Shown piece after piece: positions 1 to 64,000 of a stretch of DNA of 64,000 bases (within the stretch, counting starts at the first letter, position 1; each line of letters begins with the position of its first letter). The position numbers and the translations under genes were made by a program. The stretch lies in sequence record NC_029103.1; one strand, written 5' to 3'. The notes under the pieces were generated by a model. It made no database searches and had not been told where the DNA came from. It worked only from the letters and a program-made list of their open reading frames with translations.

Positions 1-55
1 CAAACGTATATGTTTAAATATTGTCTGGTAAGGAGTTATACTCAGTGAGATCAAA

Positions 56-340
56 ATGGTTGACCTAACCGGAAAGGTAACCGTAAAAGCAGTCCTCTAT
101 GAGGTTCTGGAACACGGTGACGTTGTTGTGTACAAAGCAGAGAAGGACGACGATAATTTGAAATTCGAAGATTTCTATATTGCAACATTTGACGATGTGC
201 GTTCTGAAACAGTATGGGGTATAGGATCAACTATCCTGGACGCACTTAAAGATGCTGAAATGAAATGGGACAGAAAAGAAGATGTTGATGATAACCCTTT
301 CAGAGAAGTTTTAGAAATTTTAAAAGAGGAAAATAATTAA
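56..340 (+). CDS. Acidic hypothetical protein, paralogue family A (single domain)
   Basis: Shares GD.VVY..DFYIAT.D..WG.G.T..AL..AE.KW..NPF..LE.LKEE with both halves of 58587..59369. Confidence 0.8.
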   Translation: MVDLTGKVTVKAVLYEVLEHGDVVVYKAEKDDDNLKFEDFYIATFDDVRSETVWGIGSTILDALKDAEMKWDRKEDVDDNPFREVLEILKEENN

Positions 341-366
341 TAAAAACTTCTAGATTAAAAAAAAGT

Positions 367-1032
367 CTAACTATTATTATTTGTTAAACCTTCTAATTCA
401 GGCAACTTGTGTTCTATATCATACAACACGTTACCTATCTCATCTAACAAGGCACTTAATACCTCTAATTTCTTATTCTTACTCATATTATCATAATAGT
501 ATATATACGGATCAATTTCATCATAATAGTTATAATTTTTGACTCCGAAGGCAATATCGCCTATCTTCCTGTACCAATAATCTAAATCAATATCACTTAA
601 TGACTCCCCGTCCTTTAATGCACGGTTAATTGCATTTCCGAACTCTTCCAATACCTCAGCATAAGCTTTTAGACGCCTAGCTTTACAGGTATCACTAAGC
701 TCATCATTTTGTATTATATTCTCATATAACATTGACAACGTGTCGGCTAGGTAATCTCTTGTATCGTCTGCGTAACTATCTAGTTCTAGATCCATCTCCT
801 GTTCCCATAGCTTCTCGTACTCCTTTTTCACTTCATCCCAGAACTTTTCTGATTTATCTATCTCTTTTTGAAGTTCATTATCCTCTTCCTCTGTAAGATA
901 CATATCTACGAACGTGTCTAACTGGTCTGGGCTATGATATTCCAAGCAATCAAGTACAGTGTCTCCAGAGATATTTGTACAGTAATCTACTACCCTTTCT
1001 ATTATGATTCCGGCTACCTCACTTGGTTCCAT
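367..1032 (-). CDS. Acidic helical hypothetical protein, paralogue family B
   Basis: ORF track 367..1083; likely start MEPSEV at 1032, with BRE/TATA (GAAAAG-ATTTATA) ~33 nt upstream; similar to 25093..25770 and 32233..32892. Confidence 0.75.
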   Translation of the reverse strand: MEPSEVAGIIIERVVDYCTNISGDTVLDCLEYHSPDQLDTFVDMYLTEEEDNELQKEIDKSEKFWDEVKKEYEKLWEQEMDLELDSYADDTRDYLADTLSMLYENIIQNDELSDTCKARRLKAYAEVLEEFGNAINRALKDGESLSDIDLDYWYRKIGDIAFGVKNYNYYDEIDPYIYYYDNMSKNKKLEVLSALLDEIGNVLYDIEHKLPELEGLTNNNS

Positions 1033-1279
1033 TTTTATTCCCAATACAAAATTCGTGGGTCGAGATATAAATCTTTTCCTCAAACAGATGTTTTAGACAG
1101 TGCTGACTTCCTCCTCGTCCTTCCAAGGCAGAGTAGCTCACTCTCTTTGTTTTTCCATTTTTTACGTTATTTCTGCCTAACTGGTTGGGCATAACCGTCA
1201 ATATTCAACATCACCAGAGTAGAAAAAGCGAAACGAAAAGCTTATTAATTCGTCAAACAGATGTTTTAGATGAAGAAAA

Positions 1280-1648
1280 ATGGTGGTTTCAGTAGTCCTT
1301 CCAGGTTTAAGCGGTAGAAAGGCAAAAATAGCAGGGTCTATTGTCAAAGTAACGTTTGGATCAGCCGATTTCGACGTTCCAAAAATAGCAATAGCACTAC
1401 TAATCGTCGGTGTGATCATAGGTCTTTCAGGACTTATCCTATCCATCTTCGCCACCGCTACTGCAGGAGCAATCGCCAATCCACAACCAGGAACATTAGC
1501 ATACAACATGACACACCCATTAGTCGACGGTATGGTATCGTTCTTCAGCTTCTTCCCAACGTTGTATGTACTCTTAGGCGTAACAGGAATAGTATTAATC
1601 GCGGCAGGAATAATATCCATAATAATGGACAAATTCAAGACGGGTTAA
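1280..1648 (+). CDS. Probable hydrophobic major capsid protein of spindle-shaped virus type
   Basis: 122 aa; two long hydrophobic helices joined by a loop with an N-M-T sequon; strong BRE/TATA; first gene of the structural block; architecture fits described spindle-virus MCPs. Confidence 0.65.
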   Translation: MVVSVVLPGLSGRKAKIAGSIVKVTFGSADFDVPKIAIALLIVGVIIGLSGLILSIFATATAGAIANPQPGTLAYNMTHPLVDGMVSFFSFFPTLYVLLGVTGIVLIAAGIISIIMDKFKTG

Positions 1649-1748
1649 AACTCTAAAGTTAAACACGTATTTTTTCGTTTATCCATTATCTTCTTCCTCC
1701 TTCTTCTTCCTCCTCTTTTTAATACTTTTGTGCTGTTAAGATATTAAC

Positions 1749-2597
1749 ATGGGTCTAAAAACACCACCTTCAAACGTAAGTTTGACAAACACTATAACTA
1801 TAACCCCACCACCACACACTACTCAGCAACAGCTTAGTCCTTTTTCGTTATTCCAAATGTTGCTATCTCCACCATACGTCTACATTTTCATCGCCTTAGG
1901 TGTGCTAATTGTAGTATTCATTGTCGTACTCTTAGCGTTCAGGAAGTCATACGCAAAAGACCCGATAAGAAGTGGACTAATACGACAAATCCGTCGTTCT
2001 AAGAACAGTGACGTNGTAGTCGTGAACGTCGATATAGCTACCAGGTCTGCCCAGTTATATATCGGTGAGAAATTGTCNCCNTCNNTNTACACAATCCACG
2101 ACCCGGTTACAGGAGAGGAGCTGATAGTTCCGGTAACCTCTGAGTCTATGGTAGGGATGATACAGTACGGAAAGATACACAGACCGCTGTTAATCACAAT
2201 AAGGAAAAGTAATACAATGCCGTTTGCAATAAGGTTAGAGACGTTAGAAACATCAATACCTGTGTCTGAGTATGATACTGCAGAACCGGAACTGTTAGCA
2301 CAGTTGGCAAAGGTCAAAAAGATGATTACCGGTACTATAACGTTGTCTCCTACGACAAAGCTTGCTATTGCTGTTGACCCTAAGTTGTTATTGAGCAGAC
2401 GGCTATCGCAGGAATTGGAAATACTCAGTACAATACCAACGGCAGTTAAGGAGATGAACACAAACTTAGTGAAGTTATTGAAGTTGCAAAATGAGAGTAA
2501 GCGTGTACAAACGATGGGTAGAATAATGCTATACTTCGTTATCGGCATAATGGCGATGATGTTCCTTGCAGTGCTGTTCGGTTTACATATAATTTAA
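1749..2597 (+). CDS. Membrane protein with N- and C-terminal TM helices
   Basis: Hydrophobic stretches near residues 43-64 and at the C-terminus. Confidence 0.7.
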   Translation: MGLKTPPSNVSLTNTITITPPPHTTQQQLSPFSLFQMLLSPPYVYIFIALGVLIVVFIVVLLAFRKSYAKDPIRSGLIRQIRRSKNSDXVVVNVDIATRSAQLYIGEKLXXXXYTIHDPVTGEELIVPVTSESMVGMIQYGKIHRPLLITIRKSNTMPFAIRLETLETSIPVSEYDTAEPELLAQLAKVKKMITGTITLSPTTKLAIAVDPKLLLSRRLSQELEILSTIPTAVKEMNTNLVKLLKLQNESKRVQTMGRIMLYFVIGIMAMMFLAVLFGLHII

Positions 2598-2697
2598 CCT
2601 ATTTTTTTCCCCTTGTCTCTGCTTCTACAGTCCGTTAGTGTCGAGTAAGAAAATTTTTAATAGCTACGAGCAAACATATGTTTGAGGGATGTGAAAA

Positions 2698-4968
2698 ATG
2701 AGTAACAACAACGCTTCACTCGTCCCGTTAAACGAGTATCTCCTCCAGGTTTTTTCTAAGTTCCTACTATCTAAAGATTTTATATTTGACTACGATGTAT
2801 CAAAGAACTACGACGGATCATTAACGTTAGTTAATTATAAGCCTTTTGCAACGTTTAGCTATGATACCTCGCCAGGATATATGCCATTTATAATTCAAAT
2901 AAGTACTTCAGGGAAGAAACGCCACTGGAAGAAATACCCCTTTGCCCACATAATAGAATATGGTGAACGTGGTAAGGAAAAGTTCGTACCTTTAGATGAA
3001 GATAGTATTATCAATATAATCGAGGGATACGGTTTTACACTTTATTATAAGAATATTGATGTCAATGTAGTGCAAAGTGGTACAAATAAAGAATATAATT
3101 CAAAGGTAGTCTTAATCTATCCAAAAACTCCATTTGGTAAGGACACCTCGGAAGAAGATAAGAAAAAGATTGAGGCAAAAGTAAAATCAGTAATTCAAGC
3201 ATTACAGTCCGTTAGCCCTATGATCCGAGATAATTTCGATGCAATATATACGATTCAAACTTCCTCCAAGCAGGACTTATACCCGCACATTATACTCATC
3301 CCTAAGGGGCTTCTAAATGAAATTTCCGATTTCCTGATATCTCAGTATAAACAAACTTATGGAAATGTTACCTTACCACCTGCAGAATTTGTACCTAANG
3401 AAGATGTGAAGTCCCAAGAAATANAACAATTCNNNGANAAGNTNCCNNTCGANNTNNTTGGNAAAGCNGTCANAGGTACATACGGTTCTTATCCAGCAGT
3501 ACTTTTACCGAAAGGAGANTANTCNCANTACCTCACAGGCAACGAACGTGTAATCAACNTCGGNGAAAATGATGTAATAGTTTTCGTCAATCCTCAGACT
3601 CAGAGTANCCCACAACAAGTAGTTCCCACCCCTCAAGCTCAAGAACAACAAAATACAGCTTCTTTAGGTACTCCACAACAAAGTACTCCACAACAACAAA
3701 CCCCTACTCCTGAACAGCAGAACGTAGAACAGAATGCAGTAGAAAATAGAAGTAATAACCTTAATAACTTAGAAAAAGTACTCAATATCGAACTTTCACT
3801 CTACATTCCCGACTGGCTAAAACCATACCTAAACAAATACGGCATAAAGAAGGGAGAATCTTTAAGCAGAAAAGAGCGTGAGGAGTTCGCTGAAAAGATC
3901 TGGAACGAGTTACAAAAGAACTGGAAAAGAATCTTGGAATTATTAGACGTTAACAACGCCAGTATTCTTCCTACTACCGTCCTGGCGTTAGTTACCAAAT
4001 TCCCGTCTGAATACAAAGCTTCAAGTAAGAAAGTTACCTACCAGTCAGGGAATGTCATAGAAGAGACTACCAGAAGCGTTCTGTCTAATGTATTCGCAGA
4101 ACTCAGACAGAATTACCTCATACCGTTGTTAGACTCTTTTGCCCCAGACCAAGTGTTGGACTTAAGAGTTATCAGACCACTGAGTCCGGACGAGTTCGAG
4201 AAGTACCAACAAGAACTTAGTAACATGGTGGACTTCTACAGGGACGCATATATGATCTTCTCATTCACCAACTGGTTCAGAGACAAAGGTTACCAACAGA
4301 TAAAGGGTACCAGTAACCTTAAGGAACCAAATCCTGAGAAGCTCAAATATCTTCACGACCTTGTTGATGCCTTTACACATCTAAAGTCTATAGGTCTCTC
4401 TGTACCACTAATTGTAGACAAAAATAACACGCTGTTGGTCGGGTCGCTTAACGACCTATCACCAGAAGGGGAGTATACCGTACTAAAGATAAAGGACTTC
4501 GACCTCAACCAAACCAGTGAAGAGGAATTGAAGGAATTAAAATCACTTTTGGATTTTGCAAAGAAAGCCTTTGACGACCAGTACGGTGTGTTAATTGCCA
4601 AAACTACTATAAGTCCTGCGACTCTTGACATGCAAGTNTTNAAAACCATAGTGAAATTATTAGGTATATGTTCGGAAGAGGACGAAATCTGTTTGTATAA
4701 GGCGAGACAACAATTATCAGCTTTCCCCGAGTCGCTTAAGGACAAGTTTATAGATAACATCGCAAAGGAAACCGGAAGGAACCCGAAGTACAGGATACAA
4801 TTAATTAACTTGTTCGCAACACTGTTCGCACTTGTTAACTACTACGACTATCTGTCCNCNTTGCAGAGTGAAGAGATAAAGAACCAAGCTATTAGGAAAC
4901 TAAGGGAAGAGGAAGAGGAAAAAGCTAAGAAGATACTTGATATGGTGAAGGAAGGCTTAAGGCTCTGA
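2698..4968 (+). CDS. Large putative virion/morphogenesis protein with Q/P/T-rich linker
   Basis: 756-aa ORF with own promoter and SD (GAGG); central QQ..TP repeats. Confidence 0.7.
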   Translation: MSNNNASLVPLNEYLLQVFSKFLLSKDFIFDYDVSKNYDGSLTLVNYKPFATFSYDTSPGYMPFIIQISTSGKKRHWKKYPFAHIIEYGERGKEKFVPLDEDSIINIIEGYGFTLYYKNIDVNVVQSGTNKEYNSKVVLIYPKTPFGKDTSEEDKKKIEAKVKSVIQALQSVSPMIRDNFDAIYTIQTSSKQDLYPHIILIPKGLLNEISDFLISQYKQTYGNVTLPPAEFVPXEDVKSQEIXQFXXKXXXXXXXKXVXGTYGSYPAVLLPKGXXXXYLTGNERVINXXENDVIVFVNPQTQSXPQQVVPTPQAQEQQNTASLGTPQQSTPQQQTPTPEQQNVEQNAVENRSNNLNNLEKVLNIELSLYIPDWLKPYLNKYGIKKGESLSRKEREEFAEKIWNELQKNWKRILELLDVNNASILPTTVLALVTKFPSEYKASSKKVTYQSGNVIEETTRSVLSNVFAELRQNYLIPLLDSFAPDQVLDLRVIRPLSPDEFEKYQQELSNMVDFYRDAYMIFSFTNWFRDKGYQQIKGTSNLKEPNPEKLKYLHDLVDAFTHLKSIGLSVPLIVDKNNTLLVGSLNDLSPEGEYTVLKIKDFDLNQTSEEELKELKSLLDFAKKAFDDQYGVLIAKTTISPATLDMQXXKTIVKLLGICSEEDEICLYKARQQLSAFPESLKDKFIDNIAKETGRNPKYRIQLINLFATLFALVNYYDYLSXLQSEEIKNQAIRKLREEEEEKAKKILDMVKEGLRL

Positions 4969-5013
4969 TAATATTTTTAAACCATTACTCAAACATATGT
5001 TTTGGGGAAAAAG

Positions 5014-5415
5014 ATGAGCTGGTCAAATTGGGTTAGATCAGAGTTCAACGACTTACATCCAGAGAAGTACGCCAGAGACGCATTACACACGNTNNTATTA
5101 TTCGAAAGAGGGGAAATAGACTATCCTGAAGTAACACTGAAACTTGCAGGAGATGAGGCNTGGTCTGACGCCTTCCCACCTTTGAAGTAAAGCGTTACAC
5201 GACCTTGTACTCTTAAATAAAAGACGAAATAAAANAGAAACGGCATACCTGACGGCACGCCAGTACCTGACTGCGTTAAGGAGAGAAATAACTNAAGGAA
5301 GCTAAGAAACGCGGGATACTGCAAAACGTTAGAGGAATGGGCTAACGGNTACGAAGAAAGCTATGATTTTGAACNAGNTAGGGTGATTAAGAAAATGGGT
5401 TTTTTNCTGATCTAG
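5014..5415 (+). CDS. ATV p131/p145-like structural protein paralogue, frame broken in consensus
   Basis: GEIDYPEVTLKLAGDE matches the recalled ATV p131 core; reading continues KALHDLVLL.. across indels in an N-rich stretch. Confidence 0.6.
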
Positions 5416-5456
5416 CCACAGCGTTACGTTCATCTATTTCTTTCATAGTTATCGTT

Positions 5457-5711
5457 ATGTTTACGATAATATTCATTATAGTCTTCGGTCTCCTTGTGTA
5501 CTTTTTCAACGTCTTCAACACTGCACAGTCTCAAGTGTCTCAAACCGTTCATCCTACGAACAATATTTCACATGCAGTCTCCGCTGATATACATAATGCT
5601 TATACAGGTTTCGTCCCATACGTAAACTACTGGATGTACGGACTTGGAATAGGTATAGTTGTAGCTCTCATTTTTATTATAGCGACATCGATTAGGGAGG
5701 AAGGTGAATGA
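5457..5711 (+). CDS. Small two-TM protein, possible minor capsid protein
   Basis: Hydrophobic helix - loop with N-I-S sequon - hydrophobic helix. Confidence 0.6.
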   Translation: MFTIIFIIVFGLLVYFFNVFNTAQSQVSQTVHPTNNISHAVSADIHNAYTGFVPYVNYWMYGLGIGIVVALIFIIATSIREEGE

Positions 5712-6040
5712 TAATGGAACTCAAACCGTCCATAACTACAGCAATAATATTTTTTGCGTTGGCTACGATGTTAGTAGTCGTAGCTTTCCCGTTCTTTAAC
5801 CTCATAAGTAAACAAGTCCTCATTATCTCTAACACTTCTATAATCTATACAAATAGTACAAGAGATTCGGTACAAGTAGCTAATTCCACATTTACGGTGA
5901 ATCAACCGCAATATTATTCCCAACAGTTCAATGTCCTGTTGACGTTCTACAGTATTATTGCATACCCGTTTTTTGATATTACAGTGTTCATAATGATCGT
6001 TGGGCTTGCGTTCATCTACTGGTTTTTGCGAGAAAGATAG
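5708..6040 (+). CDS. Small two-TM protein, possible minor capsid protein
   Basis: Two hydrophobic helices; loop with NTS/NST/NST sequons; overlaps upstream stop. Confidence 0.6.
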   Translation: MIMELKPSITTAIIFFALATMLVVVAFPFFNLISKQVLIISNTSIIYTNSTRDSVQVANSTFTVNQPQYYSQQFNVLLTFYSIIAYPFFDITVFIMIVGLAFIYWFLRER

Positions 6041-6105
6041 TAGACCTAATGGGGAGCAACAAAAATCTCGTAATCTTTAAAACAGCTGTTTAAGAGATAT
6101 ATTTA

Positions 6106-9100
6106 ATGAGTGAGAATACTGTCCCACAACAGATAAACCAGCTACTCTCTCAGGGCAATTATCAGCAAGCATTACAGTTAGCACAAAAATACGGTTTAAC
6201 CGAAACAGCACAAGAAATCCAAGCGTTAATATACGTACAACAGGCGATTAACAACGCAGAGAACGGTAACCTCGACCAAGCATTAACTGATTTGCAGAAC
6301 GCACAGAAGTTAGACCCTGAAATAAACTTACAACCCTATTTCGCTTATCTCAACGTTATCCAGCTTTTCGATTCTGCGAATGAGGCACTGAAGAACGATG
6401 ACTACAACACCGCTTTAACTGACCTAAACCAAGCTCTACAAATAGCTCAACAGTACCCGAATGTGATCAACGTATCGCAAATACAACAACAGATACAGAC
6501 AGTGCAAGCTCTGCAACAGATAAACCAGTACATCAATAACGCTAACAGCGAACTGGAAAAAGCAAATTTCGCACAAGCTTACCAGTACCTTCAGCAAGCC
6601 TTACAACTGGCACAACAAAACAATATCAGCGACAAGAGACTCGAAAACGTAACAACAGCCGTTTCATTCTTAGCGAAGATACCTCCGTTCCCACAACCAC
6701 CGGAAGGAGAAATAACATTACAAGAGTTGCAACAGTACTTACAATCACTGAAATCATACTTCTCCACAGCATCACAGTACGCTACAGAAGCGTCACGGTA
6801 TTACAACGGTTTTTCAGTCCTTGCAAACGGTTACCAACAGTCAGAACAGGTCAGTTCTCAGCTCCTGGATGTTGTTAATCTGTTAGTCTATGCACAAGAT
6901 ATTGTAGAAGGAAAGAGAAGCGTACCAATGCCTGTACAGGATAAGAACCAAATATCTGAAACACAATACGCAATAAATCTTATACAACAAGCACAGGAAC
7001 AATTAGGCAACATTAACGCTAACGACACACCATTAGCAGGTTTAGCGAATTCGTTATCCGAAACTGCCCAGAAAATGTATACTATATACACTGCTTACTT
7101 ACAAGTACTTGAGGACATAGGAGAAGCACAACAAGAGGCAGTAAATGGGAACTATTCTCAAGCTGTTCAGTATCTTCAACAGGCGTCACAAATAGCACAA
7201 CAGAACGATATTACGATAAACTTAACTAACTATATTCAAGGTTTTACGGTTTTAGAGGGCTTACAACCATTACCTAAGCAACCTTCTAAACAAACGTTCC
7301 TTACTCTTTCTCAATATTTCAACAGTGTGTATCAGGTTCTTCAGCAGAACTACCAGGTTTTGGAAAAGGCTTCTAAATACCTTCAACTAAATTTACAGGC
7401 AGTCCAAGGTGACATCCAGGACGCTAAGAACATATCGCAAGCCATGCAGTTGTTAGCAGAAGCCCAGTTTTTACTTACACCATCACCAAACAATACATTA
7501 GTCACCAATGTTGTGAACAAAATTCGGCAAATTTTTGGCTCATCATCAAACAACACATCATCGTCCTCTAATATCATAAGCATGATTCTATCGAATAAGG
7601 ACACAATTCTAAACAATATTTCGCAAGCTCTGCGGTTACTGAGCGAAAGTGAGAGCTACGATATGCAAAGTACCGCTCAACAGCTGTTTGAAATGGCACA
7701 AAAATACCAAGCCCAAGTGCAGACTTACTTGGCAGGACTTGAGAAGACTCAGCAAACACTAGACGCCTTGAACACTGTAAACTCACTCGTAACTCAACAA
7801 CCAAATGCTAATTCCCCGTCAGCATACTTTCTGGCTTTACAAAACAACTATACCGAAGCTCTTAGAGTGTTAAAGAACGCAATGTCTTCCGCTATGCAAG
7901 CTAACTCTCTCTTCGAACAGATTAATGCTACACCACCGTTTGATATGAACCAATTTGAAAATGAGGATGTTGCGTTAGAGCAGTTCATTCAGCTCTTCGG
8001 GACTACTGCAAGTGCATATTCGTCAGTTGAAAGTTTATTAAACAATCAAGGTAACTTAAGTACTCCCTCAGATTACGCGAAGTATTACCAGAACGTAGCC
8101 TCCACGATACAGATGGCAATACAGCAAATAAATGCATTAAGGATTAGTGACAACGATGTTGTACAAGTAAGGCAACAAATAATTCAGTCGTTGCAAGAAA
8201 ACGAGACTAACTACCTGGCTTTATCGAACGCCTTTAACATAATAGCCCAAGCAGGGAATTCTCCACAGTCCTTAGCTCAAGCTTACAAGCAAGCATCACA
8301 GTACCTTTCTCAGTACCAAGCACTTCAGTCTGTTGCACAACAATTCGCAAATATGAGCGAATTCTACACTCTCATTGCACAGGCTAACGGACTCCTTCAA
8401 CAAGCGAGGAACACCTCCTCTCTTAGTACCGAAATTTCTCTAATGGAGCAGGCAAGGGAATATCTACAACAAACGCTCCAATACGTCCCGTCTAATTCAC
8501 AAGCATATCAAACCATTCAGAACGAGATATCGAATATTAACAAAGCAGTAAGCGTATTACAGAATGTACAACCCTTGCAACAACAACTAAAGAACGCGTT
8601 AAATAACGGGGACTGGTTATCTGCTTTATATTATTATAATGAATTATTGCAAACAACACAAGGTACTAACATAAACAACGTGATTACCGATGTATCACAA
8701 AATAACTACTTTAAAGCGATACAAGACGTTAACAACAACTCATCACTTCAACCGCAACAAAAACAGTTCTTGAACAGCCTTATAGCTACGGCAGGCATTA
8801 ACACGTATTACTTGCCTCTGATGCAGTCCTCACTACAACAGGCTCAGTCACAAGCGTCTTCTTTGCAATTGTCCAATACCTTCAATTTCGCCGAACAGAT
8901 GCAACCAGTAGCCAATGACTTGCAGAACGCACTTCAGTATGCTCAGGATGCTGAGAACTTAGCACAATATGTTTCTCCTCAGCTACAACAGAACTTATCC
9001 CAAGTCGTGTCAAAGATCCAGGAGAAGTATAACGCAATTGAGGAACAGATACATAGTGCCGAAAGTAATTGGCTACTTAACGGGTTTGAAGGTTTTGTTA

Positions 9101-12100
9101 ACACTTTTAACACCGCTATAAACGACCTGATGAACGATATTAACAACTTTATTTATTCACATTTAGGTAAGAATACTTTCACTGAAATCTTGGCAGGGAT
9201 CGTTGACGGTGCCATATTTGTAGCAATCTCCGCTATTCCTTATGTCGGGCAAGCCTTCGATGTATTGTCGTTGATATCTTTTGTTGGTAGTATAGCATTT
9301 GATTTGTTAGCTGGTTCTGCGTCATATAACGAGACGGTTAATTCCTTCAAACAGATGTTTACAAACCCAACGTCAATATCAACGATAGTGACACTGATAA
9401 CTGGTGTACTTGCAAGAAAGTTGATAGAACCAGACGAGGTAGCCACTACTGACATAACTAAGACTACGGACAGCGTGAAAACAGTCCTGTCAAAAATTGA
9501 GGATTCTATAAAGGACAAGGTCGACATATCAAAAATAAGTGGTAAGGTAACTGATACTGTCAAAACAGACGTAATCAAGTCCCCAGACTTCTCAAAAATT
9601 AATGAACCTGGTGAAAGAGGTAAAGATAGATAAGCTAGACATTAAGGCACTGAAGAAATTAAGTAACAAGATGGTAAAGATTGAAGGGGACGCATANNAA
9701 TTCGTTGATACTGATATATCCGACACAAAGATTACGATAACAACTTCATACATTTTAAAGGACGTAAAACTGAAGGCGTTTGACGGAGCAAAGAATATTG
9801 TAGTAAAGTTAAGCAAAGACTTTGATAAGGGTATAGAAGTTAACGTTACACCGAAGCTTATTGACGATGTTGATAATGCAGTTGCNACATTTGAAAANGG
9901 NNAANTCAAGNTCACAACGNTNANNGAAGAGACCATAAAGAACGCACTNTCTTCAAACGATTTAGNCACAGCTCTGGACACTATCAAAACTAANNTGNCN
10001 GNGACTGTCGNCAAACAACTGCTTGATGAACTCAAAACGNAAGACGGCAACATAGTGAAAATATCCCCAGACGAGGGCATNGCNTATNTCGGTGGTAAAT
10101 TCTACGATGTGTTCTACAAGGACGGCACACNAGNGAAGATGGANGNGATANATGACGNTNTNGCATTAGNTAAGCTAGAAAAATTCGNAGAGGACACTGT
10201 AGGTAACTTCGTAACGCTTAACAAGAACTTGATAGAACAACTGTTGAAGAACAACGAAAACTTGCGGACTATCGAATACCAATTAACAAATAAGCTTACA
10301 GGCAACGTTGTAAGGAATGAGTACCTGAGAATTAAGGACTTATTAGGGAATGAGACAAAGTTCACGTCCAAAACTGAGATAAACCCTAACGAAATAAAAT
10401 CAATTAATGAAATTGAAGGAAAGAATCTACCTGAAATATCTCAAAGTTCTGGGTATTTAACACCACAGGAAGTCGATAATCTACTCAGCTTTGATAACAA
10501 GTTTTCGCAGATATTCAGGCAACTAATTGATGAACANCCNGAGGTCAAAGACTTACTTGAGAAGTTAGCGTCGAAAGGAAAATTGCCAGCTAGTTTNANA
10601 CNACTTGAAGATATAGCTGATAAGATAGAATCATTTTACGANGCTCTGGACAANGAAGTGAAAGATATAGAGAGCAAGTTAAGCAGTAACCCACTATTCG
10701 ACGGTGTAAAATGTCTCGAGTGTTGTTAAGTCTATTGCGGAAAAANTAGTAAAGAATAAACCCAGATGACGTACTGGACGGCGANGTACCTAAGATNTCA
10801 CTATCAGATGTCCTAGACCGCTTAAGCACAGCAGATAGGGCTAAAGTAGTGTTGAATTACCTGAAGACAGACCCTAAGGTATACGAACGAGGTAATGCAA
10901 AAAACTGAGCAATTTCTCTAGCTGATACTAGAGATTACATACTAGCCCAAGCATACGACCAGATTGCTATAGCAATGAAGAATAATAAACCGATAACTGC
11001 CGATGGACTGGAAAACGTAGTTTGCAGATATAGACGACGCTATAGAAAATATAGAAAATATAAAGTCCTACAGAATCACAAACACCTGTTTCAACAACAA
11101 ACACCACTTCTAACACTACCACCTCAACAACAACAACTACAGAGGGTACAGCTTCGAACAGCTCTTTCAAACGGCACATCAACAGTCCTACAATCATCAG
11201 AACAACAGCAAGGAGGGGTATTGACGAGAGTNTCTCTAAANNCAATGGTAGAAAACGCCTTATCGAGCCTATTCCCAGATTTCGAAAAACTNCCGTCAAC
11301 TGTGAAAACGTTATTTGAGAACATTGTCCTCAGGGAGTTAGGCGAAAAAGGAGAACTAACAACAGAAGACATAACGAAAGCATTAGAGGACGCAAAAGCA
11401 GAGTATCAAGCGATATTGGACAGCATCAAGAAGATGGTTAATGACGTTAAAACTGAAGTGAAGACTAGNAGNGAAGAAGAAAACATTGTAAATAACCTGG
11501 ACACTAGTATAGNCGANCTGGAGAAAAAAGTAAAGTTTGATGTGAAAAAGCTGTCGCAATTCTTGTCTATAGCTAGTTTCGTAGCAGACATGTTTAACGT
11601 CGCAACAGCAGTTGAACTTATAACACAACTGAATGCACTCACTCCCCAACAGTTACAGCACACGATTATCCTTACCCAACCTCAGCTGGAGACAATAACT
11701 AGTATTGCCCCAACAATTAAGGAACTAATCGTAAAGTTGGACAAAGGCGTGAAACTAAAAGACTTACAAGGTATAGCAGTGCAAATTAGGGACGCTTTGC
11801 AGAAGATGGGGATTAATATCGACGTCGAACAGTTGCTAAGGATAATTAGTGTGTTACAAACTATAACTAAGGAGTTCAATTTACAAATTAGCGAGATAGC
11901 GTCTCTTATCGCTATAAACGATGTTAACGGTTTAACTGTTATTCCTATACCCGTCATATCAGGTATTACGTCACTGATTACGTCTATCCAGACTGGAAAC
12001 ACTACCACAATAACTGGAAACACTACTTCAGTCGGCAGTGAAGAAATCCCAGAAACAACGCTATCTGTTGGCACCATACCACTGCAAGGAGAAGCAATAC

Positions 12101-12258
12101 AACAGCTACAACAATTGTTAACACCACCAAACGCTACACCACCTAATATTAATAATGAAGAAGGAGGGTCTCAAGGAGGAGGGGTTGCTGTACCTCCATC
12201 GTATTCAACGTCACAAACAACATCATATAAGTCGAAACAACAATATTTAATAATATGA
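6106..12258 (+). CDS. Giant (~2050 aa) TPR-like/coiled-coil Gln-rich virion protein; ORF-track pieces 6106..9633, 9602..10729 and 10975..12258 are probably one gene
   Basis: Helical A/Q/L repeats, a central hydrophobic hairpin, coding-like sequence across the breaks, which lie in or beside N-rich consensus; no promoter seen between pieces. Confidence 0.6.
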
Positions 12259-12482
12259 AAGTGACGGTAGTTAGCTAGAGCCAGTTCGAATTAACGTAAT
12301 CTTTTTTCCTTACTTCGTACTTTTTTCCGTATATAGCATTTCGAACTTTTGCCTCTTTTTCTTCCCCTTCACCTGGTTTCAACAGTGCGAAATTAAAACA
12401 GCAGTGGAAGCCCGTCCTTCGGCTCCAGTTTCCCCTCAAACAGATGTTTATATTTTTTTAGCCTGCTTGAAAATCTTATGAT

Positions 12483-15400
12483 ATGAACAGCAGGAAGAAA
12501 GTACTGGTTGTTACCCTATTCCTGTTATTCTTAATTGAGATAACACCAACAATTGTCACTAATTCGCAAACACCACCTTCAGCTTCAGCATATGTTGGGA
12601 GCATTAGTGTGTCTTCAAACCCGTTCATCTTAAATACGACGTTACCAGCGATAAACCAACTAGGGTCTAATGTAAGGTTCTTCCAATACCCTAACTTGAC
12701 GGGACAGCTGTACGCATACGAACAACAACTACCGCAAACGATACCCACTGTGGATAGTGTCGAGTCTACGTCCTGGAAGGTATTACCATATTGGGAAAAT
12801 GGTGAACTGGTGATGAACGATACTGCAAATATTATTAATCAGTACATTGCATGGAGATATTCGCCAGTAAGCAACACCATTAATATTACCATCCACGTTA
12901 CATCATTCCCAAATAGTAGTAATACTGGTAATGCTGGCTTTGGTGTCTACTCACCTAACATAGGAGACCAATCAAATGATAATAATAATGGTTTCTATGC
13001 GTTAATAGTGGACTTCCACGGCAACACGATATGGTTCCATCCCCCAACATCTGGTTATGAAAAGCTTTACACTTCTTTACCTCAACCTAACCCCGACTTC
13101 CCATTTACCTTCAGTGCGATACTTACTGAAAACTCTGCGGGAAACATCACTGTGTCTACTGTGTACATCAACTCAACGGCTTACTCCGTAAATATAAACA
13201 CTCCTTTCCCGTGGAGCGAGATAGGTTACATTGGAATAAGACCAGGTGCTGGTAACTTATACTACGTCTCTTACTTCGGCGTCTCTCCAGCACCTTACGG
13301 CGGTGTCGAACAATTTGTGAACGACGTGGAGTCAACGTCATGGAAAGTATTACCATATTGGGAAAATGGTGAACTGGTGATAAACAGTACTGGAGCAAGT
13401 TATGGTGGTCAGTATATTGCCTGGAAATATTCACCAATATCAAACACAATCAACGTCACCATCCACGTGACGTCGTTCCCATCCAGAGGCGGTCAACCTG
13501 GTATTGTTGTCTACTCACCTAACATAGGAGACCAAACAACTGATGGTAATAGTGGCTTTTACGTGCTACTGGTGGACTTCTATGACAACACGATATGGTT
13601 CCACTCTCCAACATCTGGTTTCACACAGATTTACACTTCTCTGCCTCAGCCTAACCCCAACTACCCATTTACCTTCAGCGTCATCTTGACGGAGAACAGT
13701 ACTGGTTACATTACTGTGTCTACTGTGTACATCAACTCAACGGCTTACTCCGTAAATATAAACACTCCTTTCCCGTGGAGCCAGATAGGTTACGTGGGGA
13801 TAAGAGGCGATTTCGGAAGTGGTGGTAATAGCTTATTCTACGTCTCCTACTTCGGTATCACACAGCTGTTAGACGCATACTCTCTTGTTACTAACCTTGC
13901 CACGAACACACCTTACACTGGCACAGTTTACGTAGCAGTCTTCCCATACCCTATCAGCTACGACGTTTACGTATCACCAGCATCAGTTGTAAACTCTCAG
14001 TCCCCTCTCCCCATGTTCTCACCTTCATTTACTTCAACCACCACGCCCTACCCCGTGGTTTCGACTAACGCGAACTTCGGCGTCATAAATATATGGACTA
14101 CTTCGGGATCCGTTACGGCGAGTAGCGGTACAGTCATCCCTTCAATAGGTGCGTGGACTTCCGTCTCCCTCTCTACGAATACCGTCCCGAACTTCCTCGT
14201 TAACGGGACAGTAAAGAGCGGTAGTGTAAGCGGTAATACAATCACACTAAGCGGGTTGACTGGTACTTCAACTGTAGTATTTCCAGATAACTTCATACCT
14301 TCTTCAACGGCTGGAGTGACGACATACAACGCTACGTTTAACGAGATAAAGACTACGGCTTCTTCCCTAACTTTCACAGTCAACACACAAATGTTTGAAA
14401 GCGGTGTACCAGTGATAGGGGCAACTCTCGGTGAGAACTGGTATTACTACGGCTTCTACTCTACTGCGGGTAGTTACAACGTACCGTTATTCCTAACTAC
14501 GTTAGCTGTAGGGAACCAGATTTATGCGAATATTCCAATGGTTGAAAGTACAGGTTGGAGGGTCTACCCTTATTGGGAAAATGGTCAACTAGTGATAAAC
14601 AGTACTGGAGCAAGTACCTGGGGTCAGTATATAGCTTGGAGATATTCCCCAGTAAGTAACGTGATCAACATAACGATCCACGTGACGTCGTTCCCAGAAC
14701 AGTCTGGTGCCGCCAATACTGGTATTATCATAATGTCACCTAACATAGGAAACCAATTACGCGATGCTAGTTCTGGTATATACTGGTTATTAGTTGACTT
14801 CTACAGTGGCTACATATGGTTCATTTTTCCAGTACGTGGTATGATACAGCTTTACTCTTCACTGCCTCAACCCAACCCCAATTATCCCTTTACCTTCAGC
14901 GTCATTTTGACGGAGAATTCAGCGGGCAACGTCACAATACAGAGCGTATACATTAACGGCACGGCTTACACAGTGAACGTCAATACTCCGTTCCCGTGGA
15001 GCGAGATAGGTTATGTGGGAATAAGAGGTTTCACTGGTAGTAATAATGAACTTATTCTACGTNTCNTANTTCGNCGTCAACTCAATTCCNTTAGTCTCTT
15101 CCTCAGGCGTCACATCCTTTAACTTCTATTCGCCGTTCTCTCTCTCCTACACTATCACAAANACTTCGATCACAGTCCAAAACACACAGCTGGTTGANGG
15201 NGAAAANTACCTNACAATTCCAGGCACTAACGGTATCATAGGGGCGTCTTTCNCNTTTTATAATGTAACGTATAACGTCCCAGTCCTTGCAGTGTCTTCA
15301 TCTCCTNTATCCGTGACATATAACNCACAAACACTAACTNTNACAGTAATTTCNNCATCTCAGTCATTCCTAGTTTCGCCTTTCGGAGTACCNGAACAGA

Positions 15401-16164
15401 NTTATCAGTCCCTCACTGGTGGCGTAGTNATACTCCCTCAGTCTGAAAAAGTGACGTTCTACGCTAATTATCAACCTAACTTGGTNTCATCTTCTACAGT
15501 ATCGTCACCACCACCTCCACCGACCACTACNACTACGACTACNACGACGACCACNACNACCACCATTAACCCTAANCAAGNCANTGTTNTAATCAACGGT
15601 AGTGTNTANCTTACAGCACCNTGGNTAGTCCATTANTCAGTCCCTTCTGTAAACAGCAGTGTGACGGCGTACTTGATTTACAACTATTCCATAAATAAGC
15701 CCGAGTTGGTGCTTTCGTCTCCGACAAACGTTAATGTGAATGTCACATTTACTGCATCTAACGGCACAGTATTGCTATCTGAAAGTGTTGTATCTCCAAC
15801 CACGGTAACATTACCAATGACTACTGGAAACGTCACAGTAAAGACTACAAATTCTACTATTACCATACCCATCACTTATCAGCAGTTTAACGTTATCTCC
15901 CTGACTAATGCTATTGCGAATTCACCTTTTCTAGGAGCTACTGCAATCCTTACACTGTTCTTTGTGTCGTTCTTCATCGGCTTCGTGTTCAGGACAATAC
16001 CTAATAGCATGGCACTGGGGTCTGTTGTTTACATTACTGCAGTAGCACCTTTCCTCATCGCCATAGGTTTCCCGATGTCTATAGTATTACTAACAGTTGC
16101 ACTTGCGGTCGTTGCACTGATTTATTCTATCTGGGCATTGCGTTACACTAATGTCCAGAGCTAA
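12483..16164 (+). CDS. Surface adhesin: signal peptide, three ~180-aa beta-sandwich (lectin/ConA-like) repeats, Thr-rich stalk, C-terminal TM helices; pieces 12483..15122 and 15046..16164 probably one gene
   Basis: Repeated VEST.W.V.PYWENG.LV..IGY.GIR unit; many N-x-S/T sequons; break lies in an N-rich segment. Confidence 0.7.
12759..15075 (+). repeat. Three homologous coding repeats (12759-13280, 13326-13856, ~14541-15075)
   Basis: Near-identical DNA blocks, e.g. CCATATTGGGAAAATGGTGAACTGGTGAT and ACTCCTTTCCCGTGGAGC. Confidence 0.9.
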
Positions 16165-16282
16165 TTATGCCAGTCTGTCTAACTAGTTGGGTAGAACCTT
16201 CCATATTCAACGTACCAAATTCGTCGAAATGCATCCGAAAAGTTTTTTAACCACCAGCTCAAACATATGTTTGAGAGTAAAA

Positions 16283-16630
16283 ATGGCAGACAAATACTTC
16301 CCAAGAAAGGGAGATGTTGTAGGTGGTGCAAGAGACCTCTTAAAGGCAATCCTAGACGGGAAAATAACAAAATACCCTGACATAACGCTGAAAATCGCTG
16401 GAATCGAAGCTAACGCTACCAGAGACGGATATCCACAAGTAAAAGCAATCCTTCATAAAGTTGTAGAAGCGATAAGAGAAGCAGTAGAACAAGCTAGCTT
16501 AAAGAGGAGGGGTATGGGGTTCGAGGAAGTCGAAATCCCACCTGAAGTCCAACAGCAATACTTACCTGCAGTGCAGGAAGCATACAACTTGCTATCATCC
16601 ATGAACGCGGGACAAATGGTTAACGTTTAA
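16283..16630 (+). CDS. ATV p131/p145-family structural protein
   Basis: KGDVVGGARDLL..YPDITLKIAGIEANA matches the recalled p131 N-terminus; start moved from 16187 to the ATG after the TATA and palindrome. Confidence 0.8.
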   Translation: MADKYFPRKGDVVGGARDLLKAILDGKITKYPDITLKIAGIEANATRDGYPQVKAILHKVVEAIREAVEQASLKRRGMGFEEVEIPPEVQQQYLPAVQEAYNLLSSMNAGQMVNV

Positions 16631-16675
16631 GCCAAACCTTCCTTTTTTAAATTCTAATTTTCCAAAGTATATATT

Positions 16676-17173
16676 ATGAAACTTTCTGAAAAACTAAGTT
16701 CTATCCTTTCTTCTTCCGATGCAAATTCTATTTTGTATGCATTTGCCGACCTCACTACGTTTCTGGAACAACAAGTTTCTGAGCTTGATGTAGCTGAGAA
16801 TAATATAATTTTTAATGAGCTGAAACGAGTAGCGGAGACCGTTCTCCAGAACTACATAAAGCTTGGGTTTGACCTCGGAGATGCGAAGAACACTAGGGAA
16901 CTATTGATAAAGGTTAACGACATCATTAATTCGAATGTTGATGACATTCTTCAATTAGAACTCCGACCGACAGCTTATGGTGTTGAACAGGAAATTAACA
17001 TGTTGAAGATATCGATACTGAAAGAAATTATAACACAATTCGCTAACGTATTCGGACTGACGAAAGAACCTATAGCCGTACCTTTACTTTACGCAGGTGG
17101 GCAAAGAAACGATGAAGAAGTTAGGAGGCTTAGGGAATTATTCGAAAAGGAAAAAATCACGTTTAGTTATTAG
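16676..17173 (+). CDS. Hypothetical helical protein
   Basis: 165-aa ORF downstream of the p131-like gene. Confidence 0.65.
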   Translation: MKLSEKLSSILSSSDANSILYAFADLTTFLEQQVSELDVAENNIIFNELKRVAETVLQNYIKLGFDLGDAKNTRELLIKVNDIINSNVDDILQLELRPTAYGVEQEINMLKISILKEIITQFANVFGLTKEPIAVPLLYAGGQRNDEEVRRLRELFEKEKITFSY

Positions 17174-18662
17174 ACGAAGTTGCTGTATGTCCCGTTGCTG
17201 TTATATACGTTACCCGGATAATACTGACCTAAAACAGCTGGTAGAGCCGGTATAGTCCCAGAAGTTTTGACTAACTTACCTAGTTTAGACGCACTCTGGC
17301 TTTGAGGTGCTAAACCATTACTAACAAGAGTATTATATATTTGTAGTAGTTGGGATAATTGTTGTGTGTTTACTTCTTCCTGCTTATGATTACTTATTTT
17401 GTAGTACGCGTCTCTGATATCGCTAAGTAAACGCTCAACAGCAGTAGATAACGGAGTTCCATTGGGTATGTCGTACATTTGGTACAATTGAGTTACAGCA
17501 GTAACTAATGGGATCATGCTAGGAGGTATTTCTGCTATTTCCGATTGTAGTGAGCTTAAGTCACCTGCCTTTATCTGGGCTAACACTTGACTCTGAGATA
17601 TTATTGAAGACAACACAGATGTTTGGGGGCATGTAGTTGAAGTTGAGCTGGTCGGTGTAGTTGTTGTAGTACTAGCTGAGGATGAGGCAGAACTACTGCT
17701 CTGTGAGCTGGATGATGGTGATGGAGTAGAACTAGATGGAGTAGATGGAGGAGAAGAACTGGTTGATGATGTTGAGGAAGACGAAGGAGTAGAGCTTTGT
17801 GAGCTAGTATTTTGACTAGCTGGCGTAGATGTTTGAGTATTAGTTGATGGCGATGGAGTAGAACTCTGTGAGCTGGATGATGGAGATGATGAGGCAGAAC
17901 TACTGCTCTGTGAGCTGGATGATGGTGATGGAGTAGAACTCTGACTCTGTGAACTGGTAGATGAAGATATTCCTTGTAATATCTGCTGTGGTGAGGTAGG
18001 TTCGTCCCCTAAGCCGGCTTGATTAAAGACTATTGTCTGGACGGAAGATTGCAAAAGCACTTGTGCAACAGTCATATAGAAAGCTGGTATTTCTATCTCA
18101 ACATCATCAGAACCCGGTGGTATTATAGATGTAATATCAACGTATTGGTTCGGTGCTAATGTATACGATGCTAATACGTTTCCAGTATTAGGATCAAGAA
18201 CTTTGAAAACGAGCGTGCTTGGATACAGGTTTAGCAGATACACTTCTCCCGTTGAAGATGAAGGAGTAGATGACGATGTACTAGAGGATGAGGCAGAACT
18301 ACTGCTCTGTGAGCTGGATGATGGCGATGGAGTAGAACTAGACTGTGTCGGCGTACTGGTTGATGTAGAACTCTGTGAACCACCTTGTAATATCTGCTGT
18401 GGCGAGGTAGGTTGATCACCTAAGCCGGTTTGACTAAAGTATATACGTTTGAACGGAAGATTGTAAAAGTACCTTGTGCAACAGTCATATTGAAACTGGG
18501 TATTACTATCTCAACATCAGTGGACTGTGGTGATATGTCGGATGAAATATCAACATACTGGTTTGGTGCTAGTGTATATGTGTATGTGTTCCCTGTAGTA
18601 GGATCAACTACTTGGAAAGTGAGTGTTTGCGGATACAGGTTTAGCAGATACACTTCTCCCAT
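17170..18662 (-). CDS. Protein with a duplicated ~90-aa N-terminal domain and Ser/Thr-rich linkers; pieces 18420..18662 and 17170..18243 probably one gene
   Basis: GEVYLLNLYP..LAPNQYVDI..QQILQG occurs twice; aligning the copies shows two extra bases near 18440-18475 causing the frameshift. Confidence 0.7.
17681..18339. repeat. Three ~52-bp repeats encoding STPSPSSSSQSSSSASS (17681, 17888, 18287)
   Basis: GATGAGGCAGAACTACTGCTCTGTGAGCTGGATGATGG(T/C)GATGGAGTAGAACT. Confidence 0.9.
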
Positions 18663-18839
18663 TTTTACTCACTAAAACATATGTTTGAAATGAATAAAAG
18701 CCTTTTCTGGTCTCATGGGAGGTCAAAATTTCTTTTATATTCAGATTTGGATTGAACTTTTTTCTAATACATGTTTCAGAAATATTTTCAAAATTTTCTA
18801 AAAATCTGAAGAACATCTTGAAGGCATCGAAAATTTCCC

Positions 18840-19571
18840 CTAAAATAGCCTTTGTTGAAACACTAATCCTTCTTTAAGCAGTCTGTTTTTAGTAATTTCG
18901 CAATATTTAGCATTGATCTCTACTCCTATTGCTCTTCTATTAAACGAGCTTGTTGCTACTAATGTAGTCCCGCTACCTACGAATGGATCTAGAATTAAAT
19001 CATTTTCATAGCTGAATAATTTTNTACACCTTTTAGGTAATTCCAATGGGAACGGAGCTGGGTGATTTACTTTCCTTCTATTTTCTCCATTAAAAGTCCA
19101 AAGTCCGTTAGTCCATTCTATGAATTCATTTCGTGTTATATCTGACTTTCCCGAGTGGATCTTCTTCCATCTCCCTTTATAAAGTATGACTATTACTTCT
19201 ACTGGTGCAATAACATAAGGGGCTGAAGCACTCATGAATGAACCCCATGCGGTTCTTCTTGAAATATTACCCTCGTTCCATATTATTGTTGAAAAGTATT
19301 TCCAACCAACCTCTTTTGCAATATGTGTTATATCAACGTAAACACTTTGGAACCCTTCTTCTTGTCTACCCTTGCTTTTATCCAGGGGAACATTCAAGCA
19401 CATTCTTCCATCTTCCTTTACATCTTCAAGTGCTTTCTCTAACCATTTTCTTGTGAATTCGAGATATTTGTCATAAGGAATATTATCGTCGTAATTCTCA
19501 TAATTAATATCAACATTATATGGCGGGGAGGTGATTATCAGATCGGCTTTTTCATCTAACTTAACTTCCAA
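18840..19571 (-). CDS. Orphan beta-class N4-cytosine/N6-adenine DNA methyltransferase
   Basis: Motif IV TSPPY N-terminal, HPAPFP, motif I DPFVGSGTT C-terminal; real start probably ~50 nt upstream in an N-broken segment. Confidence 0.9.
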   Translation of the reverse strand: MEVKLDEKADLIITSPPYNVDINYENYDDNIPYDKYLEFTRKWLEKALEDVKEDGRMCLNVPLDKSKGRQEEGFQSVYVDITHIAKEVGWKYFSTIIWNEGNISRRTAWGSFMSASAPYVIAPVEVIVILYKGRWKKIHSGKSDITRNEFIEWTNGLWTFNGENRRKVNHPAPFPLELPKRCXKLFSYENDLILDPFVGSGTTLVATSSFNRRAIGVEINAKYCEITKNRLLKEGLVFQQRLF

Positions 19572-19731
19572 ATAATCATCATTATAGATTTTTNNTTTAT
19601 TATCTGGAGTTAGAATAGTAGAGTGTCACCTAATATCCCATCAAATAATTGAGTAATCCTAAGTTTAAAAGAATCGCTCTTCTCTAATGGACGATTCAAG
19701 ACTCCTTTGCGAATTGTCACTTGTTCAGATG

Positions 19732-22022
19732 TTAAAACCTCTTGAATATAAACCCTAGTATTATGGCACCGATAGCGAAAGGTAGTACTATATAGTCAGC
19801 AAATAGTAGACCTATGGAGAGTGTAGCGAAACTAAGGAACAGTGTAGAAGACCAAAGTTGAGAAGAATAACGATAAGAAGCTACCGCTATTGCCAGAAAA
19901 CTATAGTATGTTATAATNCCTATTAGTTGGTTGTTCGTTGTATGCGTATTAGTTATAAATGAAGCTCCACTACTACCGTTATACTTTGTAACAGTCACGT
20001 TAGTAACATTCAATGACGCTACTTGGACTGGTTTTACCGGTAACGGTGAGGTGGAAATTGTTACCGTCCTAGTGGATTCCGATACTNTAACGACTACTTG
20101 TAGGTTCGTTGGTAAGTTTGTCGGGTAGTAGTTACTGGATATGATAAGTTGTGATTCTATGCTCCCATATTGCATAATAAGGTTATACCCGGTGAAGCCT
20201 ACTAGTGTTAGGGAAGACGATGAGTTTGGTAGTTTAGTTTGGTAGATNGCATTATTATTATTGACTATTGCTTCTCCCGGGGCTGTCGTTAGGCTAAGTA
20301 CGGAAGACTGTAATGGTGAAGGCAAACCTGTTGTAATTGATACGATACCCGTAGTTTCGTAATACAGACCAGAAGACAGTGTTATACCGATGCTTGATAC
20401 AGATAGCGGTATTGTGCCATTATAATTAATATAAGGAACTATACCGGTTGACGCAACCGCATTTGGCATAGGTGTTATGAATGTGTAAAAAGACCCTGGG
20501 TAAGTAATAGAAACCTATGAGATAGAACGTATTGCCTATGTCTGCATAACCTACCGCAACATCAGCTGGAAAACTTCGGGCTATNTATCAGCTTTGTNAC
20601 AGCTGTTTGAGAGTTNTAAACNTATACNCCTGTCGTATTTTACTATCAGACCGGCTTTGTGACAAAAAGTCNAGNAAANCCNACNAGCATGTTGTAATTG
20701 ACTTGTGTGTTTGTTAGCGATGGTTGGACTGATATGCCTACCACATTCCGTCCATAAACTTTCAGATCAACTAAATTCAAGCCTCCTACCGTGTTTANCG
20801 TATTCCCGCTCGCGGTAACAGTATATGTGGAGCCGTTTGCATACTTAACCGAAATTACACTACCTACCGGTATATCGTCAAAGTAAATGTAACTGGAAGA
20901 CGAGTTATAGGGTAAAATATACATGGACACATGGTTTAAGTCAAGCTTCAAGTCGCTTGCTTGCACCGGTAAAGAGTACCANTTNCTNTCGTTNTACACT
21001 AGGATATTAGAACCGTTAAGTAACGTCGGGTTAAAGAAGTATACCGGGTTTTCTAACAATACGGAATTAGTACCGTATGATGCACTTTGGGATACCGCAA
21101 AAGTACCGTTAAACGTAACGGATGAGGGGGCTACAGTCTGCGGTGCTAAATATTCAGTAGAAGGGTACTGTAAAGACACTGGTGACCCGAACACCATCCC
21201 GTACATAGATGACTGTGGCAAGGTCACTTGGGCAATTTCTTCGTTNGGCATGCCTGCCACNTNNGCGTTATACGTNAATTGAGAGCCTGAAATNGNGAAC
21301 TGTGAGTTTTNNACATAATCATCGGAAGCCATAACCCANGTNGTAGANCCGAAAGGAAACGCCGTGTATGAGGGGATTGTNTGTNAGNNGGAATANGAGA
21401 AAAGGCTTANNGTAACTATGCTACCTGNAGGNACTGAGCCGGAATATANAGATCCAGATGTCGTTTCAACACCTGAAGGTGNNGTTANAACNGCTGNAGA
21501 NTGNAAGTTGTAAAGTATAACTGCAGATGTNTAACGNAACGCNGTNGTNGTAAAAGTCACAAGGCTNTTTTGCCCGTTNANNACNAGNGAACCACCAAGN
21601 ANNGAAACNNCTGATACGTTGAAGATTGACGTGTTNAGATAATAGAACTGAGTGTAAAAACTAAACACNCCNGTNGTTACGGCAGTAGCNTGAGTANTTC
21701 CACCATAAACGAAATAATAGGTTTGCGATGAAGGAGCAGGCTCGTACCATACCAGCAACGGTGGCGTTTCTGAGAACAGATACGAATATTCGTAGTAACC
21801 CAGGGAGTTTGATACGTAATAATTTTGACCGAACACTTGGGTCTGTTGCGGGAGCGGAGAAATGTAAATTAGACCTTGTGAAATGTTCGCGTTTACGTTA
21901 ACTGAGATAGGTACTTCTTCTTGGATAAGGCTAGCTTTTGTTGTTAACAGGAAAAACGGTAAGAGGAAGAAAAATAAATATAGCAAGATCAGGAATATGG
22001 TCTTTCTTCTGATAACTCTCAT
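19732..22022 (-). CDS. Secreted beta-rich glycoprotein with C-terminal TM helices; pieces 20646..22022 and 19732..20469 probably one gene
   Basis: N-terminal signal peptide, many sequons, C-terminal hydrophobic helices; break in N-rich region. Confidence 0.6.
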
Positions 22023-22100
22023 GATTAAAACATATGTTTTAAGGATTTAAATTTCTGACCTCCTCCCCGTCCTGAAGGGCGAGGCTTGTCGTTCATTTTG

Positions 22101-22568
22101 TCAATAGTTTTCCAAGACGTAAGGAGATGCTGTGTACTGTAGATTATTGGTGACCTGAACGGACTGGGAACTGACTATTTTTGGCAGAACTTGTGCAAGC
22201 TGTACGTATACTTGCAACGCCTTTACTATCTCTGGTTCAACATTATACATTGACGCGATAGAATTTAGTACGTCCGGTTGGATTTGTTCTGCGATTTGAC
22301 TAGCCTTTGTCACTAGTGCCACAGGGTTATATTGAGTTTGCTGGACTAGGCTTGGTATTTTCTTGTACTGAACTCCAAAGTAATTTGCAACTTTTTGTGG
22401 AGAAACAGGAGTAAACGGCTCGTTAAGGTACTGTGTAGAGATTTGATTAAGATTGTAATATTGCGGGAGTTGATTAATTGTATATATTAAGTTTAGTATT
22501 TTCGCTATAGCTTGAGCATATTCTTCAAAGGAGAGGGGCTTCTTCCCTTTGTTGCTTTCACTCATCAA
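22101..22568 (-). CDS. Hypothetical Gln-rich protein
   Basis: 155-aa ORF with palindrome/TATA promoter. Confidence 0.7.
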   Translation of the reverse strand: MMSESNKGKKPLSFEEYAQAIAKILNLIYTINQLPQYYNLNQISTQYLNEPFTPVSPQKVANYFGVQYKKIPSLVQQTQYNPVALVTKASQIAEQIQPDVLNSIASMYNVEPEIVKALQVYVQLAQVLPKIVSSQSVQVTNNLQYTASPYVLENY

Positions 22569-22643
22569 ATATATCTCTCAAACAGCTGTTTAAAAAATTA
22601 TTAGCCGACTCCTCCCCTAGAAAGGGAAAAGGAGAAAGAACTC

Positions 22644-24155
22644 TTAGATTGCCATAACAATCATTTTCTCCAACACATCCATAATCTTTCTAAAGTCCAT
22701 CTCTCTGTACAGCTCATTCAGAGCTTTTTGCATGTCCAACTTTAGCCCGTAAAACGTGTTCACCGTGTACAATATTTTTTTCAAAATGTCCGTCTCAGTT
22801 GCAGGTAACTGTGTTACATCAACTCTAGGTAGGAGCTTCAGTGTTTGCACTTGTAACGCAGAACTATCAAAACTCGTTATTACAACAAAACTGACGTTGT
22901 CCTCCTCCAGTAGACGTTCAATTAACAGTTGTTTGTTGATGTTGAGGTTGCCGTGCAAATGAATTATACCGACGGGTTTATTTTCCTGCTTGAGCAACGT
23001 AATAACGTCGTCACTCCCGTACCTCAGCGTGGTGGATTCTTGTAGATCTATAAGGTAAACTGGTCTACTCTCAATCGTAAGGAAATAACTCGCTACTACT
23101 GCAGTCATGGTATATAACGCTCCTTCGCATAACATTTTCACGTTCTTGTTTTTGATATCAAAACGCCTGAGCTGGGGTAATTTCGTTATGTCCAAGATAC
23201 TTTCCTTATCTTGTAATTCGAACGGCACGAGTCTCCTCGGGAAATTACTTTTTGCTTTGAGGAAAGAGATAGTCCCAGTCTGTATTATGGTTCTGAACTC
23301 GGCTATGGAAATGCCGGTAGCAGATGCGTAAAACGATAGTTTCTGTACATCATATTCCTTGTCCTCAATTTTGAAAGTCCTTTGTGTAGTTATCCTCCTG
23401 GCTATATACTCATAAACTGTCTGTGAGTAGGGAGGGAAGTAAATTTTCCAGGGAAACCTCCTAAGCATTGCGTCGTCCATGTCATTTATTGAAGCGTTAG
23501 TAGTGAGAGCGAGGATTGAAGGGTATCGTGAATCGGCGAATTCCTGTAATTTTTCCAGTAGTATGTTCTTCATGTTGTCCTCTACTAGTTTTTCGGCTTC
23601 ACCACCTCCACCTCTTTTCAACAGAAACCTTTCTCCCTCGTCAAACACTATAATTGCCGGTTTCTCGGAAAACAGTTGTTTGTTTATAAAGTCGTTTAGC
23701 AACTGGTAGGGTTCACCAACGTACTTTGACATGAAATCGGTAGGTTGCTTGACAATCGCCTTCAACCCGAGAATCCTAGTAAGCAGTTTTGTGGCGATGA
23801 ATGATTTACCGGTACCGGGGACGCCGTACAACAAGATACCTCCGTGCAAAGTCCCCTCACTTAAGTACGTTGATATAAGCTCCTTCAGTTTATTCCAAAC
23901 CTCTACTGGTAACACTAGAAAGTCTTCTCCCATATCTATTACTACATAATTGTCGTCCTTCACCTGTTCTCCGTTCTCTCTCTTGAATTTTAGTCTGCTT
24001 ATTTTCGGCAAAGGATGTTCGACGTAAATAAACTGTGTGTATTGAGATGAGAAGATACAGCCCGGTGGGTATGCAAAACGTATGTTTGTGATGTCTGCGT
24101 TCACTACGTCGCCATCGCGTGGCTTATATGAACTTGCAACGACTTCACATATCAT
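22644..24155 (-). CDS. AAA+ ATPase (CDC48-like, ATV p529-type)
   Basis: Walker A GVPGTGKS, Walker B IIVFDE, LTTN sensor, DDAMLRRF arginine finger. Confidence 0.9.
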   Translation of the reverse strand: MICEVVASSYKPRDGDVVNADITNIRFAYPPGCIFSSQYTQFIYVEHPLPKISRLKFKRENGEQVKDDNYVVIDMGEDFLVLPVEVWNKLKELISTYLSEGTLHGGILLYGVPGTGKSFIATKLLTRILGLKAIVKQPTDFMSKYVGEPYQLLNDFINKQLFSEKPAIIVFDEGERFLLKRGGGGEAEKLVEDNMKNILLEKLQEFADSRYPSILALTTNASINDMDDAMLRRFPWKIYFPPYSQTVYEYIARRITTQRTFKIEDKEYDVQKLSFYASATGISIAEFRTIIQTGTISFLKAKSNFPRRLVPFELQDKESILDITKLPQLRRFDIKNKNVKMLCEGALYTMTAVVASYFLTIESRPVYLIDLQESTTLRYGSDDVITLLKQENKPVGIIHLHGNLNINKQLLIERLLEEDNVSFVVITSFDSSALQVQTLKLLPRVDVTQLPATETDILKKILYTVNTFYGLKLDMQKALNELYREMDFRKIMDVLEKMIVMAI

Positions 24156-24604
24156 AAGTCCTCACCGCTGAGCTTACTCAGTATAAGGTCTTTGGTCTGT
24201 TTCTTCCCTCCTCCTCCTCCTTGTTGTTGTTGCTTCATCTTTTGCAGTAGGTCAGTAGGATTAGTTACTCTTCTTACACGGAACTGCCTATTGGCTAACA
24301 TTACCAAGTAACAGTCCCTAACCTTAGTGTAATTAATACATACAAGTATCTGCGTCCCACTGATCTTTAGTGTCTCTAGCGATTGTATCTCGTCCAGCGG
24401 GACAAACGGGTCTAGGATGGAAAGACCTTTCTGTAGTCCGCAGTTCTTCACAATACAATTAAGGATAATCAACCTCGTCTGTTTAGGTAAATCGTCACGC
24501 AGTAATAGTTTCAGTAGGGTCTCTGGCTCGCCTTCCTCGTCCTTTTCCCCTAATGCTTCAGATATTAACGAAATCATATCGGATGGTGTAAGATCAGCTG
24601 GCAT
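24152..24604 (-). CDS. Hypothetical protein
   Basis: 150 aa, translationally coupled to the AAA gene. Confidence 0.7.
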   Translation of the reverse strand: MPADLTPSDMISLISEALGEKDEEGEPETLLKLLLRDDLPKQTRLIILNCIVKNCGLQKGLSILDPFVPLDEIQSLETLKISGTQILVCINYTKVRDCYLVMLANRQFRVRRVTNPTDLLQKMKQQQQGGGGGKKQTKDLILSKLSGEDL

Positions 24605-24962
24605 TATTCATCACCTTCAGACAGATTGGGAATTCAGGGTCGAGGTTTATATCATCTATTTTTAGGAGTTCCTTCACTCTTTCTCTAGCCTTCCTAATCA
24701 TTTGATATAACGAAATATTGTTGTCGGTGCAGGCACCTAGTGCGATATAAAAATCTAAAGCAGATGCAAGTATTGCGTCTATAACGTTTCTAACCTGGTC
24801 TGTTGGCACGTTAATGCTTACCTTGTTCTCCTCATCCTTGAACGTTATTGTGTCACTGACCTCATAGTATTTGTTAGGAAGTTTGAAGGAAAAACACTTT
24901 GCGAAGTGTTCTGCTATGGGTTCAGGTATGTAGACTCTTGTGTTAACTACATAGTATTTCAT
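24594..24962 (-). CDS. Hypothetical protein
   Basis: 122 aa, first gene of the AAA operon. Confidence 0.7.
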   Translation of the reverse strand: MKYYVVNTRVYIPEPIAEHFAKCFSFKLPNKYYEVSDTITFKDEENKVSINVPTDQVRNVIDAILASALDFYIALGACTDNNISLYQMIRKARERVKELLKIDDINLDPEFPICLKVMNNAS

Positions 24963-25092
24963 AACTTTAACTTAGGTCGTAAAGTATTAAAAAGAGTGTG
25001 TTATTATGCCCTAATGATTGAGGTCTGCTGTGTGTTTTGATAAAAAAGTTTATTATTAATAATAAAAATGTACATGGTTGAGGAGGAAAGGA

Positions 25093-25770
25093 ATGGAACC
25101 ACGTAAGGTAGCCGAACTCGTAATGAAAAGAGTAGTGAATTATTGTTTGAAGACAGACGATTACTCTAGTGAGATCGATGAAGGCGAGCTTGATACTTTT
25201 CTTGTATGTTTGGAAGACCACCGTCCATGCCAATTAAAATACTTCGTATATGAATATCTTCCTGAGAAAAAGGCTAAAGATCTTAAAGAAGCAATAGAAA
25301 ACTCAAAGTCGTTCTTGGATGAAGTGCAAAAAGAGTACGATAAGTTGTGGGAAAAAGAAATCATTTCGCATCTAGGCGAGATCTTTGGTGATGAACTGTC
25401 ATGGTCATATCTATTTGATGTATGGTCAGACGAGACACTTGATGATGAAGAAAAAGCTGAATACCTAGAAGATTTCGTCAATGCATTAAAGGAGTTCCGT
25501 GATGAAATTGAACGTGCATTAAAGGATAAGAAGCCGTTAGATGAGTATGACTTTAGTAGCTGGTTCAATTATATTAGTCACACTCTTGGAGACGACAGTA
25601 ATGATGGATATATCGATTATTATGCAGATTTTTATGATATATTGAGCGACAATGGTAAATTAGAGTTATTAAAAATATTACTAGACACGATAAAAGGAGA
25701 GTTACCCGACTTATATGATGATTTGAAGATTCTCAAGTCTAGATCAGGAGCCTTAACGAACGAAAGGTAA
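25093..25770 (+). CDS. Acidic hypothetical protein, paralogue family B
   Basis: MEPRKVAELVMKRVVNYC.. similar to 367..1032; SD GGAGG before ATG 25093. Confidence 0.75.
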   Translation: MEPRKVAELVMKRVVNYCLKTDDYSSEIDEGELDTFLVCLEDHRPCQLKYFVYEYLPEKKAKDLKEAIENSKSFLDEVQKEYDKLWEKEIISHLGEIFGDELSWSYLFDVWSDETLDDEEKAEYLEDFVNALKEFRDEIERALKDKKPLDEYDFSSWFNYISHTLGDDSNDGYIDYYADFYDILSDNGKLELLKILLDTIKGELPDLYDDLKILKSRSGALTNER

Positions 25771-25783
25771 AACTTCTTAATAT

Positions 25784-27685
25784 CTAAACCTTCGAATACA
25801 CGACCGAGAACAGTTCGCTTGCATCATAATTATTAAATTTGTAATATTCGTCACAGATCTCATCTATAATATACTGCATACCATCAGGTACTTCGTCATC
25901 ATCATATACATGTATACATGTCACCACTAAGTTGTTGTTTCTTACGAAGTTCTTAAACTCCTCAAGTGTAAACTTGTTGTAACCTGTCTCAAAGTCGGAC
26001 ATTATAAAGATCTGTCTCACGTCCTTTAGTCCCGGATAGTTATTGTAATAGCTCATGAATTGTTTTAGTGCAGACATCATGTCCGTTCCTCCTCCAGCTT
26101 CGACCTGAGCTATTTCGAAAACGTTGTTAACATCCAGAGGCTCGGTTGACGAATAATCAAAGTACTGTACGAATACCTTCTTGTTATTCTTTTCAGCTTC
26201 CATAGCAGAAGCTAGGGCTACGGCAGAGACGTTTTCAAATGCAGTGTACCCATTTGGCATTTCACTGTTCATCGACCCGCTTTTATCTATCAAGAAATAG
26301 AAGTCTCCTACTCCCTCATTTTCTACTGCCCTTTGTAGTAAGGCTCTGTTAGTATAGCGTTCTAAGAAAATCTCGTCCGGTAGGAGTAGCTGGCTCTTAA
26401 ACATATGCTTGAGGTTATTCCCGATCGTTATCCCCTTCATCACGCCTCCTTGGTCTTTAACGCCTTTGTTAGCGTACTCCAAATCAACTTGGTTAGCTAA
26501 AGCAAGAATCCTGTTAGCCCTCTCCAGTAATTCTAAAATTCTAGGATTGGCTTCCTTTAACATTCCTCCTCCTGAGCCTTTTCCTATAGATAACGCTGAC
26601 AAAGACTTCTCAAGACTTTCTTCCAGTTCATCTAAAATCATTGCTTCTTCCTCCATGTCATTTTCAAGTTCTTCATAAATCTCTTCTATTTCTTGTCCTT
26701 CTCCTTCTGATTCTTGTTCACTGCCTTGACCTTGGTTACCTTCTCCTCCTTGCTGTCCTTCTCCTTTTGATTCACCTTCTCCTTCCTGTCCTCCACCTTC
26801 ACTACCTTCACTCTCTTCACTACCACCTTGTTCGCCTTCTTCCTCTCCTAGTTCTCCTCCTTCTTCACCACCTTCCCCGCTTTGGCTTCCCTCACTTTCA
26901 CTTTCCTCTCCTTCTTCCCCGTTTTGTGATTCTCCTTCTCCACTCTCCGCTTCTCCTCCCTCTCCTTCTTCTCCACTCTGGCTCTCCTCATTCCCACTTT
27001 CTCCTTCTTCTGATTCCTCCCCTTCTTTGGCACTACCTTGTTCTCCTTCATTTCCTTCTTCTCCACTTTGTGATTCCCCTTCTCCTAATTCTTGTCCTTC
27101 TTCTCCTTCGTTTTCGTTTCCTTGTTCTGCTCCCTCTTCTCCACCTTCACCTTGTTCTTCACCATTTTGAACTTCTACACTTTCTTCCCCGCTTTGTTGT
27201 CCTTCTTCGCTTTCTTGCCCTTCTTCACCTTCTCCGCTATTCTGACCTTCTTGTTTCTCACTGTTTTCTCCTTCATTCCCACTTTGTTCTCCTCCTTCCT
27301 CTCCTAGTTCTCCTCCTTCTTCACCACCTTCCCCGCTTTGTTCATTTTCGCTCTGTTCCCCTTCTTCCTCTCCTAGTTGTGTTTCCCCTTCTTCTATACC
27401 CAGTTGTTCTCCTTCTTGTTGTTCCCCTTCGTTACCTTCTTCACTTTCTTGCTCCTCGCCTTGCTTGTTCCCCTTCTGGCTTTTTTCACCTAATTCTTGT
27501 CCTTGTTGCTCTTGACTCTCTTCCCTTTCGCTTTCCTCTCCTTTCTGCTCACTTTCCTGCTGTTCTCCTTTTCCGCTTTGCTTCTGCTCTCCTTGTTGCT
27601 TTTCTCCTTTGTTTGGTCTATTGCGTCTGAGTTTTCTCTCTTGTAACTCCTGTTGTAACATCTGTTTGATAGTGTTAAAGGACAA
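25784..27685 (-). CDS. von Willebrand factor A domain protein with long Glu/Gly/Gln linker (MoxR partner, ATV p892-like)
   Basis: MIDAS DKSGS, GGT and SD motifs in the C-terminal half; adjacent to a MoxR ATPase. Confidence 0.9.
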   Translation of the reverse strand: MSFNTIKQMLQQELQERKLRRNRPNKGEKQQGEQKQSGKGEQQESEQKGEESEREESQEQQGQELGEKSQKGNKQGEEQESEEGNEGEQQEGEQLGIEEGETQLGEEEGEQSENEQSGEGGEEGGELGEEGGEQSGNEGENSEKQEGQNSGEGEEGQESEEGQQSGEESVEVQNGEEQGEGGEEGAEQGNENEGEEGQELGEGESQSGEEGNEGEQGSAKEGEESEEGESGNEESQSGEEGEGGEAESGEGESQNGEEGEESESEGSQSGEGGEEGGELGEEEGEQGGSEESEGSEGGGQEGEGESKGEGQQGGEGNQGQGSEQESEGEGQEIEEIYEELENDMEEEAMILDELEESLEKSLSALSIGKGSGGGMLKEANPRILELLERANRILALANQVDLEYANKGVKDQGGVMKGITIGNNLKHMFKSQLLLPDEIFLERYTNRALLQRAVENEGVGDFYFLIDKSGSMNSEMPNGYTAFENVSAVALASAMEAEKNNKKVFVQYFDYSSTEPLDVNNVFEIAQVEAGGGTDMMSALKQFMSYYNNYPGLKDVRQIFIMSDFETGYNKFTLEEFKNFVRNNNLVVTCIHVYDDDEVPDGMQYIIDEICDEYYKFNNYDASELFSVVYSKV

Positions 27686-27761
27686 ACCTTGTAGGCTCTT
27701 ACGCTGTATCAGGAGCTGGATTTCGTCTAATTTTTCATTTATGTGGTTAATTCTATCTAAA

Positions 27762-27995
27762 TCAATATTTTTTTAGAAAATTATAAACGAAATAGGCGAG
27801 GATTGCTGGGAACTGTAGTAGAAGTTTGTTTTGCTCTGACGCTATCTTAACAAGTTTATGCACAGTATTCCATACACTGTCCTTAATATCGTCTCCAATT
27901 TTAAGAGATTTCGTTACAGTTTCAAAAATAGTGTTTGTTAGTTCTGTTAGNTGTCTCTCTTCTTCATCATTATTATTATTAAAGAAGCTTTGCAT
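27762..27995 (-). CDS. Small hypothetical protein between MoxR and vWA genes
   Basis: 77-aa ORF in operon position. Confidence 0.55.
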   Translation of the reverse strand: MQSFFNNNNDEEERXLTELTNTIFETVTKSLKIGDDIKDSVWNTVHKLVKIASEQNKLLLQFPAILAYFVYNFLKKY

Positions 27996-27999
27996 ATTC

Positions 28000-29784
28000 T
28001 CACTTTATCTGCGAAAGTGTTTTTAAATCCTTTTCTAATGTGTTAACAAAATCTAGTACCCTAGTCTTTGCCTCACTAAAAGCATTGTCAATACTCTTCA
28101 TTATCTCCTCTTTTTGATTTAGTACGACAGCTTCTTTTGGTAGTACGTCAGAAAATTGCGGGAAGAATTTCTGTATTCCCAGGATGAGTTTTTTGTTCTC
28201 TTCATTCCCTCCTAGTTTCGTTAGTTCGTTAATTTTACTTTCAATTTCCGCTTTTGTCTCGTCATAAGCCTTCTGGATCTTCTCCAACTCTTCAGTTTTC
28301 AGGCGATTTATATCTATCTTGTTCGAGATATCAGATACAATACTTTGGAGGAGTTTACGCGTTAAAGTCCTTACTCTAACATTATTTGAATACTTAGTTT
28401 CAAGATCGCTTAAGGTACTTACGGCTTTTATGAATTTATTCAACTTATCGTATGTGTTAGAACCACTTGTTACGTCCGAAAATTTTACGATAAGGTCTGC
28501 TCTGTCTTTTGCTAAATCGGGAGACGACGCCGGGAATGAGCTAGTAATAACATTTACAGCAAAAGCCGACCTTTCGTCTATCAACTTATTCAGGTTTTTG
28601 TCATTAAGTATGTCCTTTGTTTTTTCAGCAACAATATTTAATATGTCATTAATATTAATAGAAGACTTATTCGACCCGTTATTAAAATACGCCTCGATAG
28701 TTTTCGAGATTATAGGAGTTATTATATTTCTTAGCTCTGGAGTGAAGGGAATTGTAAGGTAGAACGCTAATGCAGTATGTACTGGTGTAATTGTTGAGTT
28801 GCCGAACATTTCNCGTAAGGCGTTAGCGACNTGCATTACGCTTTTGAACTTCCTTTCGCTGATCGTCAGATATCCTCCCATCGATTTGAAGTAAGTCCTA
28901 ACAATTCCGGAATCACCAAACGTCCTCGGGTTTTGCAAAGCCCGTCCTATTTCACCTAAGATGAGGTTAGCTTGTCTGACNGCTTCGAGGGTAATATCCT
29001 CTGTCACATATTTCGTGTAATCTGAAAGGATTTTATCCTGAATTTTTTTGACTTCGTCGTAACTCGTTACAATCGGAATGGAAGTAGGCTTAGTCGCCGT
29101 CAAGACTTTATAATACCTTTCCGCGATGGAGTTGAGGTCTTGTATGTCTTCCAAGTTAGGCGAAAGAACTGTAGCAAATATCTTGAACCTGTCTAGGAAT
29201 GCTCTGTCCGCTTGTGTATTTACTCTTACTTCGTTTGACGCAGAAAAGAACGCTAGCCAGGGTAACGAGATCTCTTTACTTCCGTTCCTGAACTTCTTTT
29301 CGTTAATAGCACGAAATAGCGATTCGGCAAGGACTTTGTTGCTCTTGAAAATCTCGTCTATGAAAACCAGCTTTGCAGAAGGTAGAAAGCCTTCTGTGAT
29401 GTACTCTAGTACTCCTTCTTCCCTTAGTTTCTTTAGGTTTGCATTCCCAAAGATATCCTCTGGTGTCATCGCTTCGTGAGCTAGCACTATAAAAAGCTCT
29501 TCTGGCTTAATTCCGTCAATCATCCTCGAAAGGATCTCGATAGTATAGGTTTTTGCGGTACCTGGGTCTCCGATGAGCAGTGTAGGAAAACCTGTTAAAA
29601 GTCCTGTTATAACAGCTGTTTTGACGTCTTCATTTCCTACTACGTATTTATCTAACTCGTCTTTCAAACGCCTTGCAATAGTAGCCACGTCGGTAGAAGA
29701 AGAAATCTCGGCGTTTTGTCCTCCTTGTTGTTCTTGCATTTGCATAAGAACATCTGGTATCAGAAGCTTATAATTCTTCCTCAA
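28000..29784 (-). CDS. MoxR/RavA-type AAA+ ATPase (ATV p618-like); real start probably 29739-29745
   Basis: Walker A GDPGTAKT, PEDIFG, Walker B FIDEIFK, ASNE, AFLDRF. Confidence 0.92.
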   Translation of the reverse strand: MRKNYKLLIPDVLMQMQEQQGGQNAEISSSTDVATIARRLKDELDKYVVGNEDVKTAVITGLLTGFPTLLIGDPGTAKTYTIEILSRMIDGIKPEELFIVLAHEAMTPEDIFGNANLKKLREEGVLEYITEGFLPSAKLVFIDEIFKSNKVLAESLFRAINEKKFRNGSKEISLPWLAFFSASNEVRVNTQADRAFLDRFKIFATVLSPNLEDIQDLNSIAERYYKVLTATKPTSIPIVTSYDEVKKIQDKILSDYTKYVTEDITLEXVRQANLILGEIGRALQNPRTFGDSGIVRTYFKSMGGYLTISERKFKSVMXVANALXEMFGNSTITPVHTALAFYLTIPFTPELRNIITPIISKTIEAYFNNGSNKSSININDILNIVAEKTKDILNDKNLNKLIDERSAFAVNVITSSFPASSPDLAKDRADLIVKFSDVTSGSNTYDKLNKFIKAVSTLSDLETKYSNNVRVRTLTRKLLQSIVSDISNKIDINRLKTEELEKIQKAYDETKAEIESKINELTKLGGNEENKKLILGIQKFFPQFSDVLPKEAVVLNQKEEIMKSIDNAFSEAKTRVLDFVNTLEKDLKTLSQIK

Positions 29785-29792
29785 ACAGCAGT

Positions 29793-30509
29793 TTGAGCGT
29801 TAAAATACAAACGCACTTTTTAAGGCTTTCGGGACAAGGAAATAACATGAGTCTAAACCCCAACAACAATAAAAAGCAACAACAACAGCAACAAGAACCC
29901 GTTTATGAAGTATCCGGAGCTACACCAACACCTTCTCCTCCATCACCACCACTGTTCACGCCTTTACAACAAACCCAACAACAACCTCAGTTATCGCCAC
30001 TTGGGAAAAGAAATATTGTAAAAGTAGACCCAAACTTAGTCAGGCAAGCAATTAGGGAAAAATCTATCATACCGACTAGGCAGGTGACCCAAAAAGAAGC
30101 AATCCAAATAATGTCTATCCAAGAAATCCTAAACAATTACGTATTAATCCTAACAAAAGACCTTAAGAGCGGGTCTCTGCAGTTCTACGGTACCCCATAT
30201 AACGTGGACGAGACTTTCCAGATCTTATTATCAATCCTGACGGACAGGTTTTCAAGCCTTGCAACTGATGAACTGTCTGAAAAGTTCTCGGAGCTTCAGG
30301 CTTTGATATCAAGTGATGCGAACTACGATGATATAATAGCGAAGCTTAACCAGGCACATAAACTAGTAGTGTTATTGTTGTTAGCGTTCGAGAGGAGCAT
30401 AATGGAAGTCGGAGGAGTAACCACTTCAAAGATGAGAGTAGAGATGTTGTCACCACTCGAAATTGCACAGACGCTAGGTATAACACCGATAAGCACCGAT
30501 AGGTTGTAG
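29793..30509 (+). CDS. Hypothetical protein with Q/P-rich N-terminus
   Basis: 238-aa ORF divergent from MoxR. Confidence 0.7.
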   Translation: MSVKIQTHFLRLSGQGNNMSLNPNNNKKQQQQQQEPVYEVSGATPTPSPPSPPLFTPLQQTQQQPQLSPLGKRNIVKVDPNLVRQAIREKSIIPTRQVTQKEAIQIMSIQEILNNYVLILTKDLKSGSLQFYGTPYNVDETFQILLSILTDRFSSLATDELSEKFSELQALISSDANYDDIIAKLNQAHKLVVLLLLAFERSIMEVGGVTTSKMRVEMLSPLEIAQTLGITPISTDRL

Positions 30510-30512
30510 AAG

Positions 30513-31572
30513 GTGCTTGTTATGGAACTGAAAGACAATTTATCGTGGTTTTTTGCAGGACTAGGTTTAACCAGTATAGGGACTGCGTTCTTAGGTGACG
30601 GAAAACCGTATTTACTACCTCCCGCGTTCCTAGTTGTTGCTCTAGGTATGCTCTCTATATTCGTGAGACAAAGAATACTCATCGTTTCGGCTTTTGTTAT
30701 TGCGACTGTTACAGCGGTAGCGAATATAATGACGGGCTTACCTGTCCTAACGGATGAAGAAGCGATAATATTATATGCGTCGCACCTATTCTTGGACGGA
30801 AAAAACCCGTACCTTTACTCAATGGCTAAAGCGTTTACCATATATCACGTCCCGTATAATGTTGTGACCGGCACAACATCAAGTTCGTTTATGCCGTCAG
30901 TCTATATTTACCCTCCATTATCGTTCATCAGTGTCGCAGTTCTGCACAACCTTGAAACAGTAGACGTAATAACAGCTGTTTTAGCTTTTGTGTATTCCTT
31001 CCTCAAAAGACACGAAAACGTTTTCATCGCGTCTTTTTTNCNATTTTCCAGCACTTTCGTACGATTTTTGCGACAGGGCAAGAACTGAACCTTTTTGCAT
31101 ATTCTATAGCGTTTATAGCGTTTGCTTAACGAGAGGTTTCAGATACATACTCTTGGGGATATCTGCAGACGTAAANCAGTTCGCGATATTGATAGCAATC
31201 CTTCTGGTTAAGTTTGAGAGACAGAAACTAAGGAAGATAGTAGAGTTCACGTTACCGTTACTGCTCTCCTCAATACCTTTCCTTTCAAAACAGTACCTCG
31301 CGTCCGTTATAACTATTACACAACCTGTCGCACAACAAGGAGTCTCATTTTCACTCCTTACAGCATTCGGCTTACCTATACCTTCATTTATGTATACTGT
31401 GCTACAGGTGTCTCTTTTCACATTAATCCTATTATATAATAATAAGAAAGAGTTGGCTTGGGGTCTCCCGGCGTTGATATGGATATTCTCTTATAGAGAT
31501 TTAGCGTATTTTACATTTTATTTTGCGATACAGTACGCAGAATGGATGGTGAATGAAGATGCAAAAGTTTGA
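30513..31572 (+). CDS. Multi-pass GT-C-like glycosyltransferase (GT87/DUF2029-like), frameshifted in consensus
   Basis: TDE..YA..L.L.GKNPY and YIYPPLSF motifs; many TM helices; two overlapping ORFs. Confidence 0.6.
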
Positions 31573-32218
31573 ACTTATACTAACATTAGCTGTTGTGGTA
31601 CCCTCCCTTTTCACGTTCTCTATCTTTTTCTATCACTCACAATTACACGGGAAAGTAGTGGGTTTTTACGATGTAGGAAAGATAAATATGTACAACGTGA
31701 TAACGGTATGTGTGCAAAACCCTACCGATAAAACGTTTGTATTGGTTCCGGTAATTAATAGCCACCGTTGGTACCCAAACACAATAACCGTGAAACCGCA
31801 TGAACGTGTTATAGTAAATGTTACAGCACCGGATCCTACTATTGCTATTTCGCAGGACTCTCCGTATGTAATTACGTTCTACTTGTACAATACTAAAACA
31901 GCCATTTTCTCGCTAAACGGTTTCGCTCCTGCAGGTATGATTTACCCTATCGTGAATCCTAATTTTACTGTACTGTATAACTCGTCTTACGGGGTATCGG
32001 AATACGGCTGGCAGATAGTATATTATGGGAATATAACGGTGCAGAAGGGGAAAATTACGGTAAATGGTACGGCGTTGATAGAACAGACATTATACTACCC
32101 AATAAATGGGAGCATAACAGTTGTACATGACGGTGGAGAAGTAAAATCATGTATATGTGATAATACTCTAGTAATATACGCACAAAATACGACGATATGT
32201 TCAGTGATTATTACTTGA
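31553..32218 (+). CDS. Membrane-anchored beta-rich protein
   Basis: N-terminal TM helix, several sequons. Confidence 0.65.
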   Translation: MKMQKFELILTLAVVVPSLFTFSIFFYHSQLHGKVVGFYDVGKINMYNVITVCVQNPTDKTFVLVPVINSHRWYPNTITVKPHERVIVNVTAPDPTIAISQDSPYVITFYLYNTKTAIFSLNGFAPAGMIYPIVNPNFTVLYNSSYGVSEYGWQIVYYGNITVQKGKITVNGTALIEQTLYYPINGSITVVHDGGEVKSCICDNTLVIYAQNTTICSVIIT

Positions 32219-32232
32219 AATTAAAAAAGAAT

Positions 32233-32892
32233 TTAATATGTTAATTGTAGTGAATTATATTCTTTTATTTCCTTATCTATATCATACATTATGTTTCCAA
32301 TGGAATCCAAAAGCGTAGCTAGTGCTTCAAGCTGTGCATTTTCGGTTAAAGAATGTTCATAGAGATCGAGGTAGTGATCAAAATCATTTATATATGACAT
32401 CCCACCATTTTTAGCTATATCGTCTGCATATTTTCCTAGCTCATTATCTTTCAACGGAGTTTGACTTTTTAGTGCGTCCAATATGGCTTTGCCTAATTCA
32501 TCTAGGGCATTATTCAACGTCTCAAGCCGATGTTTCTTTTCATTATCGTCTATTGAATCATCTTCTATTATTGATTCATAAACCCACTGGATTTGGTCAC
32601 GCAAGTTTTCTGCTATAGCTTTTGCAAGTTCGGACATCCATACTTTTTTGTATTCATCCTTAAGCGACCTCCAAAAAGCCAAATTGCCGTTTTCTAGGAT
32701 TTCTCTTATTTTTTCATCATTTCCGTAATAATCGCCACTTGCTTCTAAGAAATTTTCTAGTTCTTCTGGAGGGTGCAGAAAAAGACAGTCCAAATATGAC
32801 GTTGCTGGATTGTTGGTACAGTATGCTCTTACATTATTTCTTACCATTTCTGCTATTTCTGCTATATATTGTGGACTTATGTTTGAATCCAT
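32233..32892 (-). CDS. Acidic hypothetical protein, paralogue family B
   Basis: V..YCTN..LDCL..H.P..L..F and LE.L..LLD.IG pattern. Confidence 0.75.
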   Translation of the reverse strand: MDSNISPQYIAEIAEMVRNNVRAYCTNNPATSYLDCLFLHPPEELENFLEASGDYYGNDEKIREILENGNLAFWRSLKDEYKKVWMSELAKAIAENLRDQIQWVYESIIEDDSIDDNEKKHRLETLNNALDELGKAILDALKSQTPLKDNELGKYADDIAKNGGMSYINDFDHYLDLYEHSLTENAQLEALATLLDSIGNIMYDIDKEIKEYNSLQLTY

Positions 32893-32988
32893 AAATCCTC
32901 ACTTAAAAAAATTCTGAGACGATATATATAAGCCTTTCTTAAACAGCTGTTTGAGGTTTATATACCGGTTTTTAGAGTATAAAATAGT

Positions 32989-33270
32989 GTGAGCAAAATG
33001 TCTCAGGAATTTTCAAATGACGAAGAAGGAGAAAGTATTTTCCGTTATTCTAATAAAAGCCTGCTAAAGCTAGATTGGGATGTTGTCGATAAATTAATAG
33101 AATCATTCCTAAATGAACACATGAGGACATGGAGTGAATATAATTACTTCATCATTGATGACGACACACTACTGATTAAGGTATACGAGGCACAAGGTGA
33201 GGTTGAGCCGGCGTTCACAGTAAAAGCTAGGTTAGAAGGCGACAGGCTAGTAGTCGTCGAGGTAAGATAA
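32989..33270 (+). CDS. Small hypothetical protein
   Basis: 93 aa, promoter with palindrome. Confidence 0.7.
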   Translation: MSKMSQEFSNDEEGESIFRYSNKSLLKLDWDVVDKLIESFLNEHMRTWSEYNYFIIDDDTLLIKVYEAQGEVEPAFTVKARLEGDRLVVVEVR

Positions 33271-33552
33271 GTGAAAGTTCCGGTGTTCATAAGATATAGG
33301 GACATAGAGGACATTTGTGATTGTGATGGACAAGAGGGGATAATATGCGACGATTATAAAGGTTATATTGACATTGGTGTTGATGATGTTGAGTTTGACA
33401 ATGATGATTTAGAAGAGATTGTCAAGGAATATGGAGATGATATCTTGGAAGATATAGTAGAGAAATACCTTGATGATATTGCAGACATTTTAATGGAGGA
33501 TAAACGTCTTCTGGACAAACTGCTCAGAAAACTAAATATAAATACATGGTAA
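33271..33552 (+). CDS. Very acidic small protein
   Basis: 93 aa, D/E-dominated. Confidence 0.7.
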   Translation: MKVPVFIRYRDIEDICDCDGQEGIICDDYKGYIDIGVDDVEFDNDDLEEIVKEYGDDILEDIVEKYLDDIADILMEDKRLLDKLLRKLNINTW

Positions 33553-33606
33553 ATTCTTTTTCGGACTAACTTCCTTTTGCCCTTCCAAGAGGTTCGGGCT
33601 TTCCAT

Positions 33607-34188
33607 CTAACGTGGAATATTTATATTCATCCTGATGAACTGTAATGCTTTCAGTAACTGTGTTTTCTTCTCAGTTACGCATTCTCTATAGTACTTCGCC
33701 GTGCATTTCTTCTCAATAGTGTTTTCGTCTATACCTAATTCGCTGACAAGCGTCTGATATAACGACGTCCCCTTAATACTGCTAATCATAGTAGCCGTCC
33801 TAATTTGCACGTCCTTTAGGATGCTAAGCACGGTGAGTACGTCAAATCCGTTGGGATTAACGAATTTCGTCAGTACATCTATCAGATACGAACTTTCAGC
33901 AACAAGTCCTTCCTCGTTGACGTAAAACAGATGTTTTTTCCCTGTACTGTTCAGTATTTTCGTAATCAACGACTTAACGTCCTCGCCAGAAGCATTCATC
34001 ACGATGAACATAATATCGCAACCGATCTTCAGTATCTGCCTTAGTTCGTCCTCAGATGTAGCACTTTCATATTTTTTGAGGACTAATTCCCTCCACAGCT
34101 CTTCTATCTCGTCACTGTAATATGTGAGCATTATAGTGTTTAGCCTTTCTATGGCTAAGGTAGGATATACCATGCTGTTGTTCCCCAT
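33607..34188 (-). CDS. Hypothetical protein
   Basis: 193-aa ORF. Confidence 0.65.
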   Translation of the reverse strand: MGNNSMVYPTLAIERLNTIMLTYYSDEIEELWRELVLKKYESATSEDELRQILKIGCDIMFIVMNASGEDVKSLITKILNSTGKKHLFYVNEEGLVAESSYLIDVLTKFVNPNGFDVLTVLSILKDVQIRTATMISSIKGTSLYQTLVSELGIDENTIEKKCTAKYYRECVTEKKTQLLKALQFIRMNINIPR

Positions 34189-34274
34189 ACATACCTCTTT
34201 ATATACGATGAATTGGAACTGTTCAGGAGTAGGGACTTCGTTTTCTTTTTTAGTATATACCGTTGCTCACCACC

Positions 34275-34808
34275 TCACTCGACCATAAACCACTCACAAC
34301 CATTACACGTAATATCGTTTATATCATCTATAACCACACTATCACCTAAGCAGACCGCAGTACGCTTACGACCGGGCTTTTTCACTTTCGCTATAATACA
34401 TTTCTTGTAGTTAAACGTAAGGTGGTGGAACCCACCTATATCAAATTCTAAAGCGTCAAAAGTGTGTCCTCCATCTGTTTTATACTGTATTTTACGGTAT
34501 GAGGAAATGTAGTATTCAGAAGCTGAAGCCGAGCTTACTACTGCGAACTTCTTTAGGTCGACCTGTTTTTTCAGATAAACCGCATAGTTAGTGTCCTGTA
34601 TCATCACATCGGTAACGAAGTAAATCCCAGGGTGCATGATCCTGTGCTGTAGTCTGCCGGCTATCCTTGTATCGACGTAAAGTGTGTATTCGTTCCCATT
34701 TTCAACTATTTTGTATATTTTATTCTTGAACGGATTTCGCAGGTAGTTAAATAATATCACGTTTTTGCCGACGAGTGATTCTAAAGGGGAAAGAGACATT
34801 ATTACCAC
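34275..34808 (-). CDS. Hypothetical protein
   Basis: 177-aa ORF in minus-strand operon. Confidence 0.65.
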   Translation of the reverse strand: MVIMSLSPLESLVGKNVILFNYLRNPFKNKIYKIVENGNEYTLYVDTRIAGRLQHRIMHPGIYFVTDVMIQDTNYAVYLKKQVDLKKFAVVSSASASEYYISSYRKIQYKTDGGHTFDALEFDIGGFHHLTFNYKKCIIAKVKKPGRKRTAVCLGDSVVIDDINDITCNGCEWFMVE

Positions 34809-35377
34809 CAGAGACCGAGGGTTCTCCGTTTATTCATTGACGCCAGGTAGTCCTTCCTCGCAACACTAGCGAAAATAAAGTAATTATTGTAGGTAAACCC
34901 AACGGCACCGAATGTATCAAACTCCTTAGAATAGTTAGTAGGCTCAGAATCTTCAAACTTGTTAATGACGAAGTAATTCGATACATCGTTATAACGTTCC
35001 AAGATAAGCCAGATCCACCTTGGGAAGACGAAAAACTTCCTTTTAGCGTTCACGTTCATTTTTAGTATCTTCTCTCTCTTCCTCGCAAACTCTTGCGGAG
35101 AAATGTAAACTATTGCGAAATAGACTATCCTGTCACTCGGGTTCCCTTGGTTTATCTGTGTAGTCATCTTATAGTATAATTTCAGGAAATCAATGGGTAA
35201 ATCCATCATTACGGAAATACCGCTAGTTTCAGAATACATTATAGCTACATGTACACCGTTTTTCTCTATTATNTTCGTTTTTTTATCAATGCTGACAAGG
35301 GCTGGAGGCAAAAGTAATAATGCGTCGTAATTCTTATAGACTGTTGGTGATTGTTTTTTCTTCTTAAACAATAACAC
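34802..35377 (-). CDS. Hypothetical protein
   Basis: 191-aa ORF. Confidence 0.65.
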   Translation of the reverse strand: MLLFKKKKQSPTVYKNYDALLLLPPALVSIDKKTXIIEKNGVHVAIMYSETSGISVMMDLPIDFLKLYYKMTTQINQGNPSDRIVYFAIVYISPQEFARKREKILKMNVNAKRKFFVFPRWIWLILERYNDVSNYFVINKFEDSEPTNYSKEFDTFGAVGFTYNNYFIFASVARKDYLASMNKRRTLGLWW

Positions 35378-35391
35378 GAGTATTACACCTC

Positions 35392-35775
35392 CTAAGGTAT
35401 GAAATAGTCACCATCATTACTACTACCAAAAATGTGCAACACGTCGACAGCGAACGCGTAAATAAAGTATGCTATAGATAGTCCGAGAATAGCGATACTG
35501 ATGTATAGTAGTACGGCACCGTCGGTACTGTAAGGCGTAACTCTATATGTCACGTTGTACGGCGTAGTGTAGACCGGGTTATANGTTATGTATGGAGAAA
35601 GGTACANGGAAATNAGAGTNAAGCCTATGGAAAACGTCAAGAACGGCAGAGCGAGCCGTAGATGCGTCAAACTGCTGTTTCTTAGCAAGAATAGCTCAAT
35701 TATAGTCAAAACGACGAACCCACCTGCAACATCGACAAGGAAGACTTGAAGTATAAAAAAATGGAGGTAATGCAT
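35392..35775 (-). CDS. Small membrane protein
   Basis: Hydrophobic helices, N-V-T sequon in loop. Confidence 0.6.
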   Translation of the reverse strand: MHYLHFFILQVFLVDVAGGFVVLTIIELFLLRNSSLTHLRLALPFLTFSIGXTXISXYLSPYIXYNPVYTTPYNVTYRVTPYSTDGAVLLYISIAILGLSIAYFIYAFAVDVLHIFGSSNDGDYFIP

Positions 35776-35815
35776 TTATTACAGTTGAATTTACTGCAGT
35801 CATATTTCCTCAACA

Positions 35816-36127
35816 TCACCACAGTAGTTCCTTTTCGTTTACGATTTCTTCAATTGTTTTACCGTTTCTGAGTCTTTTGGTGATTTCNCTCATNGCGTTA
35901 AGGAGTGCTATGCTCGTGTATGGAGGTTCTTTTACTTCTACTACTTCTCCGTCATCGTTAAGCTCCCAATACCCNTTCGCNAAAAGGTACATGAACGATA
36001 GCATCTCTGGGAAATCACTATCGTTCTTACTTTGAATTGTAGAAAGGGTCTCGAATGCCTTTTTTAGAACTTTACACTCCGGTTTCATGTCTTTAACCTT
36101 CTGCAAAAAAGGTTTAAAAACCAGCAA
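35816..36127 (-). CDS. Hypothetical protein
   Basis: 103-aa ORF. Confidence 0.55.
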   Translation of the reverse strand: MLVFKPFLQKVKDMKPECKVLKKAFETLSTIQSKNDSDFPEMLSFMYLXAXGYWELNDDGEVVEVKEPPYTSIALLNXMXEITKRLRNGKTIEEIVNEKELLW

Positions 36128-36217
36128 GAAGGAATTCCTCTTAAACAGATGTTTGAAAGTTGACTTCCTCCCCCCGGGTCATTCGACTTTTTAAAGCTAT
36201 CACGCGAAGAATCTAAC

Positions 36218-36802
36218 ATGGTAAACTCGAAAGTCAACATAGATAAATATTTCACAGTGCGTGTAGAAGGGTTCATGCCCCAAGATACACCGACCATTGG
36301 TGTGGCATACGTCGATTTCTACACGAGAATCGACAGAGTCAAAAACGANAAATTTGCACACACGAACATATTATGCATAGGCATAGGTGACGGACATNAN
36401 ACTCTTTATATTTCTGCCGTTGTGGACAACGAATATATCAAGAAACACCGCGAAATAATGATGACGTCAAACCTTAACCTCTTCAAATTTGGGATATATT
36501 TCTTTTTTGATGACGGAAAAGGTAATAAGAAGGTCTACCTATTCTACGAACCGTTCGACCCAGCGACGTTAGAAAAGTTTGCAGAAATGAAAAACGACGA
36601 AGAGGCGATAAACTACTTCGACACTAGGTTTCAGGGAAAATGCAGTAAACTAGCATGGGAAAGAGACGAAAAAGGTCTCAAAACGTTTTACTTCGTGTAT
36701 AATGTCGAGGGCAAAGCTAAGGAACTAGAGTTCAAAGAAGAGAACGGGAAAATAACAATAANAGGTTTTAANCAAACAACGAAGGAGAGTGGAACCAAAT
36801 GA
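36218..36802 (+). CDS. Hypothetical protein
   Basis: 194-aa ORF coupled to the HAD gene. Confidence 0.65.
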   Translation: MVNSKVNIDKYFTVRVEGFMPQDTPTIGVAYVDFYTRIDRVKNXKFAHTNILCIGIGDGHXTLYISAVVDNEYIKKHREIMMTSNLNLFKFGIYFFFDDGKGNKKVYLFYEPFDPATLEKFAEMKNDEEAINYFDTRFQGKCSKLAWERDEKGLKTFYFVYNVEGKAKELEFKEENGKITIXGFXQTTKESGTK

Positions 36803-37293
36803 TGTTAGTCNTNGATCTNGACGGCACGCTTTTCGATACTTCNGCNAGGTGGAACGAATGCGAGAAGCTNGCNAACGGAAATAAACGTATGTTTTGGGAA
36901 TGNTNNCAGTCNNCNAGGTTCATGAANNTGGANAANCCAAAACGGGANGTTATCGAGTTCGTGAAACAGTTAGTGGAAGAGAAAAAACCCGAAGTAATAG
37001 CAGTGGTCAGCGGTCGTTCGGAAAAACAGCGTGAAGATACTCTCAAACAGCTGTCTAAGATAGGAATAAACCCCAACGAGGTCGTGCTGAGGAACGAAAA
37101 GGACTTCAGGAAAGATTATGAGTTTAAGAGAGATGCAATAAAGGGGCTAATGGAAAAATACGACCAGGGTAAGGTAATAATGATAGATGACAGTGACGCA
37201 GTGTTAGAATATCTGGAAAAAGAGGGGATAGAAGTAATTGATGCAAAAAAGATAGTGAAAAGAGAGAGAAAGGAGAATACGAATGCCTTGTAG
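36799..37293 (+). CDS. HAD-superfamily phosphatase (PNKP-phosphatase-like)
   Basis: DxDGTLFD, VSGR, K, IDD motifs. Confidence 0.8.
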   Translation: MMLVXDXDGTLFDTXXRWNECEKXXNGNKRMFWEXXQXXRFMXXXXPKRXVIEFVKQLVEEKKPEVIAVVSGRSEKQREDTLKQLSKIGINPNEVVLRNEKDFRKDYEFKRDAIKGLMEKYDQGKVIMIDDSDAVLEYLEKEGIEVIDAKKIVKRERKENTNAL

Positions 37294-37301
37294 AGAAAAA
37301 A

Positions 37302-38096
37302 TTAGGAGGAGAGATCTGATTTAATTTTATTTATGATGTGTGACGAAAGGTGGCACGGGTTTTTGTTGTACAGTATAACGTACTGTAAACAAATCGGTGA
37401 TATATTGTATTTCAACGCTAATTTTTCTATTTCTTTCCTTGTTATTGTGCTATTTGTAGTCGTTGTACTTTTGTTCCATAAATTATAGTTCCACCAGTCA
37501 GCATCATCACAGTTATCTTTCTCGCCTAGCATCTTCTTGAAGTGGCATATTATTTTCCTTAGATCTGTTGGTAATTCTGATTCTTCTGATGTTGACGGAA
37601 TGTTGTGAGTTTTTATAATATATTTGTAGGAAGAATTAGCAACATTGATGAGCTTGCTGAGTAATAACAGACCTGATTGTGATATATCGTAATAGGATCT
37701 GTGCAACCATACTGAGAAGAAGAGGTAGGGTATTTTGGTGTTAGCGAGAGAATTAATAAACTTTTCTAGGCTTATCATGGAGATCAACGGAAATTTTTTT
37801 GTTATTGGATCTGCAATTTCAGCTTGCGGTAGTTGCTTCCTTATCTGGTCAAACCTACTGGGTCTCGTTATTATAAACAAAGGTGTCAGTAGCTCATTTC
37901 CTTCAAAATTAACAATACTGGTTAGTTCGATGTTATAAAAGTTGCTGTAAAACGATATTTCAATAGGTGTGATATATCCTTGTTGTACTAACCATCTGAA
38001 TTTTTTAATCTCTGGCTCGAACTGTTCGCTCATTTCGGTCATCACCTCGAAATTTAGAACACATAGAACTTTCTCTGTATTGATGAATAGTGCCAA
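37302..38096 (-). CDS. Hypothetical protein
   Basis: 264-aa ORF (start may be internal). Confidence 0.6.
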   Translation of the reverse strand: MALFINTEKVLCVLNFEVMTEMSEQFEPEIKKFRWLVQQGYITPIEISFYSNFYNIELTSIVNFEGNELLTPLFIITRPSRFDQIRKQLPQAEIADPITKKFPLISMISLEKFINSLANTKIPYLFFSVWLHRSYYDISQSGLLLLSKLINVANSSYKYIIKTHNIPSTSEESELPTDLRKIICHFKKMLGEKDNCDDADWWNYNLWNKSTTTTNSTITRKEIEKLALKYNISPICLQYVILYNKNPCHLSSHIINKIKSDLSS

Positions 38097-38617
38097 AGCC
38101 TTCCGAATCCTGCCAACTGCGATAACTGTACTACAAGCTCGTACGGTAGCCCAGAAATATAGACTCCTCCTTGTTTTAGTAACAATTTAATTTTCTCGAA
38201 TTCGTTTAATTCTATAGTAATCACTTCGGTATCGTTGTATTTTTTACTTAATAATTCTAGGGCATACTTTGCTAGAAATAATGGTGATTTCTCATCTGCA
38301 CTAAGTACTTCTTTCGTCGTTATGAAGTACTTTAGTGATATCGTATGACGTAAAACTAAAATCGCCCCTATAATTCCCCCTGCCCCGCTAATTGCTATAG
38401 AGGCAGGAGGGGAGATTTTGATATCTGTAACTAATTGATTGTAAACAAACTCTACTGGCATTTGTGGTGCATCGTTGATATGGCTTAGTGCAAAATCGAC
38501 ATGTTGTTTCTCTATCCTGGGAGACTTTAATATAACCTCCCAGGATAATGTTTGGCTAGTTGTTTGATTTGTAGAATTAGGATTTGATTTAACTTGTGGT
38601 TGTTGTGGAGTGGTCAT
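38054..38617 (-). CDS. Hypothetical protein
   Basis: 187-aa ORF preceded by the A+B promoter cassette. Confidence 0.7.
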   Translation of the reverse strand: MTTPQQPQVKSNPNSTNQTTSQTLSWEVILKSPRIEKQHVDFALSHINDAPQMPVEFVYNQLVTDIKISPPASIAISGAGGIIGAILVLRHTISLKYFITTKEVLSADEKSPLFLAKYALELLSKKYNDTEVITIELNEFEKIKLLLKQGGVYISGLPYELVVQLSQLAGFGRLWHYSSIQRKFYVF

Positions 38618-38763
38618 ATTTGGTCAATCATATGTATGCCAACGAGAATATTTAAGTTTTCTGCATAACCCGTTAGGAGGAAAAGCGGGTTGAGGTGTGT
38701 GGTGAGGAGAGAGGAAATAAGACCTCAAACAGTTGTTTGAGAGAAAGAGGGAATAAAAAAGAA

Positions 38764-39216
38764 CTAGCAAACTTCAGCAGTTGATCTAATTTTAATTATA
38801 TACCTGCCAGAAGACAGTTTTTTAGAATATATTTCGTAATACACTGTACACCAACCAACGTATTCGTTATGATAATCCCTACCTTCAATTAACAACTTTA
38901 GTTCTTGTAATGCCTTATCCTTCAATGTCTTTGCTTTCTTCTTCTTTTTGTTTTCCCACATTACTTCTAATTCATAACCAAGATCGGGGTCTGGGTCATG
39001 TTCAAACGTATAGTGCATGTCAAGTTCTTCATAACTTTCAGCGATAAAACCACAAAGTTTGCAAAAATACAATTTGTTTTCTTCTTGAATTTTATTTTTC
39101 TTCTGAGTAGTGCTACTTCCCATGGTTTTCGCCACTATAGTATTCGTTATGGGAATATATAAAATTTCTGCCAAACAAGTTAGGCAGTAAATGTTAGAAC
39201 AAACGTGGTAAAACAA
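38764..39216 (-). CDS. C2H2 zinc-finger protein
   Basis: FCKLCGF..SYEELDMHYTFEH. Confidence 0.7.
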   Translation of the reverse strand: MFYHVCSNIYCLTCLAEILYIPITNTIVAKTMGSSTTQKKNKIQEENKLYFCKLCGFIAESYEELDMHYTFEHDPDPDLGYELEVMWENKKKKKAKTLKDKALQELKLLIEGRDYHNEYVGWCTVYYEIYSKKLSSGRYIIKIRSTAEVC

Positions 39217-39327
39217 ACGACAAGTCTTATATCTCTCAGGACGCGGAGCAGGTCGAGGGCTGGGTACGGCGAGACAACTCTACAACAGCTGTTTGAGAGG
39301 GCAATAAAAATAAAAACGGGCTGGCTT

Positions 39328-39516
39328 TTAGCTTGTGAGCGAGTACAGTTTGTACAAATACATCTGGATTTTTTGCACAACAAAATATGCTTTCCCTAGC
39401 TTCTCCTTATCCAGATTACCTTTCGTCATAATCTCATTCATAAGCTCTTCCAACTCACTGAAATCGTCTTTTAACATTTCCGTGATTTTTTGTGCCAATA
39501 TTTCATCCATATTCAT
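39328..39516 (-). CDS. Small helical protein
   Basis: 62 aa, preceded by the A+B promoter cassette. Confidence 0.65.
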   Translation of the reverse strand: MNMDEILAQKITEMLKDDFSELEELMNEIMTKGNLDKEKLGKAYFVVQKIQMYLYKLYSLTS

Positions 39517-39661
39517 GGCACTTAATTACTGGTAAGTCTGGTATTTAAAATTTCTGCTCAACAAGTTAGACAGAATCGACGAGCTGTGTACACTGAAAAC
39601 AACTCTAAAACAGCTGTTGTTTAAAATCGGATTAAAAGAGAAGGAGAAGGGAAAAAAAGAA

Positions 39662-39856
39662 TTATTGATTTTGCGGTTGTTGACTTTGGTTCTGCTTGGG
39701 TTTGAAAAAGATTATCTTGTTCTCTGGATCCAAGACTGGCTCATAATCGAGTAAAAAAACAGCAGATTTTCCTGGCACTGAAATGTAGTATATCGGATAT
39801 ACTTTACCGTTTTTCTTCGTTGTTTTAACCCTCCATCTTAACTTTACCTCGACCAT
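39662..39856 (-). CDS. Small basic beta-rich protein, possibly AbrB-like DNA-binding
   Basis: RVK..K.GK...YYISVP pattern; directly downstream of the recombinase. Confidence 0.5.
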   Translation of the reverse strand: MVEVKLRWRVKTTKKNGKVYPIYYISVPGKSAVFLLDYEPVLDPENKIIFFKPKQNQSQQPQNQ

Positions 39857-39910
39857 ATTTTCACCTATTATATAATATGAATTATATGCTTAAAAAGGTA
39901 GTCAAGATAG

Positions 39911-40639
39911 TTAGGTAGAAAGTTTACGCAAAATATCCAGGGCGTCTTTCGTTTGTGTGTACTGTATAATTCTTTCTAACTTCCTATGTCCGGTTATCTT
40001 CGCGATAAGTGCTGGGTCTGTAGCATTTTTTGCCAGGAAGGAAATCAGTGCATATCGCAACGAATGTGTGTTGCACTTCAGGTATTTCAGTGCGAACATC
40101 CTTATTCTTGCTTCCAGTTTATCGTCATTGATGGTCAGTACTGATTTGTAAGCTAGTCTGTTCCTGATGACATCGGGGATAATGAAGAACCTCGTGTTGC
40201 CGTGCTTTTCTGCTTGCAGTTGAAACTCTCTTTGCCCCGATTCCGCAAACGTCTTAAATGCCCTAATTGCCTCACCTATCCTAGCACCGTTTAACAGCTG
40301 TATGAGCAGAATGGCAACGTACGCCTCGTAGGGCATCAAGTTCAAATCAAACAGCTGTTTGTACGCAGACGTGAGGACTTTCTTGGCTTCGAGGAAATCT
40401 ACGCTGTAGTCCCAAGTATGCTCTATCTTCTTCTTGCCGAGCGGTCTCAGAATTCTCTTGAGTACCTCACTTTCCTCTCTCTTTCCTTTCTTCTTCTCCT
40501 CCTTCAGTCCTAGTTTTACAGCTATCATATCAACGATATCCTTCCATCCCTTTTCCTTAGCTTCTTTAAGGTACTCCAAAAGCTTAGGGGAGTTGTCGGG
40601 AAGGTTTAGAATAATTTGCTTAAGTTCGTCTTTGTCCAT
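39911..40639 (-). CDS. Tyrosine recombinase (compact Xer/integrase catalytic type)
   Basis: NGARIGE (R), K, HSLR (HxxR), TGH, QY (catalytic Tyr). Confidence 0.9.
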   Translation of the reverse strand: MDKDELKQIILNLPDNSPKLLEYLKEAKEKGWKDIVDMIAVKLGLKEEKKKGKREESEVLKRILRPLGKKKIEHTWDYSVDFLEAKKVLTSAYKQLFDLNLMPYEAYVAILLIQLLNGARIGEAIRAFKTFAESGQREFQLQAEKHGNTRFFIIPDVIRNRLAYKSVLTINDDKLEARIRMFALKYLKCNTHSLRYALISFLAKNATDPALIAKITGHRKLERIIQYTQTKDALDILRKLST

Positions 40640-40765
40640 TTATTTCACCCTGTTACTATCAAAAATTGAATTTTGTTTTTATCGGGTTGACTTAATTCTC
40701 CCTTATCTTCCATTTCGCTTTCCCTCATATTATCCTCTCAAACAGAAGTTTAAAAACCCCGAGGG

Positions 40766-40791
40766 ATTTCGCTTTGAGCCGAAAGCGAAAT
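40766..40791. repeat. Perfect inverted repeat, 10-bp arms with 6-bp spacer; candidate recombinase site
   Basis: ATTTCGCTTT-GAGCCG-AAAGCGAAAT; extra arm copy at 40712-40721. Confidence 0.6.
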
Positions 40792-40832
40792 GTTTTTAAT
40801 ACTACCTTCCTATTTTTTACATGGGGAAATAG

Positions 40833-41519
40833 ATGAAAATATTAAAGAGCGAATTGTTAGGAATTGAAGAAAATGATAATAAGTTAAAAATAACATTCAA
40901 AACCACTTCTAGCGAACCATTAGTATTTAGATTTAAGAATGAGATATTCGGAATTGCGGAAAATGTGGACATTTATGAAATTACTTTTGACGTGTTTCCA
41001 GTGATCATGCTTGATTATACTATGAAAAATGCATTTACAGAAAGATTCAAAAGAATGACGACTGACAAATACATTATAAATGTAGACACAATCGGTGATT
41101 TTAACGACTTCGACGAATTCAAAAACTTCTTGGTTAGATATCCATCGTATGTACGTTTTTTAGAACTAGTATACCGCATTTTTAACATGAAACCATGGTT
41201 ATTTCCTCTGTATATTTCAACATTTTCGTACAAACATTATATAAATTTAAATCAGCATGAAAATCAGCATGAGCATGAAATAGAAATAACAATAGAAAAG
41301 ATAAGTATCAGCAATATCTTCAAGAAGTTTCATGTTAACAATAAAATATCAATGAAATTGCTAGACAAAAATGGTTATTTGTTGTTATCAATCAATAATA
41401 CACCTTTTATCGATTTAGGTCATACTATAATGTATAATGATCTTATTAAAATATTAGAAGAAAGACCGAAAGCGATAATAAATATATTAATAATGCTAAT
41501 ATTAACTCTTGCAGATTGA
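40833..41519 (+). CDS. Hypothetical protein
   Basis: 228-aa ORF, very AT-rich. Confidence 0.65.
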   Translation: MKILKSELLGIEENDNKLKITFKTTSSEPLVFRFKNEIFGIAENVDIYEITFDVFPVIMLDYTMKNAFTERFKRMTTDKYIINVDTIGDFNDFDEFKNFLVRYPSYVRFLELVYRIFNMKPWLFPLYISTFSYKHYINLNQHENQHEHEIEITIEKISISNIFKKFHVNNKISMKLLDKNGYLLLSINNTPFIDLGHTIMYNDLIKILEERPKAIINILIMLILTLAD

Positions 41520-41797
41520 CGTATTTAATTATGAACTCCTCAAAAGTTTTTTCTCCCTGACCTATTTTCTCCCCTTAAACGAGCTGAATATTGTTACAGC
41601 TTGGTGGAGCTACATGTCAACTTCTTAAGGAGCTTTAACAGCTTTTTTAAGAATTTGTATTCCTTCCCGTCATTGCCCATCATACTTCTTATTGTGACGG
41701 TCAGTGGGAAAATAGTCATTTTCTTTTCTAACAGCTGTTCATTTATATGTTAGTTTGTTGATTATTTATTTAGAGTGAATTTGGAAAAGGTGGTAAT

Positions 41798-42448
41798 ATG
41801 ACCCCACTCAATATAAACCTCAATATAAATCCACTCACAGGGGTCGAAATAATAATAACGCTACTTTTAGCAATAGCCACATACGATGTATATACTAAAG
41901 TAAAAACAACAAAAACAAAACATTTACACGAGATATTAAGTCTTGAAGCAATTGCAATAAAATCAACAATTATAGACATGTCACGGTTTGCTCTATTATG
42001 GGTAGCCATGATCTTATCATTAATTAGTATAATATGGTCTACTAAGTTATCTATAGTGTTCGTAGCAGACTCGCTACAAAGTCCTTTATCTACTGGCATT
42101 GAAATCGCCCTTTTCCTGCTTTTATTTGTTAATGTCACATTCATCCGTTATTTCTTTAACAAATACGGAGCCGTCTACAAATTGCCACTCGCATTTTTAG
42201 TGAGAAATAATATTAAACAGTTCCTAGCTAAACGTCCAGAAATGGTTATAACACTAATGGCTTTTCCTATAGCATACGCCATAACAATTATCTACCTTTT
42301 GACGCTACTCATAAATGCTCCATCACTTTTATCAAAAGAGGTTGTAGGTATAGTCACTGTACTTCTGCTCATTGAGGTTCTACCTAACAAAAAATATGAT
42401 AACGCTATTAATCTTGTAGAAAAAATTTGGAGTATAAGAATGAAGTGA
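41798..42448 (+). CDS. Multi-pass membrane protein, paralogue of 45267..45962
   Basis: Shared K.T....LS...I..KS.I..M.RF and YFF.KYG..YKLP motifs. Confidence 0.75.
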   Translation: MTPLNINLNINPLTGVEIIITLLLAIATYDVYTKVKTTKTKHLHEILSLEAIAIKSTIIDMSRFALLWVAMILSLISIIWSTKLSIVFVADSLQSPLSTGIEIALFLLLFVNVTFIRYFFNKYGAVYKLPLAFLVRNNIKQFLAKRPEMVITLMAFPIAYAITIIYLLTLLINAPSLLSKEVVGIVTVLLLIEVLPNKKYDNAINLVEKIWSIRMK

Positions 42449-42619
42449 AATAATTTTTCTTTACTTTCTTTTTGGTCTCTATTTTCTGTGATACTCATAT
42501 TATTTCTTTTCCCCTCCCCGTTTCTTTCTCCTCGGCTTCTTTCGTGTTGTCGATAATTTCAAACAGCTGTTTAAAAGCTTAAATATTCGCCTACCGAATG
42601 TTGTTGTAAGGGTCGAAAA

Positions 42620-43036
42620 ATGATGGAAGAGTTAATGGAAAAAATTAAAGAATTCCTAGATGGAAAGAACGCAGAATATAATATAGGTCAGCCAGAAGAA
42701 ACTGTAAATGACACGACATTAGTAGAAATTAAGTTGGGGAAACCTATAGAGTTAACAGAAAACGAATACGAAAAGTTAAGCGATCTTCTAAGGTTCTTAG
42801 GTTTTCGTCCTACTGACATATGGGAAAACCGGGTAAATGATTCCTTGAATTATAGAAGTTATAAAGGCGTTGACGAGTTCCTAGACAAGAACAACGACCA
42901 GGTGCGTATATATTATACTAAAGTTTCAACAGGTGACGAAACTACATATTTTGTTAATAAGATAGAGTTTGAGACTGAGGAAAATATACAGAAATATTTT
43001 AATGAGCTAAAGAAATATGTGAACGAACTTTTCTAA
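42620..43036 (+). CDS. Acidic protein; weak resemblance to the AcrID1 family
   Basis: K.IELTENEYEKL..RIYY..TYFVNKIEF pattern; resemblance from memory only. Confidence 0.45.
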   Translation: MMEELMEKIKEFLDGKNAEYNIGQPEETVNDTTLVEIKLGKPIELTENEYEKLSDLLRFLGFRPTDIWENRVNDSLNYRSYKGVDEFLDKNNDQVRIYYTKVSTGDETTYFVNKIEFETEENIQKYFNELKKYVNELF

Positions 43037-43165
43037 TCTAAGCTAATTTTTCGTTTCTCTACACTGTCCTTAACCCCACCTGGGTCTGCTTCTTGCAGAC
43101 TGACAGTACCCTCAAACATCTGTTTTATTTAAATACTAGCACCTATAATACTTTATTGAGGAAGG

Positions 43166-43858
43166 ATGGTTAAGGCTTGGTTTGACCAGTTAGATTTTGA
43201 TGTGATAGAAGATATAGAATACACTCGCGACGGAAAACCTGTAAAACCCTACGTGTCCTCATTTCATATTGTTACAAAGGTTCGATACGACGGTAAATAC
43301 AAAGAATTAGATGTTATGGTCTTTCCGCAAAAGAATAAGATATTGATAGGATATCTGAAGGACGGTGAGTTTGAGGTCGTTGACGCAAAACTCTATGATT
43401 CAAGTGTTGGAATGGTGTTTGATGACCTGCTTGACACACTTACCCCAATTACTAAAACAGTTCAAGAGAAAATACAGGAGGAAATTCAAGAGCTTAGTAA
43501 CAATCCTGATAATGACGTATTGCCTAATATAACGCAGACCTTAAGGGTATACGGGACGATATTTAATGAAAATCCTTACGGTGAATATGTAGGTAATGTC
43601 ACTATCAAACAGTATGTAGGCACCAGCGTTGAGACGGAGCATAAAGTTGCTGAAGAATCGTTTGAGGTGAAAAAATCAAGTGATGGGGAACTAGAAGCAG
43701 TAGAATATGATCACGGGAAAGAGATATTCAATCCAGTTTACCAGGAGATGTTAGACACCTTAATTCCCTCTAAAAGCGAGTTCGAAGATCTTATTGGACT
43801 TATAAAGCAGGCGATAAGGGAGGGTAAAGCTGAATATGATGATAAGAACCTAATTTAG
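43166..43858 (+). CDS. Acidic protein, tandem paralogue of 43918..44754
   Basis: Shared WF...DF..KPY.S.F and KSSDGEL.AVE..FNP.YQ.ML..IPSK.EFEDL. Confidence 0.8.
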   Translation: MVKAWFDQLDFDVIEDIEYTRDGKPVKPYVSSFHIVTKVRYDGKYKELDVMVFPQKNKILIGYLKDGEFEVVDAKLYDSSVGMVFDDLLDTLTPITKTVQEKIQEEIQELSNNPDNDVLPNITQTLRVYGTIFNENPYGEYVGNVTIKQYVGTSVETEHKVAEESFEVKKSSDGELEAVEYDHGKEIFNPVYQEMLDTLIPSKSEFEDLIGLIKQAIREGKAEYDDKNLI

Positions 43859-43917
43859 CCTCTAAAACAGCTGTTTAAGTTAAATATTAGGACGAATAAT
43901 ATTTTTCCCGAGGGAAT

Positions 43918-44754
43918 ATGACAAAACACTGGCTGGAGATCTTCGATATAAAACCCTGGTTTGAGGCTTTCGACTTCCATATAAAAGTAAATATTAGGTA
44001 TACAAACGAGGAAGGGCAGATCAAGCCATACTTGTCAGCATTTTCCGTTAGCCTTGACGCACTTTATCCTCACTTACAAACTATAACAATCGCGGTTTTT
44101 CCACAGAGCGATAAGTTAGAACTACTATATGGAAATTCATACAATTACGTCATTGCTAAAGTACCTATCGAATATGCCGGACTGACATCCCATTTTATGC
44201 CGGTCGAAGAGACGCTCGACCATATAAATCTACCGGACTATGTGAAGGACTATTTGAAGAGAGTGTTGAAGCTAATACTGGACAAATTCTATGTCCGTGA
44301 TGATCCGTTGAAGTTTCTTTCCGCTCTTAACCAGGGTGACACAAATGCTCTTGACGAACTGCATAAACTAATACAGACTATACATATTTATGGAACGATA
44401 TATGACAAAGGGGACAATCGGAAAGACATAGGTAAGGTCAGTATTTACGATTATTTCGCTATCAATGGTAAAACAGAATACAACGATATTTACGATTATT
44501 TCGACAGCGTCGACTACGATGAAGCTGAACAATATGTCACTAAAAAATCATTTGTGATACAAAAATCAAGTGATGGGGAACTAACGGCAGTTGAAAAAGT
44601 CGGTGACAGAGAACTGTTCAATCCGACTTACCAGACAATGTTAAGTGTTATAATCCCCTCTAAGACGGAGTTTGAAGACCTTGTTCAATTCGTAAAGGAT
44701 GTGATAAAGGAGAAAGGCGAAGCGGAATACGGTGATAAGAATGCAGTTCTCTAA
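43918..44754 (+). CDS. Acidic protein, tandem paralogue of 43166..43858
   Basis: As above. Confidence 0.8.
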   Translation: MTKHWLEIFDIKPWFEAFDFHIKVNIRYTNEEGQIKPYLSAFSVSLDALYPHLQTITIAVFPQSDKLELLYGNSYNYVIAKVPIEYAGLTSHFMPVEETLDHINLPDYVKDYLKRVLKLILDKFYVRDDPLKFLSALNQGDTNALDELHKLIQTIHIYGTIYDKGDNRKDIGKVSIYDYFAINGKTEYNDIYDYFDSVDYDEAEQYVTKKSFVIQKSSDGELTAVEKVGDRELFNPTYQTMLSVIIPSKTEFEDLVQFVKDVIKEKGEAEYGDKNAVL

Positions 44755-44834
44755 AAACAGATGTTTAAGTTAAAATTGGGTCGTTCACTGCTCCACGTCT
44801 TCTATTTAAAAACAAACTGGTAGAAGGTAATGAT

Positions 44835-45140
44835 ATGGGAATATTAGAAGAAGTCCAAAACGCACTATCCTACTACCAGAGGACTGCCGTCGATGAAAAC
44901 GACACATTATACCTGCATAACATATATTCCCAACTATACTACATTCTATCAGTAGAGAATAGACCTCTGAATAGTGACGAATTCGACAATCTATTGAAAG
45001 CGTTAGGGATAAACGATACCACGATGTTAGTCCAAGAGTACCAGAACCTATCCGAAGACCAGAAAAAGCAACTGTTGATGCAAATACTGGGAATGATAGA
45101 GAACGTTATGAGAAATATACACACTATGACTAACTACTAA
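44835..45140 (+). CDS. Small helical protein
   Basis: 101 aa with own promoter. Confidence 0.7.
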   Translation: MGILEEVQNALSYYQRTAVDENDTLYLHNIYSQLYYILSVENRPLNSDEFDNLLKALGINDTTMLVQEYQNLSEDQKKQLLMQILGMIENVMRNIHTMTNY

Positions 45141-45266
45141 TTCTCTCGAAACTCATTCTTTTAAAGCCAATATTATTTTTCATTATTTTTCATCTCTCAT
45201 GTTAACTCTTGTTTCAGATCATGCGGGAAGTCGTAGTTTTTAAACAAACTAGGACAAGATGATAGT

Positions 45267-45962
45267 ATGAATCCGTTTAGTGTGAACCCACCTACAATTG
45301 AAATGACACTATTCCCATTAGGCAGTTTACTAGTTGTAGTCATAACTACGTTATTAATGTATATTCTATACATTACAATAAAAAAATGTGAATCTAAAAT
45401 AACATGTCGTGAGAAATTAAGTCCTGGAATGATTGAGTTAAAATCGGTGATTGCTGTCATGCCACGCTTCTTTTTATTTTTTGTAGTAATGACTTCACCA
45501 TTATCTATCTTAACTATGTCTACTATGATGTCTATAGCATTCGTCATAGGTTCGCTACTAGGCAAGATACGGAGTACTCTACCTGCTGATGTTGAAATTC
45601 TGGTCTCTTTTCTGTTTTTTGTTGTTAATATTATACTTGTGCATTATTTCTTTAGCAAATACGGTTCTGCATATAAATTACCATTTGTAGTTTTCAGAAG
45701 AAATGACATCAAACAGTATTTTAAAAGGCACAAAGACCTTCGTATTAAACTCCTTTTTATATATATGGTATTAGCATCGGGTTCTGTAACATATGGCATA
45801 ACAATTTTCAACCTTTTAACGAATCTCGCAACTTCACGTTCAATTATATCAACAATTGATACAAGCATAGTTATTACACTACTACTCGTTTATGTCATAT
45901 TTAACAAAAAATATGAGAATGTTTTCAAGCTTGCGAAAAAAATATTTGGAATAAAGGAGTGA
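45267..45962 (+). CDS. Multi-pass membrane protein, paralogue of 41798..42448
   Basis: Shared motifs and hydrophobicity. Confidence 0.75.
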   Translation: MNPFSVNPPTIEMTLFPLGSLLVVVITTLLMYILYITIKKCESKITCREKLSPGMIELKSVIAVMPRFFLFFVVMTSPLSILTMSTMMSIAFVIGSLLGKIRSTLPADVEILVSFLFFVVNIILVHYFFSKYGSAYKLPFVVFRRNDIKQYFKRHKDLRIKLLFIYMVLASGSVTYGITIFNLLTNLATSRSIISTIDTSIVITLLLVYVIFNKKYENVFKLAKKIFGIKE

Positions 45963-45993
45963 ACTTCTTTAAATTGGAAGGAGGTCTAAGCCT

Positions 45994-46753
45994 ATGAGAG
46001 TTGAACTTGTATCATATACAAAAGACGGAGAAAAGATAATTGCGATAGCCTCAAAGATGAGTAGGTCTAGGAAGGGTTGGGACTATCACTGGCAAAATAT
46101 GACCGATGAAGAAATAGAGGAATGGATAAGGGATGCAATAGTTCACGGATATTGGTCTGTGCTTGAACACAGTGTATACACTTTCTCGCTTGAAGGTATT
46201 TCAAGAGTAGCGTCACACCAATTGGTCAGGCACCGTATCGCTTCGTATACTCAAATGAGTCATCGCTTTGCAAAAACCAGTCGATGAATATTATCAGCCT
46301 GTTATACCGCCTTCTACTAAGAATCGGGCTAGGCAAACTGTAGAGGAAGCGTATAGAGAAGCATATAACCACTATTATAAACTCCTAGAAGCTGGTGTAC
46401 CTGAAGAAGATGCCCGTTACGTTTTACCGAACGGTGTCAACACGAACATTGTTGTGACCATGAACGCACGAGAACTTTACAACTTCTTTGCCCTGCGTTT
46501 GTGTTCAAGGACACAGTGGGAGATACGTCAGGTGGCGTGGAAGATGCTCGAAGAAGTGAAGAAAGTACATCCTAGACTATTCCGTTATGCTGGGGCTAAC
46601 TGTATTATCCACGAGAACTTTATACGTGACACGCCGATAACCCTAGACGAACTTAACGAGAAGACGGAGTTTATATCGATGCGTTGTATAGAAGGAGTCC
46701 CGAAAGAAGGGATTTATAAATGTATACAAAACGCAAGAACTCGTTCTAGTTAA
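45994..46753 (+). CDS. thyX: Flavin-dependent thymidylate synthase; single-base frameshift in an A5 run near 46272-46276
   Basis: HWSVLEH-like GYWSVLEH, RHRxxSxxQxSxR-type motif ([13 protein letters not shown]), [17 protein letters not shown]. Confidence 0.93.
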
Positions 46754-47005
46754 CGAATAAGTCTAATTTTTCCTTTTCTTTTCTCCGTTTTTCATTAGTC
46801 AAGTTCTAGGGTGAAGGGGCAACTACTAATTCTAACAGCTGTTTGAGAGTGAACGAAAGACCGACCCCTTAAAACCGAACTTTTCCGTGCAGGTAGGAAC
46901 CCAGACATGGTGGATACGGATATGTTTTCAGATAGTTGTTCCACGCCTTCTTTTCGTCTCCAGGGTTTCTCATCTCCTCCACCAGCTTCCTAACNANGNC
47001 TTTAT

Positions 47006-47455
47006 TTAGTAGAATTCGGTATAACTATAGTNCCTTTCCTTGTTACATATTATGTCGTCTCCCTTAATTTTCTCAATCTTATTGCAGAAAACGAACAGTA
47101 TATTGTCACTCATGAAAGCCTTCACATTCTCTGAAGTGATCCTAAGTTCAATAGGAATAACTGTATTGTTCTCTTCGAGTACTAAGCCACAAAACACTAC
47201 ACATTTATCTTTATCTTCATCCCTGAAAAGGTGCAGTGAAATTAGTATACGTGGGTTTTCAGAGAAGGGAATATCTCCAAAGTATACTATTGCCGGGGTA
47301 CCCTCTNCAGTCTCTCTAACGAAAGGTATGCGTAAGCCTAGATTATTTATTGCTACCCTGAGTTCGTCCGGATTTTCAGTATTGNNAAAACTAAATTTCA
47401 TTTCTATCAGACCCCAATACAATCTCTTCATTTGATTTTCTTTTAAAGCCAACAA
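47006..47455 (-). CDS. Hypothetical protein, probably extending to ~46870 across indels
   Basis: 149-aa ORF; coding-like continuation RKLVEEMRNP.. Confidence 0.5.
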   Translation of the reverse strand: MLALKENQMKRLYWGLIEMKFSFXNTENPDELRVAINNLGLRIPFVRETXEGTPAIVYFGDIPFSENPRILISLHLFRDEDKDKCVVFCGLVLEENNTVIPIELRITSENVKAFMSDNILFVFCNKIEKIKGDDIICNKERXYSYTEFY

Positions 47456-47900
47456 GTAGAAATATTGTANNANNANTAATATTTTATTTACCCCGTTTAT
47501 ATCTGTGGTTCTTTTTTATACNAGTAGCGATATTTTATTTACGTAGATATTTATTGAGACAGTTCTTATATTTANAGTGATATTTTCCCTATCAAATTTT
47601 ATTCTATGCTACGAGTNATAATAATATCTCTCACTTGTAAAAGATTTTCAATAATAATATTTTACATGTTTTGTTTTTGCTCAATAACATGCCAAATTCT
47701 CAAAATGTTTCGATTTTNNTAGCCAAACTATTTGGTTGAGGGAAATCGTGAATACGTAGAACTATGGTTAAGGTAAATTAAGCAGTTTTGAAGGACTGGG
47801 AACTAACCTATTATACTAATTAAATATAAACAAAAACATATTTTCAAAAAGCCGACTTCTTCCCCTGCCANGGCAGGTCTTTCAGTCCCTGGCACTGAAT

Positions 47901-48947
47901 CTATGATGAATGCGTCAACCGTATCTTGAAACTGTGAACGCGGGGATGTTTAAACACCAGAGTCCTCAGGACATTGTATGTAAGCTTTTTGACATGCCTC
48001 TCTTTTCTGTATGTATACTCTACAATAAAGCGACCAAAACCTATTTTGTAGTCTTGTTGTTTTTTCTTTTTCTTCTCTTCTGACTTAGATTTTGCATCAA
48101 ACTTCGGAAAAGCCTCATAAACCTCTCTTGCCTCTTTCCTACGTTGTTTTTTCTTTTTCTTCTCTTCTGACTTAGATTTTGCATCAAACTTCGGAAAAGC
48201 CTCATAAACCTCTCTTGCCTCTTTCCTGCGGTTGTCTCTTAGGAGAAGCAGTATTACTGCTATTTTGATAACGTGTATATTATTGATTTTTGAGAACTTA
48301 TCAAGTAGATTTAGGTAGCCGTACTTATGCAGAAGATTGTATTTGTACTCTTCTATGAACTTTCTGCGTATTTCTGCTTTCGCTTTTATTTCAGCTTCTG
48401 ATAAATACAGTTTATGATTTAAAATATAATTCAAATTCTTTATCGTATTGGATAGTTTTTGTCTTGCGTTATCCTCATCGTCCTGAGTGAAATTCAGAAT
48501 AATTGGTATGACAGAGTCAAATTCAACGTTACAGTACTTTATAGCAAAAGCACCGATGATATACAGCTTTCCTCTTATTTTGTTGTTGGCAATTACTTTT
48601 TCTGCAATTGTTGTAAAGAGAGCTTTTTGTGTAGAATTTGTAATTAAAATAGATAGTCTATACGCGAACGTATAGTAATTTTGTTTTCTTTCAAAAAACT
48701 TTGTAGGAAGAGTACCAATACCTCGGTTTGGTAAGAGAGCGTAATGGTGTTGGTAATGAGAATAGAGTTTATCGGCTTTAGATTCTTTTTCTAGTCCTTC
48801 CGTGTTAGTAACTAAAAACATGTCGTAGTCATAGTCAATAACTTCCCCCGTATCCGCACAGACGGTGTAGATACCGTCTGTGATGATTTCTTTACAATTG
48901 TCTGTTTGAGTTAGACTGATTTGGTTATGAACGATAGCTTCTGTCAT
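47901..48947 (-). CDS. Divergent TFB/TFIIB-like protein (Zn ribbon plus cyclin-like helices, basic C-terminal extension)
   Basis: C..IITDGIYTVCADTGEVI resembles the TFB Zn ribbon; RL..L..A.K...IRGK...A....C resembles TFB core repeat 1. Confidence 0.55.
   Translation of the reverse strand: MTEAIVHNQISLTQTDNCKEIITDGIYTVCADTGEVIDYDYDMFLVTNTEGLEKESKADKLYSHYQHHYALLPNRGIGTLPTKFFERKQNYYTFAYRLSILITNSTQKALFTTIAEKVIANNKIRGKLYIIGAFAIKYCNVEFDSVIPIILNFTQDDEDNARQKLSNTIKNLNYILNHKLYLSEAEIKAKAEIRRKFIEEYKYNLLHKYGYLNLLDKFSKINNIHVIKIAVILLLLRDNRRKEAREVYEAFPKFDAKSKSEEKKKKKQRRKEAREVYEAFPKFDAKSKSEEKKKKKQQDYKIGFGRFIVEYTYRKERHVKKLTYNVLRTLVFKHPRVHSFKIRLTHSS
48056..48229. repeat. 87-bp tandem duplication (RRKEAREVYEAFPKFDAKSKSEEKKKKKQ x2)
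   Basis: Units start at 48056 and 48143. Confidence 0.95.
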
Positions 48948-49134
48948 ACTGAGTCTCAGTCATAAACAGCTGTTTAAAAATATTTAACACCATTAACAGG
49001 GTAGTATCCTTGACAAAACAAACGGCAAGCATAGCCCCTTCTAGGGGAGGACGTCAGACGGAGCTAATTATCCTTGAGAAAGAATACAAGAAGATGATGA
49101 GGAAAAAAGGCAGGGTAAAAATTAATTTGATTTA

Positions 49135-49374
49135 CTATTTCTTCTGACTTATATACTCTAGTACTTTCTTTAAATGTAAGTCTTGTTTCTCTCTATTGCT
49201 TATTTCCAAGGCTATTTTTATTGCCCTTAACAATGTGTCCCTTTGCTTTCTCAGTTTTTCGTTTTCTCTTTCGAGTCTTTCTATCTTTTTCTCTAAGACT
49301 GTTATGGTATCTAGTGCCTTTCTATATTCAATTTCTAGTTCTGTATTTCTCTGAATGATGTCTTTTATTGTCAT
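49135..49374 (-). CDS. Coiled-coil protein
   Basis: Heptad region LEKKIERLERENEKLRKQ; start MTIKD fits TATA/B-box spacing. Confidence 0.65.
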   Translation of the reverse strand: MTIKDIIQRNTELEIEYRKALDTITVLEKKIERLERENEKLRKQRDTLLRAIKIALEISNREKQDLHLKKVLEYISQKK

Positions 49375-49564
49375 GTTATTCCCTAGTCTATATGTTTTTA
49401 GTTGATATTTTAAGCTTTCTGTCAAACGAGTTAGGATGATACTGAGGGTAAGAAAGAGAAGTGGAAATAGACATTAGAAGAAGGAGAGAGAAATGGATTA
49501 GGTTAGGGGCTAAAAATAGAAAGGATAAAATAAAAAATAACGTAACTTGGTACCGTTATAACCG

Positions 49565-49741
49565 TTATAACCTTATTTTCTCTACTTTAGCAACAGGAAC
49601 GTTCTCTTTTTCTAATTCTCTCCTTACAAAATCCTTGATTGCTACTCTGATAGCTTCTGACCTATACATGTTATTTCTTATTGCATATCTGTCTAATAGT
49701 TCCAATAGGTCTTCTTCTACCTTAAATGTTACGACTCTCAT
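49565..49741 (-). CDS. aCcr1: 58-aa ribbon-helix-helix repressor, aCcr1 (cell-cycle regulator) homologue; absent from the ORF track
   Basis: Hand translation: [58 protein letters not shown]; length and pattern match recalled aCcr1. Confidence 0.85.
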
Positions 49742-49755
49742 TTTTCCCCGGTTTA

Positions 49756-49764
49756 AGTATTACT
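49756..49764. promoter_or_regulatory. 9-bp palindromic box between TATA and ATG of the aCcr1-like gene; probable autoregulatory aCcr1 box
   Basis: AGTATTACT; TATA at 49774-49780 (minus). Confidence 0.5.
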
Positions 49765-49912
49765 CTTGGTTGGTATTTAAGCTTTCTGGCTAACGAGTTA
49801 GGACGAAAGGGCGAGACGGTTAGAATGACTCTGTATAACAGCTGTTTCATAAAAAATGGGGGTTCAAAGCAGGTGGAAAGCCTCGTCCCTTAGTGCTGGG
49901 TAGCTCAATTGG

Positions 49913-50164
49913 TTAAGAGGACAAAAGTTCACGCTCTAACTTGTCTAATTTGTCCCTCGCAGTATCAATAATATATCCTACTTGGTTTTCCATCGAATCT
50001 ATGAGGTCTTCCACCACATTATCTTCTACTTTGTAATGTTTACCGTTAATTTTTACGTTTTTCCCTTCAATACGAATAAAGTAATCATGTGACTTTACCC
50101 CTGATTGCAAAACCAATTTTATTACGTCAGATAGAATCTGTCTTGAATATTTATTGAAATCCAT
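49913..50164 (-). CDS. Hypothetical protein
   Basis: 83-aa ORF. Confidence 0.6.
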   Translation of the reverse strand: MDFNKYSRQILSDVIKLVLQSGVKSHDYFIRIEGKNVKINGKHYKVEDNVVEDLIDSMENQVGYIIDTARDKLDKLERELLSS

Positions 50165-50226
50165 CTTAATTTTGAAAACTTCTTCAGGTTCACCGTCACT
50201 TTTTCTTTTTTTAATAGTGAGCGATT

Positions 50227-50820
50227 TTAGAAGAGAATAAAAACACTATAAATGTATTCTGGAGAATCTGCCTCATAGAAATGTAACTTAGGGGTTCTAT
50301 GCCTGTATGCATAATCTATGAAAACTTTATCAAAATCTAACGTAAAATGATGGGATGAGAAATCTTTTTTGATATAGGAGAGTATTGTATGTACAAGTTT
50401 GCCTATTAAATTTGACATTTTATTTTTGTCTGCTTCCATCTCTTCCCCGTTAACGTTTAGTACAAAGATATCTTCAACAAATTTTTTCATAACGTATTTT
50501 AACTCCACTGAATTACCAAACTCGCTTAAAATCTTCCCAATCTGCTTTGAAAGATTAGAGTTATCGGTATTCTTATTAACCAGTTCAAAGTTTCCCGAAA
50601 AGCGGTCTTCTATGCTTACCTTATAACCAGTCTGGTTTATAGTGAATGTAACGCTACCTCCAAGGTAATTTAACCTAAGGGTTAATATCTCTCCTGGAAC
50701 TTTGTTGTAGCGGATATAAGATCCAAGCACATTGTTACTTAACAAATGCTCATTTTCCGTCAGTTCCTGTTCCTTCTTTTCCTTTTCGCCCCAGAACTCC
50801 TGAGACATTCTGCCCTCCAT
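50227..50820 (-). CDS. Hypothetical protein
   Basis: 197-aa ORF with palindrome promoter. Confidence 0.7.
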   Translation of the reverse strand: MEGRMSQEFWGEKEKKEQELTENEHLLSNNVLGSYIRYNKVPGEILTLRLNYLGGSVTFTINQTGYKVSIEDRFSGNFELVNKNTDNSNLSKQIGKILSEFGNSVELKYVMKKFVEDIFVLNVNGEEMEADKNKMSNLIGKLVHTILSYIKKDFSSHHFTLDFDKVFIDYAYRHRTPKLHFYEADSPEYIYSVFILF

Positions 50821-51005
50821 TTTATACTCTCAAACAGCTGTTTAAAAATGTTCTGCCATGAACCGCAGGGTAGCACGAATGATTTCCTCACTGATTGAAA
50901 ACCTTAGGTATCAAGGAGCTGAGAAAAAGAGTGTAAAGCAAAGGAAAGAACGGAGCGAATAATATAAAAATAAGAAATGTATAATATAGGGGGAGGGGAA
51001 AAGAG

Positions 51006-51689
51006 GTGGGTCGTTCAATCAATATATCTTCTTCGGAGGTTAATAAACCTTTTGCTCAAATAATTTATGATGTAAAGGGAGAAATTATAAGGACTTTTGG
51101 AATTTTGAGGAAAAAATTACTCGGAGTAAAGGACGTAATCGACCTTATAAACATACCGGCGTGGATAAAATCGCGTCTAAAGGACGAGAACGGTAGTGTA
51201 GAAGTATTAGAAGAAGGATACGGGAATAGAATACTCATAATTAAACTGGAGGATCCAGTGACCGATGACTGGACTAAGAAACAGAGAAAAACGGCTTTCG
51301 TTATCTATTTCTCATTTCAAACTTCAAAGCCCGTCGTACCTGCTCAACTACCATGGAAACTCAATCAGATCTACAAAATTGTCAATAAACTGCGAGCCAA
51401 AGGTTATCATGTTTTCCCTGGAATCGTTGCTTTTTCATTCACTCAAGGAGCCAAAGAAATACTAAAGAAACATAAAGTAGAAGCATTTACAACGCTGGAC
51501 TCGGTAAAACAATGGATATATAACAAGATAATTTTCAGATTACAAAAATTAGTTGAAATAGCAAAATTCACATTTAAATTTGACAAGATATTTGTCTTTC
51601 TCAGGTCGATCATTCAGGAGCTGGGCTATGATATCCCAGACCAGCTCCTTGAAGTTTGGGCATTAAAGCCCAAGTTCCCGGAGCGTTGA
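51006..51689 (+). CDS. Basic protein, possibly restriction-endonuclease-like fold; flanks the putative origin
   Basis: GIVAFSFTQGAKE..K..V resembles Mrr-type REase C-termini; no clear catalytic motif. Confidence 0.45.
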   Translation: MGRSINISSSEVNKPFAQIIYDVKGEIIRTFGILRKKLLGVKDVIDLINIPAWIKSRLKDENGSVEVLEEGYGNRILIIKLEDPVTDDWTKKQRKTAFVIYFSFQTSKPVVPAQLPWKLNQIYKIVNKLRAKGYHVFPGIVAFSFTQGAKEILKKHKVEAFTTLDSVKQWIYNKIIFRLQKLVEIAKFTFKFDKIFVFLRSIIQELGYDIPDQLLEVWALKPKFPER

Positions 51690-52311
51690 AAAAGGCAGAG
51701 GGTCTGTCATCTAATTCTATCAACTATTTTTCTCAGTCTTGTAATAAATATTCAGAGGACATTAAACTTCAAAATTAATTTCAAAATAATTCTTCTACCT
51801 TTTATAAAATTCTTTACAATTCAATCTTGTAAAGTTGTGACTTATTACAAAATTTTCACATAGAACTACACTATTTTCATTTTATTTCTTTATATTAACA
51901 GAAACTCTGGAAAGACGTGAACAGAAATAAATTACAATTATTAAGGGAATGAACAGATATTTTTCCTAAAATAACGTGTTTTATAAAGAGAAATTTTTAG
52001 GATAAGGGCAAAAATTAACGACGTGAACAGAACCAGGGTGACTGTTGCACGTATATAGTATACTGTAAAAGTAACTATATCTAATAATCTAATCTAATAT
52101 AAGGAACTACTAGGACGAGCTACTGCAAAGTACGTAGTTTTTAGTAAAGGCAGTACACACTACAGCACACCACTGTACGCTACAGCACTCCAACCTGGCT
52201 TTAACACACCCTTACTTTTTGTTTATTATATTAAGGGGTTAATTTCGCCGAGTTGTTACTTTTTCACTAAGTCTCTTAGTCTAGTGATAAAAATTAGGAT
52301 AAAGTTATAAA
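51690..52311. other. Long AT-rich non-coding region, putative replication origin
   Basis: No ORF of 60 aa or more; repeated TTACAA/TTGTAA in both orientations; GACGTGAACAGA twice. Confidence 0.4.
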
Positions 52312-52605
52312 TTGAGTTTTGCATATATTCAAATTATGAAAAACATTTCGGGAAACAAGTATAATAATACTATTGCTCCTATGACAGAGGAAGAGTACGT
52401 AAAAGCGAGGGAATTCTATAAGTTTCTAGTAAGTATAACCAAGTGCAACAATGGGATCTTGACAATCGACAGGGAGAAGCTGATCGATATTGCATCTGCT
52501 TATATGGACTGTACTCCCATTGAGGCATACAACATACTGCTGAAGATGAAATCTTACGGCTGGGTAATTGCTTTAGATAAAGACTACATTGCAGTTAAGG
52601 TCTGA
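52312..52605 (+). CDS. Probable winged-helix protein
   Basis: Helix-helix..AYNILLKMKSYGWV..YI wing pattern. Confidence 0.5.
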   Translation: MSFAYIQIMKNISGNKYNNTIAPMTEEEYVKAREFYKFLVSITKCNNGILTIDREKLIDIASAYMDCTPIEAYNILLKMKSYGWVIALDKDYIAVKV

Positions 52606-52972
52606 CTTTCTTTTCGCGAGTGTTCTCCGCTCGGTTCTGTCTCAGCGGGCTGAGGTTGTCTGGCTATCCCTAAAACAGCTGTTTGTGGATTCATTTTCAT
52701 GATCATCCCAGCTCACTCGCCAAACTTGTATCGCCCTTTTTTGAATCATTAACTTTTTATCTGAATTTAACTTAGATTTAAACTGACCCATATATCACAC
52801 CTCTTTTTTCTGATTTGTGACGAAGACGGAAAAACGGATTATGACGAGAGGAGTCCCAACATCCTCCTCTCCTTTTCCATATTTTCTTAATATTCGAGCT
52901 TCCCGTCGCGGTTCTGTCCAACTCGTTAGAGATTTAAATAACAGCATGGAGGAGTAGAAACTGGGGTTTAAG

Positions 52973-53563
52973 ATGATATTAGCAATAGGCTATAACCCAA
53001 TAATCGAGAAACTTCAAGACATCACTGGTTACATAATATACCCAAGGTTCTTCGACGACAAGAAGACATTACTCATAGACAGGAATTATAAGAGATACCT
53101 TAAGGAGCTTTGGTTTAACAAGAACAGGATAGAAGTAGCGTTGTACCCTGACAATATTGACTACCTCCTTCCAGTCCCAAAGGACATAACTTACGTCGTT
53201 CCTATTCATACCCTGAGTCAGTTAGAAATTGCCGACAAGCTTACGGAAAATAACTATAAGGTGATAACTGGGTACGCCTCAGACCAGAAGTACAGGGACT
53301 ATACCATTGACGACTTCATCAAGGCGTCTAAATACAAGAATTGGTACCTGGGCATTTCCACCAAACATGAGCTGAAAGAAGCCATGCTCTATTCATTCGA
53401 TTACGGAGACATCACGTTAATGTTGCTCGGTAGATTCCAGCAGTTAAAGGACATTAACTACGTGAGGAGGAAGCTGAAAGAACTGTCACAACTGGTAAGC
53501 AGGCATGGAAAACAACTTACTCTGTTCGATTTTTCACAAAGCAACGGCACCTCGAACCTCTAG
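52973..53563 (+). CDS. Hypothetical alpha/beta protein, possibly TGT/DpdA-like barrel
   Basis: ALYPD, WYLG and DYGD motifs; weak. Confidence 0.35.
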   Translation: MILAIGYNPIIEKLQDITGYIIYPRFFDDKKTLLIDRNYKRYLKELWFNKNRIEVALYPDNIDYLLPVPKDITYVVPIHTLSQLEIADKLTENNYKVITGYASDQKYRDYTIDDFIKASKYKNWYLGISTKHELKEAMLYSFDYGDITLMLLGRFQQLKDINYVRRKLKELSQLVSRHGKQLTLFDFSQSNGTSNL

Positions 53564-53700
53564 CGGGTTTTTTATCATACTCTCTCCTAAACAGCTGTTT
53601 TAGAGTTTCTGCTCACCTGCTCGCCCGTCGCAGTTCTGCTAACCTGTTAGGCAGAAAATTTATATACCAGACTGCAAAGAGTATAAGTGGGGATAAAAAA

Positions 53701-54159
53701 ATGTCAACCCCACAAACACAAACCCAACCTCAAACCCAAGCACAAATTCCAAGATACGAGAACTGTCTTCTTGTCACGAGGCATAAGCTCTTAGAACAAC
53801 AGGAAGAAGACCTAATGAAAATTTGTAATAAGGTGTCAAGAGTGGAAATGCTCCCTGTAGATCTCAATGAACTAAAGAGAACGGTGGATTTCTATGATGC
53901 AGTGATTGGAATAGTTCCTTTACCGCTCCAAGTACAAATATTACAAATGAAGAAACCGGTTTTGCTTTTCGAAATGATAGCAATAGGTACAGCAAAAACA
54001 CATGAGGAAGCGGAAGAGATGTTAGCAAAGACAGGGAAGCAAGGGATAATCCTTCCCCCAGTACGTAGCGGAGAACCGTTCCGGGTATCAGTATATAAGG
54101 GAGTGATCTTGGTGAAAGAAATAAAAGTTGTTGATGAACCAATCATACAACACTGGTAA
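53701..54159 (+). CDS. Candidate Csx16/Csx20-like protein (possible cOA ring nuclease)
   Basis: LLVTRHKLLEQQEEDL and DAVIGIVPLPL resemble the recalled SRH/SH.L..Q and D.VIG.LP..L motifs. Confidence 0.45.
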   Translation: MSTPQTQTQPQTQAQIPRYENCLLVTRHKLLEQQEEDLMKICNKVSRVEMLPVDLNELKRTVDFYDAVIGIVPLPLQVQILQMKKPVLLFEMIAIGTAKTHEEAEEMLAKTGKQGIILPPVRSGEPFRVSVYKGVILVKEIKVVDEPIIQHW

Positions 54160-54168
54160 GTGATCAAG

Positions 54169-54312
54169 ATGAACTGCCTAGAATACTTGAGCGAAAAATA
54201 TAACCTAAGGGGCTATAGTCCCGATACATATCTAATTTTGATAGAAGCAACAAATTTGTCACCAGATGAGTGCGAAAGCTTATTTGCCTATGCAGAAGCC
54301 ACATACGGTTAA
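54169..54312 (+). CDS. 47-aa protein absent from the ORF track
   Basis: MNCLEYLSEKYNLRGYSPDTYLILIEATNLSPDECESLFAYAEATYG; follows 53701..54159, ends before a T-tract. Confidence 0.55.
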   Translation: MNCLEYLSEKYNLRGYSPDTYLILIEATNLSPDECESLFAYAEATYG

Positions 54313-54468
54313 AAGCCAGCCCGTTTTTTTATGCTCTGCTCTCTCAAACAGCTGTTTGAGAATTTTAGCTTGCCTGCCCGCTCCTGCCCGCTCGGATGTT
54401 TCTTCATAACCTGTTAGGCAGAAAATTTATATATCAAACCGACGAAGTATAAATGTGGTGGTAATATA

Positions 54469-54822
54469 ATGAGATGTTTTAAGGTTCAGGAGGTAATTTG
54501 CGTAGATGAAGAAGAAAAGATCATGATAAACCTTACAAGGAGAAAATATAAAATTTTAAAGGACGAGGAATACTTCAAATTAATAGAGGAGTTAGAGAAG
54601 TACGGTAAAGAGTTAGAAGTTTTCGTCATAGCAGATCATCGGTACTTTCCAAGGACTTATTATGCTATTTATAGTATCAAGGTCGGTACANCNATATACT
54701 ANTATTTTNTGGANNTTTANGACGGTAGNAGTGCANNNTATTCNTATNNTTTNTGNAAGNNAAGNAANGAATGNGAGAGTANCATTAATGACTTAGAAGA
54801 AGANAACATAGCGATGNNNTAA
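54469..54822 (+). CDS. Hypothetical protein, paralogue of 54873..55340
   Basis: Shared Y[FY]PRTYY.IY motif. Confidence 0.65.
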   Translation: MRCFKVQEVICVDEEEKIMINLTRRKYKILKDEEYFKLIEELEKYGKELEVFVIADHRYFPRTYYAIYSIKVGTXIYXYFXXXXDGXSAXYXYXXXKXXXEXESXINDLEEXNIAMX

Positions 54823-54872
54823 TTNATTTTTTCTTTTTTGTTTTCTCTCTAAAACAGCTGTTTGAGGTATTT

Positions 54873-55340
54873 TTGTGTGTTATACGCTTTGATGTTGTTC
54901 AACTTCTAACGAAACTTGTTAGGTGTTACGGCTTAAATATTATTTACGACAAGAGAGTATANGAGGGCAAAATGACCAGATCAGTAGGGTTTTTATGTGA
55001 TACGTCAGAAATTTTTTTAAACATAGATGATGAAGTTGTTATCATTAAATTTAATAATAATAGAAAAATCATCGACATTGATATCGACNTAAAGAGTANA
55101 TANAGNGATTATTCGAATGAATGTAGGGAAATTAAAGAAGTGGAGACGGATATAGAGGAATTATACTCAGCAAAATACTATCCTAGAACATATTATACAA
55201 TTTATAGGGTTGTTGTACAACAACCTAAAATAAAGCTATATTTAATGGAAAAGTTTAACGGAACCACAGGTTTAATCGTGTTCTTCTCTTGCAGAACTTT
55301 CAGAAACTGTATTAGAAAAATNGATAANTTTGAAAAATAG
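54873..55340 (+). CDS. Hypothetical protein, paralogue of 54469..54822
   Basis: YYPRTYYTIY. Confidence 0.6.
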   Translation: MCVIRFDVVQLLTKLVRCYGLNIIYDKRVXEGKMTRSVGFLCDTSEIFLNIDDEVVIIKFNNNRKIIDIDIDXKSXXXDYSNECREIKEVETDIEELYSAKYYPRTYYTIYRVVVQQPKIKLYLMEKFNGTTGLIVFFSCRTFRNCIRKXDXFEK

Positions 55341-55550
55341 TCATTTTTCCTTCTTTGCGTATAGTACTTTCCCGTGGATTTTCAACACTCCGGTTCTGTC
55401 ATACTCTGCTAACGCGTCTAGATACTCTTTATACGCGTCGACAATATAATCTACTCTCTTGTGCATCCTTTCCAAGATCTTTTTCTGTTCATCTGTTAAC
55501 TTATGTTCAACCATTTGGGATTCACTATTAACTATACTTCTGTCGAACAA
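55341..55550 (-). CDS. Small helical protein
   Basis: MVEHKLTDEQKKILERMHKRVDY.. Confidence 0.6.
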   Translation of the reverse strand: MFDRSIVNSESQMVEHKLTDEQKKILERMHKRVDYIVDAYKEYLDALAEYDRTGVLKIHGKVLYAKKEK

Positions 55551-55557
55551 TTTATAA

Positions 55558-56109
55558 CTACATTTCGCTCCACATTCCCGTCGCCATNANGACNTATATT
55601 ATGCTCATCACTTCTCCGAACNACGATAAGAAATCGATAATTAANGAGAGGTCTNNGACAAACAGCTGTANTGGNGGAGCGATGAACGGTAGTGATATNC
55701 TGGACGTCATAGGTATCAGTATAGCGGTAAAATACACTAAAATGCTNTNGAAGCTNTTGAAGATGAACTGAAGTAGTAAGTAAATGAAGATTATTTGCAT
55801 AGTACTCATTTGTTGTTGAGACAAGTTGAGCAGGTAATTTCTNGTGAANAACGCAGAAATAGTNGCAAGTCCTGCTATTACTCCTCCTGCTATTATGCCT
55901 GCACCTTGAAATATACTCCCTAGAATGTGTTCTAGAAATAGCACTAGATTGAACGACAGCAATGTTGAGATATAATTTGCAAGTGTGGGGTTCGTTGAAT
56001 ATTCGTTGAAATTAATCAAGGTCACTAGCAAGTCGACTAGAAAAGTCGAATATATTATACCCTCATTTATCTTGTAGAAAACGGTCGCAAGTGAACCTAT
56101 CAGTCCCAT
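55558..56109 (-). CDS. Multi-pass membrane protein
   Basis: 183 aa, highly hydrophobic. Confidence 0.7.
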   Translation of the reverse strand: MGLIGSLATVFYKINEGIIYSTFLVDLLVTLINFNEYSTNPTLANYISTLLSFNLVLFLEHILGSIFQGAGIIAGGVIAGLXTISAXFXRNYLLNLSQQQMSTMQIIFIYLLLQFIFXSFXSILVYFTAILIPMTSXISLPFIAXPXQLFVXDLXLIIDFLSXFGEVMSIIXVXMATGMWSEM

Positions 56110-56189
56110 AAGGAGATTTTAGACCCTGGAATTAAAAAACATATGTTTTAGCTCCAAGGGCTGGGGGGGGGGTAGGGAAGGCCCTTGCT

Positions 56190-56582
56190 ATGGAATGGAG
56201 AACCCAGTATTTAAATACCCTTTTTATCAAAAGTTCTCTTATGCTTACCCAAAAAGAAATGGTTTCGGCAATTTATAATTGTGTTAAGAAACGTGAAAAA
56301 CATCTTATTGACGAAAAAGCTTTCTTAATTTCCCTCTCTGTAGGAATCCCTATAGACGATTTTTATGAGGTAGATGGACGTCTTACTTATCGCGGTTTAT
56401 CAAGCGTTTATGATGTTGACTGCGGGAATTATTTGTCTATAATAGATAAATACGATGAGAAAACGATTTTAGGGGCTTCTCTGTACATGTTTAACCTAAT
56501 AAGGAGAGGAGTACGCGGGAAGTTAAACGAGAAAGCCTCAAAATTACTCTCGGAACTTAATCTATTCCAGGGCTATTCTTAA
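56190..56582 (+). CDS. Hypothetical protein
   Basis: 130-aa ORF. Confidence 0.65.
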   Translation: MEWRTQYLNTLFIKSSLMLTQKEMVSAIYNCVKKREKHLIDEKAFLISLSVGIPIDDFYEVDGRLTYRGLSSVYDVDCGNYLSIIDKYDEKTILGASLYMFNLIRRGVRGKLNEKASKLLSELNLFQGYS

Positions 56583-56622
56583 TTTCTTTCATAACCTCTT
56601 CTTTATTCAACAGACCCTCAAG

Positions 56623-57108
56623 TTATTTTTTCAAATCAGCGTGGATCTTCGAAAAAAGATAATAACCTAAGGAGTCCTTTGAGGGCATAGGTGTCGTGTC
56701 GGCAACTAGTGCGTGTAATAATGCTCCGCTCAGCTCAGATATATAAGGGAATACTTCTTTTTTCTTTATATACACCAAGATAGGCATCCCCAAAAACACT
56801 ACTAGGAAATTTGCGGTGTCGAATATATCTTTAATCGTGGAATCCTCATTCGTGTTAGTCTTTTGCAGTTTCGAATATACTGTTGTTACGAAGCGTAAAT
56901 ACAACGAATAATAAGCGGTTATTAGGAAATTAGGGTTATCAGAATTTAATACCTCTTTGTAGAACTCCTCTTCATTTTTCTTCAACACGTCAATAAGTTT
57001 TTGTAACCTGTCCATTGTCATATTAACATATTCTTCTATGGTCGCATTCTTCATTCCTTTTAGAACCTTATAATATTCCTCTAAAAGGAGAGGAATGTTA
57101 GCTAACAT
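56623..57108 (-). CDS. Helical hypothetical protein
   Basis: 161-aa ORF. Confidence 0.65.
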   Translation of the reverse strand: MLANIPLLLEEYYKVLKGMKNATIEEYVNMTMDRLQKLIDVLKKNEEEFYKEVLNSDNPNFLITAYYSLYLRFVTTVYSKLQKTNTNEDSTIKDIFDTANFLVVFLGMPILVYIKKKEVFPYISELSGALLHALVADTTPMPSKDSLGYYLFSKIHADLKK

Positions 57109-57188
57109 AGTTACAAATCTAATATCGCAATGTAGTATATTTAACTTTTGAGCAGTTCTTGATTTTTCAAGTATAAAGCCTTATCCGA

Positions 57189-57593
57189 TTATAATCCTGT
57201 GATATCTTTATCACTTTTCTCTTTTAAACTAAATAAATACCCTACATAATGAACAAATAAAGTGGCAAGATAGTCCTCATATGCCGGAATATAACCATGA
57301 TATTCATGTAATATAATTTTTCCAATCACCCCTAAATATTCAGACATATATTCCTTATTATACACCCTGACTACTGGATATGTTCCCTTCTTGATATCGA
57401 TTTCAATATATTTTACCTTTTTTATACTATCTAGGTAAGGATTATCTACGATTATAGATTTGTTTTTTATCTTATCTAGATAAGGATAGTCTGTGATTAT
57501 ATATTTGTTATCCTCAGCTTCAGCTATGATGAACTTCGATTTCCAGTAACGTTTTATACTGAAATCTGTTGACCTTTATATGTATATCTTCAT
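57189..57593 (-). pseudogene. Broken ORF (MKIYI..EYHGYIPAYEDYLATLF..DITGL) with a short internal duplication
   Basis: ATG overlaps the upstream stop; YPYLDKIKK/NPYLDSIKK duplication; stops and frameshifts. Confidence 0.45.
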
Positions 57594-57883
57594 CTACATC
57601 CTTTAGGTATATGTCGTCTACTCCTTAACTCCCCATAAAGGTCTGTATCTCTTCTAACTATTTCTAATGTCCTTTTTCTTAACTTACGACGTCTCAATTC
57701 TAACGTACCGTCTTTTTTCCATATTATTTCTTCACTACATATATACCCCTCTTTATACCCCGCATATTCTTCCCCAATTTTTACGTTATGTCCGACATCT
57801 ATGTACCCTCTACATGCCCTAAACTTTCCTTCAAAAACCTTATTTTCTTCTAAAAATTTGCAAAGGAAATATGTTCTTTTCAT
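57590..57883 (-). CDS. Basic hypothetical protein
   Basis: 97-aa ORF. Confidence 0.6.
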   Translation of the reverse strand: MKRTYFLCKFLEENKVFEGKFRACRGYIDVGHNVKIGEEYAGYKEGYICSEEIIWKKDGTLELRRRKLRKRTLEIVRRDTDLYGELRSRRHIPKGCR

Positions 57884-57914
57884 TTTTGTTCCAACCTTGT
57901 TTCAGTTAAAATCT

Positions 57915-58401
57915 TTAAAACGTCATATGTACTGCTAGAAACAGCATTAATATCCCCAACAACGTTGCTAACCCATTAGCAAACGGGTTGTTATAGGAGA
58001 AATGTGCTAAAGCTATCCTCTTCCACCTTCCGTCGACCTTATGGTAAAATCCCCTTCTCAGTGAAGATGTCTAAGAGCATGTGAGAAAGCCCTGCTACAG
58101 CTCCGTCCATGAAAGTTATCAGGATAAGCATGATAGGTGAATGAAATACGAAGTGTAAAGCGAGGGCAAACGGTACTGAACCCAGCAATCCCCAACCAAT
58201 GCTCCTCGGTATTGTATGAGTTGTTGGAGTCCTCGAGATATATTCTCCCTTTATTTCATGTCCCAGAGTATCAATAACGTTGTTTATGAATATGGAGAGA
58301 ACTCCAGCGTTTACTACGAGTAGAGGAGAGCCACTCAGGAGAATGAAGTTAAGCAGTGTTAACAAACCAAATGAAAATATATAATGTGTTCTTAACTGCA
58401 T
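57915..58401 (-). CDS. Membrane-bound metal-dependent hydrolase (YbcI/DUF1286-like), C-terminus frameshifted in consensus
   Basis: TH, D.LGH, R..TH, SH.LLD..T..G motifs. Confidence 0.75.
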
Positions 58402-58586
58402 CCTTTATCCCCACTTATTTCCTTATAATAATATATTTAAAAGTATGAACATGACTCCAACCAGTTAGGTATTTCTCTTGGTCAGTCTCAGACCAGTATG
58501 TTGGCTTTGCCAGTGAGTGCTTAGCAAATCACTCAAACATATGTTTTAAATATCTGTTTACCAACGATATACATAGGAGGATAGAA

Positions 58587-59369
58587 GTGGAAAGAATACT
58601 AGATGAAGGATTCTTAGATGGGAGGGCAGTTATAGAAGAAGTATTTCGTACGAATGTCGGAGATGGTACCGTCTACGTATACAGAATAGAGCCTGATGAG
58701 TATCATAGTGGCGACATAGACTTTACTGATTTCTATATTGCAACATACGATACTAGTGGCAATCAAGGAGAAATATGGGGTTGGGGTGAAACTCCTAAGG
58801 AAGCACTGAAAAATGCGGAAAGGAAGTGGGGTGAAGAAGAAATAGCTAAAATGCGAGAGAATCCAACAATGGGATATTTCAACCCCTTTTTACAGGCTTT
58901 AAAAACGTTAAAAGAAAGGATAAAAGAAAATATAAAAGAAACATTAGAACCAGTGTTAGATGAGGTAAATGTAACGGAGGAAGACTTGGAAGACATACTC
59001 TTTGAAGACTTAGAAAAGTATGAATACTTGACCGGAGAGACAGTTGGAATACTAGATGTACGAGGAGTATTCCGTGATAATGTCGGAGATGGTATTGTCA
59101 GGGTGTACAGTATAAGCGATTCTATCGCATACAATAATAAATTACCCTTTTCTGCTGACTTCTATATTGTGACGTTATCTTCCTCAAATGGGGCTGGTAT
59201 TATGGAAAAAACGTGGGGTTTAGGTGCCACTCCTGAAGAAGCACTTGAAAATGCGGAAAGGAAGTGGGACGATCTAACAGGTGGATATCTCAACCCGTTT
59301 ACAAAAACTTTAGAAATGTTAAAAGAAGAGGAAAACGAAGAGGACAACAATGTATTGCAAAACTATTAA
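58587..59369 (+). CDS. Acidic protein with two family-A domains
   Basis: Internal duplication of NVGDG.V.VY..DFYI..WG.G.TP.EAL.NAERKW..NPF. Confidence 0.85.
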   Translation: MERILDEGFLDGRAVIEEVFRTNVGDGTVYVYRIEPDEYHSGDIDFTDFYIATYDTSGNQGEIWGWGETPKEALKNAERKWGEEEIAKMRENPTMGYFNPFLQALKTLKERIKENIKETLEPVLDEVNVTEEDLEDILFEDLEKYEYLTGETVGILDVRGVFRDNVGDGIVRVYSISDSIAYNNKLPFSADFYIVTLSSSNGAGIMEKTWGLGATPEEALENAERKWDDLTGGYLNPFTKTLEMLKEEENEEDNNVLQNY

Positions 59370-59480
59370 TTTTAATATATTCTAGAATTTCACGCTTATC
59401 GATTCCTGCTTCTCTGATACTCTCCTTTCAAGGGGTTGAGTCGTTCAGTAATTTAAAGCAAACATGCTAAGTTTATACAT

Positions 59481-59999
59481 ATGAGAAGTGGTTACAAGAA
59501 AAAGATTAGGAGAGTTAAGACACATAACCACGACCTATACATATATTCCTTCCCGTGGGAGTGCTACAAATTCAACCAAATAGGCGACGATGTTTACGAA
59601 TTATTCCAAGCTGACTGTCACGACCCTGAAGCCAAAAGAAAAGGGGAGACCGTGGTAACGCTGAACGTTAAAAAGAGAGGTATTTATTACGTCCTGATGT
59701 TTCCGGAGAAGATAGTAATCAAACTAGCGAAAGAAGAACATAGATACACTGTGACTAATTTACTCTTTCTCCCCAGAAAGGTCTACGACTTACAATTCGA
59801 CGACCAGAACCTTACTCTGAGATACGTATATCCTTCTGGCAAAAAAGTAGGCAGTGTAAAGATCAAATTGCCCAAGCCGATTACGTTTGAGAGAGACAGA
59901 AAAGATGAGTACAGTATACTGAAGTTCTGGAAGGCAGAAGATTACGAGGTTTTGAAAAAAGAAGTCCAGGGAAAGGTGAAAGTTGTTGCGAATAAATGA
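59481..59999 (+). CDS. Basic hypothetical protein coupled to the P-loop ATPase
   Basis: 172-aa ORF overlapping the next gene. Confidence 0.65.
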   Translation: MRSGYKKKIRRVKTHNHDLYIYSFPWECYKFNQIGDDVYELFQADCHDPEAKRKGETVVTLNVKKRGIYYVLMFPEKIVIKLAKEEHRYTVTNLLFLPRKVYDLQFDDQNLTLRYVYPSGKKVGSVKIKLPKPITFERDRKDEYSILKFWKAEDYEVLKKEVQGKVKVVANK

Positions 60000-60903
60000 T
60001 TACATAAAATTAAACGACACAAACCCGGAGGACGCACTGCTGAAAGTAGATTACAACACGCTGTTACCGATGTTCGACAGATACTACACACAGGTGTATG
60101 AGGGCAATGTAAAGTTCATCGATTTCCCCTACATGGAGAAACAATACGCCGAACTATCTAGAAAATATTACATGGAAGGTATCGCAGACCTCACGGTACT
60201 CATGATGCACACGATATACCAAATAGCGATAGACAGAAAGGAACATAAGTTCGAAAAAATAAGACCCGTACCGATTGACACAGGTCAAACGTCAATCGTT
60301 AGCGGTGAGAGCAGAGGAGGAAAATCCTCACTAGCATTATGGCTAGCCTACGCGTTATACGGGGACTGGGACGTCGCTATTGCCCACATCATCATTGACC
60401 CCTTACAACTCGACGACTTAATTGAGGCGATGAAAACGTATGGAATAAACAAAATCCCGATGATAATTATAGACGATGCCGGAATAGGATTTGGCAAGCA
60501 GGTGGGGAAAATGGACAGACTGAGACTAGAAAAGATACACAAATACGCACAAACCTGGGCAATTAAATTCGGCAACGTGTTGATGACTATACCGTCGGAG
60601 ACGAGACTATCCGGTGTGTTAATGAAAGCCATGCCGTCGTCGTACGCCATTACGATAAAACCGTTAACAATGACGACGTCTGAGGCACATGTATACAAGA
60701 ACGTTGTGAACATTACCGGGAAGCTATTGAAGGTTAAATATTCGCTGAGAGATTACAACAATATTCCCGTCGGGCTTATGGTGAAGAACGAGCTAAAAAA
60801 GTACGCTCATGTGGTGTACACTCCAAGACTTTTGCCGGAGGACGCTTACGCCAAATATAAGCAACTCAGGGAAGACTACTTGTATATTATCGCGAAAATG
60901 TGA
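59983..60903 (+). CDS. P-loop NTPase (viral packaging/replication-associated type)
   Basis: Walker A GESRGGKS, Walker B IIIDD. Confidence 0.8.
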   Translation: MLRINDYIKLNDTNPEDALLKVDYNTLLPMFDRYYTQVYEGNVKFIDFPYMEKQYAELSRKYYMEGIADLTVLMMHTIYQIAIDRKEHKFEKIRPVPIDTGQTSIVSGESRGGKSSLALWLAYALYGDWDVAIAHIIIDPLQLDDLIEAMKTYGINKIPMIIIDDAGIGFGKQVGKMDRLRLEKIHKYAQTWAIKFGNVLMTIPSETRLSGVLMKAMPSSYAITIKPLTMTTSEAHVYKNVVNITGKLLKVKYSLRDYNNIPVGLMVKNELKKYAHVVYTPRLLPEDAYAKYKQLREDYLYIIAKM

Positions 60904-61049
60904 AACTTTTTCCTAACTCAACCTACTTATGTTCAAAGGAGAGTGGGAAGCCTTGCCCTTTAGAGCGGGGTAGCTCACCCTGTCTTGTGCTGGATAAAAG
61001 CACCTGTTTTCTTTAAATATTTCCTTGTCAAAATTCCATTTAGATAAGA

Positions 61050-61853
61050 ATGGACACAAATGATTATTTCCTAAAAATAAGTGAGTACTGCAATTTTAAT
61101 ATAGACTGTATCGATAAGACGTTGTCAGATAAAAAGAAACTAGGGAAAATCTTAGGCATAGAAAATAAGAAGGAGTTAGACAACATAAGGTTTTTCATAA
61201 GCACCAATTTCGATAAATATGTTTACAGAAATTATAAAAAATTCCCGAAGGACGAAATAGCAAAGTTTATAATATCTAATATGTGCGGTTATGATTTCAA
61301 ATGCATGCTAGAGATACTGAAAGAAAATAACTTACAGGACATGCTAGATTATATGCTAGATTATTGGGCTAAGACCTACGATATTGAACCCATAGTTAAT
61401 GAATTTATCACTGTTTCTTTAGATGATCCCTTGGAAGATTTAGATCATAGTGAATATACATTGCCAACTATCGCATGGCTCGAGTTTATTGATAGACCAG
61501 AAGCAAAGCTTCTTTTTGCAATGTATGATGATTATGTTCCACTTGGAATATTTGATCGTATGGAGGGAAAATATCATTATAATTATAAGGAAGTGTTCGG
61601 TGAAGAACCGGAAGATATAGAGAATAAAATAAGGGAATTAGTAGACAAAATTGAGTCAAGAACAGAAGACCGTCTCAGAGAAATTGCAAAGAGTATTTAT
61701 GATGAAACTCTTGAGCTAATAAATAACAATCCGGCATACAAAATTGTAGATTATATAGAGTGTTATAGTTATCTGTGCTACCTGTTGGATTTGGATAAAA
61801 TTCCAATAGTTCATATCGACGAGAACAGAAAAAATCAACTTCTTAATACTTAA
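61050..61853 (+). CDS. Acidic helical hypothetical protein
   Basis: 267-aa ORF whose stop abuts the IS left end. Confidence 0.7.
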   Translation: MDTNDYFLKISEYCNFNIDCIDKTLSDKKKLGKILGIENKKELDNIRFFISTNFDKYVYRNYKKFPKDEIAKFIISNMCGYDFKCMLEILKENNLQDMLDYMLDYWAKTYDIEPIVNEFITVSLDDPLEDLDHSEYTLPTIAWLEFIDRPEAKLLFAMYDDYVPLGIFDRMEGKYHYNYKEVFGEEPEDIENKIRELVDKIESRTEDRLREIAKSIYDETLELINNNPAYKIVDYIECYSYLCYLLDLDKIPIVHIDENRKNQLLNT

Positions 61854-61957
61854 CTTTCTGGGGGTTAAGGGGGCGGAAGTNCCTACCGTCCGTAAGGTGG
61901 GGGATGGATAGCCCCCTTATAGAAACCTTTTATAGTTATCAAAAAATAGATATAACT

Positions 61958-62365
61958 ATGCGGTACAGATTGGACAGAGGATCGCATTCAGTTTACGCTC
62001 TTTATTACCACTATGTCCAAGTGGTGAAGTACCGCAGGAAGGTGTTCGATAATGAAGAGATTATAAACTTCTTGAAGGAACAAATTCAAGAAATAAGCGA
62101 AACGTTCGAGGTTGAGGTCATAGACATAGGGGTAGATAAAGATCACTTCCACATGTTATTCAAGGCGAAACCGACCCTGAATATACCCAGATACATAAAC
62201 GCGATCAAGACGATCACGTCTAGGGAAATACAGAGAAAATTTCCTCAAGTAAAGGAAAAACTATGGAAAGGACACTTCTGGTCACCTTCCTACTTCCTAG
62301 CAACAAGTGGACAAGTAACACTAGAGGTGCTGAAAAAATATGTGGAGAGCCAAGGGAAAGAGTAA
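61958..62365 (+). CDS. tnpA: Y1 HUH transposase
   Basis: YHYV.VVKYRRKVF, DHFH, WSPSYF, YVE.Q. Confidence 0.95.
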   Translation: MRYRLDRGSHSVYALYYHYVQVVKYRRKVFDNEEIINFLKEQIQEISETFEVEVIDIGVDKDHFHMLFKAKPTLNIPRYINAIKTITSREIQRKFPQVKEKLWKGHFWSPSYFLATSGQVTLEVLKKYVESQGKE

Positions 62366-63580
62366 CAAGATCCAGTTATCATTCAAGTACAGGATTTACC
62401 CAACTAGGGAAGTAGAGGAAAAACTCCTCAGAGTGATGCAGGTTGAGGCTAAAGTGTACAATGCGTTGCTAGACGCAGTGAATAACGCAAGGAAAGAAGG
62501 GAAAAGGATAACACCTAAGGACACCCAAGACATGTTGAAAGACTTGAAGATAGAAGGGAAGGAACTAGTTTACTCCAAGGTTCTTCAAATGGTGAATAAT
62601 CAANTGTGGTACAACATTAACTCTCTTCACGAACTGAAGAAGAGAGGGAAGAAAGTGGGGAAATTGAGGTACAAGAAGATCATGAAGATCATAAACTACA
62701 ATCAATCNGGTTTCAAGGTAGTTGGAGATAANCTNATNCTCTCAAAGATAGGGGAGATGAAAGTACTCTTCCACAGACCGTTAGAAGGCGAGGTAAAAGG
62801 GGTAATAATAAAGAAGAGTGCTAAAGGATGGTATGCTATCTTCCAGGNTGAGGTNGAAAAGANACCTCTNGAAAAAACTGGGAAAGTNGTTGGNATAGAC
62901 TTAGGAGTGGAGAAACTGGTAACTACTTCTGANGGCGTAGTGATAGAAAATCCTAAGGTCTTTGATAAGGTAGAGAGGAGGATAAAGATTTTACAAAAAT
63001 CATTATCAAGGAAAAAGAAGGGATCTAGAAACTACGAGAAGGTTAGAGAAAAACTAGCCAAGATACANGAGTATGTGAAGAATCTCATGAANGATTATAT
63101 TCACAAGGTAACTTCGTGGCTCGTAGAACAGTATGATGAGATATACGTGGAAGATCTCGATGTGAAGGAGATGGTTGAGGACAGTGANAGNAAANNTTTG
63201 ANAAAGCATATTCTCCACTCTAACTTCTCCAAGTTCATNAGCNACCTCTCCTACAAGGCTGAAAGAGCTGGTAGGAGGGTGGTGAAGGTAGATCCGAGGA
63301 ATACTTCAAAAAACATGTGCTAGATGCGGATACGTTAAAGAAGGATTTAACGTTGGTTGACCGTGTGTTTGTATGCCCAAAGTGCGGTTGGGTCACTGAT
63401 CGCGACTATAATGCTTCTCTAAATATTCTTCGTGCGGGGTCGGGACTGCCCTTAGAGCCTGTGGACAGGAAACCTCTGCTATACATCCCCTTCTCAGAGG
63501 GGGTGTATAGTAAGTTTCCTGGAAGAAGCAGGAAATCCCCATCGCGAGGTGGGGATGCCCCGTCCGTGAGGGCGGGGTAG
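62340..63580 (+). CDS. tnpB: RNA-guided nuclease TnpB, frameshift near 63320
   Basis: KYRIYP, IDLG (RuvC I), VEDL (RuvC II), NTSK, CPKCG..DRD.NAS.NI. Confidence 0.9.
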
Positions 63581-63701
63581 TTCACTACTTAACCCTATTT
63601 TTTATACTATCTCCTTTAGTGTTTACCCCTGGCGTAACTCTCCTTGCATTCGGTGAACCGAATCTTCCTCTTTTTAAAATAATCTGATAAGAACATTAAT
63701 C

Positions 63702-64000
63702 ATGGGGAAAAAGATCGTCTCATTTAGACTAGAACGAAGTGCAGTTGAAGCTATTGAGTTTAAGACTAAGAATAAATCTACGTTCATGAGAGACGCTATA
63801 AACTACCTCCTCCAGGAAGGTATAACAAAGGATGATATCCTAAAAATAGCCTCATCAATCCCGGTAGACGAGAAGAAACAGGTAAGTGTAAAAATTGATG
63901 AAGAGACGTTAGGCAAACTAAAACGGATTGCGGAAGAAAACGGTATACAGGTAAGTGAGCTAGTAAGAATATCAATATGGAAACTCCTCATGAAAGAAGG
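63702..64000 (+). CDS. Tandem ribbon-helix-helix transcription factor, runs off the window end; absent from the ORF track
   Basis: MGKKIVSFRLERS..KSTFMRDAINYLL..KQVSVKIDEETLGKLKRIAEENGIQVSELVRISIWKLL. Confidence 0.8.
   Translation, partial: MGKKIVSFRLERSAVEAIEFKTKNKSTFMRDAINYLLQEGITKDDILKIASSIPVDEKKQVSVKIDEETLGKLKRIAEENGIQVSELVRISIWKLLMKE

What the first reader, a model, noticed from the sequence alone, without database searches (positions are those of the whole stretch)
1255..22591. Same box, two positions: between TATA and ATG at structural genes, upstream of BRE at accessory genes
Seen: at 1255, 2672, 4991, 6080, 16261, 18675, 22028 and 22580 (and at 48964 and 50832) the box lies between or overlapping TATA and the start codon. 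At 1082, 32941, 42561, 43114, 43865, 44755 and 58535 it abuts BRE/TATA from upstream. The CATATG core is concentrated at structural genes (2672, 4991, 16261, 18675, 22028); CAGCTG dominates the accessory region. Established: archaeal repressors bind downstream of TATA and activators upstream of BRE. Inference: one factor could activate early genes while repressing late ones, an early/late switch.
Basis: partly seen in the sequence, partly recalled or inferred. Interest (0 to 1): 0.75.

Follow-up and report, generated by a model that had tools for sequence, protein, structure and literature searches.

The report
Promoter box of spindle virus SMV3

Summary
The window is Sulfolobus monocaudavirus SMV3 (record positions 1-64000, 100% identity). 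The box AAACANNTGTTT is real. There are 30 exact copies against 0.3 expected. 25 of them lie in the 14% of the window that is non-coding, and all 17 cited positions check out. Placement relative to the core promoter is non-random (p<=2e-4).

There are three classes, not two:
- A: between or overlapping TATA and the start codon, 10 promoters, mostly virion genes.
- B: upstream of TATA, abutting or replacing BRE.
- C: about 100-110 nt upstream of the ATG, at the "anti-defence-type" promoters.

The same boxes sit at orthologous promoters in SMV1, SMV1a and SMV4, and have decayed in SMV2. ATV and ATSV carry variant forms. 165 further copies in metagenomic relatives show the same three spacings.

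The likeliest reading is an operator of one dimeric, probably virus-encoded, regulator with position-dependent effect. In SMV1a RNA-seq, class A genes are early or highest throughout, and the labelled class B genes are middle or late. The CATATG core tracks promoter geometry, not gene function. The factor is unidentified; candidates are winged-helix gp67 and RHH proteins gp86 and gp63. I found no published description of the box.

The parts
1255..1266 (+). Box, class A1 (CAGATG), 13 nt before the gp03 ATG. gp03 is the homologue of the SMV1a major capsid protein gp03.
   Evidence: conserved in SMV1/SMV1a
2672..2683 (+). Box, class A1 (CATATG), TATA+17, 14 nt before the gp05 ATG
   Evidence: identical box in SMV1 and SMV4 while the flanks differ
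4991..5002 (+). Box, class A1 (CATATG), 11 nt before the gp06 ATG. gp06 is a homologue of ATV ORF145/131-family virion proteins.
6080..6091 (+). Box, class A2 (CAGCTG). The TATA-like CTTTAAAA overlaps the 5' arm. 14 nt before the gp09 ATG.
16261..16272 (+). Box, class A1 (CATATG), 10 nt before the gp16 ATG
18675..18686 (-). Box, class A1 (CATATG), 12 nt before the gp19 start
22028..22039 (-). Box, class A1 (CATATG), 5 nt before the gp22 start
22580..22591 (-). Box, class A2 (CAGCTG). TTTTT|AAA TATA fused to the box. 14 nt before the gp23 start.
48964..48975 (-). Box, class A2 (CAGCTG), 16 nt before the gp61 start
50832..50843 (-). Box, class A2 (CAGCTG), 11 nt before the gp65 start
1082..1093 (-). 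Box, class B1: 10 nt upstream of a strong BRE/TATA of gp02 (box start = TATA-22)
12438..12449 (+). Box, class B1. Its 3' TTT is part of the TATA TTTATATT. It serves gp14 if the true start is ATG 12483, as in SMV1 gp10.
32941..32952 (.). Box, class B1 for both divergent genes gp35 (-) and gp36 (+), with a TATA 4-8 nt from each end
36143..36154 (.). Box, class B2, 34-45 nt upstream of the TATAs of divergent gp42/gp43 (weak BREs)
42561..42572 (+). Box, class B1, directly upstream of the BRE (AAAAG) + TATA of gp53
43114..43125 (+). Box, class B1, occupying the BRE position of gp54 (2 nt before the TATA)
43865..43876 (+). Box, class B1, occupying the BRE position of gp55 (a paralogue of gp54)
44755..44766 (+). 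Box, class B2, 50 nt upstream of the best TATA of gp56. The orthologue in SMV1 is gp38, a middle/late gene.
56137..56148 (.). Box between divergent gp74 (-) and gp75 (+). It overlaps the TATA of gp74 and is ambiguous for gp75.
58535..58546 (+). Box, class B1, overlapping the TATA TTTAAATA of gp80
38727..38738 (-). Box, class C, 109 nt upstream of gp46, just downstream of a T-run and about 60 nt upstream of the anti-defence-type palindrome + BRE/TATA
53589..53600 (+). Box, class C, 100 nt upstream of gp69
54346..54357 (+). Box, class C, 111 nt upstream of gp71
54852..54863 (+). Box, class C, 108 nt upstream of the probable true start of gp72 (ATG 54972)
52673..52684 (.). Intergenic box not assigned to a promoter. 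It lies 68 nt after the gp67 stop and 288 nt before gp68.
9349..9360 (.). Intragenic box in gp09. The other intragenic copies are at 11080, 23670, 33925 and 40349.
   Evidence: SMV1 gp09 holds four
53640..53672 (+). A second, different regulatory palindrome (CTAAC-N-GTTAG) fused to GCAGAAAA + TTTATATA, the anti-defence-type promoter. Further copies are at 54407-54439, 54906-54941 and, on the minus strand, 38649-38680, 39156-39187, 39542-39573, 49409-49439 and 49776-49806.
   Evidence: gene list of PMC11065993
52336..52605 (+). gp67, candidate factor. The predicted fold is a winged helix.
   Evidence: AF2 pLDDT 89 with H-S-H-H-S-S topology. Foldseek hits are all winged-helix domains but weak, E about 0.04-0.2. 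Homologues occur in SMV1, SMV4, SMV2, ATV and ATV2.
49565..49741 (-). gp63, an RHH protein (aCcr1 homologue) and a weak candidate. This RHH type is absent from SMV2, where the boxes have decayed.
   Evidence: Pfam RHH_1; phyletic pattern; shown by others to bind a different motif
63702..64000 (+). gp86 (runs to record position 64028, past the window end), a tandem-RHH protein and candidate factor
   Evidence: Pfam RHH_1 33 bits; 74/72/60/30% identity in SMV1/SMV4/SMV2/ATSV

Best explanation
The box is the operator of one sequence-specific dimeric DNA-binding protein, most likely encoded by the virus. Its full form is CTC-AAACA[G/T][C/A]TGTTT-GAG.

**Class A promoters** (gp03, gp05, gp06, gp09, gp16, gp19, gp22, gp23, gp61, gp65). 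The core promoter is intrinsically strong, with a GAAAAG-type BRE and a good TATA. The box lies between TATA and the predicted transcription start, roughly -26 to -3. A bound dimer would therefore block TFB/RNA-polymerase recruitment or promoter opening. These promoters fire at once on infection and are damped as the factor accumulates.

**Class B promoters.** The box abuts or replaces a frequently weak BRE just upstream of TATA. There the same protein could help recruit TBP/TFB, so these genes come up later.

**Net effect.** The virion and structural module is early or constitutive, and upstream-box genes are later.

**Class C.** The box about 70-80 bp upstream of the TATA of the anti-defence-type promoters is a third use, with unknown sign.

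**Shown:** the motif, its enrichment, its phasing to TATA and ATG, its conservation, and its lineage-specific variants.

**Inferred:** protein binding, the sign of regulation, the timing, and the viral origin of the factor.
For: **Motif and enrichment.**
- 30 copies against 0.31 expected, and it is the top palindrome of the genome.
- 25 of 30 copies are intergenic.

**Placement.**
- Placement relative to TATA is non-random.
- Box-to-ATG gaps are sharply peaked in 165 independent-context copies from IMG/VR relatives: 10-14, 45-49 and 105-109 nt.

**Phylogenetic footprint.**
- The box is identical at orthologous promoters of SMV3, SMV1 and SMV4 while the flanks diverge.
- It is degraded at the same sites in SMV2.

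**Lineage-specific variants argue for a co-evolving viral factor.**
- ATV: ACAGCTGT, 44 copies.
- ATSV: TGAAAA-CACANNTGTG-TTTTCA, 18 copies.
- STSV2 and YNP1: none.

**Half-site structure.** The centre is restricted to [G/T][C/A] and the flanks to CTC/GAG, which fits a symmetric dimer.

**Geometry.** Class A boxes lie at about -26..-3 of the predicted start; class B boxes end 0-10 nt before the TATA.

**BRE strength.** Strong in 6/6 A1 promoters and weak in 8/12 B promoters (p = 0.013).

**SMV1/SMV1a expression.**
- Class A genes: gp05, gp06 and gp09 are early; gp03 and gp11 are high from 0.5 hpi.
- Class B genes: gp04 and gp38 are middle/late; gp24 is full-time/late.
- This fits a factor that is absent at entry and accumulates afterwards.

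**Established knowledge.** Archaeal repressors act at or downstream of TATA, and activators act just upstream of BRE.
Against: - No binding protein is identified.
  - gp67 is only a generic winged helix with a rather hydrophobic 'recognition' helix.
  - gp86 and gp67 both have homologues in SMV2, where the boxes have decayed.
  - gp63 fits the phyletic pattern best, but others have shown it binds AGTATTA-type sites.
- The two MCP-type genes gp03 and gp11 stay at the top of the transcriptome throughout despite a class A box, so any repression is partial or promoter-specific.
- Only 8 genes have published temporal labels, and the association is not significant on its own (p = 0.2).
- The labels come from SMV1/SMV1a, not from SMV3.
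- Transcription start sites are predicted (TATA start + 31), not mapped.
- Five class B boxes overlap BRE/TATA, which is also a repressor geometry.
- Five boxes in SMV3, and half of those in ATV, are intragenic. A pure promoter operator does not explain these.
Confidence: 0.4

Rival explanations
1. Single-sign global repressor. The box-binding protein only represses. At class A it blocks RNA polymerase between TATA and the start. At class B it competes with TBP/TFB, because the box overlaps or abuts BRE/TATA. This would be a general shut-down or copy-number and chronic-state control of about 20 promoters.
For: - In 5 of 9 B1 promoters the box occupies the BRE position or shares its T-run with the TATA.
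- In class A2 the TATA TTTTTAAA shares its AAA with the box.
- Most characterised regulators of archaeal viruses are repressors (from memory, and the review PMC5569661 listed).
- SMV1a establishes a stable chronic state.
Against: - Four B1 promoters leave exactly room for a good BRE between box and TATA. B2 and C boxes lie 34-82 nt upstream of the TATA, where occlusion is impossible.
- The gap peak at 45-49 nt is sharp, which suggests stereospecific contact with the initiation complex.
- Upstream-box promoters tend to have weak BREs.
- The labelled class B genes rise later rather than fall.
Confidence: 0.25
2. The factor activates early accessory genes through upstream boxes and represses late structural genes through downstream boxes.
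For: - The positional dichotomy itself.
- Virion genes are enriched in class A.
Against: - In SMV1a, with the same boxes at the same promoters, the structural module is the early region, and the MCP gene is the highest transcript from 0.5 hpi onwards.
- The labelled upstream-box genes gp04 and gp38 are middle/late.
- None of the 8 labelled genes behaves as this model predicts.
- The promoters predicted to be immediate-early in SMV3 carry the box about 100 nt upstream and use a different palindrome at the BRE.
Confidence: 0.07
3. Host-factor site or core-promoter element. The box is recognised by a Sulfolobales protein (a host regulator or part of the basal machinery) that the virus exploits, for instance to make class A promoters strong immediately on entry.
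For: - Class A promoters are the strongest and earliest in SMV1a.
- The box-to-ATG distance in class A is very constant at 10-14 nt.
- No viral protein matches the distribution of the box cleanly.
Against: - The box differs between SMV1/3/4, ATV and ATSV. It is decayed in SMV2 and absent from STSV2 and YNP1, all of which infect Sulfolobales.
- A perfect dyad suits a dimeric regulator, not the asymmetric initiation complex.
- The same box is used on both sides of the TATA and 100 nt away.
- The host genome itself could not be scanned here.
Confidence: 0.15
4. Not primarily transcriptional. The box is a methylation or restriction site, a roadblock or insulator between closely packed genes, or a genome-organising or packaging site.
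For: - CAGCTG and CATATG are classical type II sites, and SMV3 encodes an N4/N6 methyltransferase, gp20.
- Class C boxes follow T-run terminators by 12-20 nt, and several class B boxes start within 0-6 nt of the upstream stop codon.
- Intragenic copies are also enriched: 5 against about 0.15 expected in SMV3, and half of the ATV copies.
Against: - SMV1, SMV1a and SMV4 keep the boxes but have no gp20 homologue.
- The conserved unit is 12-18 bp with a degenerate centre, not a 6-bp site.
- The strict phasing to TATA and ATG is not expected of packaging or architectural sites.
- Spacing along the genome is irregular, from 173 to 9271 bp.
- A roadblock downstream of its own TATA would block the gene it precedes.
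Confidence: 0.08

Closest known systems
TrmBL1/Tgr with the Thermococcales glycolytic motif (TGM), and SurR: archaeal regulators whose sign depends on operator position
   Same: One palindromic operator is found upstream of BRE/TATA at some promoters and downstream of TATA at others. A regulon of some tens of promoters. (Comparison from established knowledge, not tested here.)
   Different: Those are cellular regulators of Thermococcales with known proteins and a different motif (TATCAC-N5-GTGATA). Here the setting is a viral genome in Sulfolobales, the protein is unknown, the sign is untested, and there is a third distant position.
Virus-specific 'regulatory sequences' of anti-defence (early) genes in archaeal viruses, and Aca8 (Bhoobalan-Chitty et al. 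2024, PMC11065993)
   Same: The same genome (SMV3) was analysed. That work found conserved sequence around strong BRE/TATA promoters shared by several single genes, and inverted repeats proposed as repressor sites.
   Different: The SMV3 genes listed there (gp46, gp47, gp48, gp62, gp69, gp71) share a different palindrome (CTAAC-N-GTTAG) fused to GCAGAAAA-TTTATATA. The AAACANNTGTTT box lies about 60 nt further upstream at these promoters and also occurs at about 20 promoters not in that list. The published logos are figures I could not read, so partial overlap of their wide motif with the box cannot be excluded.
aCcr1 and the aCcr1-box (ccr-2 box), including the SMV3 gp63 and ATV homologues (PMC9976878, PMC9976892)
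   Same: A small RHH protein of this very virus, a short palindromic site located between TATA and the start codon, and repression by occlusion.
   Different: The motif is AGTATTA / AGTA-N-TAC in host promoters such as cdvA, not ACA-NN-TGT. The targets are host cell-division genes.
SSV1 F55 and SIRV1 SvtR (RHH regulators of Sulfolobus viruses)
   Same: Virus-encoded dimeric regulators that bind at or near the start sites of several viral promoters and set the temporal programme (from memory, and the review PMC5569661 listed).
   Different: Different viruses and different sites (direct repeats for F55). They have few targets, whereas here about 25 promoters in three phased positions share one box.
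Eukaryotic E-box (CANNTG) bound by bHLH proteins
   Same: The core CAGCTG / CATATG / CAGATG with a dyad through NN, and flanking bases that modulate specificity.
   Different: No bHLH or bZIP domain was detected in any SMV3 protein scanned. The conserved unit is longer (AAACA..TGTTT plus CTC/GAG). The resemblance is probably formal only.

Membership tests
Position-dependent archaeal dual regulator operator (TrmBL1-TGM type) | A palindromic operator over-represented in promoter regions | tested here: met
   30 against 0.31 expected; 25/30 intergenic; the top palindrome of the genome
Position-dependent archaeal dual regulator operator (TrmBL1-TGM type) | The operator is found both upstream of BRE/TATA and downstream of TATA at different promoters | tested here: met
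   10 promoters at TATA+5..+17 and 9 at TATA-9..-22; placement p<=2e-4. TATA positions come from a rough PWM, and start sites are not mapped.
Position-dependent archaeal dual regulator operator (TrmBL1-TGM type) | Opposite transcriptional outcome at the two positions | tested here: inconclusive
   Only 8 orthologous SMV1/SMV1a genes have published temporal labels. The direction is consistent (downstream box = early/constitutive, upstream box = middle/late), but p = 0.2.
Position-dependent archaeal dual regulator operator (TrmBL1-TGM type) | An identified cognate DNA-binding protein | tested here: inconclusive
   The candidates are gp67 (winged helix), gp86 (tandem RHH) and gp63 (RHH). None matches the distribution of the box across nine genomes without an exception.
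Anti-defence-gene early regulatory sequence of SMV3 (PMC11065993) | A shared sequence immediately surrounding a strong BRE/TATA of small single genes | tested here: not met
   At gp46, gp47, gp48, gp62, gp69 and gp71 the shared element at the BRE is CTAAC-N-GTTAG + GCAGAAAA-TTTATATA. The box lies 70-82 nt upstream of that TATA.
aCcr1-box | Motif AGTATTA / A(T/G)GTA(A/T)TAC | tested here: not met
   The sequence and half-site order differ: ACA-NN-TGT against GTA-N-TAC.
Restriction-modification target | A single short site linked to a cognate methyltransferase in the genomes that carry it | tested here: not met
   The centre is degenerate (GC 12, TA 7, GA/TC 8) inside a 12-18 bp conserved unit. 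The gp20 methyltransferase is absent from SMV1, SMV1a and SMV4, which keep 27-30 boxes.
E-box / bHLH system | A bHLH (or bZIP) protein encoded or available | tested here: not met
   No such Pfam domain in the 40 SMV3 proteins scanned. Host proteins were not scanned.

The most novel reading that the evidence does not exclude
A single, still unidentified, virus-encoded dimer reads a family of ACA-NN-TGT palindromes that has co-evolved with it across the large tailed spindle viruses:
- SMV1/3/4: AAACANNTGTTT
- ATV/ATV2: ACAGCTGT
- ATSV: TGAAAA-CACANNTGTG-TTTTCA

It would act as the master temporal switch of these viruses. It would damp the strong early virion-gene promoters from a site between TATA and the start, switch on weak-BRE middle/late promoters from a site abutting BRE, and use a third site about 100 nt upstream at anti-defence promoters. 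Loss of the factor would explain the decayed boxes of SMV2.
Probability: 0.25. Interest if true: 0.7.

Novelty: new member of a known kind. Interest (0 to 1): 0.55.

Why it matters
- Transcription programmes of archaeal viruses are known for only a handful of systems. For the Bicaudaviridae-like spindle viruses no regulator-operator pair has been described.
- The authors of the SMV1a RNA-seq study explicitly call the regulation pattern 'complicated' (PMC12199143).
- A single 12-bp box at about 25 promoters in three phased positions gives a concrete, mutable handle on that programme.
- It is conserved in SMV1a, a virus that is cultivable and has been experimentally evolved in S. islandicus REY15A.
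- It would also give a compact test case for how operator position sets the sign of regulation with the archaeal (eukaryote-like) basal machinery.
- It could supply regulated promoters for Sulfolobus genetics.

Tried and rejected
- **RNA element.** No Rfam family and no tRNA were found in the window. The dyad would give only a 5-7 bp hairpin, unlikely to be stable at 75-80 C, so I did not pursue this.
- **aCcr1-box identity.** Rejected, because the motif is different.
- **Identity with the published SMV3 anti-defence regulatory motif.** Rejected for the BRE-proximal element, which is a different palindrome. The published logos could not be read.
- **Methylation or restriction site.** Rejected.
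- **Regular spacing or an architectural array.** The gaps are irregular.
- **CATATG as a mark of structural genes.** Replaced by an association with promoter geometry A1. The central TA would lie about 8-9 nt before the predicted start, in the region that melts; this is inference.
- **Finding the factor by phyletic profile.**
  - The genes present in SMV1/3/4 but absent from SMV2 are only gp01 (acidic), gp73 (a Phd-like anti-toxin, PMC11065993) and the gp63-type RHH, which has a known different specificity.
  - PDB sequence searches with gp67, gp61, gp81 and gp23 found nothing useful.
  - Pfam and PHROG give no function for most of the small conserved proteins.
- **Literature searches** for the box sequence or for a described motif in SMV or ATV promoters found nothing relevant. 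The original genome papers on SMV1-4 and ATV are not in the searchable library, so prior mention there cannot be excluded.
- **Host-genome scan.** Not attempted. The collection scan needs at least 14 specified bases and would return mostly chance hits.

Full report
**What the window is.** Megablast places the first 25 kb at 100% identity on Sulfolobus monocaudavirus SMV3 (KP282677 / NC_029103, 64,323 bp, circular). The window is record positions 1-64000, and the RefSeq annotation was read. SMV3 is a metagenome-derived, Bicaudaviridae-like, tailed spindle virus of Sulfolobales. Its relatives in the phage collection are SMV1, SMV1a, SMV4 and SMV2, and more distantly ATSV, ATV/ATV2, STSV2 and YNP1. 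No tRNA and no Rfam family are present.

- The window holds 30 exact copies against 0.31 expected from dinucleotide shuffles. A 31st lies at record position 64045, just past the window.
- 25 of 30 are intergenic although 85.6% of the window is coding (p = 6e-17).
- In an unbiased scan of all 4-5 nt arms with 0-6 nt spacers it is the most enriched palindrome of SMV3, SMV1 and SMV4.
- Symmetrised alignment of the sites extends the unit to CTC-AAACA[G/T][C/A]TGTTT-GAG. The centre is not free. Each half-site ends in G or T, which gives CAGCTG, CATATG or the mixed CAGATG/CATCTG.

**Geometry.** I located TATA-like octamers with a rough PWM and took TATA start + 31 as the predicted start. This is an assumption from the known -26/-27 centre of Sulfolobus TATA boxes. 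The boxes then fall into classes.

| Class | Position of the box | Promoters |
|---|---|---|
| A1 | starts 12-17 nt after the TATA start, ends 5-14 nt before the ATG | gp03, gp05, gp06, gp16, gp19, gp22, and gp87 outside the window |
| A2 | TATA TTTTT\|AAA shares its last three bases with the box | gp09, gp23, gp61, gp65 |
| B1 | upstream, with its start 9-22 nt before the TATA start | gp02, gp35/36, gp53, gp54, gp55, gp74, gp80, and gp14 |
| B2 | 34-50 nt upstream of the TATA | gp42/43, gp56 |
| C | 70-82 nt upstream of the TATA, 100-111 nt before the ATG | gp46, gp69, gp71, gp72 |

- gp14 belongs in B1 if its start is ATG 12483, as in the SMV1 orthologue.
- gp72 belongs in class C because the annotated TTG start at 54873 is very probably wrong. 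A promoter and an in-frame ATG at 54972 follow it.
- One-mismatch boxes occupy the class C position before gp47, gp48 and gp63, and the class B position between gp30 and gp31.
- 18 of 25 intergenic boxes fall in the A or B1 windows, against 7.4 for random placement in the same intergenic regions (p<=2e-4).

There is a third class. And in five B1 promoters the box occupies the BRE position or shares its T-run with the TATA, rather than lying upstream of a BRE.

**Class C belongs to a second regulatory system.** The promoters of gp46, gp47, gp48, gp62, gp63, gp69, gp71 and gp72 share another palindrome, CTAAC-N-GTTAG, fused to GCAGAAAA and TTTATATA. Six of these genes are exactly those listed for SMV3 as predicted anti-defence (early) genes found through a shared regulatory sequence (PMC11065993). 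At these promoters the AAACANNTGTTT box sits about 60 nt further upstream, directly after the T-run that ends the preceding gene.

**Conservation.**
- SMV1, SMV1a and SMV4 carry 28, 27 and 30 exact boxes.
- At orthologous promoters the box is identical while the flanks have diverged. The class is kept: gp05, gp06, gp09, gp16, gp19, gp22, gp23 and gp61 stay in class A, and gp30/31, gp42, gp56 and gp74 stay in class B.
- In SMV2 only 3 exact boxes remain, and the orthologous sites carry scattered substitutions, as expected if selection on them has been lost.
- ATV and ATV2 have no 12-mer but carry 44 and at least 38 copies of ACAGCTGT (about 0.7 expected), about half of them intragenic.
- ATSV has 18 copies of a longer variant, TGAAAA-CACANNTGTG-TTTTCA.
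- STSV2 and YNP1 have none.
- A scan of IMG/VR for AAACAGCTGTTTGAG returned 118 loci, 34 of them box-rich, all with GC 0.35-0.41. Their 165 non-redundant boxes give a trimodal distribution of the distance to the next ORF-opening ATG. The peaks are at 10-14 nt (43), 45-49 nt (22) and 105-109 nt (12). Orthologous copies are not independent, so this shows generality rather than adding formal significance.

**The CATATG/CAGCTG point.** But CATATG goes with geometry A1 (6 of 7, against 2 of 24 elsewhere; p = 2.5e-4), all four A2 boxes are CAGCTG, and the first 22.6 kb as such is not significantly different (p = 0.2). In A1 the central dinucleotide would lie about 8-9 nt before the predicted start. 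A TA step there may simply favour promoter opening at very strong promoters; this is inference.

**Timing.** Two papers on the cultivated sister viruses give temporal labels.
- In the SMV1a RNA-seq (0.5-48 hpi), gp03 (the MCP) is the highest transcript at all times.
- gp03, gp11, gp23 and gp24 are 'full-time/late', and gp05, gp06 and gp09 are 'early'.
- The structural module is the 'early region' (PMC12199143).
- For SMV1, gp01, gp05 and gp36 are called early, and gp04 and gp38 middle/late (PMC10681719).

Mapping the boxes gives this picture:
- Class A: gp03, gp05, gp06, gp09 and gp11 are all early or high from the first time point.
- Class B: gp04, gp38 and gp24 are all middle/late or full-time/late.

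It is what the position rule predicts if the factor is absent at entry and accumulates during infection. With eight labelled genes the association is not significant on its own (p = 0.2), and gp03 and gp11 are evidently not shut off.

An independent hint for two signs comes from BRE strength. All six A1 promoters have purine-rich GAAAAG-type BREs, so they are intrinsically strong. Eight of twelve class B promoters have weak ones (p = 0.013).

**Who binds.** Lineage-specific variants, and the decay in SMV2, argue for a viral factor (inference).
- **gp67** (89 aa) is predicted with pLDDT 89 as a canonical winged helix. Foldseek hits are all winged-helix domains, but weak. Homologues exist in SMV1, SMV4, SMV2, ATV and ATV2.
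- **gp86** is a tandem RHH protein found in all four SMVs and in ATSV.
- **gp63** is an RHH protein. Its type is the only DNA-binding gene present in SMV1/3/4, ATV and ATV2 but absent from SMV2 and STSV2. However, it is the aCcr1 homologue that others have shown binds the unrelated AGTATTA-type box of host cdvA promoters.
- gp47 (C2H2 finger), gp48 (SSV1 D-63-like) and gp62 (coiled coil) are not conserved in SMV1 or SMV4.

No candidate is convincing, and the factor remains open.

**Verdict.**
- The box is a genuine, strongly selected cis-element, and most probably the operator of one dimeric regulator controlling about 25 promoters.
- Use at distinct, phased positions is confirmed and extended to three classes.
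- Position-dependent dual regulation is plausible but untested.
- The principle is known from cellular archaeal regulators, so this is a new member of a known kind.

Noticed in passing
window 38649-38680, 39156-39187, 39542-39573, 49409-49439, 49776-49806 (minus strand); 53640-53672, 54407-54439, 54906-54941 (plus strand): A second regulatory palindrome (CTAAC-N-GTTAG) is fused to GCAGAAAA + TTTATATA at the promoters of gp46, gp47, gp48, gp62, gp63, gp69, gp71 and gp72. This matches the gene list of predicted anti-defence genes in PMC11065993. gp63 and gp72 carry it but are not in the part of that list I read.
   Followed up: partly
window 54873 vs 54972: The gp72 start is probably mis-annotated. 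The TTG at 54873 lies upstream of a complete promoter (palindrome, TATA at 54933, GAGGG), which is followed by an in-frame ATG at 54972.
   Followed up: yes
window 12275-12609: gp14 probably starts at ATG 12483, as its SMV1 orthologue gp10 does (32-33 nt after the box), not at 12609. The tiny minus-strand ORFs gp12 and gp13 lie over this promoter and start, and are doubtful.
   Followed up: partly
window 6106-12258: gp09, gp10 and gp11 of SMV3 together correspond to the single 6-kb gp09 of SMV1. The gene is therefore split here, in a stretch with many N, possibly through assembly errors.
   Followed up: no
whole window, e.g. 2015-2087, 3399-3608, 9697-10144, 54804-54826: There are 332 ambiguous bases (N) in the window, and they give X residues in gp29, gp42 and gp74. 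The record is a metagenome assembly of uneven quality.
   Followed up: no
window 43166-44754: gp54 and gp55 are tandem paralogues (32% identity over 270 aa). Each has its own box + TATA module, so these two boxes are not independent observations.
   Followed up: yes
window 45994-46753: The thymidylate synthase is annotated as two overlapping ORFs (gp58, gp59), whereas ATSV and STSV2 have homologous sequence for both parts. This is probably a frameshift or a sequencing error.
   Followed up: no
L003 (SMV1) 41820-41960, minus strand: SMV1 carries a gp63-type RHH reading frame (51% identity, GTG start) on the strand opposite to the annotated gp40. It appears to be unannotated.
   Followed up: partly
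L008/L015 (ATSV) and L010 (YNP1): ATSV and YNP1 share a different enriched palindrome, TTGC-N6-GCAA (11 and 8 copies against about 0.5 expected). It is possibly the operator of another regulator.
   Followed up: no
window 56160-56172: A run of about ten G/C (cccccccccc/gggggggggg) sits in the gp74/gp75 divergent intergenic region, next to the box at 56137.
   Followed up: no
window 5014-5190 and 16283-16630: gp06 and gp16 are annotated 'major head protein'. They are homologues of the ATV ORF145/ORF131 family (39-47% identity). ORF145 is, from memory, the RNA-polymerase inhibitor RIP. The actual MCP according to the SMV1a paper is the gp03 homologue.
   Followed up: no
window 52673-52684; L003 44075; L007 7458 and 7536: A box lies just downstream of the 3' end of the gp67-family winged-helix gene in SMV3, SMV1, ATV and ATV2. 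This is a conserved gene-box linkage of unknown meaning.
   Followed up: partly

Follow-up and report, generated by a model that had tools for sequence, protein, structure and literature searches.

The window analyzed here, a stretch of 64,000 nucleotides, comprises bases 1-64000 of NC_029103.1 (KP282677.1), the 64,323-bp circular genome of Sulfolobus monocaudavirus SMV3 (Bicaudaviridae), whose sequence contains Ns that suggest metagenome assembly. The assignment comes from a megablast search with 48000-52000, in which this record matched at 100% identity and with unchanged coordinates. On the minus strand at 49565..49741 we observe a coding sequence for a ribbon-helix-helix (RHH) protein of 58 amino acids (aa) plus stop, as borne out by its translation and by a Pfam RHH_1 match over residues 4 to 41 (E = 4.7e-8, 33.2 bits versus a cutoff of 20.5). 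The first-pass annotation had described this open reading frame as unannotated, which is wrong, since the public record carries it as AXI69_gp63 (YP_009226286.1), “hypothetical protein.” The product, gp63, is made of one RHH domain and has the small size that marks the aCcr1 clade. Its RHH fold is not in doubt; a sequence comparison with solved structures gave no PDB match at E ≤ 0.1, and AlphaFold models of these proteins have been reported by Li et al. (PMC9976892). Downstream lies gp62 (49135..49374, minus strand), which encodes a 79-aa coiled-coil protein, is a conserved neighbor of gp63-like genes, and shows only weak coiled-coil matches in Pfam (e.g., ZapB, E = 8e-4, below cutoff).

Sequence comparison places gp63 with the archaeal cell cycle repressor aCcr1, as had been proposed from the letters of this stretch, and the identity is stronger than was realized there. 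Besides the RHH_1 match above cutoff, we find 76% identity to the Saccharolobus islandicus protein P0044 (SisCcr1) and 72% to the Sulfolobus acidocaldarius protein P0043 (SacCcr1), with the DNA-binding residues R2, K7, and R27 invariant in the alignment and with residues 1 to 21 showing no difference from those of SisCcr1. Several substitutions between P0044 and P0043, including Y23T, M38L, and R47T, agree with the SisCcr1/SacCcr1 differences published by Yang et al., which identifies these two proteins as aCcr1. The closest cellular relatives of gp63 are 58-aa single-copy Sulfolobales proteins. According to Yang et al. (PMC9976878), who assign gp63 to their clade I, the mutants R2A, K7A, and R27A lose both DNA binding and phenotype. 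Our own tree, which is built on 58 columns and poorly resolved, has gp63 and its relatives inside a large aCcr1 group that is split (84/90) from a clade of SMV4 and second-RHH proteins.

Cellular aCcr1 (SiRe_0197/SiL_0190 in S. islandicus, Saci_0942 in S. acidocaldarius) shares with gp63 the length of 58 aa, the single RHH domain, the published overexpression phenotype, and a recognition sequence, AGTAWTAC(N), that is also the sequence in gp63’s own promoter. The two differ in the central helix region (NNMY in gp63 versus YGLN, and VAIKDF versus KAIEKM) and in that gp63 is encoded by a virus and stands behind a viral B-type promoter, whereas the cellular promoter has the conserved sequence ATACCGCTCCAGAnAATAyTTAAAC.

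The SMV homologue that the first-pass annotation cited as blocking division is gp63 itself, whose overexpression was described in back-to-back NAR papers in 2023 (PMC9976878, PMC9976892). Yang et al. (PMC9976878) purified SMV3_gp63, and its overexpression in S. islandicus REY15A caused growth retardation and enlarged cells with multiple chromosomes, as did that of ATV_gp29 in the same study; the Introduction of that paper states that the viral proteins, like the cellular ones, bind the aCcr1-box of the cdvA promoter. Li et al. (PMC9976892) had YP_009226286.1 synthesized and expressed in S. islandicus LAL14/1, where 43% of the cells were enlarged, with 3 to 4 chromosome equivalents, an effect milder than that of cellular aCcr1. 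On the host side, cdvA, where the Kd is 15-20 nM, needs two boxes for full affinity, whereas a single box is enough at segA, and the three cellular aCcr proteins, with similar recognition sequences, are present at different phases. The gp63 finding is real and was correctly interpreted, but the literature already has its core for the same gene: a virus-borne copy of a host division repressor that can stop cytokinesis was published in 2023 for gp63, and nothing is added to it here. Published experiments and a consistent sequence make it highly probable that gp63 acts as an aCcr1-type repressor and can stop cytokinesis in the host.

With respect to the upstream region, the gene strand reads, in order, AACAGCTGTT, CTAACTCGTTAG, CAGAAAGC-TTAAATA, a 9-nt spacer, AGTAATACT, TAAACC-GGGG-AAAA, and the ATG (49741). 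The A element is the palindrome AACAGCTGTT (49837..49846), which lies ~95 nt upstream of the gp63 ATG and has 20 exact, mostly intergenic copies in the window versus 0.1 expected; our literature search on it returned nothing relevant. The B element (49774-49801) is composed of CTAACTCGTTAG and CAGAAAGCTTAAATA. Within it, the inverted repeat CTAAC-TC-GTTAG (49790..49801), the operator of the cassette, abuts the BRE, and the core promoter (49774..49788, minus strand) consists of the BRE-like CAGAAAGC at 49781-49788 and the TATA box TTAAATA at 49774-49780. The B pattern CTAACnnGTTnGnCAGAAA (CTAACnnGTTnG-CAGAAAnnTTAAATA) has 14 matches versus 0.27 expected. The A+B cassette noted upstream of gp63 at first pass is present, and the B element precedes gp46, gp47, gp48, gp62, gp63, gp69, and gp71. 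The short leader carries GGGG at 49746..49749 (minus strand), which is invariant in relatives and possibly acts as a Shine-Dalgarno-like element.

The upstream cassette has likewise been published already. Bhoobalan-Chitty et al. (2024, PMC11065993) derived virus-specific consensus regulatory sequences of predicted early or antidefense genes, those of SMV2-4 included, see a probable repressor site in the SMV-type inverted repeats that overlap the BRE, and suggest that the inverted repeat is read by a leucine-zipper protein. Their supplementary table includes SMV3 gp46, gp47, gp48, gp62, gp63, gp69, gp70, and gp71, where gp63, classed by its promoter, is entry pADG.01, [quoted passage not shown] What we observe at gp63 is the SMV-type consensus of that class: a strong BRE/TATA, an inverted repeat at the BRE (CTAACnnGTTAG), and recurrence in front of several genes. 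[quoted passage not shown] Early timing was shown for the SIRV2 promoter class, from which the method was extrapolated, and on this promoter-class prediction we give early transcription of gp63 an even chance.

The second candidate operator is the aCcr1-box AGTAATACT on the gene strand (AGTATTACT on the window strand), a perfect 4-1-4 palindrome of 9 bp at 49756..49764. It corresponds to the palindromic box that had been noted in the interval from TATA box to ATG of gp63; it occupies -23..-15 relative to the ATG and begins 9 nt after the TATA box. The box agrees perfectly with A(T/G)G(A)TA(G)A(T/G)TACN, the consensus given in the literature, and contains AGTATTA, the box definition of Li et al. 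(PMC9976892). By simple arithmetic, the chance of a full box in the ~25 positions between the gp63 TATA box and ATG is ~5e-4. With the usual archaeal TATA-to-start distance of ~26 nt, transcription of gp63 is predicted to start near 49751-49754, and the box would therefore span roughly -12 to -4. The gp63 promoter has a single box, compared with the two at cdvA. 

Across the window, the 9-mer AGTAWTACT occurs 4 times versus 1.3 expected, a marginal excess that is reached in 3 of 100 shuffles, and the other three perfect copies (12918, 16083, and 48250) are intragenic, in gp14, gp15, and gp61. In 85 SMV3 upstream regions of 60 nt each, the full palindrome is found at gp63 only, and the one other strict 8-mer falls in the 14-nt gp41/gp40 junction inside an operon. 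A second box, GTAACATT (49725-49732), which falls within the first codons of gp63, ~32 bp from the first, was discarded as uninformative, as it consists of the common codons GTA-ACA-TTT for V-T-F, a choice found in most homologues, cellular ones included. Neither the aCcr1 papers nor the other literature searched was found to mention autoregulation or a self-box, and the terms “own promoter,” “autoregulat,” and “feedback” are absent from the 2026 paper on aCcr1/2/3.

Metagenomic relatives with proteins 76 to 90% identical yielded seven distinct versions of the gp63 promoter; over the seven variants compared, protein identity is 76 to 100%. Three islands stand out as conserved in the alignment: AACAGCTGTT; the inverted repeat together with BRE and TATA box; and AGTAATAC-N-TAAAC-N-GGGG. 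The A element is nearly invariant (one version has AACAGCCGTT and one AACAGCTGTA), and the BRE/TATA is unchanged apart from one base. AGTAATAC is invariant in all seven variants and eight of the nine box positions are unchanged, the single change (T to C) falling on the N position of the consensus, while the 9-nt spacer beside the box has five variable columns and an indel. Since the promoter as a whole is well conserved among these close relatives (mean column identity, 82%), conservation of the box discriminates only moderately. Furthermore, an AT-rich element occupies this position in every B-type promoter, beginning with AGTA in four of seven, and part of the box conservation could therefore reflect a proximal-promoter or initiator function.

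Beyond the close relatives, two Desulfurococcales homologues with unrelated promoters have AGTAWTAC (AGTAATAC or AGTATTAC) at the same -23..-15. A strict box is present within 100 nt upstream in 14 of 51 nonredundant homologue regions versus 1.2 expected from flanking DNA (Poisson, 4e-11 when relatedness is ignored; ~3e-5, again by arithmetic, when the regions are collapsed to ~8 lineages). The lineages with a strict box are the SMV3-like viruses, the two Desulfurococcales lineages, other viral contigs, and one Sulfolobaceae genome. Between TATA and ATG, a good box is lacking in the aCcr1 genes of S. islandicus and S. acidocaldarius, which have box-like elements only further upstream (~-70..-57). 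In ATV, ATV2, STIV-like viruses, and SIRV2, the homologue is part of an operon that lacks a strict box. The self-box is therefore not a universal trait of the family. The conserved self-box in the gp63 promoter is a modest lead, of which we found no report.

Among the other viral members of the clade, the rudiviral SIRV2 gp21 provides a precedent. An RHH protein of the aCcr1 clade, it blocks division and binds AGTATTA in host promoters, that of cdvA among them, and, similar to the feedback proposed here for gp63, it binds the promoter of its own gp20-gp21 operon in EMSA. It differs in having ~52% identity to gp63 and in being encoded inside an operon, whereas gp63 is monocistronic with a canonical box; the SIRV2 gp19-gp20 intergenic region has no strict aCcr1-box, so that self-binding by gp21 would use something other than the canonical box. 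The bicaudaviruses ATV (gp29/gp27) and ATV2 (a CopG-like protein) are, as is SMV3, large spindle-shaped viruses with aCcr1-clade RHH genes, with 58.6% identity to gp63 for ATV gp27 and 56.9% for ATV2 (directly matched copies; ATV gp29 was not separately scored). ATV has two homologue copies, compared with one in SMV3, and these lie in the five-gene operon gp25-gp29, whose promoter lacks a strict box.

Among classical repressors, P22 Arc, Mnt, plasmid CopG, and the MetJ family are RHH dimers of small size whose beta-ribbon enters the major groove, and their operators are short palindromes overlapping their own promoters, which gives negative feedback. Similarly, the gp63 gene has a candidate cognate operator overlapping its own core promoter. 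The classical proteins are bacterial, act in a sigma-70 context, and usually bind as a dimer of dimers on two half-operators, whereas gp63 would face a TBP/TFB promoter of the archaeal kind with one palindrome of 9 bp, and its main targets are host genes.

Taken as a whole, these observations are likely explained by a gp63 that is an aCcr1 copy under a B-class promoter, with negative feedback through its own box. SMV3 would express this copy of the cell cycle repressor from its own strong viral promoter, predicted to be early. By analogy with the family, a gp63 dimer would read the 9-bp palindromic aCcr1-box with its N-terminal beta-strands and, in the published part of the mechanism, would prevent formation of the preinitiation complex, so that cytokinesis halts while DNA synthesis and growth go on, leading to enlarged polyploid cells. 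Accumulated gp63 would in turn occupy its own promoter and block recruitment of RNA polymerase, a feedback that would limit the amount made of a protein whose overproduction is toxic. Host aCcr1, aCcr2, and aCcr3, with their similar recognition sequences, could use the same site. Autorepression of gp63, or control by host aCcr1-3, is plausible on sequence grounds, and the box in the gp63 promoter is probably, on balance, a functional operator for gp63, for host aCcr proteins, or for both. A combined scheme, in which host aCcr1/2/3 gate the firing of gp63 and gp63 then caps its own level, making the block both phase dependent and dose limited, is more tentative, and we would sooner bet against it than for it.

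One may ask whether the box is mainly a docking site for host aCcr1, aCcr2, or aCcr3, which would place gp63 under cell cycle gating and would be compatible with autoregulation. The box fits the host consensus perfectly, the three host proteins recognize similar sequences at different phases, and, with residues 1 to 21 and R2/K7/R27 identical between gp63 and SisCcr1, a site bound by one of the two should bind the other. However, gp63, once produced by its strong promoter, would probably exceed the host proteins in number at the site, and dependence on a host repressor would lead to uneven expression across an asynchronous population, and we regard a site mainly for the host repressors as improbable. 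To a similar degree we doubt that the box is irrelevant, i.e., that it is the AT-rich proximal promoter or initiator of B-type promoters, conserved as core promoter and resembling an aCcr1-box by chance. Such a resemblance would agree with the related AT-rich sequences that TATA alignment reveals at the same distance in gp48 (AGTAATTAAG), gp69 (AGTATAAGT), and gp71 (AGTATAAAT), with the many AGTATTA matches that are TATA boxes read backwards (e.g., TTTTTAATACT at gp04, gp26, and gp51), and with the marginal genome-wide count of the 9-mer (4 versus 1.3). It does not sit well with the absence of the TAC half from the other B-type promoters, nor with a full 8- to 9-nt match at gp63 only, the one gene whose product recognizes that sequence; the recurrence of the same box at the same position in unrelated Desulfurococcales promoters and the family-wide enrichment (14 versus 1.2 expected) also speak against it.

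The two remaining explanations concern the protein rather than the box. A mainly viral role, in which gp63 is an Aca-like or antidefense regulator that shuts the virus’s early promoters and the division phenotype is a side effect of overexpression, would be in line with its promoter-based “ADG/Acr” entry (pADG.01) in Bhoobalan-Chitty et al. (PMC11065993) and with SIRV2 gp21, which also binds viral middle and late promoters. The B-type promoters of gp46, gp47, gp48, gp62, gp69, and gp71 nevertheless share a different repeat, CTAACnnGTTAG, and have no aCcr1-box, which argues that gp63 is not a general early-promoter repressor; we also rejected gp63 as a general regulator of SMV3 promoters, as the 85 upstream regions show no promoter-wide enrichment of the box and their relaxed and AGTATTA matches are mostly TATA boxes read backwards. 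With 76% identity to an essential host cell cycle regulator and the same phenotype added to this, a mainly viral role is very unlikely. An RHH antitoxin (VapB- or DUF6290-like) of a toxin-antitoxin pair, suggested by subthreshold Pfam matches to DUF6290 (E = 0.0028) and VapB_antitoxin (E = 0.14), is effectively refuted by the gene context: Pfam shows no adjacent cotranscribed toxin gene of the kind that accompanies type II antitoxins, with gp62 a coiled coil and gp64 and gp61 lacking a PIN or other toxin domain, gp63 is monocistronic with its own promoter, and its best relatives are single-copy cellular aCcr1 orthologues.

A self-operator, as the preferred reading of negative feedback through the box has it, would explain how a growth-arresting regulator can stand behind a strong viral promoter without overshoot. 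More tentatively, the box may link a viral early gene to the host cell cycle repressor network, and the enrichment of strict boxes in several independent lineages would then make auto- or cross-repression a general, so far undescribed design feature of the aCcr1 family. With the self-box comes a further question, namely, whether the aCcr proteins of virus and host control each other’s genes, a point of relevance to the “braking-point” model of the Sulfolobales cell cycle.

In the specific case of gp62, a second B-type promoter copy, CCTAACTCGTTTGACAGAAAGCTTAAAAT (49407..49435, minus strand), drives the gene. It has no good aCcr1-box; the nearest sequence, AGTATCATC, differs from the 9-mer at 3 positions and lies a short way upstream of the repeat. 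We considered homology of gp62 to SMV2 gp37, the leucine zipper suggested to read the inverted repeat, and rejected this, as tblastn with gp62 found only SMV3 itself and the virus YNP1. A tRNA or att site at GGGTAGCTCAATTGGTTAAGAGG (~49889-49911) was likewise rejected, with no ARAGORN match there and no Rfam match at E ≤ 1 over 49300-50100. The gene order in the relatives, which virus YNP1 shares, is the gp63-like gene, then another RHH gene that is different from it (52 to 56 aa), and then a gp62-like coiled-coil gene; SMV3 is without the second RHH gene and has the B-type promoter directly before gp62. The relative L009 has a perfect AGTATTACT abutting this downstream promoter, where SMV3 has only AGTATCATC.

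In the SMV3 window, we observe that the inverted repeat CTAAC-nn-GTTAG joined to CAGAAAnnTTAAATA is the hallmark of one promoter set (38658-38676, 39165-39183, 39551-39569, 49416-49434, 49783-49801, 53639-53657, and 54406-54424), with additional CTAAC-nn-GTTAG sites at 1177, 16179, and 52911. Members carrying the repeat together with CAGAAAnnTTAAATA are gp46, gp47, gp48, gp62, gp63 (the homologue of the host cell-division repressor aCcr1), gp69, and gp71, and weaker versions of this promoter precede gp03, gp16, gp68, and gp79. As judged from the shared motif, these genes define a putative coregulated set, and the element corresponds to the published SMV-type early/anti-defence motif.

A 10-bp palindrome, AACAGCTGTT, is present in 20 copies across the window (0.1 expected), among them those at 6081, 22581, 32942, 39284, 39609, 41730, 42562, 43866, 46834, 48965, 49837, 50833, 52674, 53590, 54347, and 54853, while AACAKMTGTT variants add many further sites, nearly all of them intergenic. 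Two placements are typical: after a TTTTTAA TATA-like run, 10 to 15 nt 5' of the ATG (gp03, gp05, gp06, gp09, gp16, gp19, gp22, gp23, gp61, gp65, and gp72), or approximately 95 nt upstream of the CTAAC-type promoters of gp48, gp63, gp69, and gp71. The palindrome is probably either the signature of a second promoter class or an operator bound by a viral regulator. A literature search on it returned nothing; the gp24/gp25 intergenic region of ATV holds ACAGCTGTT, which resembles it.

With respect to the surroundings of gp63, metagenomic relatives of SMV3 (L004, L005, and L009) encode a second RHH protein of 52 to 56 aa, grouping with an SMV4-like clade, between their gp63-like and gp62-like genes. 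Comparison of 49375-49564 with the corresponding intervals (L004:3178-3501, L005:3178-3552, and L009:1196-1562) revealed no SMV3 counterpart of this gene, and the CTAAC-type promoter that serves it in the relatives lies directly 5' of gp62 in SMV3. Upstream of the second RHH gene in L009 (1330-1345), a perfect AGTATTACT directly abuts the CTAAC repeat of the next downstream promoter; in the same place, L004 has AAGTATTGCT and SMV3 has AGTATCATC (49436-49444). The neighboring operon may, in some relatives, be a further target of the gp63-like protein.

The gene order of the SMV3-like module recurs in virus YNP1 (NC_029027.1, 34335-35052), where gp61 is an aCcr1-like RHH gene, gp62 is a small ORF, and gp63 encodes a coiled-coil protein resembling SMV3 gp62 (50% identity, E = 4e-4). 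The pairing of the aCcr1 homologue with this coiled-coil protein is therefore retained in different virus groups.

Cellular aCcr1 genes of the Sulfolobales (L118, L120, and L010 to L025) have a promoter of their own in common, ATACCGCTCCAGAnAATAyTTAAAC, flanked on either side by degenerate box-like elements at about -70 to -57 and -22 to -12 from the ATG. The upstream element reads GGGAATACT, AGGAATACT, AGTATTACC, or GGTGTTACC, and AGTATTA or AGTATTT occurs at -21 to -15 in some species. These elements may be a sign that aCcr1, aCcr2, and aCcr3 regulate themselves or one another, a possibility of which we found no mention in the aCcr papers examined.

Farther along the window, gp65 (197 aa) and gp64 (83 aa; together 49913-50820) both align with a single uninterrupted ORF of 298 aa in L002, a close relative, with 96% and 90% identity, respectively, in one frame joined across ~50240. 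They therefore represent one SMV3 gene interrupted by an in-frame stop codon; this stop is either a true nonsense mutation or an artifact of the assembly. Many N bases are scattered over the window (e.g., 5372-5382, 9956, 20598, 47460-47600, and 54700-54870), consistent with a metagenome-assembled genome. The reported source of SMV3 is the set of Yellowstone metagenomes described by Gudbergsdottir et al. 2016.
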